Source of the DNA: Antedon mediterranea
Lineage: Eukaryota > Animalia > Echinodermata
Reading direction: 5' to 3'
DNA length: 64,000 bases
Assembly (NCBI RefSeq): GCF_964355755.1
Contig: NC_092680.1
Coordinates: 12,214,001-12,278,000 of the forward strand
Position numbers and translations under genes: made by a program. Positions 1 to 64,000 of this stretch are shown in pieces. The notes below the pieces were generated by a model. It was not told the DNA's origin, ran no database searches, and saw only the letters and a list, made by a program, of their open reading frames with translations. Position 1 is the stretch's first letter. Every line of letters starts with the position of its first letter.

Positions 1-467
1 GCATTGATTTTTTGTATAGGCCAATGGCATTAATGTTTTTCTCAAACCAAATTAGCCTAATAATGCCATATTTAGACACATAATTCATTGATTTCTGATA
101 TTCTGTACTTGTGTATGCATTACTAAAATAGTAGTTATTTTATTTCATTTATAATGTATGTATAAACCTTTATTCAGGTTTTTTTTTGCGTTCAAGAGTA
201 CAACCTGCTTAGTTTTTAATACGAGTACTGCTTTCTATACACATAACTTTGATTTCTGAAAAAAAAAAATCTCTGTAATAATGTACTTTAATTACATAGT
301 ACTAACATAAGTCCTCTAGGTGGATACAACTTCATAGCGTGACAAGAAAGCGCTAGGCCCCCTAAACATTCCATCGCTTGGTGAATTTCCGCATCTGTCA
401 TTGTCGCTATGGCATGACGTTGTTCAAGTCGGGCTTGCACGAAGAAAATAATGTAATTTGTATACAG

Positions 468-1051
468 TGTAATATAATGTTGCGTTGTTGAGGTACTAAT
501 GAAGACTCTGACTCGCTTGACTGTCGTAACACATATATTGTTTATTCAGTATAATACTTCAGTACAATATACAACTATAAGTATAGATAAGGAACGGAGG
601 ATCAATGATGCTGTCGGTGAGGTGTGAAGTGTGTAGGTCTGCTTCTGAAGAAGTGGCTGTGAGGTGTGTCTGGGCCCTTCTGAAACTTGGGAGTATATTG
701 GCTCCGGTTCATTTGCATATGTCACTACGTAATCTGGGAGGGTAACGATTGGTCCTAACTTGATCCAGGGGTGTTTAAGTGGGAGTGATTGATCTTATCT
801 GGGGAGGTTACATTGATGAATTGGCCCTGACGAATCTCTGCTTAAAACTGTCAATATCTAATTGTTTTACGATGGGAACAGTCACAAAATTAAGCTAAGT
901 GTTTTCTTTAGGGATTCTATTATAAACTAAATGGTCATTAAAACATCTGGACAAACTCTCCTCTGGACATTCTGGGTCAAGTTTGTGAACCTCTTTGAAT
1001 TCCGATACAAAGGTCGATTTCTTAAATATAAAAGTATATCGTTATATTACA
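468..1051 (-). mobile_element. Solo LTR (584 bp) of an LTR retrotransposon
   Basis: Starts TGTAATATAA (468) and ends TTATATTACA (1051), a perfect 10-bp terminal inverted repeat with TG..CA ends. Flanked by 4-bp direct repeat ACAG (464-467 and 1052-1055). TTTATT at 541 is AATAAA on the minus strand, suggesting minus orientation. No internal ORF. Confidence 0.8.
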
Positions 1052-1226
1052 ACAGTTGTAAATAAAGATGATTTTCATAATATAAAAATAGATATTTCAT
1101 TCTTAAATATCTGGCTAATATAACAACTCAATGACTGTTAAGTTTTTCATAAACATCGTTTAAAAAACATTTAGTCAAACATTTCACTTCGGGGGACCAA
1201 AGAATTTTTTTTGAAAAATGGCCAAA

Positions 1227-4200
1227 GATCAGCGAGAGAGAGAGATAGATCAGCGAGAGAGAGAGAGATAGATCAGCGAGAGAGAGAGATAGATCAGCGA
1301 GAGAGAGAGAGATAGATCAGCGAGAGAGAGAGATAGATCAGCGAGAGAGAGAGAGAGATAGATCAGCGAGAGAGAGAGATAAATCAGCGAGAGAGAGAGA
1401 GAGAGATAGATCAGCGAGAGAGAGAGAGAGAGATAGATCAGCGAGAGAGAGAGAGAGATAGATCAGCGAGAGAGAGAGAGAGAGATAGATCAGCGAGAGA
1501 GAGAGAGAGATAGATCAGCGAGAGAGAGAGATAGATCAGCGAGAAAGAGAGAGAGATAGACCAGCGAGAGAGAAAGATAGATCAGCGAGAGAGAGAGAGA
1601 GATAGATCAGCGAGAGAGAGAGATAGATTGATCAGCGAGAGAGAGATAAATCAGCGAGAGAGAGATAGATCAGCGAGAAAGAGAGAGATAGATCAGCGAT
1701 AGAGACATAGATCAGCGAGAGAGAGAGATAGATCAGCGAGAGAGAGAGATAGATCAGCGAGAGAGAGAGATAGATCAGCGAGAAAGAGAGAGAGAGAGAG
1801 AGAGATAGATCAGTGACAGAGAGATAGATCAGCGACAGGGAGATAGATCAGCGACAGAGAGATAGATCAGCGACAGAGAGATAGATCAGTGAGAGAGAGA
1901 TAGATCAACGACAGAGAGATAGATCAGCGAGAGAGAGAGATAGATCAGCGACAGAGAGATAGATCAGCGAGAGAGAGATAGGTCAGCGAGAGAGATATAG
2001 ATCAGCGAGAGAGATATAGATCAGCGAGAGAGAGATAGATCAGCGACAGAGAGATAGATCAGCGAGAGAGAGATAGATCAGCGAGAGAGAGATAGATCAG
2101 CGAGAGAGATAGATCAGCGAGAGAGAGATAGATCAGCGAGAGAGAGATATATCAGCGAGACACAGATAGATCAGCGAGAGAGAGATAGATCAGCGAGAGA
2201 GAGATCGACCAGCGAGACACAGATAGATCAGCGAGAGAGAGATAGATCAGCGAGACACATATATATCAGTGAGAGAGAGATAGATCAGCGAGAGAGAGTT
2301 AGATCAGCGAGAGAGAGAGATAAATCAGCGAGACACAGATATATCTGCGAGAGAGAGATAGATCAGCGAGACACAGATAGATCAGCGAGAGAGATAAATC
2401 AGTGAGAGAGAGAGATAGATCAGCGAGAGAGAGATAGATCAGCGAGAGAGAGAGATAGATCAGCGACAGAGAGAAAGATCAGCGAGAGAGAGATAGGTCA
2501 GCGAGAGAGATATAGATCAGCGAGAGAGATATAGATCAGCGAGAGAGAGATAGATTAGCGACAGAGAGATAGATCAGCGAGAGAGAGATAGATCAGCGAG
2601 AGAGAGATAGATCAGCGAGAGAGATAGATCAGCGAGAGAGAGATAGATCAGCGAGAGAGAGATATATCAGCGAGACACAGATAGATCAGCGAGAGAGAGA
2701 TAGATCAGCGAGAGAGAGATCGACCAGCGAGACACAGATAGATCAGCGAGAGAGAGATAGATCAGCGAGACACATATATATCAGCGACAGAGAGATAGAT
2801 CAGCGAGAGAGAGTTAGATCAGCGAGAGAGAAAGATAAATCAGCGAGACACAGATATATCTGCGAGAGAGAGATAGATCAGCGAGACACAGATAGATCAG
2901 CGAGAGAGATAAATCAGCGAGAGAGAGAGATAGATCAGCGAGAGAGAGATAGATCAGCGAGAGAGAGATAGATCAGCGAGAGAGAGAGAGATAGATCAGC
3001 GAGAGAGATATAGATCAGCGGGAGAGAGAGATAGATCAGCGAGAGAGAGATAGATCAGCGAGAGAGAGAGATAGATTAGCGAGAGAGAGATAGATCAGCG
3101 AGAGAGAGAGAGAGATAGATCAGCGAGAGAGAGATAGATCAGCAAGAGAGAGATAGATCAGGGAGAGAGATATAGATCAGCGAGAGGGAGATAGATCAGT
3201 GAGAGGGAGAGATAAATCAGCGAGAGAGAGATAGATCAGCGAGAGAGAGATAGATCAGCGAGAGAGAGATAGATCAGCGAGAGAGAGATAGATCAGCGAG
3301 AGAGAGAGATAGATCAGCGAGAGAGAGAGATAGATCAGAGAGAGAGAGATAGATCAGCGAGAGAGAGATAGATCAGCGAGATAGAGATAGATCAGCGAGA
3401 GAGATAGATCAGCGAGAGAGAGATAGATCAGCAGGGGAGAGATATATCAGCGAGAGAGAGATAGATCAGCGAGAGAGAGATAGATCAGCGAGATAGAGAT
3501 AGATAAGTGAGAGAGAGATAGATAAGCGACAGAGAGATGGATATCAGCGAGAGAGAGATAGATCAGAGAGACACAGATAGATCAGCGAGAGAGAGATAGA
3601 TCAGCGAGAGAGAGTTAGATCAGCGAGAGAGAGATAGATCAGCGAGACACAGATAGATCAGCGAGAGAGAGATAGATCAGCAAGACACAGATAGATCAGC
3701 GAGAGAGAGATAGATCAGCGAGAGAGGGATAGATCAGCGAGAGAGAGATAGATCTGCGAGAGAGGGATAGATCAGCGAGAGAGAGATAGATCAGCGAGAG
3801 AGGGATAGATCAGCGAGAGAGAGATAGATCAGAGATAGAGAGAGATAGATACGCGAGAGAGAGATAGATCAGCGAGAGAGAGAGATAGATCAGCGAGAGA
3901 GCGATAGATCAGCGAGAGAGAGATAGATCAGCGAGAGAGAGATAGATCAGCGAGAGAGAGATATATCAGCAAGAGAGAGATAGATCAGCGAGAGAGAGAT
4001 AGATCAGCGAGAGAGAGATAGATCAGCGAGAGAGAGAGATAGATCAGCGAGAGAGAGATAGATCAGCGAGAGAGAGAGAGAGATAGATCAGCGAGAGAGA
4101 GATAGATCAGCGTGAGAGAGATAGATCAGCGAGAGAGAGAGATAGATCAGCGAGAGAGAGAGAGAGAGAGATCAGCGAGAGAGAGATAGATCAGCGAGAG

Positions 4201-4247
4201 AGAGAGATAGATCAACGAGAGAGATAGATCAGCGAGAGAGAGATAGA

Positions 4248-4302
<55 letters not shown>

Positions 4303-4304
4303 GA

Positions 4305-4342
<38 letters not shown>

Positions 4343-7300
4343 TCAGCGAGAGAGAGATAGATCAGCAAGAGAGAGATAGATCAGCGAGAGAGATAGATCA
4401 GCGAGAGAGAGATAGATCAGCGAGAGAGAGAGATATATCAGCGAGACACAGATAGATCAGCGAGAGAGAGATAGATCAGCGAGAGGGAGATCGACCAGCG
4501 AGACACAGATAGATCAGCGAGAGAGAGATAGATCAGAGAGACACATATATATCAGCGAGAGATAGATCAGCGAGAGAGAGTTAGATCAGCGAGAGAGAGA
4601 TAGATCAGCGAGAAACAGATATATCTGCGAGAGAGAGATAGATCCGCGAGACACAGATAGATCAGCGAGAGAGATAGATCAGCGAGAGAGAGATAGATCA
4701 GCGAGAGAGAGATAGATCAGCGAGAGAGAGAGATAGATCAGCGAGAGAGAGATAGATCAGCGAGAGAGAGATAGATCAGCGAGAGAGATATAGATCAGCG
4801 AGAGAGAGAGATAGATCAGCGAGAGAGAGATAGATCAGCGAGAGAGAGAGAGAGATAGATCAGCGAGAGAGAGAGAGATGGATCAGCGAGAGAGAGATAG
4901 ATCAGCGAGAGAGAGAGATAGTCCAGCGAGAGAGAGATAGATCAGCAAGAGAGAGATAGATCAGCGAGAGAGTGATAGATCAGCGAGAGGGAGATAGATC
5001 AGTGAGAGGGAGAGATAGATCAGCGAGAGAGAGATAGATCAGCGAGAGAGAGATAGATCAGCGAGAGAGAGATAAATCAGCGAGAGAGAGATAGATCAGC
5101 GAGAGAGAGAGATAGATCAGCGAGAGAGAGATAGATCAGAGAGAGAGAGATAGATCAGCGAGAGAGAGATAGATCAGCGAGATAGAGATAGATCAGCGAG
5201 AGAGAGATAGATCAGCGAGATAGAGATAGATCAGCGAGAGAGATAGATCAGCGAGAGAAAGATAGATCAGCAAGAGAGAGATATATCAGCGAGAGAGAGA
5301 TAGATCAGCGAGAGAGAGATAGATCAGCGAGATAGAGATAGATAAGCGAGAGAGAGATAGATAAGCGACAGAGAGATGGATATCAGCGAGAGAGAGATAG
5401 ATCAGAGAGACACAAATAGATCAGCGGGGGAGAGATAGATCAGCGAGAGAGAGTTAGATCAGCGAGAGAGAGATAGATCAGCGAGACACAGATAGATCAG
5501 CGAGAGAGAGATAGATCAGCAAGACACAGATAGATCAGCGAGAGAGAGATAAATCAGCGAGAGAGGGATAGATCAGCGAGAGAGAGATAGATCAGCGAGT
5601 GAGGGATAGATCAGCGAGAGAGAGATAGATCAGCGAGAGAGAGATAGATCAGCAAGAGAGGGATAGATCAGCGAGAGAGATATATCAGCGAGAGAGAGAT
5701 ATATCAGCGGGAGAGAGATAGATCAGCAAGAGAGAGATAGATCAGCGAGAGAGAGATAGATCAGCGAGAGGGAGATAGATCAGTGAGAGGGAGAGATAGA
5801 TCAGCGAGAGAGAGATAGATCAGCGAGAGAGAGATATATCAGCGAGAGAGAGATAGATCAGCGAGAGAGAGATAGATCAGCGAGAGAGAGAGAGATAGAT
5901 CAGCGAGAGAGAGAGATAGATCAGAGAGAGAGAGAGATAGATCAGCGAGAGAGAGATAGATCAGCGAGATAGAGATAGATCAGCGAGAGAGATAGATCAG
6001 CGAGAGAGAGATAGATCAGCAGGGGAGAGATATATCAGCGAGAGAGAGATAGATCAGCGAGAGAGAGATAGATCAGCGAGATAGAGATAGATAAGCGAGA
6101 GAGAGATAGATAAGCGACAGAGAGATGGATATCAGCGAGAGAGAGATAGATCAGAGAGACACAGATAGATCAGCGAGAGAGAGATAGATCAGCGAGAGAG
6201 AGTTAGATCAGCGAGAGAGAGATAGATCAGCGAGACACAGATAGATCAGCGAAAGAGAGATAGATCAGCAAGACACAGATAGATCAGCGAGAGAGAGATA
6301 GATCAGCGAGAGAGGGATAGATCAGCGAGAGAGAGATAGATCTGCGAGAGAGGGATAGATCAGCGAGAAAGAGATAGATCAGCGAGAGAGGGATAGATCA
6401 GCGAGAGAGAGATAGATCAGCGAGAGAGAGATAGATCAGCGAGAGAGAGATATATCAGCAAGAGAGAGATAGATCAGCGAGAGAGAGATAGATCAGCGAG
6501 AGAGAGATAGATCAGCGAGAGAGAGAGATAGATTAGCGAGAGAGAGATAGATCAGCGAGAGAGAGAGAGAGATAGATCAGCGAGAGAGAGATAGATCAGC
6601 GTGAGAGAGATAGATCAGCGAGAGAGAGATAGATCAGCGAGATAGAGAGAGAGATCAGCGAAAGAGAGATAGATCAGCGAGAGAGAGATATATCAGTGAG
6701 AGAGAGATAGATCAGCGAGAGAGAGATAGATCAGCGAGATAGAGATAGATAAGCGAGAGAGAGATAGATAAGCGACAGAGAGATGGATATCAGCGAGAGA
6801 GAGATAGATCAGAGAGACACAGATAGATCAGTGGGGGAGAGATAGATCAGCGAGAGAGAGTTAGATCAGCGAGAGAGAGATAGATCAGCGAGACACAGAT
6901 AGATCAGCGAGAGAGAGATAGATCAGCAAGAGAGAGATATATCAGCGAGAGAGAGATAGATCAGCGAGATAGAGATAGATAAGCGAGAGAGAGATAGATA
7001 AGCAAGAGAGAGATATATCAGCGAGAGAGAGATAGATCAGCGAGATAGAGATAGATAAGCGAGAGAGAGATAGATAAGCGACAGAGATATCAGCGAGAGA
7101 GAGATAGATCAGAGAGACACAAATAGATCAGCGGGGGAGAGATAGATCAGCGAGAGAGAGTTAGATCAGCGAGAGAGAGATAGATCAGCGAGACACAGAT
7201 AGATCAGCGAGAGAGAGATAGATCAGCAAGACACAGATAGATCAGCGAGAGAGAGATAGATCAGCGAGAGAGGGATAGATCAGCGAGAGAGAGATAGATC

Positions 7301-9450
7301 AGCGAGTGAGGGATAGATCAGCGAGAGAGAGATAGATCAGCGAGAGAGAGATAGATCAGCGAGAGAGGGATAGATCAGCGAGAGAGATATATCAGCGAGA
7401 GAGAGATATATCAGCGGGAGAGAGATAGATCAGCAAGAGAGAGATAGATCAGCGAGAGAGAGATAGATCAGCGAGAGGGAGATAGATCAGTGAGAGGGAG
7501 AGATAGATCAGCGAGAGAGAGATAGATCAGCGAGAGAGAGATAGATCAGCGAAAGAGAGATAGATCAGCGAGAGAGAGATAGATCAGCGAGAGAGAGAGA
7601 TAGATCAGCGAGAGAGAGAGATAGATCAGAGAGAGAGAGAGATAGATCAGCGAGAGAGAGATAGATCAGCGAGATAGAGATAGATCAGCGAGAGAGATAG
7701 ATCAGCGAGAGAGAGATAGATCAGCAGGGGAGAGATATATCAGCGAGAGAGAGATAGATCAGCGAGAGAGAGATAGATCAGCGAGATAGAGATAGATAAG
7801 CGAGAGAGAGATAGATAAGCGACAGAGAGATGGATATCAGCGAGAGAGAGATAGATCAGAGAGACACAGATAGATCAGCGAGAGAGAGATAGATCAGCGA
7901 GAGAGAGTTAGATCAGCGAGAGAGAGATAGATCAGCGAGACACAGATAGATCAGCGAAAGAGAGATAGATCAGCAAGACACAGATAGATCAGCGAGAGAG
8001 AGATAGATAAGCGAGAGAGGGATAGATCAGCGAGAGAGAGATAGATCTGCGAGAGAGGGATAGATCAGCGAGAAAGAGATAGATCAGCGAGAGAGGGATA
8101 GATCAGCGAGAGAGAGATAGATCAGCGAGAGAGAGATAGATCAGCGAGAGAGAGATATATCAGCAAGAGAGAGATAGATCAGCGAGAGAGAGATAGATCA
8201 GCGAGAGAGAGATAGATCAGCGAGAGAGAGAGATAGATTAGCGAGAGAGAGATAGATCAGCGAGAGAGAGAGAGAGATAGATCAGCGAGAGAGAGATAGA
8301 TCAGCGTGAGAGAGATAGATCAGCGAGAGAGAGATAGATCAGCGAGATAGAGAGAGAGATCAGCGAAAGAGAGATAGATCAGCGAGAGAGAGATATATCA
8401 GTGAGAGAGAGATAGATCAGCGAGAGAGAGATAGATCAGCGAGATAGAGATAGATAAGCGAGAGAGAGATAGATAAGCGACAGAGAGATGGATATCAGCG
8501 AGAGAGAGATAGATCAGAGAGACACAGATAGATCAGTGGGGGAGAGATAGATCAGCGAGAGAGAGTTAGATCAGCGAGAGAGAGATAGATCAGCGAGACA
8601 CAGATAGATCAGCGAGAGAGAGATAGATCAGCAAGAGAGAGATATATCAGCGAGAGAGAGATAGATCAGCGAGAGAGAGATAGATCAGCGAGATAGAGAT
8701 AGATAAGCGAGAGAGAGATAGATAAGTGACAGAGAGATGGATATCAGCGAGAGAGAGATAGATCAGAGAGACACAGATAGATCAGCGGGAAAGAGATAGA
8801 TCAGCGAGAGAGAGTTAGATCAGCGAGAGAGAGATAGATCCGCGAGACACAGATAGATCAGCGAGAGAGATAGATCAGCGAGAGAGAGATAGATCAGCGA
8901 GAGAGAGAGATAGATCAGCGAGAGAGAGAGATAGATCAGCGAGAGAGAGATAGATCAGCGAGAGAGAGATAGATCAGCGAGAGAGATATAGATCAGCGAG
9001 AGAGAGATAGATCAGCGAGTGAGGGATAGATCAGCGAGAGAGATAGATCAGAGAGAGAGAGATAGATCAGCGAGAGAGAGAGATAGATCAGCGAGAGAGC
9101 GATAGATCAGCGAGAGAGCGATAGATCAGGGAGAGAGAGATAGATCAGCGAGATAGAGATATATCAGCGAGAGAGAGATACATCAGCGGGAGAGAGATAG
9201 ATCAGCGAGAGAGAGATAGATCAGCGAGAAAGAGAGATAGATCAGCGAGAGAGAGAGAGAGAGAGATAGATCAGCGAGAGGAGAGAGAGATAGATCAGCG
9301 TGAGAGAGATAGATCAGCGAGAGAGAGATAGATCAGCGAGAGAGAGAGAGAGAGAGAGAGATCAGCGAGAGAGAGATAGATCAGTGAGAGGGAGAGATAG
9401 ATCAGCGAGAGAGAGATAGATCAGCGAGAGAGAGATAGATCAACGAGAGA

Positions 9451-9494
<44 letters not shown>

Positions 9495-11375
9495 TCAGCA
9501 AGAGAGAGATAGATCAGCGAGAGAGAGATAGATCAGCGAGAGGGAGATAAATCAGCTAGAGAGAGATAGATCAGCGAGAGAGAGATAGATCAGCGAGAGA
9601 GAGATAGATCAGCGAGAGAGATAGATCAGCGAGAGAGAGATAGATCAGAGAGAGAGAGAGATAGATCAGCGAGAGAGAGATAGATCAGCGAGATAGAGAT
9701 AGATCAGCGAGATAGAGATAGATAAGCGAGAGAGAGATAGATAAGCGACAGAGAGATGGATATCAGCGAGAGAGAGATAGATCAGAGAGACACAGATAGA
9801 TCAGCGGGGGAGAGATAGATCAGCGAGAGAGAGTTAGATCAGCGAGAGAGAGATAGATCAGCGAGACACAGATAGATCAGCGAGAGAGATATAGATCAGC
9901 GACAGAGAGATAGATCAGCGAGAGAGAGATAGATGAGCGAGAAAGAGATAGGTCAACGACCGAGAGATAGATCAGCGAGAGAGAGATAGATCAGCGACAG
10001 AGAGATAGATAGATCAGCGAGAGAGAGATAGATCAGCGAGAGAGAGAGATAGATCAGCGAGAGAGATAGATCAGAGAGAGAGAGATAGATCAGCGAGAGA
10101 GAGAGATAGATCAGCGAGAGAGCGATAGATCAGCGAGAGAGCGATAGATCAGGGAGAGAGAGATAGATCAGCGAGAGAGAGATATATCAGCGAGAGAGAG
10201 ATATATCAGCGGGAGAGAGATAGATCAGCGAGAGAGAGATAGATCAGCGAGAAAGAGAGATAGATCAGCGAGAGAGAGATAGATCAGCGAGAGAGAGATA
10301 GATCAGCAATAGAGAGAGAGATAGATCAGCGAGATAGAGATAGATCAGCGAGAGGGAGATAAATCAGCTAGAGAGAGATAGATCAGCGAGAGAGAGATAG
10401 ATCAGCGAGAGAGAGATAGATCAGCGAGAGAGAGAGAGAGATAGATCAGCGAGAGAGAGATAGATAAGCGACAGAGAGATTGATATCAGCGAGAGAGAGA
10501 TAGATCAGAGAGACACAGATAGATCAGCGGGGGAGAGATTGATCAGCGAGAGAGAGTTAGATCAGCGAGAGAGAGATAGATCAGCGAGACACAGATAGAT
10601 CAGCGAGAGAGAGATAGATCAGCAAGACACAGATAGATCAGCGAGAGAGAGATAGATCAGCGAGAGAGGGATAGATCCGCGAGAGAGAGATAGATCAGCG
10701 AGAGAGGGATAGATCAGCGACAGAGAGATAGATCAGCGAGAGAGAGATAGATCAACGACAGAGAGATAGATCCGCGAGACACAGATAGATCAGCGAGAGA
10801 GATAGATCAGCGAGAGAGAGATAGATCAGCGAGAGAGAGAGATAGATCAGCGAGAGAGAGAGATAGATCAGCGAGAGAGAGATAGATCAGCGAGAGAGAG
10901 ATAGATCAGCGAGAGAGATATAGATCAGCGAGAGAGAGATAGATCAGCGAGAGAGGGATAGATCAGCGAGAGAGATAGATCAGAGAGAGAGAGATAGATC
11001 AGCGAGAGAGAGAGATAGATCAGCGAGAGAGCGATAGATCAGCGAGAGAGCGATAGATCAGGGAGAGAGAGATAGATCAGCGAGATAGAGATATATCAGC
11101 GAGAGAGAGATACATCAGCGGGAGAGAGATAGATCAGCGAGAGAGAGATAGATCAGCGAGAAAGAGAGATAGATCAGCGAGAGAGAGAGAGAGAGAGAGA
11201 GATAGATCAGCGAGAGGAGAGAGAGATAGATCAGCGTGAGAGAGATAGATCAGCGAGAGAGAGATAGATCAGCGAGAGAGAGAGAGAGAGAGAGATCAGC
11301 GAGAGAGAGATAGATCAGTGAGAGGGAGAGATAGATCAGCGAGAGAGAGATAGATCAGCGAGAGAGAGATAGATC

Positions 11376-11438
<63 letters not shown>

Positions 11439-14400
11439 TCAGCAAGAGAGAGATAGATCAGCGAGAGAGAGATAGATCAGCGAGAGGGAGATAAATCAGC
11501 TAGAGAGAGATAGATCAGCGAGAGAGAGATAGATCAGCGAGAGAGAGATAGATCAGCGAGAGAGATAGATCAGCGAGAGAGAGATAGATCAGAGAGAGAG
11601 AGAGATAGATCAGCGAGAGAGAGATAGATCAGCGAGATAGAGATAGATCAGCGAGATAGAGATAGATAAGCGAGAGAGAGATAGATAAGCGACAGAGAGA
11701 TGGATATCAGCGAGAGAGAGATAGATCAGAGAGACACAGATAGATCAGCGGGGGAGAGATAGATCAGCGAGAGAGAGTTAGATCAGCGAGTGAGAGATAG
11801 ATCAGCGAGACACAGATAGATCAGCGAGAGAGATATAGATCAGCGACAGAGAGATAGATCAGCGAGAGAGAGATAGATGAGCGAGAAAGAGATAGGTCAA
11901 CGACCGAGAGATAGATCAGCGAGAGAGAGATAGATCAGCGACAGAGAGATAGATAGATCAGCGAGAGAGAGATAGATCAGCGAGAGAGAGAGATAGATCA
12001 GCGAGAGAGATAGATCAGAGAGAGAGAGATAGATCAGCGAGAGAGAGAGATAGATCAGCGAGAGAGCGATAGATCAGCGAGAGAGCGATAGATCAGGGAG
12101 AGAGAGATAGATCAGCGAGAGAGAGATATATCAGCGAGAGAGAGATATATCAGCGGGAGAGAGATAGATCAGCGAGAGAGAGATAGATCAGCGAGAAAGA
12201 GAGATAGATCAGCGAGAGAGAGATAGATCAGCGAGAGAGAGATAGATCAGCAATAGAGAGAGAGATAGATCAGCGAGATAGAGATAGATCAGCGAGAGGG
12301 AGATAAATCAGCTAGAGAGAGATAGATCAGCGAGAGAGAGATAGATCAGCGAGAGAGAGATAGATCAGCGAGAGAGAGAGAGAGATAGATCAGCGAGAGA
12401 GAGATAGATAAGCGACAGAGAGATTGATATCAGCGAGAGAGAGATAGATCAGAGAGACACAGATAGATCAGCGGGGGAGAGATTGATCAGCGAGAGAGAG
12501 TTAGATCAGCGAGAGAGAGATAGATCAGCGAGACACAGATAGATCAGCGAGAGAGAGATAGATCAGCAAGACACAGATAGATCAGCGAGAGAGAGATAGA
12601 TCAGCGAGAGAGGGATAGATCCGCGAGAGAGAGATAGATCAGCGAGAGAGGGATAGATCAGCGACAGAGAGATAGATCAGCGAGAGAGAGATAGATCAAC
12701 GACAGAGAGATAGATCAGCGAGAGAGAGATAGATCAGCGACAGAGAGATAGATAGATCAGCGAGAGAGAGATAGATCAGCGAGAGAGAGAGATAGATCAG
12801 CGAGAGAGATATAGATCAGCAAGAGAGAGATAGATCAGCGACAGAGAGATAGATCAGCTAGAGAGAGATAGATGAGCGAGAGAGAGATAGATCAGCGAGA
12901 GAGATAGATCAGCGAGAGAGAGATAGATCAGCGAGAGAGAGAGATATATATCAGTGAGACACATATAGATCAGCGAGAGAGAGATAGATCAGCGAGAGAG
13001 AGATAGATCAGCGAGAGGGAGATAGATCAGCGAGACACAGATAGATCAGTGAGAGAGAGATAGATCAGCGAGACACAGATAGATCAGCAAGAGAGAGATA
13101 GATCAGCGAAAGAGAGTTAGATCAGCGAGAGAGAGAGATATAGATCAGCGAGACACAGATAGATCAGCGAGAGAGAGATAGATCAGCGAGAGAGAGATAG
13201 ATCAGCGAGAGGGAGATAAATCAGCTAGAGAGAGATAGATCAGCGAGAGAGAGATAGATCAGCGAGAGAGAGATAGATCAGCGAGAGAGATAGATCAGCG
13301 AGAGAGAGATAGATCAGAGAGAGAGAGAGATAGATCAGCGAGAGAGAGATAGATCAGCGAGATAGAGATAGATCAGCGAGATAGAGATAGATAAGCGAGA
13401 GAGAGATAGATAAGCGACAGAGAGATGGATATCAGCGAGAGAGAGATAGATCAGAGAGACACAGATAGATCAGCGGGGGAGAGATAGATCAGCGAGAGAG
13501 AGTTAGATCAGCGAGAGAGAGATAGATCAGCGAGACACAGATAGATCAGCGAGAGAGATATAGATCAGCGACAGAGAGATAGATCAGCGAGAGAGAGATA
13601 GATGAGCGAGAGAGAGATAGGTCAACGACAGAGAGATAGATCAGCGAGAGAGAGATAGATCAGCGACAGAGAGATAGATAGATCAGCGAGAGAGAGATAG
13701 ATCAGCGAGAGAGAGAGATAGATCAGCGAGAGAGATAGATCAGCGAGAGAGAGAGATAGATCAGCGAGAGAGCGATAGATCAGCGAGAGAGCGATAGATC
13801 AGGGAGAGAGAGATAGATCAGCGAGAGAGAGATATATCAGCGAGAGAGAGATATATCAGCGGGAGAGAGATAGATCAGCGAGAGAGAGATAGATCAGCGA
13901 GAAAGAGAGATAGATCAGCGAGAGAGAGATAGATCAGCGAGAGAGAGAGAGAGAGATAGATCAGCGAGAGATAGATAGATCAGCGAGAGAGAGATAGATC
14001 AGCGAGAGGGAGATAAATCAGATAGAGAGAGATAGATCAGCGAGAGAGAGATAGATCAGCGAGAGAGAGATAGATCAGCGAGAGAGAGAGAGAGAGATAG
14101 ATCAGCGAGAGAGAGATAGATAAGCGACAGAGAAATGGATATCAGCGAGAGAGAGATAGATCAGAGAGACACAGATAGATCAGCGGGGGAGAGATAGATC
14201 AGTGAGAGAGAGTTAGATCAGCGAGAGAGAGATAGATCAGCGAGACACAGATAGATAAGCGAGAGAGAGATAGATCAGCAAGACACAGATAGATCAGCGA
14301 GAGAGAGATAGATCAGCGAGAGAGAGATAGATCCGTGAGAGAGAGATAGATCAGCGAGAGAGGGATAGATCAGCGACAGAGAGATAGATCAGCGAGAGAG

Positions 14401-17400
14401 AGATAGATGAGCGAGAGAGAGATAGATCAACGACAGAGAGATAGATCAGCGAGAGAGAGATAGATCAGCGACAGAGAGATAGATAGATCAGCGAGAGAGA
14501 GATAGATCAGCGAGAGAGAGAGATAGATCAGCGAGAGAGATATAGATCAGCAAGAGAGAGATAGATCAGCGACAGAGAGATAGATCAGCTAGAGAGAGAT
14601 AGATGAGCGAGAGAGAGATAGATCAGCGAGAGAGATAGATCAGCGAGAGAGAGATAGATCAGCGAGAGAGAGAGATATATCAGCGAGACACATATAGATC
14701 AGCGAGAGAGAGAGATAGATCAGCGAGAGAGAGATAGATCAGCGAGAGGGAGATAGATCAGCGAGACACAGATAGATCAGTGAGAGAGAGATAGATCAGC
14801 GAGACACAGATAGATCAGCGAGAGAGAGATAGATCAGCGAAAGAGAGTTAGATCAGCGAGAGAGAGAGATATAGATCAGCGAGACACAGATAGATCAGCG
14901 AGAGAGAGATAGATCAGCGAGAGAGAGATAGATCAGCGAGATAGAGATAGATCAGCGAGAGAGATAGATCAGCGAGAGAGAGTTAGATCAGCGAGAGAGA
15001 GATAGATCACCGAGACACAGATAGATCAGCAAGAGAGAGATAGATCAGCAAGACACAGATAGATCAGCGAGAGAGAGATAGATCAGCGAGAGAGGGATAG
15101 ATCAGCGAGAGAGAGATAGATCGAGGAGAGAGGGATAGATAAGCGAGAGAGATATAGATCAGCGAGAGAGGGATAGATCTGCGAGAGAGAGATAGATCAG
15201 AGAGAGAGAGAGTGATAGATCCGCAAGAGAGAGATAGATCAGCGAGAGAGAGAGATAGATCAGCGAGAGAGCGATAGATCAGCGAGAGAGAGATAGATCA
15301 GCGAGAGAGAGATAGATCAGCGAGAGAGAGATATATCAGCGAGAGAGAGATATATCAGCGAGAGAGAGATAGATCAGCGAGAGAGAGATAGATCAGCGAG
15401 AAAGAGAGATAGATCAGCGAGAGAGAGAGATAGATCAGCGAGAGAGAGTGAGATAGATCAGCGAGAGAGAGATAGATCAGCGAGAGAGAGATAGATCAGC
15501 GAGAGAGAGATAGATCAGCGAGAGAGATATAGATCAGCGAGAGAGAGAGAGAGATCAGCGAGAGAGATATAGATCAGCGAGAGAGAGATAGATCAGCGAC
15601 AGAGAGATAGATCAGCGACAGAGAGATAGATCAGCGACAGAGAGATAGATCAGCGAGAGAGATAGATCAGCGAGAGAGATAGATCAGCGAGAGAGAGAGA
15701 TATATCAGCGAGACACAGATAGATCAGCGAGAGAGAGATAGATCAGCGAGAGAGAGATAGATCAGCGAGAGGGAGATAGATCAGCGAGACACAGATAAAT
15801 CAGCGAGAGAGAGATAGATCAGCGAGACACATATAGATCAGCGAGAGAGAGAGATAGATCAGCGAGAGAGAGATAGATCAGCGAGAGGGAGATAGATCAG
15901 CGAGACACAGATAGATCAGTGAGAGAGAGATAGATCAGTGAGACACAGATAGATCAGCGAGAGAGAGATAGATCAGCGAAAGAGAGTTAGATCAGCGAGA
16001 GAGAGAGATATAGATCAGCGAGACACAGATAGATCAGCGAGAGAGAGATAGATCAGCGAGAGAGAGATAGATCAGCGAGAAAGAGATAGATCAGCGAGAT
16101 AGAGATAGATCAGCGAGATAGAGATAGATCAGCGAGAGAGATAGATCAGCGAGAGAGAGATAGATCACCGAGACACAGATAGATCAGCAAGAGAGAGATA
16201 GATCAGCAAGACACAGATAGATCAGCGAGAGAGAGATAGATCAGCGAGAGAGGGATAGATCAGCGAGAGAGAGATAGATCGAGGAGAGAGGGATAGATAA
16301 GCGAGAGAGATATAGATCAGCAAGAGAGGGATAGATCTGCGAGAGAGAGATAGATCAGAGAGAGAGAGATAGATCAGAGAGAGAGAGAGTGATAGATCCG
16401 CGAGAGAGAGATAGATCAGCGAGAGAGAGAGATAGATCAGCGAGAGAGCGATAGATCAGCGAGAGAGAGATAGATCAGCGAGAGAGAGATAGATCAGCGA
16501 GAGAGAGATATATCAGCGAGAGAGAGATAGATCAGCGAGAGAGAGATAGATCAGCGAGAGAGAGATAGATCAGCAAGAAAGAGAGATAGATCAGCGAGAG
16601 AGAGAGATAGATCAGCGAGAGAGAGAGAGATAGATCAGCGAGAGAGAGATAGATCAGCGAGAGAGAGACAGATCAGCGAGAGAGAGATAGATCAGCGAGA
16701 GAGATATAGATCAGCGAGAGAGAGAGAGAGATCAGCGAGAGAGATATAGATCAGCGAGAGAGAGATAGATCAGCGACAGAGAGATAGATCAGCGACAGAG
16801 AGATAGATCAGCGACAGAGAGATAGATCAGCGAGAGAGATAGATCAGCGAGAGAGATAGATCAGCGAGAGAGAGAGATATATCAGCGAGACACAGATAGA
16901 TCAGTGAGAGAGAGATAGATCAGCGAGAGAGAGATAGATCAGCGAGAGGGAGATAGATCAGCGAGACACAGATAGATCAGCGAGAGAGAGATAGATCAGC
17001 GAGACACAGATAGATCAGCGAGAGAGAGATAGATCAGCGAAAAAGAGTTAGATCAGCGAGAGAGAGAGAGATAGATCAGCGAGACACAGATAGATCAGCG
17101 AGAGAGAGATAGATCAGCGAAAGACAGTTAGATCAGCGAGAGAGAGAGAGATAGATCAGCGAGACACAGATAGATCAGCGAGAGAGAGATAGATCAGCGA
17201 GAGAGAGATAGATCAGCGAGAAAGAGATAGATCAGCGAGATAGAGATAGATCAGCGAGATAGAGATAGATCAGCAAGAGAGATAGATCCGCGAGAGAGAG
17301 ATAGATCAGCAAGAAAGAGATATATCAGCGTGAGAGAGATAGATCAGCGAGAGAGAGATAGATCAGCGAGACAGAGATAGATAAGCGAGAGAGAGATAGA

Positions 17401-20400
17401 TAAGCGACAGAGAGATGGCTATCAGCGAGAGAGAGATAGATCAGAGAGACACAGTTAGATCAGCGAGAGAGAGATAGATCAGCGAGAGAGTGTTAGATCA
17501 GCGAGAGAGAGATAGATCAGCGAGAGAGAGAGATATATATCAGTGAGACACATATAGATCAGCGAGAGAGAGATAGATCAGCGAGAGAGAGATAGATCAG
17601 CGAGAGGGAGATAGATCAGCGAGACACAGATAGATCAGTGAGAGAGAGATAGATCAGCGAGACACAGATAGATCAGCAAGAGAGAGATAGATCAGCGAAA
17701 GAGAGTTAGATCAGCGAGAGAGAGAGATATAGATCAGCGAGACACAGATAGATCAGCGAGAGAGAGATAGATCAGCGAGAGAGAGATAGATCAGCGAGAG
17801 GGAGATAAATCAGCTAGAGAGAGATAGATCAGCGAGAGAGAGATAGATCAGCGAGAGAGAGATAGATCAGCGAGAGAGATAGATCAGCGAGAGAGAGATA
17901 GATCAGAGAGAGAGAGAGATAGATCAGCGAGAGAGAGATAGATCAGCGAGATAGAGATAGATCAGCGAGATAGAGATAGATAAGCGAGAGAGAGATAGAT
18001 AAGCGACAGAGAGATGGATATCAGCGAGAGAGAGATAGATCAGAGAGACACAGATAGATCAGCGGGGGAGAGATAGATCAGCGAGAGAGAGTTAGATCAG
18101 CGAGAGAGAGATAGATCAGCGAGACACAGATAGATCAGCGAGAGAGATATAGATCAGCGACAGAGAGATAGATCAGCGAGAGAGAGATAGATGAGCGAGA
18201 GAGAGATAGGTCAACGACAGAGAGATAGATCAGCGAGAGAGAGATAGATCAGCGACAGAGAGATAGATAGATCAGCGAGAGAGAGATAGATCAGCGAGAG
18301 AGAGAGATAGATCAGCGAGAGAGATAGATCAGCGAGAGAGAGAGATAGATCAGCGAGAGAGCGATAGATCAGCGAGAGAGCGATAGATCAGGGAGAGAGA
18401 GATAGATCAGCGAGAGAGAGATATATCAGCGAGAGAGAGATATATCAGCGGGAGAGAGATAGATCAGCGAGAGAGAGATAGATCAGCGAGAAAGAGAGAT
18501 AGATCAGCGAGAGAGAGATAGATCAGCGAGAGAGAGAGAGAGAGATAGATCAGCGAGAGATAGATAGATCAGCGAGAGAGAGATAGATCAGCGAGAGGGA
18601 GATAAATCAGATAGAGAGAGATAGATCAGCGAGAGAGAGATAGATCAGCGAGAGAGAGATAGATCAGCGAGAGAGAGAGAGAGAGATAGATCAGCGAGAG
18701 AGAGATAGATAAGCGACAGAGAAATGGATATCAGCGAGAGAGAGATAGATCAGAGAGACACAGATAGATCAGCGGGGGAGAGATAGATCAGTGAGAGAGA
18801 GTTAGATCAGCGAGAGAGAGATAGATCAGCGAGACACAGATAGATAAGCGAGAGAGAGATAGATCAGCAAGACACAGATAGATCAGCGAGAGAGAGATAG
18901 ATCAGCGAGAGAGAGATAGATCCGTGAGAGAGAGATAGATCAGCGAGAGAGGGATAGATCAGCGACAGAGAGATAGATCAGCGAGAGAGAGATAGATGAG
19001 CGAGAGAGAGATAGATCAACGACAGAGAGATAGATCAGCGAGAGAGAGATAGATCAGCGACAGAGAGATAGATAGATCAGCGAGAGAGAGATAGATCAGC
19101 GAGAGAGAGAGATAGATCAGCGAGAGAGATATAGATCAGCAAGAGAGAGATAGATCAGCGACAGAGAGATAGATCAGCTAGAGAGAGATAGATGAGCGAG
19201 AGAGAGATAGATCAGCGAGAGAGATAGATCAGCGAGAGAGAGATAGATCAGCGAGAGAGAGAGATATATCAGCGAGACACATATAGATCAGCGAGAGAGA
19301 GAGATAGATCAGCGAGAGAGAGATAGATCAGCGAGAGGGAGATAGATCAGCGAGACACAGATAGATCAGTGAGAGAGAGATAGATCAGCGAGACACAGAT
19401 AGATCAGCGAGAGAGAGATAGATCAGCGAAAGAGAGTTAGATCAGCGAGAGAGAGAGATATAGATCAGCGAGACACAGATAGATCAGCGAGAGAGAGATA
19501 GATCAGCGAGAGAGAGATAGATCAGCGAGATAGAGATAGATCAGCGAGAGAGATAGATCAGCGAGAGAGAGTTAGATCAGCGAGAGAGAGATAGATCACC
19601 GAGACACAGATAGATCAGCAAGAGAGAGATAGATCAGCAAGACACAGATAGATCAGCGAGAGAGAGATAGATCAGCGAGAGAGGGATAGATCAGCGAGAG
19701 AGAGATAGATCGAGGAGAGAGGGATAGATAAGCGAGAGAGATATAGATCAGCGAGAGAGGGATAGATCTGCGAGAGAGAGATAGATCAGAGAGAGAGAGA
19801 GTGATAGATCCGCAAGAGAGAGATAGATCAGCGAGAGAGAGAGATAGATCAGCGAGAGAGCGATAGATCAGCGAGAGAGAGATAGATCAGCGAGAGAGAG
19901 ATAGATCAGCGAGAGAGAGATATATCAGCGAGAGAGAGATATATCAGCGAGAGAGAGATAGATCAGCGAGAGAGAGATAGATCAGCGAGAAAGAGAGATA
20001 GATCAGCGAGAGAGAGAGATAGATCAGCGAGAGAGAGTGAGATAGATCAGCGAGAGAGAGATAGATCAGCGAGAGAGAGATAGATCAGCGAGAGAGAGAT
20101 AGATCAGCGAGAGAGATATAGATCAGCGAGAGAGAGAGAGAGATCAGCGAGAGAGATATAGATCAGCGAGAGAGAGATAGATCAGCGACAGAGAGATAGA
20201 TCAGCGACAGAGAGATAGATCAGCGACAGAGAGATAGATCAGCGAGAGAGATAGATCAGCGAGAGAGATAGATCAGCGAGAGAGAGAGATATATCAGCGA
20301 GACACAGATAGATCAGCGAGAGAGAGATAGATCAGCGAGAGAGAGATAGATCAGCGAGAGGGAGATAGATCAGCGAGACACAGATAAATCAGCGAGAGAG

Positions 20401-23400
20401 AGATAGATCAGCGAGACACATATAGATCAGCGAGAGAGAGAGATAGATCAGCGAGAGAGAGATAGATCAGCGAGAGGGAGATAGATCAGCGAGACACAGA
20501 TAGATCAGTGAGAGAGAGATAGATCAGTGAGACACAGATAGATCAGCGAGAGAGAGATAGATCAGCGAAAGAGAGTTAGATCAGCGAGAGAGAGAGATAT
20601 AGATCAGCGAGACACAGATAGATCAGCGAGAGAGAGATAGATCAGCGAGAGAGAGATAGATCAGCGAGAAAGAGATAGATCAGCGAGATAGAGATAGATC
20701 AGCGAGATAGAGATAGATCAGCGAGAGAGATAGATCAGCGAGAGAGAGATAGATCACCGAGACACAGATAGATCAGCAAGAGAGAGATAGATCAGCAAGA
20801 CACAGATAGATCAGCGAGAGAGAGATAGATCAGCGAGAGAGGGATAGATCAGCGAGAGAGAGATAGATCGAGGAGAGAGGGATAGATAAGCGAGAGAGAT
20901 ATAGATCAGCAAGAGAGGGATAGATCTGCGAGAGAGAGATAGATCAGAGAGAGAGAGATAGATCAGAGAGAGAGAGAGTGATAGATCCGCGAGAGAGAGA
21001 TAGATCAGCGAGAGAGAGAGATAGATCAGCGAGAGAGCGATAGATCAGCGAGAGAGAGATAGATCAGCGAGAGAGAGATAGATCAGCGAGAGAGAGATAT
21101 ATCAGCGAGAGAGAGATAGATCAGCGAGAGAGAGATAGATCAGCGAGAGAGAGATAGATCAGCAAGAAAGAGAGATAGATCAGCGAGAGAGAGAGATAGA
21201 TCAGCGAGAGAGAGAGAGATAGATCAGCGAGAGAGAGATAGATCAGCGAGAGAGAGACAGATCAGCGAGAGAGAGATAGATCAGCGAGAGAGATATAGAT
21301 CAGCGAGAGAGAGAGAGAGATCAGCGAGAGAGATATAGATCAGCGAGAGAGAGATAGATCAGCGACAGAGAGATAGATCAGCGACAGAGAGATAGATCAG
21401 CGACAGAGAGATAGATCAGCGAGAGAGATAGATCAGCGAGAGAGATAGATCAGCGAGAGAGAGAGATATATCAGCGAGACACAGATAGATCAGTGAGAGA
21501 GAGATAGATCAGCGAGAGAGAGATAGATCAGCGAGAGGGAGATAGATCAGCGAGACACAGATAGATCAGCGAGAGAGAGATAGATCAGCGAGACACAGAT
21601 AGATCAGCGAGAGAGAGATAGATCAGCGAAAAAGAGTTAGATCAGCGAGAGAGAGAGAGATAGATCAGCGAGACACAGATAGATCAGCGAGAGAGAGATA
21701 GATCAGCGAAAGACAGTTAGATCAGCGAGAGAGAGAGAGATAGATCAGCGAGACACAGATAGATCAGCGAGAGAGAGATAGATCAGCGAGAGAGAGATAG
21801 ATCAGCGAGAAAGAGATAGATCAGCGAGATAGAGATAGATCAGCGAGATAGAGATAGATCAGCAAGAGAGATAGATCCGCGAGAGAGAGATAGATCAGCA
21901 AGAAAGAGATATATCAGCGTGAGAGAGATAGATCAGCGAGAGAGAGATAGATCAGCGAGACAGAGATAGATAAGCGAGAGAGAGATAGATAAGCGACAGA
22001 GAGATGGCTATCAGCGAGAGAGAGATAGATCAGAGAGACACAGTTAGATCAGCGAGAGAGAGATAGATCAGCGAGAGAGTGTTAGATCAGCGAGAGAGAG
22101 ATAGATCAGCGAGAAAGAGAGATAGATCAGCGAGAGAGAGAGATAGATCAGCGAGAGAGAGAGAGATAGATCAGCGAAAGAGAGATAGATCAGCGAGAGA
22201 GAGATAGATCAGCGAGAGAGAGATAGATCAGTGAGAGAGATATAGATCAGCGAGAGAGAGAGAGAGATCAGCGAGAGAGATATAGATCAGCGAGAGAGAG
22301 ATAGATCAGCGACAGAGAGATAGATCAGCGACAGAGAGATAGATCAGCGACAGAGAGATAGATCAGCGAGAGAGATAGATCAGCGATAGAGATAGATCAG
22401 CGAGAGAGAGAGATATATCAGCGAGACACAGATAGATCAGCGAGAGAGAGATAGATCAGCGAGAGAGAGATAGATCAGCGAGAGGGAGATAGATCAGCGA
22501 GACACAGATAGATCAGCGAGAGAGAGATAGATCAGCGAGACACAGATAGATCAGCGAGAGAGAGATAGATCAGCGAAAGAGAGTTAGATCAGCGAGAGAG
22601 AGAGAGATAGATCAGCGAGACACAGATAGATCAGCGAGAGAGAGATAGATTAGCGAAAGACAGTTAGATCAGCGAGAGAGAGAGAGATAGATCAGCGAGA
22701 CACAGATAGATCAGCGAGAGAGAGATAGAGGATAGATCAGCGAGAGAGGGATAGATCAGCGAGAGAGAGATAGATCAGCGAGAGAGGGATAGATCAGCGA
22801 GAGAGAGATAGATCAGCGAGAGAGAGATAGATCAGCGAGAGAGAGATAGATCAACGAGAGAGAGATAGATCAGCGATAGAGGGATAGATCAGCGAGAGAG
22901 ATATAGATCAGCGAGAGAGCGATAGATCAGCGAGAGAGAGATAGATCAGCGAGAGAGAGATAGATCAGCGAGAGAGAGAGATAGATCAGCGAGAGAGAGA
23001 TAGATCAGCGAGAGAGAGATAGATCAGCGAGAGAGAGATAGATCAGCGAGAGAGAGATAGATCAGCGAGAGAGCGATAGATCAGCGAGAGAGAGAGATAG
23101 ATCAGCGAGAGAGCGATAGATCAGCGAGAGAGAGATAGATCAGCGAGAGAGGGATAGATCAGCGAGAGAGGGATAGATCAGCGAGAGAGGGATAGATCAG
23201 CGGGAGAGGGATAGATCAGCGAGAGAGGGATAGATCAGCGAGAGAGAGATAGATCAGCGAGAGAGGGATAGATCAGCGAGAGAGGGATAGATCAGCGAGA
23301 GAGAGATAGATCAGCGAGAGAGAGATAGATCAACGAGAGAGAGATAGATCAGCGAGAGAGGGATAGATCAGCGAGAGAGAGAGATAGATCAGCGAGAGAG

Positions 23401-24180
23401 AGATAGATCAGCGAGAGAGAGATAGATCAGCGAGAGAGAGATAGATCAGCGAGATAGAGATAGATCAGCGAGAGAGAGATAGATCAGCGAGATAGAGATA
23501 GATAAGCGAGAGAGAGATAGATCAGCGAGAGAGAGAGATAGATCAGCAAGAGAGAGATATATCAGCGAGAGAGAGATAGATCAGCGAGAGAGAGATAGAT
23601 CAGCGAGAGAGAGATAGATCAGCGAGAGAGAGATAGATAAGCGAGAGAGAGATAGATCAGCGACAGAGAGATAGATTAGCGAGAGAGAGATAGATCAGCG
23701 ACAGAGAGACAGATTAGCGAGAGAGAGATAGATCAACGACAGAGAGATAGATCAGCGAGGAGAGATAGATCAGCGACAGAGAGATAGATAGATCAGCGAG
23801 AGAGAGAGATAGATCAGCGAGAGAGAGAGAGATAGATCAGCGAGAGAGATATAGATCAGCGAGAGAGAGATAGATCAGCGACAGAGAGATATATAAGCGA
23901 GAGAGAGATAGATCAGCGAGAGAGAGATAGATCAGCGAGAGAGAGATAGATCAGCGAGAGAGAGAGATAGATCAGCGAGAGAGAGATAGATCAGCGAGAG
24001 AGAGAGAGAGAGATAGATCAGCGAGAGAAAGATAGATCAGCGAGAGAGAGATAGATCAGCGAGAGAGAGATAGATAAGCGAGAGAGAGAGAGAGAGATCA
24101 GCGAGAGAGAGATAGATCAGCGAGAGAGAGAGATAGATCAACGAGAGAGAGATAGATCAGCGAGAGAGAGATAGATCAGC

Positions 24181-24216
<36 letters not shown>

Positions 24217-24438
24217 GATAGATCAGCGAGAGAGAGAAAGATCAGCGAGAGAGAGATAGATCAGCGAGAGAGAGAGAGATAGATCAGCGAGAGAGAGAGA
24301 GATAGATCAGCGAGAGAGAGATAGATCAGCGAGAGAGAGAGAGGTAGACCAGCGAGAGAGAGATAGATCAGCAAGAGAGAGATAGATCAGCGAGAGAGAG
24401 ATAGATCAGCGAGAGGGAGATAGATCAGTGAGAGGGAG
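1227..24438. repeat. (GA)n-derived satellite array, modal unit GATCAGCGAGAGAGAGATA (19 bp, GA-tract length variable)
   Basis: Continuous tandem repeat of GATCAGC+(GA)n+TA across ~23.2 kb with recurrent variants (GAGACACAGATA, GATAAGC, GATGGATATC, GAGTTA). Confidence 0.98.
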
Positions 24439-25733
24439 TGTCACACAGCCGCAATTACGGCTCTTTCGGACATGTAATATCTGGTAACCACCGGTAAACA
24501 ACGGTAAATAGCCACCACTGTACACATATAAATGTAAAAAGTAAATTTAATAATAATCTTTGACAAACAATTCTTCCTTCTATAATCCAAACCCCACCTA
24601 AAAAAAAACCCCCCCAAAAAACCCAAGCAATTCTCAACCAATGATACAGTACCCCTATTCCCACACAATTTATACACTTTCCCAAATTCCCAATCCTTCC
24701 AGACAAAATATCGACAATCTTCTTATTGTCAGATATAAATCCCAGAAACCCCCCTTCCAAATACAATAATATCACAAGATGAATAATACAATAATAAATG
24801 TCCACAATATCGTTCCTTCTTGCCTTTTCTCCTACGCTGACACAAAACAAATTCGAAAGATAAAAGTTAAAACGATTCCGCAACTAAACAACTCCTCTGC
24901 TCCCGTTCTGCTTGTATTCCCAATTATACTTCTTCTCAACCTGCAACTATCTTCTGACATATAAATAAATGCAATATAAAGTTAAAAATGTTTCTTGAGG
25001 TCCTTCTGCACTGCAATCCGCTCCCCGATCAATTATTTCTTTCTCCTTTTCCACGTAACATAATATCAGTATCAATAAAGTCAGTCTTCGATACTTTCAA
25101 CAAAAGCTTTCTTTAAAAGCAATTAATTCTGCTATTTCCAACAGTTATTATTCGATTTATTAACTTCATGTATCTCACTTTATTTCATTTCTGCTCCAGC
25201 TCTAGATCACCATAATTATTTCCAACTCACAATTTATTAACTTCATGTATATCACCTTATTTCGTTTCTGCTTCAGCTCTATATCACCATAATTATTTCC
25301 AACTCACAATTTACTAACTTCATGTAGATCACCTTATTTCCTTTCCGCTTCAGCTCTATATCACCATACTTCTTTCCAACCCACAATTTATTAACTTCAT
25401 ATATACCACTTTACTTCCTTTCTGCTTCAACATAACATAACCCTCCTTCTCTGTCTCCTCTCAATTTTCATCTCCTTCTCAAACTTCCCTCAATTGCACA
25501 CATACCACCACCTTATCCTTCTCAACCAATCAGCAACTCACACACCAACTCAACTCTTACACCTCTCCTCCAATCAGCAACCTCCACACACTCCTTCTCT
25601 GCACACTAACACTCTGCTCCACTGGCTTCAAACAATAGTTTCCTAAAACAAAAGAAAGGTTCAAATAATGAAAACAAAAGGAAAAGTAAGAATAACTTGC
25701 ACAATAAATACGAAACTTATGTCACTTGTGACA
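24439..25733 (-). repeat. 3' LTR of the Gmr1-like element
   Basis: Direct repeat of 30597-31891 at offset 6158; 7-bp terminal inverted repeat TGTCACA/TGTGACA; adjacent to the PPT. Confidence 0.96.
25155..25430. repeat. 77-bp tandem repeat (~3.6 copies) inside the LTR; second set at ~31313-31588
   Basis: ATTTA(T/C)TAACTTCAT recurs at 25155, 25232, 25309 and 25386 (period 77). Confidence 0.9.
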
Positions 25734-25750
25734 TTTACTCCCCTCTAAAA
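25734..25750 (-). promoter_or_regulatory. Polypurine tract (plus-strand primer)
   Basis: Minus strand reads TTTTAGAGGGGAGTAAA immediately before the 3' LTR. Confidence 0.8.
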
Positions 25751-25782
25751 GAAATATGTACCAACATTTTCTCTAAATATAT

Positions 25783-28700
25783 TTACACTCGACTTAGATA
25801 ATCAGCTCCTACATTTTCACTGCCTTTAATCGCCTCTATTCGGAACTTGTACGGTTGTAGAGCCAGGGCCCATCTCATAATTCGCCCATTGGACAATTTC
25901 GCTCGCTGCATAAACACAAGCGGCTGGTGATCAGTCTCCAACGTGAAGTTTCGTCCATATAAATAAGATTCAAACTTTCGTACACTCCAGACAATGGCTA
26001 AACATTCTTTTTCCATCACTGAATATGCTTTTTCTCGAGGAAGCAGTTTCTTGCTAGCGTACGCCACGGGAAACTTCACGTCACCATACTGCTGCATTAG
26101 AACCGCTCCCACTCCACATTCGGACGCATCTGTTCTCAAAATAAAATCTTTGTTTAAATTGGGAAGGCATAAAATTGGAGTACTATTTAATTTTCCCTTA
26201 AGTTTAACAAACGCACTTTCCTGGGCCTTCTCCCAACATATTCGGTTAGGTTCCCGATTCTTCGTTTTGTCGGTTAATGGACAAGCAATTACAGAGTAAT
26301 TAGGAATGAACTTCCTATAGTAGTTGGTCATCCCAAGGAATGACCGGAGTTGTTTCTTCCTTTCTGGCTGTTTGGCTGACAGGATGCTTTGCACTTTCTC
26401 CACCCTAGGTTTAACCTGTCCTTTCCCTACCACATGGCCAAGAAACTCGATTGTTTCATAACCAATGAAACATTTGCTCGGTCGAGCAGTTAGGTTGGCC
26501 CTGCGGAGACGTCCAAACAATTCAGACAAACATTTCATATGTTGATCCCAAGAAGCTGTGTGAATTAGAATGTCATCAATATAATTAAGTGTATTATCCA
26601 TTCCTTTGAGTAATTTTCTCATGATACGACTGAAAGTAGCTGGTGCATTGACTAAGCCGAACGGCATGACATTAAATTGAAACAAACCATCTGGTGTTAG
26701 AAAGGATGTTAAAGGTTTTGACGCTTCATCCATGGGAACTTGCCAATACCCTTTACTTAAATCTATCTTAGTAAAATAATGATCGTGGGCCAACCTTGTG
26801 AACAGTTCCTCTTGGTCCGAGATCGGTTCGGCGTCAAAAACTGTAACCTGATTAAGTTTCCGAAAGTCCACGCAGAATCGATTTGACCCATCCGGTTTCT
26901 TTACCAATACTATTGGTGATGCAAACGGTGCCCCTGAAGGCTCCACTACACCCAGATTTAACATCATATTTACCTCATCCTTAATGGTACCTCGCAACGC
27001 ATGTGGAAGTGGATAGGGCTTGGAACGGATTATATCCTCAGTTTCCAACTTGATTTCATGCTGCCCAAGTGTAGTCTTCCCCGGTAAATCCGTCAATACA
27101 TCTTTGTAGTTTCCGATGAGTCGGTGCACCTCATGCTTTAGGGTATCATCCAGGCTTTCGTTGATGCGAATGTCGGCTGTTGTTTCTTTTGCTAGTAAAG
27201 GGTGGAGCTGCAAAAGATTCTCATTAGATAGATGATAATTTTGGTTACTTGTAAATGTTTCATTAGGTTCGCATTCAATAACAGCGGTGCTAGCTAATTC
27301 AAGGATACCAGAAGGCTCGGATACCTCCAGAGCAGCACTAATGTCTGCGGTTCGCTCATAATACCTTTTCAAGAGATTGGCGTGAAATATTTTGAATTTC
27401 CCATTAATGTCAATTTGGTAGTCTAGATACCCACATTTCTTTACAACCTTAAAAGGACCTTTCCATTGAAGCAACAGTTTGTTTTTGTCTGTGGGTAGTA
27501 AAAGTAGTACCTTATCCCCAACCTCAAATTCCCGGGACTTACTCTTTTTGTCATAATATTGTTTATACCTGACCTTTGATTTTTGTAGATTCTTCTGAGC
27601 CATCTGACAGGTTTCATGTAATCGTTCCTGTAAATCCATAACGTACTGGTAGGTGGTTTTTGTTTCTGGTGTTTCAATTTCTTCGGTCCACAATTCCCTT
27701 AGGATGGACATGGGTCCTCGGACGGTACGGCCATATAAGAGTTCAAAAGGAGAAAAACCTAAACTTTCTTGTGAAGATTCCCTAACAGCAAACAGTAGTG
27801 GGTCAATGTATCGATCCCAATCAGTAGGCCTTTCGGCACACATACGTTTCAGCATTTGTTTGAGTGTTCCATTGAACCGTTCGACCAAACCATTACAAGC
27901 TGGGTGATATGGAGATGTCATTACCTGACGTATAGACAACAACTTACTAACTTGCTTCATGACTTCCGATGTAAATTGTGATCCCCTATCGGTAAGCATT
28001 TCTTTCGGGATACCAAGTCTAGAGAAAACACCAACCAAGGCCTCAGCAACCCGTTCAGCTTCAATACTTGGTAGAGGCACTGCCTCGGGATAACGAGTAG
28101 CAAAATCTATTATTGTGATTATATAACGATTACGACCTTTAGACATGGGGAAAATGGGACCAACTATATCAACGGCAATCCGTTCAAACGGCACCTCGAT
28201 CAAAGGCATGCTTCCTAGAGGCACTTTCGTAACTCTACCTTTTTGTACAGTTCTCTGACAAATGTCACAGGATCGACAATATCGAGTAATATCCGCAGTG
28301 ACCCCAGGCCACCAAAAAGTTGTCAACACTTTATCCGTCGTCTTTTTGACCCCTTGGTGTCCTCCTAATAATGTTTCATGGGCTTGGCGCATTACCTGGC
28401 GTCGATAGTCAGCTGGCACTACCAGTTGGGTAAACTTATCCCCGTGTTCAATATTAGGAGAGGAAAATTGCCTATATAATAGGTCTTTATGATAAATAAA
28501 CCTAGACGTGGCTTGTTTGTTACTCACAGTTGTAGTTTGCTTCTCTGCAAGATCCTTGAATTTTGCAAGGCTGACATCTTGTTGCTGAGCGGTCTTCATA
28601 GTTACCGCTGTGATGATTTGCTGGTGTATTTCTGTAGTTTTAAGTGTTCTGAATGGTTTATCCATATTGTTAGCTTGAGACCGGGTGACCACAGAACATC

Positions 28701-30138
28701 CTTCAAGATTCCGCTCTGCCCATGTGGGATCTGGATTTCCTGGTGCTCGTACTCCTGCAATATTACCTAATATCAAGTCATAAATAGGGTTATTCATACA
28801 TAGTGCATACGTATTTCCTGAAAAAAATGGTGTATTAACCTGTATTAATGCAACCGGTAGGTTGCGGACCGTGCCGTCAATCAGCACACAGGTTTTCTCC
28901 TTACCAGTAAGTTGTTCGGCTGATACCAGATCTTTCTTTACAACCACCCCACTACAGCCACTGTCACGAAGAACAGAGACGCAGCGTGACCCGACACAGC
29001 CTGTATAAACGGGCATTTTACTAATTGAATTATTTAGAGCCGCTGTCATAATTGGAAGACAGTGCCCACATTGAAGAGTGACCCTATCACCATCATCATT
29101 GATACAACATTGATTTAAAGATTCTGACATTTTTGTAACCATACTGGCACCCACATCGGGAATTTCTTTTTTGGCTTTACATTCGTGTTGTTTTGTACAT
29201 TTTTGGCAATCAGACTCTTTTTGTGGTGAAGTAGACAACCCAGCGCAACTGTTGGCGTCCTGTCTACAATTTCTGGCAATATGTCCTGTTTTTAAGCATC
29301 GGTAACATTTTGGAGGAGAGTTTGGTTTATACATAGTTGAAACTCTGCAATTTCTAGCTAAGTGACCTACACGATGGCATATAAAACAAGTTGGACTACG
29401 GAAACTAGAAGGGCTTTGTGCTGAGGATGTACTGGGAACATTATTAGAGGAAAGTTGAGGGGAATTCGGCTCCTTTTGTTTAAACTCTATTGGTTTACCA
29501 AATAACCCCCCACGGGCTTCCAAATATTGTTCAGCAATTTCAGCCATCGCTTGTATCGTTTTCGGTTGACGTTCCCTTAGGAACAAGGCAAGGTCCTTCC
29601 CACACCCATCAGTAAATTGCTCTCGCAGCAATAAATCTTTTAACCCTTGAAAGGTTTTCTCCCCCTCTGCTAGGTCAATCCACCTATCCAGATAATTGCT
29701 TAACCTTGCAGCGAACTGCAGTCCACTTTCCCCGTGTTTGGGCTTGGCTGTTCGTAACTTATGTCGAAATCCATCGGCGGTTAACTGAAACCGTTTTAGA
29801 AGAGCCAATTTCAACAGTTTGTAATCATTAGCTTCAGCTGAAGACAACCTGTAATAAACTTCGAGAGCTTTCCCAGTTAGTAGGGCACTTAAGTTAACCG
29901 GCCACTCACTTTCTTTCCACTCCTGACTAGTCGCATACCGTTCAAACCTTTTCAGATAGGCATCTAGGTCATCTGTTCGGTCATGGAAAGGGGGTAATTT
30001 AGGTTTACTGGCCTTAACCCGTGACTCAGGATTGGGCAATACTCTACCACCTGGCCGTGCCCGATTCTTTTCTTGCTCTAATTGGATTTCTAACCTTCGC
30101 ATTTCTATGAGATAGGCCTGATTTTCAGCTTCTTTCAC
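25783..30138 (-). CDS. Gag-Pol polyprotein: capsid (SCAN-like), 2 CCHC knuckles, aspartic protease, integrase, reverse transcriptase, RNase H
   Basis: 1451-aa ORF: CFICHRVGHLARNC and CYRCLKTGHIARNC; LRDSGCS (~28960); HHCC AHETLLGGH..CRSCDIC; rve AVDIVGP..TDRGSQF..VERFNGTLK; WKGPF; RT FCVDFRKLN, MPFGLVNAPATF, YIDD (~26575); RNase H RTDAS..EKECLA..TDHQPL..NVGADYLSR. The true start is probably in the upstream ORF. Confidence 0.97.
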   Translation of the reverse strand: MKEAENQAYLIEMRRLEIQLEQEKNRARPGGRVLPNPESRVKASKPKLPPFHDRTDDLDAYLKRFERYATSQEWKESEWPVNLSALLTGKALEVYYRLSSAEANDYKLLKLALLKRFQLTADGFRHKLRTAKPKHGESGLQFAARLSNYLDRWIDLAEGEKTFQGLKDLLLREQFTDGCGKDLALFLRERQPKTIQAMAEIAEQYLEARGGLFGKPIEFKQKEPNSPQLSSNNVPSTSSAQSPSSFRSPTCFICHRVGHLARNCRVSTMYKPNSPPKCYRCLKTGHIARNCRQDANSCAGLSTSPQKESDCQKCTKQHECKAKKEIPDVGASMVTKMSESLNQCCINDDGDRVTLQCGHCLPIMTAALNNSISKMPVYTGCVGSRCVSVLRDSGCSGVVVKKDLVSAEQLTGKEKTCVLIDGTVRNLPVALIQVNTPFFSGNTYALCMNNPIYDLILGNIAGVRAPGNPDPTWAERNLEGCSVVTRSQANNMDKPFRTLKTTEIHQQIITAVTMKTAQQQDVSLAKFKDLAEKQTTTVSNKQATSRFIYHKDLLYRQFSSPNIEHGDKFTQLVVPADYRRQVMRQAHETLLGGHQGVKKTTDKVLTTFWWPGVTADITRYCRSCDICQRTVQKGRVTKVPLGSMPLIEVPFERIAVDIVGPIFPMSKGRNRYIITIIDFATRYPEAVPLPSIEAERVAEALVGVFSRLGIPKEMLTDRGSQFTSEVMKQVSKLLSIRQVMTSPYHPACNGLVERFNGTLKQMLKRMCAERPTDWDRYIDPLLFAVRESSQESLGFSPFELLYGRTVRGPMSILRELWTEEIETPETKTTYQYVMDLQERLHETCQMAQKNLQKSKVRYKQYYDKKSKSREFEVGDKVLLLLPTDKNKLLLQWKGPFKVVKKCGYLDYQIDINGKFKIFHANLLKRYYERTADISAALEVSEPSGILELASTAVIECEPNETFTSNQNYHLSNENLLQLHPLLAKETTADIRINESLDDTLKHEVHRLIGNYKDVLTDLPGKTTLGQHEIKLETEDIIRSKPYPLPHALRGTIKDEVNMMLNLGVVEPSGAPFASPIVLVKKPDGSNRFCVDFRKLNQVTVFDAEPISDQEELFTRLAHDHYFTKIDLSKGYWQVPMDEASKPLTSFLTPDGLFQFNVMPFGLVNAPATFSRIMRKLLKGMDNTLNYIDDILIHTASWDQHMKCLSELFGRLRRANLTARPSKCFIGYETIEFLGHVVGKGQVKPRVEKVQSILSAKQPERKKQLRSFLGMTNYYRKFIPNYSVIACPLTDKTKNREPNRICWEKAQESAFVKLKGKLNSTPILCLPNLNKDFILRTDASECGVGAVLMQQYGDVKFPVAYASKKLLPREKAYSVMEKECLAIVWSVRKFESYLYGRNFTLETDHQPLVFMQRAKLSNGRIMRWALALQPYKFRIEAIKGSENVGADYLSRV

Positions 30139-30146
30139 TCTTTCAT

Positions 30147-30428
30147 TTACTCTCTCTTTTTCTTCACTCGCTCTTTTCTCTCTGCTTCGTCCCTCTCTAG
30201 CACCTCTCTTCTCTCTCTCTCTTCCTTTTCTAGTACCTCTCTTCTCTCTCTCTCTTCCTTGTCTCTGTTTCGCTCTTTTTCTTCTCTCTCCCTGTTTCTT
30301 TCTTCTCTCTCTAGTGCTCTCTCTTCTCTCTCTCTGGCAGCTTCCTCTCTCTTTTCCACAAACTCTCTTAATTCCACTCCATCTAACCCCAACGCTTTTC
30401 CTGCGTCAACAATTTTAGTGAGATCCAT
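30147..30428 (-). CDS. N-terminal part of Gag (E/R-rich coiled coil), out of frame with the main ORF
   Basis: First long ATG-initiated ORF after the PBS; MDLTKIVDAGKALGLDGVELREFV followed by ER repeats. The main ORF frame is open from 30405 and overlaps it in the -1 frame. Confidence 0.8.
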   Translation of the reverse strand: MDLTKIVDAGKALGLDGVELREFVEKREEAAREREERALEREERNREREEKERNRDKEERERREVLEKEERERREVLERDEAERKERVKKKRE

Positions 30429-30575
30429 TTCTTAAGAAAAAAAAAATATATATATATATATATGTATAAGTATCCAATATAAGTATACAGTATGTCAATA
30501 ATATGACAAATAGACAATCCAATCAATTACGTACAATTGTTTCATCTACCGATGTTCACGCTAAGTTACAAAGTT

Positions 30576-30592
30576 TCCCGGACGAGCCCCCA
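30576..30592 (-). promoter_or_regulatory. Primer binding site complementary to the tRNA-Pro 3' end
   Basis: Minus strand TGGGGGCTCGTCCGGGA, 4 nt inside the 5' LTR; matches the first 17 nt of the well-known MLV tRNA-Pro PBS TGGGGGCTCGTCCGGGAT. Confidence 0.92.
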
Positions 30593-30596
30593 TAAA

Positions 30597-31891
30597 TGTC
30601 ACACAGCCGCAATTACGGCTCTTTCGGACATGTAATATCTGGTAACCACCGGTAAACAACGGTAAATAGCCACAACTGTACACATATAAATGTAAAAAGT
30701 AAATTTAATAATAATCTTTGACAAACAATTCTTCCTTCTATAATCCAAACCCCACCTAAAAAAAAACGCCCCAAAAAAACCCAAGCAATTCTCAACCAAT
30801 GATACAGTACCCCTATTCCCACACAATTTATACACTTTCCCAAATTCCCAATCCTTCCAGACAAAATATCGACAATCTTCTTATTGTCAGATATAAATCC
30901 CAGAAACCCCCCTTCCAAATACAATAATATCACAAGATGAATAATACAATAATAAATGTCCACAATATCGTTCCTTCTTGCCTTTTCTCCTACGCTGACA
31001 CAAAACAAATTCGAAAGATAAAAGTTAAAACGATTCCGCAACTAAACAACTCCTCTGCTCCCGTTCTGCTTGTATTCCCAATTATACTTCTTCTCAACCT
31101 GCAACTATCTTCTGACATATAAATAAATGAAATATAAAGTTAAAAATGTTTCTTGAGGTCCTTCTGCACTGCAATCCGCTCCCCGATCAATTATTTCTTT
31201 CTCCTTTTCCACGTAACATAATATCAGTATCAATAAAGTCAGTCTTCGATACTTTCAACAAAAGCTTTCTTTAAAAGCAATTAATTCTGCTATTTCCAAC
31301 AGTTATTATTCGATTTATTAACTTCATGTATCTCACTTTATTTCATTTCTGCTCCAGCTCTAGATCACCATAATTATTTCCAACTCACAATTTATTAACT
31401 TCATGTATATCACCTTATTTCGTTTCTGCTTCAGCTCTATATCACCATAATTATTTCCAACTCACAATTTACTAACTTCATGTAGATCACCTTATTTCCT
31501 TTCCGCTTCAGCTCTATATCACCATACTTCTTTCCAACCCACAATTTATTAACTTCATATATACCACTTTACTTCCTTTCTGCTTCAACATAACATAACC
31601 CTCCTTCTCTGTCTCCTCTCAATTTTCATCTCCTTCTCAAACTTCCCTCAATTGCACACATACCACCACCTTATCCTTCTCAACCAATCAGCAACTCACA
31701 CACCAACTCAACTCTTACACCTCTCCTCCAATCAGCAACCTCCACACACTCCTTCTCTGCACACTAACACTCTGCTCCACTGGCTTCAAACAATAGTTTC
31801 CTAAAACAAAAGAAAGGTTCAAATAATGAAAACAAAAGGAAAAGTAAGAATAACTTGCACAATAAATACGAAACTTATGTCACTTGTGACA
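30597..31891 (-). repeat. 5' LTR of the Gmr1-like element
   Basis: Near-identical to 24439-25733 (4 substitutions seen by eye); adjacent to the PBS. Confidence 0.96.
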
Positions 31892-32026
31892 GGGAGAGAT
31901 AGATCAGCGAGAGAGAGATAGATCAGCGAGAGAGAGATAGATCAGCGAGAGAGAGATAGATCAGCGAGAGAGAGATAGATCAGCGAGAGAGAGATAGATC
32001 AGCGAGAGAGAGATAGATCAGAGAGG
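31892..32026. repeat. Continuation of the GATCAGC(GA)n satellite (~7 units)
   Basis: Same unit; removing the LTR element restores GATCAGTGAGAGGGAGAGATAGATC, a variant seen elsewhere in the array. Confidence 0.95.
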
Positions 32027-32434
32027 GAGCGCACAATGCAACTTTTCAATGCTAATCAGCGGCGGCCGATCAGCATATCGCGATGCAACCTGTTTTTTGG
32101 GTGCAATTATGCTGATTTCAGATGCACTCGCGTCGATTGAAGAATTTTCAGCAGTTAGGTAATCACTGGCATTCAGCCTCTTTCACTAATTTTATAAATA
32201 AACCCATCCGGACGCGGTGTTTTTTTAAATTTTTAAATTCATCTGTATTGATCTGATCGTTAAAACAGACTGTTTGTAGAAAGGTAAGGCTATAAGCTAG
32301 GTACTTTTATTACATTTTATTATCCTAACATAAATTTTTATTGCATAACCAAGTGCCTTAATCCCTGTACTAAAGTACAGAGATTTTTTGTTTTAAATGG
32401 CCAAAATAAAAAAATACCACCATAAAATGATTGT

Positions 32435-32942
32435 GGCCTAGCCTAGCCTAGGCCTAGGCCTAGGCCTAGCCTAGAGGCCCCTAGTTAGGCTTAGGCCTAC
32501 TAGCCTAGGCCCTAGAGGGCTAGGTCTAGGCCTAGCTAGGCTAGGCCTAGGCCTAGCTAGCTAGCTAGAGGCCTAACAATAATTAATAAGCCCTCCTAGC
32601 TAGGCTAGGTCCTAGCTAGCTTAGCTAGGCCTAGCCTAGGAGGCATAGCCTACCTAGCTAGGCCTAGGCCTGCGTATTAAAGTATTATTATAGGCCTAGG
32701 CCTAGATAGGGTAGGAACTAAACCTACCTCCTTGGGCCAGGCTATAGGGCCTACTAGCCTGGTCTACCTAGCTAGGCCTAGGCTAGGTTAATAATAGTTT
32801 AGGCCTAGCCTAGTTGGCTGAATCTGTCTGTAGCCTAGATAGGAGGTTAGGTGTAGGCCTATGTCATGTATAGGCCTAGTCTCTAGCTAGGCCTATCAAT
32901 CATACCACACTAGCTAGGTTAGAGTAGGCCCCTAGGCCTAGC
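32435..32942. repeat. CTAG/GGCC/AGCT low-complexity palindromic simple-repeat tract
   Basis: Dense CCTAGG, AGGCCT and CTAGCTAG words; lies between a donor AAG|GTAAGG (32284) and acceptor TTCCACAG (33059), i.e. in a probable first intron. Confidence 0.85.
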
Positions 32943-34410
32943 ATAAAGGAGAGGGTATTAAAAGTTGGACCACAGTAGGCCCTTCTCGTTAGCAAGTATA
33001 TGCTACCCCTGGCTTCAGTGCTTTTTTTTTCTTCAAAAAATGTATCATTTGTTCCACAGATTATTTCAAAATGGACCGTTTTTGTAATTCACCCGTAAGT
33101 AAACAATTCATTTACCTAAATTTACCTGAATCCAGGATGATTTATTCCAGGTTTGGTGGAGCGATTCAACTCGCTTTGTATACTGAAACATCCAGATTTT
33201 ATGCTGGACCAAATGGTTGTTGTCAGTTGTTGGTATTTTAAGTTTATAAAATGTTATCGCTAAAGCAGACTTTTTATAAAATGTACGTCATTACTAATCT
33301 AATCTCCTAAATGAGCTGACATGTCCCGTACTGATAATGCTCCTTGGCTGAATCACAAATGTAATAATCCATTTATCTAGAGCTTATCTTAGTCATGGAA
33401 TTCAACTTTTTCAAGTACAGTATATAAAAGTAAGGTTAAGCCTTAGAAAAGTAATAATAATACTGCACTATGTAATAATAGTTACGGATAACTTTAGTTT
33501 AATTATTTGTAACAAATATACAATAATAATAACATTATTTTTTTATAGCAACCTGATGAATTAACTGAAAGCGATTTTTTTTAATCATGAAGACTGGTAA
33601 GTATAGTTAGAAATTTATTGATAAATTACTCCATTTTTACATCCATGACAAATTTAGATGGTAAGTATTTTATTTTTAATTCCAATATTGTATCTTCGTT
33701 GGTACAGCCTTCTTGAAAAATGACATGTTATAAACAAACCTTTATTCATTTTTATTCATAATGATAAAAAAGTAAGGGTTTGAAATGATTTTTTTAATTA
33801 TTTGCTTTAATGAAATAAAAGAGGTTAATAATTAGAGCCTGTATTTGTTTTTCAAAGTAAAAATTAACTAACAATATTTGTTTAATTTTATTATTAGTAG
33901 CAAAGAAGACTACATGTCTGACAAAGTGTAAGTATCCAATTTGAGAATAAATCGGTTGTGTTTGTATGAACCACGACATCCAGATTACTGATCTTGCGCT
34001 GATGGCTAGGGTTTAATTTGAGCCTACCTTGCAAATTTTAATATTAATCGGTTCAATAATTAACCAGTTAGTTAACTCGGGTGATTTGTTATCTGTGATA
34101 AACCATTTTTGCCATAAATTTACAATTTTGTTTTATTTTGACGTAATTATTTATACTTTATTATTCACACCATACAATTCAAACTTATTTTTGTTAAAAA
34201 ATAAATACTTGAAATTATTTTGTTAACGAAGAATAGGATATATACTGTTGTTTATTTACCTAAAGCCAAACATCTATTCTAATTTGTGCAAACATACATG
34301 CTTATATAATTTCTATATTATTTCATAGTAGGTCTATAAATAGTTTTTTTTTTCGACTTTTATTTTAATACACCTACAATATTTGTGTGTACTTTGTGAA
34401 CTATTAATAG

Positions 34411-34620
34411 AAGTGAGGATGGAGAATTTGAGAAGAAAGAAAATAAGGAAGAGGAAAACATGGAGGAGGAAGAAAATGAGAAAGAAGACGAGGAAGAAGA
34501 AATGGAGGAAGAGGAAAACATGGAGGAGGAGGAGGAGATGGAGGAGGAGGAGGAGGAGGAAGAAGAAGAAGAAGAAAGCGAGAAAGAAGACGAGGAAAAA
34601 GAAGAGGAGGTAGTTGAGAT
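34411..34620 (+). CDS. Glu-rich exon (SEDGEFEKKENKEEENMEEEE...EEEVVE)
   Basis: TAATAG acceptor, GTAAGT donor, 210 nt, phase 2-2, compatible with the flanking microexons 33901-33927 and 34809-34838. Confidence 0.75.
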
Positions 34621-36289
34621 GTAAGTTATGAACTGTTTTGTATTTAGACATTCTAGAATGAACATAGTTTATCATTTTCTAAAATTTACCAGTATTATTT
34701 TTCTAGATTGAGCTTATTATGTAGCAAAACATATACTATTGAGCATCCTTATTTGTGTTAACTTTAGTTATTACTATAACCATAACAATATTTTTTTAAT
34801 TTGTTTAGGTATAGTGATTTTCAAAAGAAGGGAAAAAAGTAAATATAATATTTTTTGACTAATACTGTAATTAAAATAAACAGCCAATGGATCACTTAGG
34901 CCCTAAATGCTATGTTATTAAATAATGTAAAAATAAAAATACGGTAGTTATATACAGTTAACATGAAATATTATATTACTTTATCAGTACTTTTCCTTTA
35001 ATACCTATGTGTTGTATTTTGTTTTTATTAGGAAGGACATAGAAAAGAAGAAAGCTGTAAGGGAAAGTAGCATATTGAATATACTTTTGTACTTAATTTG
35101 AAGTAAAATATTAACTTAAACTTTGTTTCCTCATTTTTTTTATTATCAATTTAGCTAGATTAAATTTTCCCTGTAGATTAGCATCAAAAATCTAATTACC
35201 GTAGATAGTTGTAGTTTACATCTGTGGTTACTGAAGTCTTAAATTATTTAACTTCATTAAAATAGTTTTTTTTATTGAATACAAATAATATAAAATTTTA
35301 TATTTTGATATTGGTTGTTGATAATGAATAGACCTTAAAGCATTCATTCAAAATAGTCATGGTTTATTATTGCCTACAGAACAGAAAATTGTTAACATGC
35401 ATTCTGTGTGGCCGCATAAGCAGGTACCTTGCCAGCCATCTGGAAAAGGCCCACAAAATAATAAATAGAGAAATAATTAAAAACATGGTTGCTGATGCTA
35501 GAAAAAGGTGAGTACTTCATTCATTATGAACAATTTTTTTCATGTGGTTACCAGCTAAATTATAAATAACATATTGTTAAGTATAACATGGAGTTTCTTC
35601 AGCTAAATATAATAAATTACATATTTTTATTTATCTTAGTTTTGTTTGCAGTTTCTTTTTTATAGAATATTTTACTAGTTAACTCTACCAATACTGGAAA
35701 CCGAAAACTGCACTTGTAATGTATTGAAAACCAAACATTCTCAATGGTTTCTATTTTTGGGTGAATTGAATACTGTGATTGGATTATTGAAAAATGATAA
35801 ACAGTTTTGTATGTTTTATCTAGTTATCATGAGTGTATCATTTAAAGTTTTCTAGATACTAATGATAAAGGGGGAAAAAAAAAGCCAGACATTCCTGCAG
35901 TGTGCCTGGATGTTCGGCTAAAAACCTGGCAAGGTATGACATGCATCTGCAAAGGAAGCATAAATTCCCTGTAAGTTAAAATTCTTTCAACTTTAGCAGA
36001 TATATGTTCAATCAAATGTTAAATTAAATTTTTTGTTTTATTTCAGACCAAGAAATAGTGTGTAGAGTAGTAATGTATTTCCAACTATTATAATTGTTTG
36101 TTTATTGTTTATTTTTTTTTAAAATATGTATGTTAATTACAAAAATCTATTTTTTAGAGTTCGTAGAGTATCACCACTCTGTCTCAGGTCCAAATTTTGA
36201 GGTGTACATGCAGTACACTTTAAAATTATTTATTATTTTGTTAGTATTTAATAGAATGTGTGTTTGTTTTATTTTAATCTATGCTTAAA

Positions 36290-38320
36290 TCCACCACATT
36301 CAAATTCGGATGTGGCATACACTTTCATATTAACATCATCCACCAGATAACTGCATGCATGTTTATTTGTTTAGTAGTTTATAGAATGTGTTTGTATGTT
36401 TGTTTTTTTTTTATTTAATCTATGCTAATTTTTCAGATTCAAATCCTGATGTGGCATACACTTTCATATTAACATCATCCACCAGATAACTGCATGCATG
36501 TTTATTTATTTAGTAGTTTATAGAATGTGTTTGTGTGTTTGTTTTATTTTAATTTAATCTATGCTAATCACTCAGATTCAAATCCTGATGTGGCATACAC
36601 TTTCATATTAACATCATCCACCAGATAACTGCATGAATGTTTATTTGTTTAGTAGTTTATAGAATGTGTTTGTATGTTTGTTTTATTTTAATTTAATCTA
36701 TGCTAATCACTCAGATTCAAATCCTGATGTGGCATACACTTTCATATTAACATCATCCACCAGATAACTGCATGCATGTTTATTTGTTTACTAGTTTATA
36801 GAATGTGTTTGTGTGTTTGTTTTTAAAAAATTTAATCTATGCTAATTTTTCAGATTCAAATCCTGATGTGGCATACACTTTCATATTAACATCATCCACC
36901 AGATAACTGCATGCATGTTTATTTGTTTAGTAGTTTATAGAATGTGTTTCAGTTTTTGTTTTTTTTAATTTAATCTATACTAATTTTTCAGATTCAAATT
37001 CGGATGTGGCATACACTTTCATATCTCACATCATCCACCAGATAACTGCATGCATGTTTTTTTTGTTTAGTAGTTTATAGAATGTGTTAATCCATGCTAA
37101 TCACTAAAATCTATTTCTTTTATAGAATGCTATCATAGCTCAGCTGGTAGAGCATCGGCACTCTTGTCGAAGGTCTCGGGTTCAAATCCTGATGTGGCAT
37201 ACACTTTCATATTAACATCATCCACCAGATAACTGCATGCATGTTTATTTGTTTAGTAGTTTATAGAATGTGTTTGTGTGTTTGTTTTATTTTAATTTAA
37301 TCTATGCTAATTTTTCAGATTCAAATCCTGATGTGGCATACACTTTCATATTAACATCATCTACCAGATAACTGCATGCATGTTTTTTTGTTTAGTAGTT
37401 TATAGAATGTGTTTGTGTGTTTATTTTACTTTAATTTAATCTATGCTAATCACTCGGATTAAAATCCTGATGTGGCATACACTTTCATATTAACATCATC
37501 CACCAGATAACTGCATGCATGTTTATTTGTTTAGTAGTTTATAGAATGTGTTTGTGTGTTTATTTTTGTTAATTTAATCTATGCTAATCACTCAGATTCA
37601 AATCCTGATGTGGCATACACTTTCATATTAACATCATCCACCAGATAACTGCATGCATGTTTTTTTTGTTTAGTAGTTTATAGAATGTGTTAATCTATGC
37701 TAATCACTAAAATCTATTTCTTTTATAGAATGCTATCATAGCTCAGCTGGTAGAGCATCGGCACTCTTGTCGAAGATCTCGGGTTCAAATCCTGATGTGG
37801 CATACACTTTCATATTAACATCATCCACCAGATAACTGCATGCATGTTTATTTGTTTAGTAGTTTATAGAATGTGTTTGTGTTTTGTTTTATTTTAGTTT
37901 AATCTATGCTAATTTTTCAGATTCAAATCCTGATGTGCCATACACCTTCATATTAACATCATCCACCAGATAACTGCATGCACGTTTTTTTGTTTAGTAG
38001 TTTATAGAATATGTTAATCCATGCTAATCACTAAAATCTATTTCTTTTATAGAATGCTATCATAGCTCAGCTGGTAGAGCATCGGCACTCTTGTCGAAGG
38101 TCTCGGGTTTGAATCCTGATGTGGCATACACTGTCATATTAACATCATCCACCAGATAACTGCATGCATGTTTTTTTGTTTAGTAGTTTATAGAATGTGT
38201 TTGTGTGTTTATTTTATTTTAATTTAATCTATGGTAATCACTCAGATTCAATTCCTGATGTGGCATACACTTTCATATTAACATCATCCACCAGATTACT
38301 GCATGCATGTTTATTTTTTA
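36290..38320 (+). repeat. Intronic tandem array (~139-bp unit) derived from a tRNA-like/SINE head, array 1
   Basis: GATTCAAATCCTGATGTGGCATACAC...CCACCAGATAACTGCATG recurs at 36436, 36575, 36714 (period 139); long variants carry a full tRNA-like head at 37129, 37732 and 38056. Confidence 0.92.
37129..37199 (+). pseudogene. tRNA-like cloverleaf (pseudo-tRNA / SINE head), representative copy
   Basis: GCTATCA TA GCTC-AGCTGGTA-GAGC A TCGGC-ACTCTT-GTCGA AGGTC TCGGG-TTCAAAT-CCTGA TGTGGC A: D, anticodon and T stems pair and A/B boxes are present, but the anticodon loop is 6 nt and the acceptor 3' strand is 1 nt short. Confidence 0.8.
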
Positions 38321-40264
38321 TTTACTTTGTAATTGTTTTTAAATACTTTAATTTTCGCTGTATGTCTTAATCCATGCTAATTTCTTAGCTTACTTGTGAT
38401 GCAAATCAAAGTTATATAGGTAAGTTATACATTTACATTTTTTTTTTGGTTGGCAATCCTGAATATATTAAGTTCAGACAACAAAAAGTCTGTAAATTTG
38501 CAGGTAACCTTTTATTTATAAAATTATTATAAAGTTTCATTTTTTGATAGATAATTAATAGTTTCAATTTAAAAATAAATGTGTACCTTTTATTGACAAA
38601 AACAATTCATTTTATCTATGCTGGAGAATTATAATTACCTAATTTCTACTACTAACTACTACATTTAGGTCAAATACAAAGTTCTCTTTATCCCAAATAA
38701 TTACTATTAATTTAGATAACCAATCCCAGACACTAATAAATAAAATTACTGTAATAACAATTGTAATATAATAATAATTATGTCATGGGTCAACTTTCGG
38801 ATCCTGAACTTTGTTTTCCAAGAATGGACTTATTTTTAATGTCATTAAAGTCTTTTTAACTTCTATAGAGCCATCTACAACAATGAGCCGGTTCAAGGCC
38901 TACATGTTAGAAACTTTAAAAATACCGGCAAAGCATGCAGCACAGGTCATAAAGGGGATAGAGGGAATTTGGAGTGAAGCAGGGGAGAAGGGATATTCTC
39001 CAAAGATATTAAAGACGTAACATTTTTTTATTACAATTATATTAATAGAAAAAGGAAGAAGCCAAACAATTTAAATTTCATTTAGCATTAAAATAAAAAG
39101 TTTTCTTAAATGTCAGCTATAGATTGTGAGTATAATGTATTATTGCCTGCTACCTTCATTTTCTTGAAGGAAGAAATAAATGTTAAGTTGAATTTGAATT
39201 GAATTTTAAACCATGTGAAGTTACCATGAATCACTCGATCCTAATTACTATAATGAAGATATTACATATTTTAATATTTGATTTTTGTGTATTGTACTCT
39301 TCTTTTCATTTTTTTAAAAATAATTGTTTAGTGCTGTTAGCCATTTACAATTGAAGCTTGCTGGCTCCACGTTAAGACACTACCTGTGCTCCTTTGTGAA
39401 AATATTGGACTACATTTCAATATACGAATCTAAATCTGTTTCGCTTGCCGAAATATACAAGTGCAAAGATGCATGCAAAGGCCTGAGCAAAGCTCTCAGA
39501 AAACGCATTTCTGAAGAGAAGGCCAAAAAGCACGAAGAAATTGAAGGTAACATCTACTGAATTAAAGTTTTTCTTTTCATCAAATGTTTGAAAGTCATAT
39601 TATTTAAATTGAAATAATAATAATAATATGTTTTAATTTTCTTTTAAGGTGATCTAGTTTCGGCGGACGAACAATCCCATTATCTCAGAAAATCTGAGAA
39701 AACAATTAAAAGCATAGTTGGTATGTTTTTTTATATATTATTTCTTTATCCATAAAATGTATTGATAATCATAAGATTTATCATATTGTATGTTATTAGG
39801 TAAAGACTAGGAGAAACTAGGAGAAATAACTATAACTAACCTTAATCCTAGCTTATTTAGTCATTGTGTTAGTAAAGGTAATTAGGTATAGGTAAAATGT
39901 TGATTATGATATTGTTCTAAGGTTCACCTGTATTTACCAGGACAAGGTCACTATGTAAATGATCAAAATCCTTTTACTAAACTAAGTACAGTAGTAGTTA
40001 ATTGATTTCCAAGTACCCTTAATCTATCTGGGTGCATTCTTGCACAATATTATTATGGTTGTCTGGCTGGCTATCCTTTTACTTTTACTATTGATATATA
40101 AAAATGTAGTATGTTACCTTTTATTTCAGGCATTGGATGATTGGCAATTTTAATTTTATTAAATTAAACTAGGAGAATGGGAAAAGTAAACTATTTTAAA
40201 GGCAAAAATATTCACACATAATTTTATAATAAATAAATAACCTTATTTCTGAACATTTACATCT

Positions 40265-42422
40265 AGTTCAAATCCTGATGTGTCATACATCATCCACTCA
40301 ATAACTGTGTATTTAATTTTTAATATTTTGTTTTAGTGGTTTATAGAATGTGTTAATCCATGCTAATCACTAAAATCTATTTCTTTTATAGAATACTATC
40401 ATAGCTCAGCTGGTAGAGCATCGGCACTCTTGTTGAAAGTCTCAGGTTAAAATCCTGATGTGGCATACACTTTCATATTAACATCATCCACCAGATAACT
40501 GCATGCATGTTTTTTTTTTGTTTAGTAGTTTATAGAATGTGTTTGTGTGTTTATTTTACTTTAATTTAATCTATGCTAATCACTCAGATTCAAATCCTGA
40601 TGTGGCATACACTTTCATATTAACATCATCCACCAGATAACTGCATGCATGTTTATTTGTTTAGTAGTTTATAGAATGTGTTAATCCATGCTAATCACTA
40701 AAATCTATTTCTTTTATAGAATGCTATCATAGCTCAGCTGGTAGAGCATCGGCACTCTTGTCGAAGGTCTCGGGTTCAAATCCTGATGTGGCATACACTT
40801 TCATATTAACATCATCCACCAGATAACTGCATGCATGTTTATTTGTTTAGTAGTTTATAGAATGTGTTTGTATGTTTGTTTTATTTTAATTTAATCTATG
40901 CTAATCACTCAGATTCAAATCCTGATGTGGCATACACTTTCATATCTAACATCATCCACCAGATAACTGCATGCATGTTTATTTATTTAGTAGTTTATAG
41001 AATGTGTTTGTGTGTTTGTTTTATTTTAATTTAATTTATGTTAATCACTCAGATTCAAATCTGATGTGGCATACACTTTCATATTAACATCATCCACCAG
41101 ATAACTGCATGAATGTTTATTTGTTTAGTAGTTTATAGAATGTGTTTGTATGTTTGTTTTATTTTAATTTAATCTATGCTAATCACTCAGATTCAAATCC
41201 TGATGTGGCATACACTTTCATATTAACATCATCCACCAGATAACTGCATGAATGTTTATTTGTTTAGTAGTTTATAGAATGTGTTTGTGTGTTTGTTTTT
41301 TTTAAATTTAATCTATGCTAATTTTTCGGATTCAAATCCTGATGTGGCATACACTTTCATATTAACATCATCCACCAGATAACTGCATGCATGTTTTTTG
41401 TTTAATAGTTTATAGAATGTGTTAATCCATGCTAATCACTAAAATCTATTTCTTTTATAGAATGCTATCATAGCTCAGCTGGTAGAGCATCGGCACTCTT
41501 GTCGAAGGTCTCGGGTTCAAATCCTGATGTGGCATACACTTTCATATCTCACATCATCAACCAGATAACTGCATGCATGTTTATTTATTCAGTACTTTAT
41601 AGAATGTGTTTGTGTGTTTATTTTTGTTAATTTAATCTATGCTAATCACTCGGATTCAAATCCTGATGTGGCATACACTTTCATATCTAACATCATCCAC
41701 CAGATAACTGCATGCATGTTTATTCGTTTAGTAGTTTATAGAATGTGTTTCAGTTTTTGTTTATTTTAATTTAATCTATACTAATTTTTCAAATTCAGAT
41801 GTGACATACACTTTCATATCTCACATCATCCACCAGATAACTGCATGCATGTTTATTTGTTTAGTAGTTTATAGAATGTGTTTGTGTGTTTGTTTTATTT
41901 TAGTTTAATCTATGCTAATTTTTCAGATTCAAATCCTGATATGGCATACACTTTCATATCTCACATCATCCACCAGATTACTGCATGCATGTTTATTTGT
42001 TTAGTAGTTTATAGAATGTGTTTGTGTGTTTATTTTACTTTAATTTAATCTATGCTAATCACTCAGATTTAATTCATGATGTGGCATACACTTTCATATC
42101 TCACATCATCCACCAGATAACTGCATGCATGTTTATTTATTTAGTAGTTTATATAATGTGTTTGTATGTTTGTTTTATTTTAATTTAATCTATGCTAATC
42201 ACTCAGATTCAAATCCTGATGTGGCATACACTTTCATATTAACATCATCCACCAGATAACTGCATGCATGTTTTTGTTTAGTAGTTTATAGAATGTGTTA
42301 ATCCATGCTAATCACTAAAATTTATTTCTTGTATAGAATGCTAACATAGCTCAGCTGGTAGAGCATCGGCACTCTAGTCGAAGGTCTCCGGTTCAAATCC
42401 TGATCTGGCATACACTTTCATT
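40265..42422 (+). repeat. tRNA-derived tandem array 2
   Basis: Same unit; tRNA-like heads at 40395, 40723, 41464 and 42340. Confidence 0.92.
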
Positions 42423-43744
42423 TTTATTTTGTTTTAGTAGCCACGCAATCCCGGGAGACGGCTGTAAGAGCCCACAATCTTATAGCAGCAAACCGTCAAC
42501 TCGGGAGAAGTGGGGTAAGATTTAATTTCTGTCTAAAATGTTTGTATCCCGAAAGATGTTTATTTTTTATTGAAACATAACATAATATAAAGAATATATC
42601 TAACACTTTAATAATTAGCAATCAACAAGAAAACAAACATTGCATCTATTAACTAAAATTTTACTTTACTTTTTTTAATGTGCTATGTACACTTTTTCAG
42701 AATATAAATGAAACTGCTGATGTCCAGGTAAGGATGGCCATTACTTTCATATAAAAAACAAAAGAATGCAAACTGTATAATTTATGTGTTTTATAAATGC
42801 TGTATAACTACCAATTAAAGGAACACAATTTCGCATCTTAAATCATTTTAATATTAAGCTTTTATTATCCCAAATGCAATACATACTTCACTTTAAGGTA
42901 TATCTTTTCTAGGTTGCATTTTCAAGTGTGGAGGACACCATAGATGAAATGCTGGTAAGATACAATTTTCACATAAATATATATTTTTCCAGTGTCCATT
43001 TATTTACAGGACTGAATTCTATGTAATCATTATTATTATCTTGTATACCTCTTTACGAATAATGAAACAAGTAATGGTATTATGTACAATATTATTTTAC
43101 ATTCACCAGGAAATTTCTCAAGCACATGCGAATGAAGCGCCATCATCTGTAAGTATTCAATAATTGTTAATAAGGACACATTTGTAAAGCATCAAACTAA
43201 TATTGCCAGACCACACTCCAGTCCACACTCTTTTTAATTGGTACTGCAATATATGGTCAACGTTGATGTAGTATTTTTAAACAATTTGTATGAGTACTGT
43301 ACATTATCGTTTTAGTACTGCAGTATGATTCCTTGGGTGATGGTAGGATTTTGAGTCTCCCAATATATTGCACTAATGTTTTTACCAGGTCAGCAAAGTT
43401 TCCTGGTATATTTGGCTTTACTGTACTTGTTTAATTAGTTTTTATTTCAGGTCAGCAAAATGTCCCTTGTACTTGTATGGACATTCTTTAACTGTTTTTA
43501 TCAGGTCTTGGTATCTCAAAAAACAGGAAAATGTTTACTTTTTAAATTTGCACATTACTCTTTGTATTCTCTAGTTTGTATGCTTAGTTAATTTATTTAT
43601 ACAAACTAATTTGAGGCCTCCCCAAGATAACTTCTGTAGTTTCTAAAGTAATTGTTCAAATCCTCACTTTGCAGTTGTATATTGTTTAAATGTAGTAGTT
43701 TTCAGAATGATTTTTCCATACTAAATATCAACATCTTCTTCTGT

Positions 43745-44531
43745 TATAGAATGCTATCATAGCTCAGTTGGTAGCTTAGTAGTTTATAGAATGTGTTTGT
43801 GCTTTTTTTTTTATTTAATCTATACTAATTTTTCAGATTCAACGCCTGATATGGCATACACTTTCATATCTCACATCATCCACCAGATAACTGCATGCAT
43901 GTTTATTTGTTTAGTAGTTTATAGAATGTGTTTGTGTGTTTGTTTTATTTTAGTTTAATCTATGCTAATTTTTCAGATTCAAATCCTGATGTGGCATACA
44001 CCTTCATATTAACATCATCCACCAGATAACTGCATGCACGTTTTTTGTTTGTTTAGTGGTTTATAGAATGTGTTGATCCATGCTAATCACTAAAATCTAT
44101 TTCTTTTATAGGATGCTATCATAGCTCAGCTTGTAGAGCATCGGCACTCTGGTCTCGGGTTCAAATCCTGATGTGCCATACACTTTCATATTAACATCAT
44201 CCACCAGATAACTGCATGCACGTTTTTTGTTTGTTTAGTGGTTTATAGAATGTGTTAATCCATGCTAATCACTAAAATCTATTTCTTTTATAGGATGCTA
44301 TCATAGCTCAGCTGGTAGAGCATCGACACTCTTGTCTCGGGTTGAAATCCTGATGTGGCATACACTTTTATTTTAACATCAACCACCAAATAACTGCATG
44401 CATTTTTAGTTTTGTGTAGTACTGAGTTTATAGAATGTGTTTATTTTATTTTAATTTAATCTATGCTAATCACCCATAATCAAATCCATATGTGGCATAC
44501 AATTTCATATTAACATCATCCACCAGATAAT
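43745..44531 (+). repeat. tRNA-derived tandem array 3 (more decayed)
   Basis: Same unit; heads at 43753 (truncated), 44115 and 44297 (deletions in the anticodon/variable region). Confidence 0.88.
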
Positions 44532-45071
44532 CTTACAAGCACTTTAATTACTCCTGGTATTATTGTCATTATTATTGTTATCTAAAACATCAATACAATT
44601 CTCATTTGAAATACTTAAAGTACATTTTCTGTAAAACTTATTTCACCTATTAATTTGACTTTATTATTTTTCTACTTTCAATATAACTAGTCTGTAAGCC
44701 ATCCTCTAAGCAAACATGGCCCAAAGTCGAAATTCGACAACCAAGACGTTATGGACGCTGTATTTAAATTGTTTGGCAGACAAATAGAAGAGGGTCATGT
44801 GCCAAAAAGAACAGTATGTTTAATGTTTATGTATTATCTATTTAATTGTAATAATCACCATCACATTATTAAATACAATTTTTATTTTTTTTTGTAGGCA
44901 AGAGAAGTCTATAACAAAAATCCAGTTCTCCATTACTATGAATTTAAACAGTTATATGACAAAATGAGGAGGATCCATCCAAAGGTAGGTTTATGTTTTT
45001 AATTTCAGTGGCATGCAGTAGCAAGAAATTATTTAAAAGCATTGCAAGTTTTCTATAGAACTATGAAGATT

Positions 45072-48000
45072 TGCAAATACATAGTAGAATAATCAGTGAA
45101 TTGTCTAGTCAAAATGTAGTTGATTAGTCAGTAACAGTTTAGAGAATTTAAACTGTAAATACATAGTAGAATAATCAGTGAATTGTCTAGTCAAAAGGCA
45201 GTTGATTAGTCAGTAACAGTTTAGAGAATTTAAACTGCAAATACATAGTAGAATAATCAGTGAATTGTTTAGTCAAAAGACCGTTTATTATTCAGTAACA
45301 GTTTAGAGAATTTAAACTGCAAATACATAGTAGAATAATCAGTGAATTGTCTAGTCAAAATGTAGTTGATTAGTCAGTAACAGTCTAGATAATTTAAACT
45401 GCAAATACATAGTAGAATAATCAGTGAATTGTCTAGTCGAAATGTAGTTGATTAGTCAGTAACAGTTTAGAGAATTTAAACTGCAAATACATAGTAGAAT
45501 AATCAGTGAATTGTTTAGTCAAAAGTAGTTGATTAGTCAGTAACAGTTTAGATAATTTAAACTGCAAATACATAGTAGAATAATCAGTGAATTGTCTAGT
45601 CGAAATGTAGTTGATTAGTCAGTAACAGTTTAGATAATTTAAACTGCAAATACATAGTAGAATAATCAGTGAATTGTCTAGTCAAAAGTAGTTGATTAGT
45701 CAGTAACAGTTTAGATAATTTAAACTGCAAATACATAGTAGAATAATCAGTGAATTGTCTAGTCAAAAGTAGTTGATTAGTCAGTAACAGTTTAGATAAT
45801 TTAAACTGTGTGTAAATAGTACAATAATCAATGAATTGTCTAGTCAAAATACAGTTGATTATTCAGTAACAGTTTAGAGAATTTAAACTGCAAATACATA
45901 GTAGAATAATCAGTGAATTGTCTAGTCAAAATGTAGTTGATTAGTCAGTAACAGTTTAGATAATTTAAACTGCAAATACATAGTAGAATAATCAGTGAAT
46001 TGTCTAGTCAAAAGTAGTTGATTAGTCAGTAACAGTTTAGAGAATTTAAACTGCAAATACATAGTAGAATAATCAGTGAATTGTCTAGTCAAAATGTAGT
46101 TGATTAGTCAGTAACAGTTTAGGGAATTTAAACTGCAAATACATAGTAGAATAATCAGTGAATTGTCTAGTCAAAATGTAGTTGATTAGTCAGTAACAGT
46201 TTAGGGAATTTAAACTGTGTGTAAATAGTAGAATAATCAGTGAATTGTCTAGTCAAAAGACCGTTTATTATTCAGTAACAGTTTAGATAATTTAAACTGC
46301 AAATACATAGTAGAATAATCAGTGAATTGTCTAGTCAAAAGGCAGTTGATTAGTCAGTAACAGTTTAGAGAATTTAAACTGTGTCTAAATAGTACAATAA
46401 TCAATGAATTGTCTAGTCAAAAGACCGTTTATTATTCAGTAACAGTTTAGAGAATTTAAACTGCAAATACATAGTAGAATAATCAGTGAATTTTTTAGTC
46501 AAAAGACAGTTGATTATTCAGTAACACTTAACAGTTTAGAGAATTTAAACTGCAAATACATATTAGAATAATCAGTGAATTGTTTAGTCAAAATGTAGTT
46601 GATTAGTCAGTAACAGTTTAGAGAATTTAAACTGCAAATACATAGTAGAATAATCAGTGAATTGTCTAGTCAAAATGTAGTTGATTAGTCAGTAACAGTT
46701 TAGATAATTTAAACTGCAAATACATAGTAGAATAATCAGTGAATTGTCTAGTCGAAATGTAGTTGATTAATCAGTAACAGTTTAGAGAATTTAAACTGCA
46801 AATACATAGTAGAATAATAAGTGAATTGTCTAGTCAAAAGTAGTTGATTAGTCAGTAACAGTTTAGATAATTTAAACTGCAAATACATAGTAGAATAATC
46901 AGTGAATTGTCTAGTCAAAAGTAGTTGATTAGTCAGTAACAGTTTAGATAATTTAAACTGTGTGTAAATAGTACAATAATCAATGAATTGTCTAGTCAAA
47001 ATACAGTTGATTATTCAGTAACAGTTTAGAGAATTTAAACTGCAAATACATAGTAGAATAATCAGTGAATTTTTTAGTCAAAAGACAGTTGATTATTCAG
47101 TAACAGTTTAGAGAATTTAAACTGCAAATACATAGTAGAATAATCAGTGAATTTTTTAGTCAAAAGACAGTTGATTATTCAGTAACAGTTTAGAGAATTT
47201 AAACTGCAAATACATAGTAGAATAATCAGTGAATTTTTTAGTCAAAAGACAGTTGATTATTCAGTAACAGTTTAGAGAATTTAAACTGCAAACACATAGA
47301 ATAATCAGTGAATTGTCTAGTCAAAAGACAGTTGATTATTCAGTAACAGTTTAGATAATTTAAACTGCAAATACATAGTAGAATAATCAGTGAATTGTCT
47401 AGTCAAAATGTAGTTGATTAGTCAGTAACAGTTTAGATAATTTAAACTGCAAATACATAGTAGAATAATCAGTGAATTGTCTAGTCAAAAGACAGTTGAT
47501 TATTCAGTAACAGTTTAGAGAATTTAAACTGTAAATACATAGTAGAATAATCAGTGAATTGTTTAGTCAAAAGACCGTTTATTATTCAGTAACAGTTTAT
47601 AGAATTTAAACTGCAAATACATAGTAGAATAATCAGTGAATTGTTTAGTCAAAATACAGTTGATTATTCAGTAACAGTTTAGATAATTTAAACTGCAAAT
47701 ACATAGTAGAATAATCAGTGAATTGTTTAGTCAAAAGACAGTTGATTAGTCAGTAACAGTTTAGGGAATTTAAACTGTGTGTAAATAGTAGAATAATCAG
47801 TGAATTGTCTAGTCAAAAGACCGTTTATTATTCAGTAACAGTTTAGATAATTTAAACTGCAAATACATAGTAGAATAATCAGTGAATTGTTTAGTCAAAA
47901 GACAGTTGATTAGTCAGTAACAGTTTAGGGAATTTAAACTGTGTGTAAATAGTAGAATAATCAGTGAATTGTCTAGTCAAAAGACCGTTTATTATTCAGT

Positions 48001-49647
48001 AACAGTTTAGATAATTTAAACTGCAAATACATAGTAGAATAATCAGTGAATTGTTTAGTCAAAAGACAGTTGATTAGTCAGTAACAGTTTAGGGAATTTA
48101 AACTGTGTGTAAATAGTAGAATAATCAGTGAATTGTCTAGTCAAAAGACCGTTTATTATTCAGTAACAGTTTAGATAATTTAAACTGCAAATACATAGTA
48201 GAATAATCAGTGAATTGTTTAGTCAAAAGACAGTTGATTAGTCAGTAACAGTTTAGAGAATTTAAACTGTGTGTAAATAGTAGAATAATCAATGAATTGT
48301 TTAGTCAAAATACAGTTGATTATTCAGTAACAGTTTAGAGAATTTAAACTATGTGTAAATAGTAGAATAATCAATGAATTGTCTAGTCAAAATACAGTTG
48401 ATTATTCAGTAACAGTTTAGAGAATTTAAACTGCAAATACATAGTAGAATAATCAGTGAATTGTCTAGTCAAAATGTAGTTGATTAGTCAGTAACAGTTT
48501 AGAGAATTTAAACTGCAAATACATAGTAGAATAATCAGTGAATTGTCTAGTCAAAATGTAGTTGATTATTCAGTAACAGTTTAGATAATTTAAACTGTAA
48601 ATACATAGTAGAATAATCAGTGAATTGTTTAGTCAAAAGACCGTTTATTATTCAGTAACAGTTTAGAGAATTTAAACTGCAAATACATAGTAGAATAATC
48701 AGTGAATTGTCTAGTCGAAATGTAGTTGATTAGTCAGTAACAGTTTAGAGAATTTAAACTGCAAATACATAGTAGAATAATCAGTGAATTGTCTAGTCAA
48801 AAGTAGTTGATTAGTCAGTAACAGTTTAGATAATTTAAACTGCAAATACATAGTAGAATAATCAGTGAATTGTTTAGTCAAAAGACAGTTGATTATTCAG
48901 TAACAGTTTAGAGAATTTAAACTGCAAATACATAGTAGAATAATCAGTGAATTGTTTAGTCAAAAGACAGTTGATTATTCAGTAACAGTTTAGAGAATTT
49001 AAACTGCAAATACATAGTAGAATAATCAGTGAATTGTTTAGTCAAAAGACAGTTGATTAGTCAGTAACAGTTTAGAGAATTTAAAATCCAAATACATAGT
49101 AGAATAATCAGTGAATTGTCTAGTCAAAATGTAGTTGATTAATCAGTAACAGTTTAGAGAATTTAAACTGTAAATACATAGTAGAATAATCAGTGAATTG
49201 TTTAGTCAAAAGACCGTTTATTATTCAGTAACAGTTTAGAGAATTTAAACTGTAAATACATAGTAGAATAATCAGTGAATTGTTTAGTCAAAAGACAGTT
49301 GATTATTCAGTAACAGTTTAGAGAATTTAAACTGTAAATACATAGTAGAATAATCAGTGAATTGTTTAGTCAAAAGACAGTTGATTATTCAGTAACAGTT
49401 TAGATAATTTAAACTGCAAATACATAGTAGAATAATCAGTGAATTGTCTAGTCAAAAGTAGTTGATTAGTCAGTAACAGTTTAGAGAATTTAAACTGCAA
49501 ATACATAGTAGAATAATAAGTGAATTGTCTAGTCAAAAGACAGTTGATTATTCAGTAACAGTTTAGAGAATTTAAACTGCAAATACATAGTAGAATAATC
49601 AATGGACTGTATAGTCAAAATGTAGTCAGTAACAGTTTAGATAATTT
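45072..49647. repeat. 81-82-bp satellite, ~56 copies
   Basis: Unit AAACTGCAAATACATAGTAGAATAATCAGTGAATTGTCTAGTCAAAATGTAGTTGATTAGTCAGTAACAGTTTAGAGAATTT; AACTG at 45151, 45233 and 45315. Confidence 0.97.
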
Positions 49648-50156
49648 CCAAGGATATCCTTATAACCCTTTTTAAAAATTGGAGTCACTTGTGCCACCTT
49701 CAAGTCATCATGAAAAACACCTGTGACAAGTTATAAGTTAATAATATATGTTAATGGCTTTGCAATAACAATAGATGAATCCTTAATTAATCTAGCAGAT
49801 AACTGGTCATGTCAAGTGGACTTTTTTATATCTATATTTCTTAATAATTCTTTAAATTCTAAAACAGGTTTCCAAAATAAAAGAGGAACTAATTGAATTT
49901 TTCAAATAATCATTGGAACTTTTTTGAGAACAATCAATCTTGCTTGCTAATTTCTGCCGATATTTACAAAATAATCATTAAACAAGTCGGCTTTTTGTTC
50001 ATTGGAATTACATTCAATATTAACATCATTTAATGATTCTTTAAGTTTATCTGGAATAATTGCATGAACAGTCTGACTTTTGCCTTTAAGAATACTATTT
50101 ATAATTCCCCCATGTTTTAGTAGTATTACTTTTTGTTTTTTACTTTTCATAAACAA
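49641..50156 (-). mobile_element. Degenerate LINE ORF2 fragment (CR1/L2 group), region upstream of the RT core
   Basis: Minus-strand peptides IINSILKG..KADLFNDYFVNIG and IAKPLTYIINL*LVTGVFHDDLKVAQVTPIFKKGYKDILGNY, with stops and frameshifts. Confidence 0.8.
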
Positions 50157-50161
50157 ATCAC

Positions 50162-51305
50162 CATTTAAACCATGGAGTTATATTTACTCCATGTTTAAAC
50201 AAAACGTGTGTGGTTTTTTAGATATTAGTTGCTTAGTTGATTTAAACAAAACATGTGTCATGATTTAATCAGTAATTGTTGAACTGATTTAAACCATGGA
50301 GTTATATTTACTCCATGTTTAAACAAAACATGTGTGGTTTTTTAGACATTAGTTGCTTAGTTGATTTAAACAAAACATGTGTCATGGTTTAATAAGTAAG
50401 TGTTGAACTGATTTAAACAAAACATGTGTCATGGTTTAATCAGTAATTGTTGACCTGATTTAAACAAAACATATGTCATGGTTTAATCATTAATTGTTGA
50501 CCTGATTTAAACAAAACATGTGTTGTGGTTTAATCAGTTTGCTTAGTTGATTTAAACAAAACATGTGTCATGGTTTAATCAGTAATTGTTGAACTGATTT
50601 AAACCATGGAGTTATATTTACTCCATGTTTAAACAAAACATGTGTGGTTTTTTAGACATTAGTTGCTTAGTTGATTTAAACAAAACATGTGTCATGGATA
50701 AGTAATTGTTGACCTGATTTAAACAAAACATATGTCATGGTTTAATCAGTAATTGTTGACCTGATTTAAACAAAACATGTGTGGTGGTTTAATCAGTTTG
50801 CTTAGTTGATTTAAACAAAACATGTGTCCTGGTTTAATCAGTAATTGTTGAACTGATTTAAACCATAGAGTTATATTTACTCCATGTTTAAACAAAACAT
50901 GTGTGGTTTTTTAGACATTAGTTGCTTAGTTGATTTAAACAAAACATGTGTCATGGATAAGTAATTGTTGACCTGATTTAAACAAAACATATGTCATGGT
51001 TTAATCAGTAATTGTTGACCTGATTTAAACAAAACATGTGTGGTGGTTTAATCAGTTTGCTTAGTTGATTTAAACAAAACATGTGTCCTGGTTTAATCAG
51101 TAATTGTTGAACTGATTTAAACCATAGAGTTATATTTACTCCATGTTTAAACAAATCATGTGTGGTTTTTTAGACATTAGTTGCTTAGTTGATTTAAACA
51201 AAACATGTGTCATAGTTTAATCAGTAATTGCTGACCTGATTTAAACAAAACATGTGTCATGGTTTAATCAGAATTGTTGAACTGATTTAAACAACATATG
51301 TACTG
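50162..51305. repeat. Composite minisatellite (~47-bp sub-units, ~259-bp higher-order unit)
   Basis: GATTTAAACAAAACATGTGTCATGGTTTAATCAGTAATTGTTGA(A/C)CT sub-units; hairpin variant AAACCAT(G/A)GAGT.. at 50601, 50860 and 51119 (period 259). Related sequence reappears at ~52900-52980. Confidence 0.9.
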
Positions 51306-51311
51306 TGGTTA

Positions 51312-51668
51312 TTTAGGGTATGTCCAGACTCTTGGCCTAACACTTAAATTGTTACAAAACCATTGGTGTTGAAAAAGCTGTATATGGTTTTGACCGTTCA
51401 GTTAGGAACCTTCTACATCAATCTAATTTCGTTATAAATTTAGTAGTACCAACCCTGCCTATTATTTCATTTATCCGTGGCATTGGATATGCATTTTTTT
51501 GTAATTCATGTTAAAGCGAGCTGTACCGTCCCGTTTTGGACAGTGAGACTCTTCTTTTACTTTGCCTAACTTAGCCTGATGAATTGGATAAGCTTTTTGT
51601 CTAACTGGGTGTACGTCATGCTTTATTACAGTAGTTTTTCCATGCAAATTTTCAGTTATTATGAACAT
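51312..51668 (-). mobile_element. Degenerate Gypsy RT fragment
   Basis: Minus-strand peptides PVRQKAYPI, KRDGTARF, GTTKFITKLD and LTERSKPYTAFSTP. Confidence 0.75.
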
Positions 51669-51669
51669 T

Positions 51670-52690
51670 TCCATCTACATTCCGCACACTAATCTTGGAA
51701 AAGAGGTCCTTTGTGAAATAAATGATGTTATCTTAGATATTGAAGCCAAATACGCTGATGCTTATATTATAATAAATGATGATTTTAATCGCAATAATCA
51801 ATCGCAATGGATCAATATTACACGAACGTTATACATTATTCTCATTTAGAGGGTACAAACACCAACACAGTGTCAGAATAATGTATTTTGATCTATCATC
51901 GGCCTTCATCTGTTGACAAATAATTTGATAAATGCCAACGTACCTAATAAGTTGAATGGCCTTGTACTTAATTTTGTTGACACATAGATATCAATATATT
52001 AAACTGAACAGCGAAGTTAAATATGAAATTATTGTTTAGTAACACAGGTTCCCCACAGGGCACAGTTTTAGCCCCTTTCCTATTCACTGTGTTCACTTCA
52101 GACTTTAAGTCCGATCACCCAGATTGTCCTGTTATCAAATTAGCTGATGACACAGCCATCCTGGGTCAAACATGACAACTATGGTTATTATAAAGCTGAA
52201 ATTGACTGGTTTGTAAGGTTTTTGTAATAAAAACCATCTTAAACTTAATACTGCTATTCTAAGACCAAAGAAATGGTAATAGATTTTCGTAATAAATTTA
52301 GGGCATCTACTGATATTATTCATTCATTATTGATGGTAATCATGTAGAGATAGATTAAATTTTTCTGAATATTTAGAATATATTAGTAAGAAATTAAATA
52401 CTCGTATGTAAATGCTTTTAATGTGAGTAACAAAACCATCAATATCTTTTATACGTCAGTTGTTTGTGGGGTTTGGAGTTATTGCTTAACGGGATGGGGA
52501 GAAATTGCTTTTAACAAAGATAAAGAATTAATAGATCGTCTGATTAGAAAAGTTAGCAGAATCACTTGTGTCTGTTTGCCTTCAGTTGACTATCTCTACA
52601 GAGTAAGGATAACAAATTTGTTTTCTCATATAAAAACTGATGAACTTTATTTCCTCCATGATGTGGTTATCAGTCATACTATCCCTAGGT
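51670..52690 (+). mobile_element. Degenerate, internally deleted LINE (Rex1/Babar- or L2-like)
   Basis: IYIP..YIIINDDFN (endonuclease-like), SNTGSPQGTVLAPFLFTVFTSD..IKLADDTAILG (RT), KTKEMVIDFR and FYTSVVCGVWSYCLTGWG. Confidence 0.8.
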
Positions 52691-52900
52691 GGACGTATCA
52701 TGTGGGGAGAACCCAGTAGACTCCTGCGGTATCTCCCTATAAGCAAATAATAGGTACGGAAGCAATTTATTCCATTCCCGGGGATCATCCTGAACAAACC
52801 ATACACTTAAGGGTGCCATTAAAGCTTTCCACTAATTCCTCGGTTTGTGGATGGTAGGGAGAAGTAGTACTTTTACGTCAAGAGTCTGAACATACCCTTA
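52690..52900 (-). mobile_element. Degenerate Gypsy integrase fragment
   Basis: Minus-strand TTSPYHPQTEELVESFNGTLKCM and PREWNKLLPYLLFAYREIPQESTGFSP. Confidence 0.85.
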
Positions 52901-53015
52901 ATAAGTAATTGTTAGTTGATTTAGACAAAACATGTCTCATCGTTTAATATTTAACATTAATTGTTTGTGTGGTGGTTTAATAACATATGTAGTTGATAAA
53001 TTATTCATTATTGTA

Positions 53016-53459
53016 CAGTCAACTTTCCTAATACCGGACACCTGGCAGAATATGTTGGATTCCGTAACGGTTTGGTATTTGGAATGTGTTTTTTAACGAG
53101 TTTACATCCTGTTCCGCATAGCAGGAAGTCCGCTAAAGTGGATAAGCGTGCAACTATGTAGTGATTGTCTCAGTCAGCTAAATTAAAACAAAAGATTAAA
53201 CCACATGTGCGGCTGCTTATGAAGCCCCTCAAACGATATGTTATGCATGACTTGGCAAATAAAGCTATCCTGGTCCCATCACCTTATTGAAAATAGACCT
53301 GTCTGCTCAGTTACACAAAACTTTCCCTACATTCTTTGGAAAATTCTCTTAATATTAAAAGCTTAGGAATTTGGGGTCTTCTGGTCCTCAAGACAATTCT
53401 GGTATTGGGAGAGTGTTCGGTTTTTTCAGTTCAGAGTCCAGTATTTGGAGAGTCGACTA
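53016..53459. mobile_element. Non-autonomous Tc1/mariner (pogo/Tigger-like) MITE
   Basis: TA|CAGTCAACTTTCCTAATACCGGAC ... GTCCAGTATTTGGAGAGTCGACTA|TA: ~24-bp imperfect TIR (about 19/24) with TA on both sides. Confidence 0.7.
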
Positions 53460-53699
53460 TATTATATTCATAGCATGTGTTAATAATGAATTGTTGAAAT
53501 GTTATACTATTTTAAATGATTTAATAATGGAAATGTTAATTTAAGTTACAAAAAAAGAAAAATAAAATTCTATAAAGTAATTAATGAAAACAGTAGTTTT
53601 GTCTTCTATGCAAGGAAAGACCTTTCAAGATGTTATATATGGATCATCAAATCACAGACAGGTTAAACATAATTCTAGCATTCTGTAGCTTAATAGATT

Positions 53700-54730
53700 A
53701 TTCAGAAAATTGGCAGAAATAGAACGTGAAGCCAATCCCAAGCATATCCTAACATGGCAGTATTTTAGTTAATGATAAAGCCACCACAACATGCTACCTT
53801 ATTATTTTCATATGTTTTGATGTTGATTAACATGTAGTTTGAGTTACTTTGAGTTTCTTTCAGAGTCATGGTTTTTAGCAGTCATTATTACAACAAACAC
53901 ATTTAGACCTGGTAAGTTATAACCACACTGTAGCTAGTTTGCAAAAACTATTTTACTTGTAATAGGTTATTTTTATTTCTGCTTTCTCCTTTTTAACACC
54001 AACTCTTCTGTATGTATACTCTGAGTATACGCTAATGTTAAATACCCTAAAATAGCAGGGCATTATTTCAAAAAGCTGATCTAAACAAAAGGTTTAGTAT
54101 AATTTTTACAAATATTGTTATAAATGAAAAAAAAAAGTTATAAATTATTAATTGACAGTGAATTATTATTTGTACTTGGGTAATATCTATCTATATATAG
54201 TTTGTCTATCAGTTGTCTAATAAATATAAACTGAAAACTCTAATATTTTAATATGCCATTAATTTTCCACCAACAGTTAGTTGCTGTTAACATTCTGGAT
54301 ATTCTTCATCATAACATCCTTTTGCAGTTTAAAAGTAAGAGTTTACAATACGTATGTTTTGTATGCATGTGTTTTATTTAATTAAATGTCAAATTAAATA
54401 ATAATACTGCACAACTTAACGAACTGTGTTGTATCAAATATGAGATGAAATATTTTGTTTCTGTTTTGTTTACTAGTAGGAGTGTTGACTATAATGCTTT
54501 GTTCACAATTCAACACAACACCCTTGTTACACGGCTGGTTCCCCCACCTGTGACTTCACATTCTATCTCTGGCACACAACATTATTAGTAAATTACAATG
54601 TGGCGTACGATTGAAAACTGTTGAGAACTCCTGCTTTATTATTGGTACCTGTGTTGTTTATTCTGACGCTAGTTATTACTAACTTCCCCCACATTACTGA
54701 ACTCAGAACAACTGTATTTACATTGTTATA
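53700..54730 (+). pseudogene. Degenerate exons resembling a tyrosine recombinase catalytic core
   Basis: KLAEIEREANPKHILTW (~53706-53759); FLAVIITTNTFRP-G (to 53910, GTAAGT donor, phase 1) splices in phase to G-VLTIMLCSQFN (54480); PHITELRTTVFT (~54687-54722). Resembles the RxG box and the second catalytic Arg box. No H..Y box was recognised. Confidence 0.5.
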
Positions 54731-55681
54731 CTTTCAGTTTCATCTATGTGGGTTGGTGTTGAAGTCATTAATGATGACAACTATTGTAACTGGTTGCATT
54801 TACTGTATTCAGGTAATTCCCAAGGTAATCCATTAATCAATCAAATAAATTTTTATTCCATAATACTTAAAATAAGGTTGTGTTCAGAACATTGTGTGCA
54901 TGCAGAGATATTAGGACGTCCTCCCTCACTCCTCAACTTGGCAGTTTTGATGTATTCTAGTTTCAGATGACCACCGACAACCTACCTAAGGTCAGATCAA
55001 TCGAAAGGTAGTTTCTACAGAAGTTATTAAGGCAACACAATTACCACCTGCACATTACGTTATAATCAATTTTATTTTTGGTTTTCCTTGTGCAGTGTCA
55101 TATGTCTTCCTGGAACTTTCTACGACAGAGATGTAATTCTACATCAGAGATTCAGAGCACCTCGGGCCTGCCTGTCTTCCCTGTTGTATACTAGCAATTG
55201 TCACTTTTAAAGCAAAAAATGTCATATAATAACATAATGCTGTCTCTTCTCAATCGTGCTCCATTTATGTTATGCTATGGTAGAATCATCTAATTTTATA
55301 GCTTCATGTTAGAATTACAAATTATATGGAATTCTCAGGATTAAATTAATTAAAAACTCATCCGATGATCAAATCAAATATTGATACATTAAAGACTTGC
55401 TTAATGTAACTTTGGTTGAGATTTAAAGCATTTGTTTTTCTTCTCTTTTGTGGGTATCGCCCACCTTTATTCTTATTTCCCTTATAAAACATTTTCTCTT
55501 TATGGTCTTATGACGTCATTACAGCTTCTTTCGCTGTACCCCCACATTCGTGCTTGTTTTTACATTGATGACCGAATAAATATTATTATTATTTACCTCA
55601 TAAATTTTGTTTCTGTTTTGCAATACAATGCATAAAGTCTTATTATTTATGTTGTTTTCATATTTTCTTAACAAAATTTAG

Positions 55682-56693
55682 GAACTTGAGGATTCCACTG
55701 GACTAGACAGCATTCCAGGCTGCTACCTTATGCAGTTTAAGGAAGACAGTGAAGTCATAAGTCAAAGTCATGCTGAACATGTCACAAAGTTGTGGAACAA
55801 CCTGGATGCGTATGACAAAACCGTTAAGCGCAAAGCACGGCATCACGATTACCTCACAAAAGGCAGGTTCAAGAAAAGTAAAACGACTGCTGTAATACCT
55901 GGTGTTGAAAGCACTCGACAGTAAGGCAGTTTCCTGCGTTTTTCACTTTGTAGGTTAACAGATGCTTCTTAGGTCAGAACACCGGACCAGCCCAATGGCC
56001 GGACTGCAATCGATATATGGAGTGCCTTATTACAAAACTATGTGAAGAGTATCCGTCTACCGTATATATCGGAGGGAAACATTTCCAGCGCTGGCCGCTA
56101 ATCGGCAAAGGCTACAAAAACATTCGTCGGAAAGTGCTATCAAATGGACACCTGATGTTGTTTGGTAAGCTTCAGTTGATGGAGATAAATCATACGACAC
56201 TCATCCAGCGGTGAGTTTTAACTTGTTATTGATGTTATTACAGGTACAACAGAACATCAAAGAAGCAAGAGCAGCAAGTTTTGGAATCTGGCATCTCAGC
56301 AACAATACCCAAACTTGTCTCTGATAATACCCTACTTGAACCTTTAACCAATCCAGCGGTGCTAAACGATCCTGCAAGCGCTCCATCTCTCACATTTGTC
56401 CAACCAAAAAACACTTCCGGCCGAGCAACTCTAGGAAACAGACTGTCGATCCCAGTTCCAGGCGAGATAGCAAACCCACCACCATCAGTCCCTGCGGCTA
56501 GTAGTACTCGCATTCCTAGAACTACCCTCTTGTACAGAAAACGAGTGGCTAAAGACATTGGAAACCGATCAAAATGTACAAACCAAGAATGTCTGTGATT
56601 GTGTGCTCAAAGTGTAAGCAACCAAGGTTAAATAAGAACCACACTCAGTACTATGGAAATTGGTATTGTGCTGCAACATCTGATGAAGCATGA
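55682..56693 (+). pseudogene. C-terminal exons of a DUF6729/Dada-like transposase
   Basis: Exons 55682-55920, 55962-56210 and 56244-~56693 splice in frame: GLDSIPG..KLWNNLDAYDK..RH..LTKGRF..PGVESTRQ|CFLGQNTGPAQWPDCNRYME..LC..RW..Y..IR..QLMEINHTTLIQR|YNR..KKQE..VL; after a frameshift CSKCKQPR..HTQYYGNWYC. Family assigned from recalled motifs; no DDE core seen. Confidence 0.65.
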
Positions 56694-58222
56694 AAATTGG
56701 CTATTGGTTGCCACCCGTCACCATCGTCAAGAGTGGAAAAAAAAACAGCAACAAGAATGATTCCAAATGATTTTTGTAGCCATGGATAGAGTTTTTATAC
56801 TGTTTCATATATATATATATCTTCTATTTTTTGTTTTGTTCTGTTATTTTATTTTCACTTTTTACAAAATATTTTATATTTTATGCAATTTGGCCATTGG
56901 GCCACCATATCTAATGGTTTTCTGAATGTGCAATAAAGTTAATAAAAATAATAATAATAAAAAAAGTTTTTAATGCTGCCAAATCCAAAGAGCAATGGTT
57001 AATGTAGTGAATTATTTTGTAATTTTTATATTATTACAATAAGTTTATATAGTTACATTATAATTTACATTAAATCATTCATTGCACTTTGTATTTGAAG
57101 GTCCCAAGCCCTTACAAAAAAGCAGAGGGGAAACTTTTGCAATGAAATGTGTACATTAAATTGTGATTTCTATATTCTTGTCATGAGTATTTTATATTTC
57201 AAGAGTAATTCCACTATAATTCATTTTAATATGAATCAAATATTTCCTTCCACGAATTCTAATATTTTTGATAAACATGTCTCGTCATATTAAAAAAAAG
57301 GATTTTATATTAATATTATTTAATATTTTTATTTATTTAATACATTGATCATTTGATAATCCTCTAAAATGGACAGTTTTTAGTCTGCCGGTATTCAAAA
57401 CCTCCTAGCTTCATTGGTCAATTGTCCAGTTTCCTCATTATGTTATTACTTTGTATGTATATTTTATGATTTTCCTAATAAATTCAAATCAAATTAATTA
57501 TTATTTCTTATTTAAATAAATATTTATTGTTCATTGCATAATTCCCAGTCAAATTTAAGCATTTCATGTAATGGAACATTGACACTCTCTGTGTGATGTA
57601 ATCAATAAAATTTTAAATATTGTATTGTGTTTTGTTTCACTCTTGAATTTTTTTTGTCTCTCAAATGATATTTATGGTAGATACGACAGTGTCTTCCTTT
57701 TATGAAATCGAAGGTAATGCTTTTAAAATGGTGTTTCAGAAGATTTATTATTTTCTTTACAGTATGTTCTTTACATTAGGGTACACCATGACCATTTCTA
57801 TCGGGACCATTTCTATCGGCACAGTTTACCTGGCATCAAATGAATATTTTTTAGTTTTTTCTAGTAATTTGATTTGGTTTCGGCTGACCTAATTTGTAAA
57901 TTTTTTTCTGAAAATTGTTTTTATTGACGATTGTCTATAAGAGATGTGTTTTTTGTTGGTAAGTAGGGATGCGGCAACAGACATATCAGTGGCCGAAATT
58001 CACTGAGCTGTTTATTGAGCTGTTTATTAGCCAATGAGGTTGATGTCCCGATAGCCGCAACACCAAATGTTGATGATTGATAGAAAATACTAATTTACAA
58101 CAGAAAAACAGAACAACTTGTACGGAATGTAAACTTGATCGATGGCCTCATCCAACAAGACCTTATCCTTATTATTACTCCATGTTATTAAGGGCAGTAT
58201 AACAATAATAATGTTATTTTCG

Positions 58223-58455
58223 CCTAGCTAGCAACTAGTCTAGATAGCCTGTGAATATAAATGCTGTGAATACTTTGATAGTATTACTAAAGTACTTGAA
58301 CATTCAAACTAGGCCTAGACTACTTTATCTAGGCCTACCTACTTCAATTAACTATATAACTATAGGCTAGGCCTAGTAGTAGGCCTACTACTACAGTACT
58401 ACAATACGACTGGAGGCCCTCTAACTAGCCTGGCTTAAACTTCGGCCTAGCGTAG
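58223..58455. repeat. Second CTAG/GGCC-rich low-complexity tract
   Basis: CCTAGCTAG, CTAGGCCTAG and AGGCTAGGCCTAGTAGTAGGCCTAC words, as at 32435-32942. Confidence 0.7.
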
Positions 58456-58606
58456 ACATAGCTATGATCCCTACCTCTCCCTTGTTTATTATAAGACAAT
58501 AAAAAGTACTACATATTATAGTCTAGTCATTTGTTTAATCGTTTACCAAAAAAAAGCCATCCTACATGTTTGTTTGGTCCCGTTTGTTTATATTATGATA
58601 ATTGAT

Positions 58607-61600
58607 CGGGTGTGTCGAAAGCGAAGACCTCGAAAGCGAAGATCGAAGACCGAAGACCTCGAAAGCGAAGACCCTACGAAATGGTAGTGTGCACAAAATC
58701 CGACCAAAATCATACAAAATCGTGATAACACCTTGAATTTACAAATCCTGAAAAAATATTTCAATTTTAATCGTTATATTATAAAAAATCATGACTTTAT
58801 CTATGAACAAGCTCACGTGTTTTCGCCAATGGAGTTAATATGTGATATAGTTTTACGAACAAACACATCGCGCTATTTGGAAGGCGACGGACGCACAAGA
58901 AGGACCTCGCACATGAAATGTCACTTGTTCCGATAACAATTTAAAATCATAGCCAATTGTTTATAAGTATAGAAATAAACTACAGTAAGTAAATTGTAAG
59001 AAGTAAAGGATGGCGGTAGGCCCGGTATTTAGGTTTATTTTAGAGCCTATAGGCCTATAAAAAGTGTCCGTATCATAGATTTTACACTTGCTTTTAAATG
59101 TTAGGTACAGAGATCTTTTTTGCATTTAAATATGTTGCTATGTGTTTTTTATCTATAATATTTGCCTATTGTTTATTATCTAAATGTATGAATAAATACA
59201 ATAAGATATTCATTTTCCTGTATTGTATTTAAACTTTTACATTTTCCCATTGTAACTATTGCTATTTTACTTAATCGCCAGTTTCAAAATGTTTTCTAAT
59301 GTATTCATAATAGACAAATAATAGGGCCTATATCAGTATCAGAATATTTAGTGTGGTTGGAGAAGCGACAGATGATGTAAAGAAAAATGTAAATTTTTTT
59401 TGGTTAATGAAATATTTATTTTCCTTTTTTGGAAAATGAATATTTCATTAACCAACGTATGAACCACTAAACAAAAAAAATTCTGCCGCAACGTATCGTT
59501 GGCGCGCGCAACAGAAAATCTATCTATCTATCTATTTTGCATCCCCTCTTACGATCGAGAATCATGATGAACGTAATAAAGCAGAAATGGTGTTGAACAC
59601 ATCGGTTCCCACTTGTGATGACACGCAACGTTATTTTCTTACGGCGCACTTTGCGTCGATCTGAAAACCAATTTCAGCTCTTAAAATATTTCCCGGGCCA
59701 ATGACAGTTCGTCCCAATAGCTTACCGTGAACTAACGGAACTTTATTTTATATCTTTGTATTGTCAAAGTAAAAAATAATACTGTATTCAAATTATGATT
59801 TGACAAAAGGCTAATACTGTAGAACGAACGATAGACATCACACTCTGAACATTTTTCTTGATCGTTAACCCGTTATAATAGTATAATTCTGTTAGATTTG
59901 TTTGTATTAGTGTCAATTCTATATTTAAATGGTCAACAACCGGTAACCTGTTTCTTAATTAAAATTTTATGTTTTCTTTTGTTAATGGACACTCATGGCA
60001 GGGATGCAAACATTTAGAAGCGGGACGTCGACAATCTGTTGAAAATCGGGAGACTGTTGAATAGTCGTCTCAACCACAAGCCTGTGAGATAGAAGGTTGG
60101 GGGTTAGAGTGGTTAAGCCCGATAAACATTCACCATCACTTAATAAAGATTTATAGAGAGTATCTCTTTTTGTATTCACCACGGGCAATGCTTGAAAACA
60201 AAAGTCAGTTTTTTATTTGATGATGAGGAAAATTGTGGTTGGCGGGAGTGGAACTTCATTAAACTAATCTTTTGACAGTGTCGGTAAACGTAATTACCGA
60301 TATGAATAAACACCCGTTTTAATATTGAAAAATAAATTAAACGTGAACACACTATCGTCACTAATCACATTGCAACCGTAACAAAATCGGCAACTTGTAA
60401 TTTTGGAGGGAATATTTTTTATTTCAATCTTTGTTTTGAATGGCTTTTGTCTTTGTGAACGTTGACATAATGCCGGCATAATAATTCGGAATTATGGAAG
60501 CCGTGAAACAGATGATATGTCGCAGGAAACGACCGATTTATAACCAAAATTTGCAGAACGCTGATGCCTATATCGTTCGTTCTTTTTACTTCTTGTCAAA
60601 TCATAATTTGAATATATTCTGCCAAATTTGGCCCGGGAAATATTTTAAGAGCTGGAATTAGTTTCCAGATCGACGCAAAGTGCGCCTTAAGAACAAACTT
60701 GCGTGTCATCATAAGTGGGAACCGACGTGTTCAACACCGACTGCTTTACGTTCATCATGATTCTCGATCGTAAGAGGGGATGCAAAAATAGATAGAAGAG
60801 TATTAATTTCTTATGTTGCGCGCGCGTCAATACGATACGTTGCGGTAGGATGTTTTCGTTTAGTAGTTCATACGTTGGTTAATGAAATATTTATTTTACA
60901 TTTTTCTTCTTTACATAGTACTGTCGCTTCGCCAACCACACTAACCGATACTGATAATATTATTTTTCCATTATGAATACATAAGAAAAACATTTTTAAA
61001 CTGGCGAATAATTAAATCAGTAATACTGTAGTATTGGCTACAATGGGGAAAATGTACAAGTTTAAAATACTATACAGAATAACTAAAGGAAAATAAATAT
61101 CTTATTGTATTTATTCATACATTTAGACAATAGGCAAATATTATAGATAATAAACATACATCAACATAATAATATTTAAATGCAAAAAAAAAGGATCTCT
61201 AAGTTGTATTCACGCGTACGTATAACATTTTTAAAAACAAGTGTAAAATCTATGATACGGACACTTTTTATAGGCCTATATAGGCTCTAAAATTAGGCTA
61301 AATAAGCATATGGCCATCCTTTACTTCTTACAATTTACTTACTTTAATTTATTTACTTTACTGTAGTTTATTTCTATACTTTTCTATACAGTTGGCTATG
61401 GCTTTAAATTGTAGGCGACGTGTGCTACAATACAAAGTTATCGGAAAAAGTGACATTTAATATTGCATTCAATTCGAGGTCCGTCGCCTTGCAAATAGCG
61501 CGATGTGTTTGTTCGTAAAACTATATCACATATTAACTCCATTGGCGAAAACACGTGAGCTTGTTCATAGATAAAGTCATTTTTTTTGATAACATAACGA

Positions 61601-61755
61601 TTAAAATCGAAATATTTTTTTAGAATCTGTAAATTCAAGGTGTTATCATCGATTTTGGTCGGATTTTGTGCACACTACCATTTCGTAGGGTCTTCGCTTT
61701 CGAGGTCTTCGGTCTTCGATCTTCGCTTTCGAGGTCTTCGCTTTCGACACACCCG
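58607..61755. mobile_element. Foldback / MuDR-like non-autonomous DNA transposon with ~1.2-kb inverted arms
   Basis: CGGGTGTGTCGAAAGCGAAGACC... and ...GGTCTTCGCTTTCGACACACCCG; arms ~58607-59845 and ~60555-61755 around a ~0.7-kb spacer; 9-bp TSD ATAATTGAT (58598-58606 and 61756-61764; 11 bp GATAATTGATC if the ends are GGG/CCC). Mirror ORFs 58733(+) and 61638(-) confirm the inversion. Confidence 0.92.
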
Positions 61756-63405
61756 ATAATTGATCCACGCTGAACCTCCGGGTTCCACTTTTGAATTTGA
61801 AGTCCGCAGAATAATGCTCAATAATTCACTATTTACTCATTCCCAAGTCACTAAATTGATCTCCCTTGGTTCACAAATGCACAGTGTCTGACGCCAATAA
61901 AAGGAAAGAATAAGTGTAACAGCCAAATTAAAATAAAATCGAAGCAAAATAAGAAAAAAATATCTGTTTACGATAGCGAAATTACGCTAAACCTAATTGC
62001 CAATATAGCGTGACGTCTGCGGACCGACGCGATAACCTCAATGTGTGTTGAACCGCAAACAAATTTCAATTTCGTTCTGTATGTTACAAAAAGGATATTT
62101 CGCGTTCCAAATTTTTTTGTATGGTATAGAAAATCGCATAAATTGTCACTTTTTTGTACAGTTTCAATTAAATCCCTTTGATATGTTATAGAAATATAAT
62201 CAAAGCATTGCTTCATATAAAGTAAAGTAGTAATTTTGAAGAAATTACGGAATTTAGCATTCACAAACATTGGGTTGACATAACCCTAACGGCTAATTTT
62301 ATTTATTTACTAGTTTAATTTTTAACAAATTCGATTAAGGCAACATAAAATTGTCGAATTTTAATCAAACAACTCCTAAAAATAAATAAAAATCAGCATA
62401 GTTATTAATTAAATCTACTTTATTAAAATAACCAAACTACAGTTATAAAACTATTTAAAAAATATAATAACGAACGAGCCTCCAGTGAAAGGGCGACCTC
62501 AATTTAGACGTGCGCTCTTTACATAAAAGGTAATTAATTATAGCCGAAAAACGATAAATTATCGATTTTGACCCAAGAGAATATTTTCTTTGTTGAAAAG
62601 TGAGTAGAGAAAAGCATACTTCATACAATTTAATCAAATACATACCAAGTTATAAGTCATGAAAAAATTCAAAAATCATCAAAAGTGCATTCGAGTCTGA
62701 GAAATTACGCGTTTTTTACATTTTTTTCAAAAAAGACACGATATTTTTTTTAGTTTTCTTCATTAAAAAAAGAGAGTATATAAATGTATTGTGTATGAAA
62801 CTCAAAATTTTTACAAAACGATGAATTTTTGTGTAAAATAACGTGTTTTTGGTAAAATCAGCATATGTGCACCTTTAAGTACACACATAAAAATCGCCGC
62901 GGAAACCATTTTCCCGATGTCAAATCGGGTTGAAACTCTGGAAAAACGATCTTTTGGTGTTTTTTTACATAGGAAAAATATAAACGTTATATGTTTCCAA
63001 TGTAAAGTAAATGTTTAAAGGACGATGTTGGTGAATGTGAAATAAAAAATATGACGACCTATCGTTCTTAGAACATTACTCAATTTTTTCCCCAAAACGA
63101 TATTTTTCATAAAAAACAAGGAAGATAACGTGTAAATCATTAGAGACATGAATGTTAATTAGAGACTTAAATAATCTCTCAGAAAAACGATATTTTACAG
63201 ACTTTTTATTGAATAGGTAGAGAAAGAGTAATAATTATATGTAAATCAGCATATGTGCAATTCTCATAGTGACAGTCTCGCGGAGAGCAAACATGCACCT
63301 GTGCCTATGTCTTACTGTGGAAAGTCCCCCTAGATTATCATCAAATGTGCATGTTTCTCACTGAAAACTGTAGGTGGCCGATGTGCATTTTTGCATGTGC
63401 GCTCT

Positions 63406-64000
63406 GAGGAGAGAGAGAGAGATCAGCGAGAGAGATAGATCAGCGAGAGAGAGATAGATCAGCGAGAGAGATATAGATAGATCAGCGAGAGAGAGATAGA
63501 TCAGCGAGAGAGATATAGATCAGCGAGAGAGAGATAGATCAGCAAGAGAGAGATAAATCAGCGAGAGAGAGAGAGAGATAGATCAGCGAGAGGGAGAGAT
63601 AGATCAGCGAGAGAGAGATAGATCAGCGAGAGAGAGAGAGATAGATCAGCGAGAGGGAGAGATAGATCAGCAAGAGAGAGATAGATCAGCGAGAGAGAGA
63701 TAGATCAGCGAGAGAGAGATAGACCAGCGAGAGAGAGATAGATCAGCGAGATAGAGAGATAGATCAGCGAGAGAGATAGATCAGCGAGAGAGAGATAGAT
63801 CAGCGAGAGGGAGAGATAGATCAGCGAGAGAGATATAGATCAGCGAGAGAGAGATAGATCAGCGAGAGAGATATAAATCAGCGAGAGAGAGATAGATCAG
63901 CGAGAGAGAGATAGATCAGTGAGAGAGAGAAAGATCAGCGAGAGAGAGATAGATCAGTGAGAGAGAGATAGATCAGCGAGAGAGAGATAGATTAGCGAGA
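63406..64000. repeat. GATCAGC(GA)n satellite resumes and runs off the window
   Basis: Same unit and orientation as 1227-32026. Confidence 0.97.

What the first reader, a model, noticed from the sequence alone, without database searches (positions are those of the whole stretch)
32027..63404. Candidate giant satellite-targeting DNA transposon carrying both a Dada-like DDE transposase and tyrosine-recombinase-like genes
Seen: a 31.4-kb non-satellite block interrupts one GA satellite (same orientation on both sides), and exactly at the two junctions sit inverted 14-15-mers GAGCGCACA(A)TGCAA. Inside are spliced exons for a zinc-finger/YR-like protein and the C-terminal part of a transposase-like protein. 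Known: Dada DNA transposons are target-specific (U6, U1, tRNA genes), lack long TIRs and make 6-7-bp TSDs. Inference: this is a large, intron-rich, cargo-bearing Dada-type element that targets a microsatellite-derived satellite and also encodes a YR, a combination I do not know as described. This copy is decayed and non-autonomous.
Basis: partly seen in the sequence, partly recalled or inferred. Interest (0 to 1): 0.88.

Follow-up and report, generated by a model that had tools for sequence, protein, structure and literature searches.

The report
Recombinase-type element carrying dead Dada fragment
A 31-kb block with short inverted ends sits inside a GA-rich satellite of a likely feather-star genome and holds only broken enzyme genes; it is likely a passenger-laden relative of recombinase-driven jumping genes that favour simple repeats, not the Dada-type transposon first proposed.

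Summary
A 31,378-bp block interrupts the satellite, and its 14/15-bp inverted ends beat chance (0 of 3000 random pairs). In public contigs both arms of the block run at one depth, near-identical, and parts recur in runs labelled as other organisms.

The Dada reading fails. The Dada-like exons are only residues 904-1250 of a crinoid Dada transposase, with no DDE core. They are frameshifted and belong to a separate, higher-depth Dada family that diverges on both sides of a 1.6-kb piece. The ends are inverted, with a 4-bp direct repeat rather than a 6-7-bp duplication.

The second gene is a lead-level tyrosine-recombinase (YR) relative. It keeps zinc-finger-like and core-binding-like exons, and no catalytic domain was found. 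Joined, the two ends would match YR site geometry.

Best reading (about 50%): a non-autonomous Crypton/CryptonV-like element bloated by repeat arrays and transposon debris. Satellite targeting is unproven: the copy number looks low (roughly 4-10), the satellite itself duplicates in kb blocks, and no independent insertion site was seen.

The parts
32027..63404 (+). Whole element (31,378 bp); about 10.7 kb tandem arrays and 6.4 kb nested or captured transposon pieces
32027..32041 (+). Left terminal inverted arm (15 bp)
63391..63404 (-). Right terminal inverted arm (14 bp)
32023..32026 (+). Left copy of 4-bp direct repeat GAGG, abutting the left arm
   Evidence: AGAGAGG flank shared by a run X5 contig
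63405..63409 (+). TGAGG: one extra T plus the right copy of GAGG; shared by the X1 and X5 contigs that cross the junction
32102..32118 (+). Subterminal 17-bp motif, left (candidate arm-type binding site, inferred)
62855..62871 (-). Subterminal 17-bp motif, right, inner copy
63243..63259 (-). Subterminal 17-bp motif, right, outer copy
34416..34621 (+). Acidic low-complexity exon candidate of the YR-like gene (by eye)
35380..35971 (+). Two C2H2-like exon candidates (35380-35507 and about 35856-35971); three length alleles among copies near 35874-35883, so the frame is broken in some copies
   Evidence: no Pfam hit
38869..39720 (+). Three exons (38869-39016, 39332-39546, 39649-39720); the last two match residues 2-97 of crinoid protein P0007 (YR core-binding-like region, lead level)
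42438..44984 (+). Downstream small exons with no match to P0007's next (box-I-like) segment, then two last exons resembling a helical C-terminal domain (resemblance recalled, untested)
36263..44520 (+). 139-bp tandem arrays in introns, with 8 tRNA-like 61-71-mers (Rfam 24-39 bits; 7 of 8 above the gathering score of 29)
45072..49620 (+). 82-bp tandem array, 55 copies
51309..52904 (.). Nested insert with 32-bp inverted ends, holding LINE RT and Gypsy-integrase-like scraps
55594..57192 (+). Captured Dada 3' fragment: exons 55682-55921, 55960-56209, 56243-56757 = residues 904-1250 of P0001, with an in-frame deletion and frameshifts; no DUF6729, no DDE
58597..61765 (.). Foldback insertion with 11-bp direct repeats, absent from the X1, X5 and X6 contigs that span the site

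Best explanation
This is likely a non-autonomous, tyrosine-recombinase-type (Crypton/CryptonV-like) mobile element sitting in a GA satellite, which carries a recombinase-like gene with no detectable catalytic domain and a dead 1.6-kb piece of a Dada transposon. SHOWN: the inverted 14/15-bp arms, the 4-bp GAGG direct repeat, the inverted subterminal motifs, the equal contig depth of both arms of the block, and the broken state of both genes. INFERRED: a complete recombinase encoded elsewhere would bind the arms (with zinc fingers on the subterminal motifs) and excise the element as a circle. The circle junction would be two 13-14-bp inverted arms around a 5-7-bp GA-rich spacer, which would recombine with a GA tract and leave the short direct repeat. 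The element then swelled with arrays and nested pieces. The Dada piece is cargo and plays no part in movement.
For: [quoted passage not shown] Two consecutive exons match P0007 (E 1.2e-8; second exon 0 of 500 shuffles). P0007's Atlas neighbours are unnamed animal clusters at 0.95-0.97, and 8 of its 10 best named hits share one clan (phage integrase, DUF3504, DUF3435, ResT; scores 0.81-0.86, leads only). The 15 element contigs listed for X1 have depth 1066-1817 with 0-4 differing letters each, from 32035 to 63422 (tables cut). Dada-family contigs run at about 6900-8200 and diverge before 55594 and after 57192. Microsatellite-targeting YR elements are on record (CryptonV, one sentence in PMC8869645; nimavirus YRs with C2H2 and SAM-like domains, PMC10871703 section 10).
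Against: No catalytic YR motif was found in any frame, and the match to P0007 stops before its box-I-like segment. Pfam, PHROGs, NCBIfam and PDB gave no YR hit for P0007 or the exons. No full-length relative was found. No autonomous partner with the same ends was seen. The animal Cryptons of PMC3212892 have no terminal repeats. The depth suggests few copies, about 4-10 times the level of unrelated X1 contigs (128-319, an upper-biased list), and about 1-2 in X6; the tool warns that depth is no copy number. X6 has little or no cover over 32145-33990. The satellite holds exact 4589-, 1944- and 1705-bp duplications, so copies could be passive.
Confidence: 0.5

Rival explanations
1. One old insertion (of whatever family) that has since been copied passively by kb-scale duplication of the satellite region; there is no satellite targeting and no recent mobility.
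For: The copies are near-identical and share the bases next to the ends. The apparent copy number is low. The satellite shows exact multi-kb duplications. Both genes are dead. A Gypsy element also sits in this satellite, so the array collects insertions. This rival is compatible with a YR origin.
Against: Flanks differ beyond the shared bases: the X5 left flank departs after AGAGAGG (21 letters unlike), and the GA tract on the right ends at different places in the window, X1 and X5, although slippage could explain this. An X9 contig starts at 32031, at the same left boundary, in a more diverged version.
Confidence: 0.25
2. A non-autonomous cut-and-paste (DDE) element of another superfamily, with short terminal inverted repeats and subterminal repeats, that captured both the YR-like gene and the Dada piece. 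GAG...CTC ends recall Sola (recalled, not checked).
For: Inverted termini with inverted subterminal motifs are typical of DDE elements. The flanks can be read as a 5-bp duplication with one mismatch (AGAGG/TGAGG).
Against: There is no perfect duplication abutting both ends. The mismatched T is shared among copies. No other transposase remnant was found in 156 ORF pieces scanned with Pfam. The only long spliced gene is YR-like.
Confidence: 0.15
3. One reading: a giant Dada-type element that targets the satellite and carries a YR as cargo.
For: The C-terminal exons are Dada: P0001 has the CCCC, D-D(68)-DxxH-E and CCHC pattern described for Dada-U6_DR. The piece is present at element depth in X1 (1398) and X6 (80). 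The ATCAGC hexamer of the satellite occurs 5 times in the element, all near the ends, which echoes Dada's target-like subterminal repeats.
Against: Residues 1-903 of P0001 are absent from the window. The main Dada family runs about 5-30 times deeper and does not continue into these ends. Dada has no terminal inverted repeats and makes 6-7-bp duplications; neither holds here. None of 18 hits for five end motifs in the fish Dada dataset lay at a matching terminus. Complete Dada elements were 4.7-11 kb.
Confidence: 0.07

Closest known systems
CryptonV (Kapitonov & Jurka 2012, Repbase Reports 12:2034; seen only as cited in PMC8869645)
   Same: YR-type DNA element described as inserting in microsatellites; invertebrate host
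   Different: The definition, ends and proteins of CryptonV were not available to test. This copy is 31 kb, lacks a detectable catalytic domain and carries Dada debris.
Crypton DNA transposons (PMC3212892, passages)
   Same: 4-6-bp terminal direct repeats, proposed circular intermediate, non-autonomous derivatives; a YR plus DDE composite is already known (MarCry-1_FO)
   Different: Described Cryptons lack TIRs and animal CryptonA/I lack terminal repeats; here there are 14/15-bp inverted arms and C2H2-like exons. In MarCry the DDE moves the element, whereas here the DDE piece is dead.
Telomere- and rDNA-targeting YRs of endogenous nimaviruses (PMC10871703, passages and section 10)
   Same: YR with C2H2 zinc and SAM-like domains, some multi-exon, linked to insertion in simple repeats
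   Different: No viral genes here; about a tenth of the size; relatedness to those YRs not tested
Dada superfamily (PMC3706591, PMC8869645)
   Same: The 55594-57192 piece derives from a Dada transposase gene
   Different: No DDE core, inverted ends, no 6-7-bp duplication, no small-RNA gene target
Starships (fungal YR cargo elements; search listings and abstracts only)
   Same: Large YR-associated element with passenger DNA
   Different: Fungal DUF3435 captains and host-gene cargo; here an animal host, with cargo limited to repeats and transposon scraps

Membership tests
Dada | Dada DDE transposase (DUF6729/CCCC, D-D-DxxH-E) | tested here: not met
   Only residues 904-1250 of P0001 are in the window
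Dada | C-terminal CCHC zinc finger of Dada | tested here: met
   CSKC..H..YC at about 56600-56670, reached through a frameshift
Dada | No terminal inverted repeats | tested here: not met
   14/15-bp inverted arms at the very ends
Dada | 6-7-bp target-site duplication | tested here: not met
   Longest direct repeat is 4 bp, offset by one base
Dada | Insertion in a multicopy small-RNA gene | tested here: not met
   Flanks are GA satellite; no tRNA or Rfam hit at the junctions
Crypton/CryptonV | Encodes a tyrosine recombinase with the R-H-R-Y tetrad | tested here: not met
   No catalytic motifs in this copy; non-autonomy would explain it; 36261-52899 not checked in other copies
Crypton/CryptonV | Protein homologous to the YR superfamily | tested here: inconclusive
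   Via P0007: Atlas leads 0.81-0.86, 8 of 10 in one clan; no profile hit; model pLDDT 45, unusable
Crypton/CryptonV | 4-6-bp terminal direct repeats / YR site geometry | tested here: met
   GAGG repeat; arms of 13-14 bp with a 5-7-bp spacer
CryptonV | Repeated independent insertion in one microsatellite | tested here: inconclusive
   X1 and X5 junction contigs run into GA repeats, but independence was not shown
CryptonV | Phylogenetic placement with Repbase CryptonV proteins | not testable with these tools
   Repbase sequences and the defining report are not held
Crypton/CryptonV | Circular excision intermediate | not testable with these tools
   Only contigs were available; the two ends were laid in separate calls

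The most novel reading that the evidence does not exclude
Echinoderms harbour an undescribed family of large, cargo-collecting tyrosine-recombinase elements that home to GA satellites through a loxP-like end site (an animal counterpart of Starships). This non-autonomous member is still being mobilised in trans and keeps a spliced, catalysis-free recombinase gene as a DNA-binding helper or regulator.
Probability: 0.2. Interest if true: 0.7.

Novelty: new variant of a known kind. Interest (0 to 1): 0.38.

Why it matters
Animal YR elements that target simple repeats are barely described in the held literature: 3 papers mention CryptonV, each only in passing. A copy with sharply defined inverted arms and a spacer gives a concrete candidate recombination site that can be searched for and assayed. 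It would also show such elements growing to 30 kb and seeding satellites. If the copies are passive, it is an ordinary decayed transposon nest in heterochromatin.

Tried and rejected
No whole genome is held, so ends could not be tabulated genome-wide. Pfam on 39 + 117 window ORF pieces found only the LINE RT scrap and the Gypsy domains at meaningful E-values. Word-index searches with the YR-like exon and with alignment A1 found nothing among longer proteins; this is weak evidence. PHROGs, NCBIfam and PDB gave no YR hit. The AlphaFold model of P0007 had pLDDT 45, so no fold search was run. Atlas structure rows were all under the bar. Left-end DNA pattern in metagenomes: 0 matches. A1 in viral and metagenome contigs: no relative among 232 and 600 pattern matches. 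No RNA holder was listed. X5 is only a guessed RNA run and showed no splice joint of the YR-like gene among the listed rows, which is not evidence either way. ARAGORN found no tRNA. The seven-exon chain 38869-43148 is stop-free for 206 codons, and random segments keep the last four lengths open in 370 of 20000 trials, but the exons were hand-picked, so I give this little weight. The exon at 42438, which I first took for the catalytic Arg box, does not align to P0007 (498 of 500 shuffles score as well). Sola termini could not be checked in the held papers. The supplements of PMC10871703 were only listed, and Dataset S1 of PMC3706591 was not opened; both could bear on family placement.

Full report
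OBSERVATION. The block 32027-63404 (31,378 bp) interrupts a GATAGATCAGC(GA)n satellite that lies on the same strand on both sides. The ends are inverted 15- and 14-mers that align with one gap; 0 of 3000 random interior pairs reach that end-anchored score. A degenerate 17-bp motif lies exactly once near the left end and twice, inverted, near the right end (motif derived from these sites). Outside the arms there is a 4-bp direct repeat GAGG, with one extra T on the right, and no 6-7-bp duplication. About 10.7 kb of the block is tandem arrays and 6.4 kb is nested or captured transposon pieces. The host is probably a crinoid, inferred from the closest named proteins (Antedon, Anneissia).

IS IT A UNIT? 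No genome is held, so I laid contigs of 4 of 10 listed runs on two stretches, 32003-36260 and 52900-63425 (14.8 of 31.4 kb). In X1 the 15 listed element contigs have depth 1066-1817 with 0-4 differing letters, from 32035 to 63422; the tables are cut. One X1 contig and one X5 contig cross the right junction into TGAGG(AG)n, and an X5 contig crosses the left junction and shares AGAGAGG. Run X6 (labelled as another organism) holds 34611-36260, 52900-54914 and 57468-63369 at about 2-3% difference and depth 50-84, but has little or no cover over 32145-33990. An X9 contig starts at 32031. The foldback at 58597-61765 is missing from the X1, X5 and X6 contigs that span the site, so it is private to this copy. 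Depth is not a copy number, as the tool warns. As a rough yardstick, 14 of the 15 listed joints come from unrelated low-complexity X1 contigs at depth 128-319 (upper-biased), which puts the element at some 4-10 copies in X1 and 1-2 in X6. That is a modest family.

THE DADA PIECE. The exon at 55954 finds 6 proteins, the best 89% identical (P0001, DUF6729). P0001 has the Dada pattern given in PMC3706591 (parts 1-2 of 4 read): CCCC at 289/294/327/330, D468 and D536 (68 apart, as in Dada-U6_DR), DxxH, E726 and a terminal CCHC. The window holds only residues 904-1250, with an in-frame deletion and frameshifts. Contigs of the main Dada family run at about 6900-8200 in X1 and 2190-2361 in X6, and leave the window sequence before 55594 and after 57192. 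Contigs identical to the window's version run at element depth and bridge 57192 into the element (X1 57100-57493, X5 57077-57441). So the piece is a fixed, dead passenger from a separate family. Dada lacks terminal inverted repeats and makes 6-7-bp duplications in small-RNA genes (PMC8869645 parts 1-3 of 5). None of this holds here, and five end motifs searched in that paper's dataset hit no matching terminus (18 places shown).

THE OTHER GENE. Exon 39332-39546 has one HMMER hit among 1.84 billion representatives, the 161-aa crinoid protein P0007 (E 1.2e-8), and the next exon continues the match to residue 97. P0007 goes on into a segment that I recognise from memory as the first catalytic box of animal YRs. 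The window does not follow it there, and a six-frame motif scan found no convincing catalytic motif. The YR label rests on Atlas features of P0007: unnamed animal clusters at 0.95-0.97, and named leads at 0.81-0.86, 8 of 10 in one clan. Pfam, PHROGs, NCBIfam and PDB are blank. Upstream C2H2-like exons are seen by eye, and copies show three length alleles in the second one, so the gene is decaying in at least some copies. The label is therefore 'likely YR-derived, catalytic half not found'.

MECHANISM. Joined end to end, the termini would give two 13-14-bp inverted arms around a 5-7-bp spacer, which fits the YR site geometry and 4-6-bp terminal direct repeats described for Cryptons (PMC3212892 passages). 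The T and GG beside the arms are shared between copies and are rare in the satellite (2 of 976 units). That suits a spacer carried by the element better than a target duplication, but it equally suits descent from one insertion. I infer excision as a circle and integration into a GA tract by a complete recombinase supplied in trans; none of these steps is shown. Against recent mobility: the satellite has exact 4589-, 1944- and 1705-bp duplications, both genes are broken, and no autonomous partner was found.

COMPARISON AND NOVELTY. It works most like CryptonV (known to me only from one sentence and a citation in PMC8869645, and tables in PMC5753468 and PMC4455052) and like the repeat-targeting C2H2/SAM-like YRs of endogenous nimaviruses (PMC10871703 passages and section 10). 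Membership in either was not testable. YR plus DDE in one element is not new (MarCry-1_FO). Searches listed no description of a large YR-type element with Dada cargo in an echinoderm; most subscription papers and Repbase Reports are not held. Earlier scan notes report similar YR elements in telomere or TA repeats of other genomes; these are unchecked leads, not support.

VERDICT. A real element, misassigned. It is probably a non-autonomous YR-type element with dead Dada cargo (0.5). The rivals are a passively copied single insertion (0.25), another DDE family (0.15) and Dada (0.07). Interest 0.38.

Noticed in passing
window 24439-31891: Full-length Gypsy LTR retrotransposon in the same satellite: 1295-bp LTRs with 4 differences, 5-bp duplication GGGAG, and a 1540-codon minus-strand frame with SCAN and zinc knuckle in which integrase precedes reverse transcriptase.
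   Followed up: partly
window 37129-44360: Eight tRNA-like 61-71-mers are embedded in the 139-bp intron arrays; ARAGORN calls none, so they are probably tRNA/SINE-derived repeats amplified in tandem.
   Followed up: partly
window 51309-52904: Insert with 32-bp inverted ends starting GGGTATG and TTTA/TTAA flanks (Kolobok-like, recalled), filled with LINE RT and Gypsy-integrase-like scraps.
   Followed up: partly
window 58597-61765: 3.2-kb foldback element with long nested inverted arms and an 11-bp direct repeat; higher depth than the host element, no coding match.
   Followed up: partly
window 56209-56243, run X5: A GT..AG joint at depth 225 skips the small Dada intron; a hint that the separate Dada family is spliced and transcribed, though X5 is only guessed to be RNA. 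At least 5 near-full-length (1250-1251 aa) members among the 15 listed of P0001's cluster of 16 suggest a recently active crinoid Dada family whose target is unknown.
   Followed up: no
window 1226-24438: The 19-bp satellite contains exact higher-order duplications of 4589, 1944 and 1705 bp (biological or assembly).
   Followed up: partly
window 45072-49620: An 82-bp satellite of 55 copies has grown inside the element, just after the last exon of the YR-like gene.
   Followed up: no
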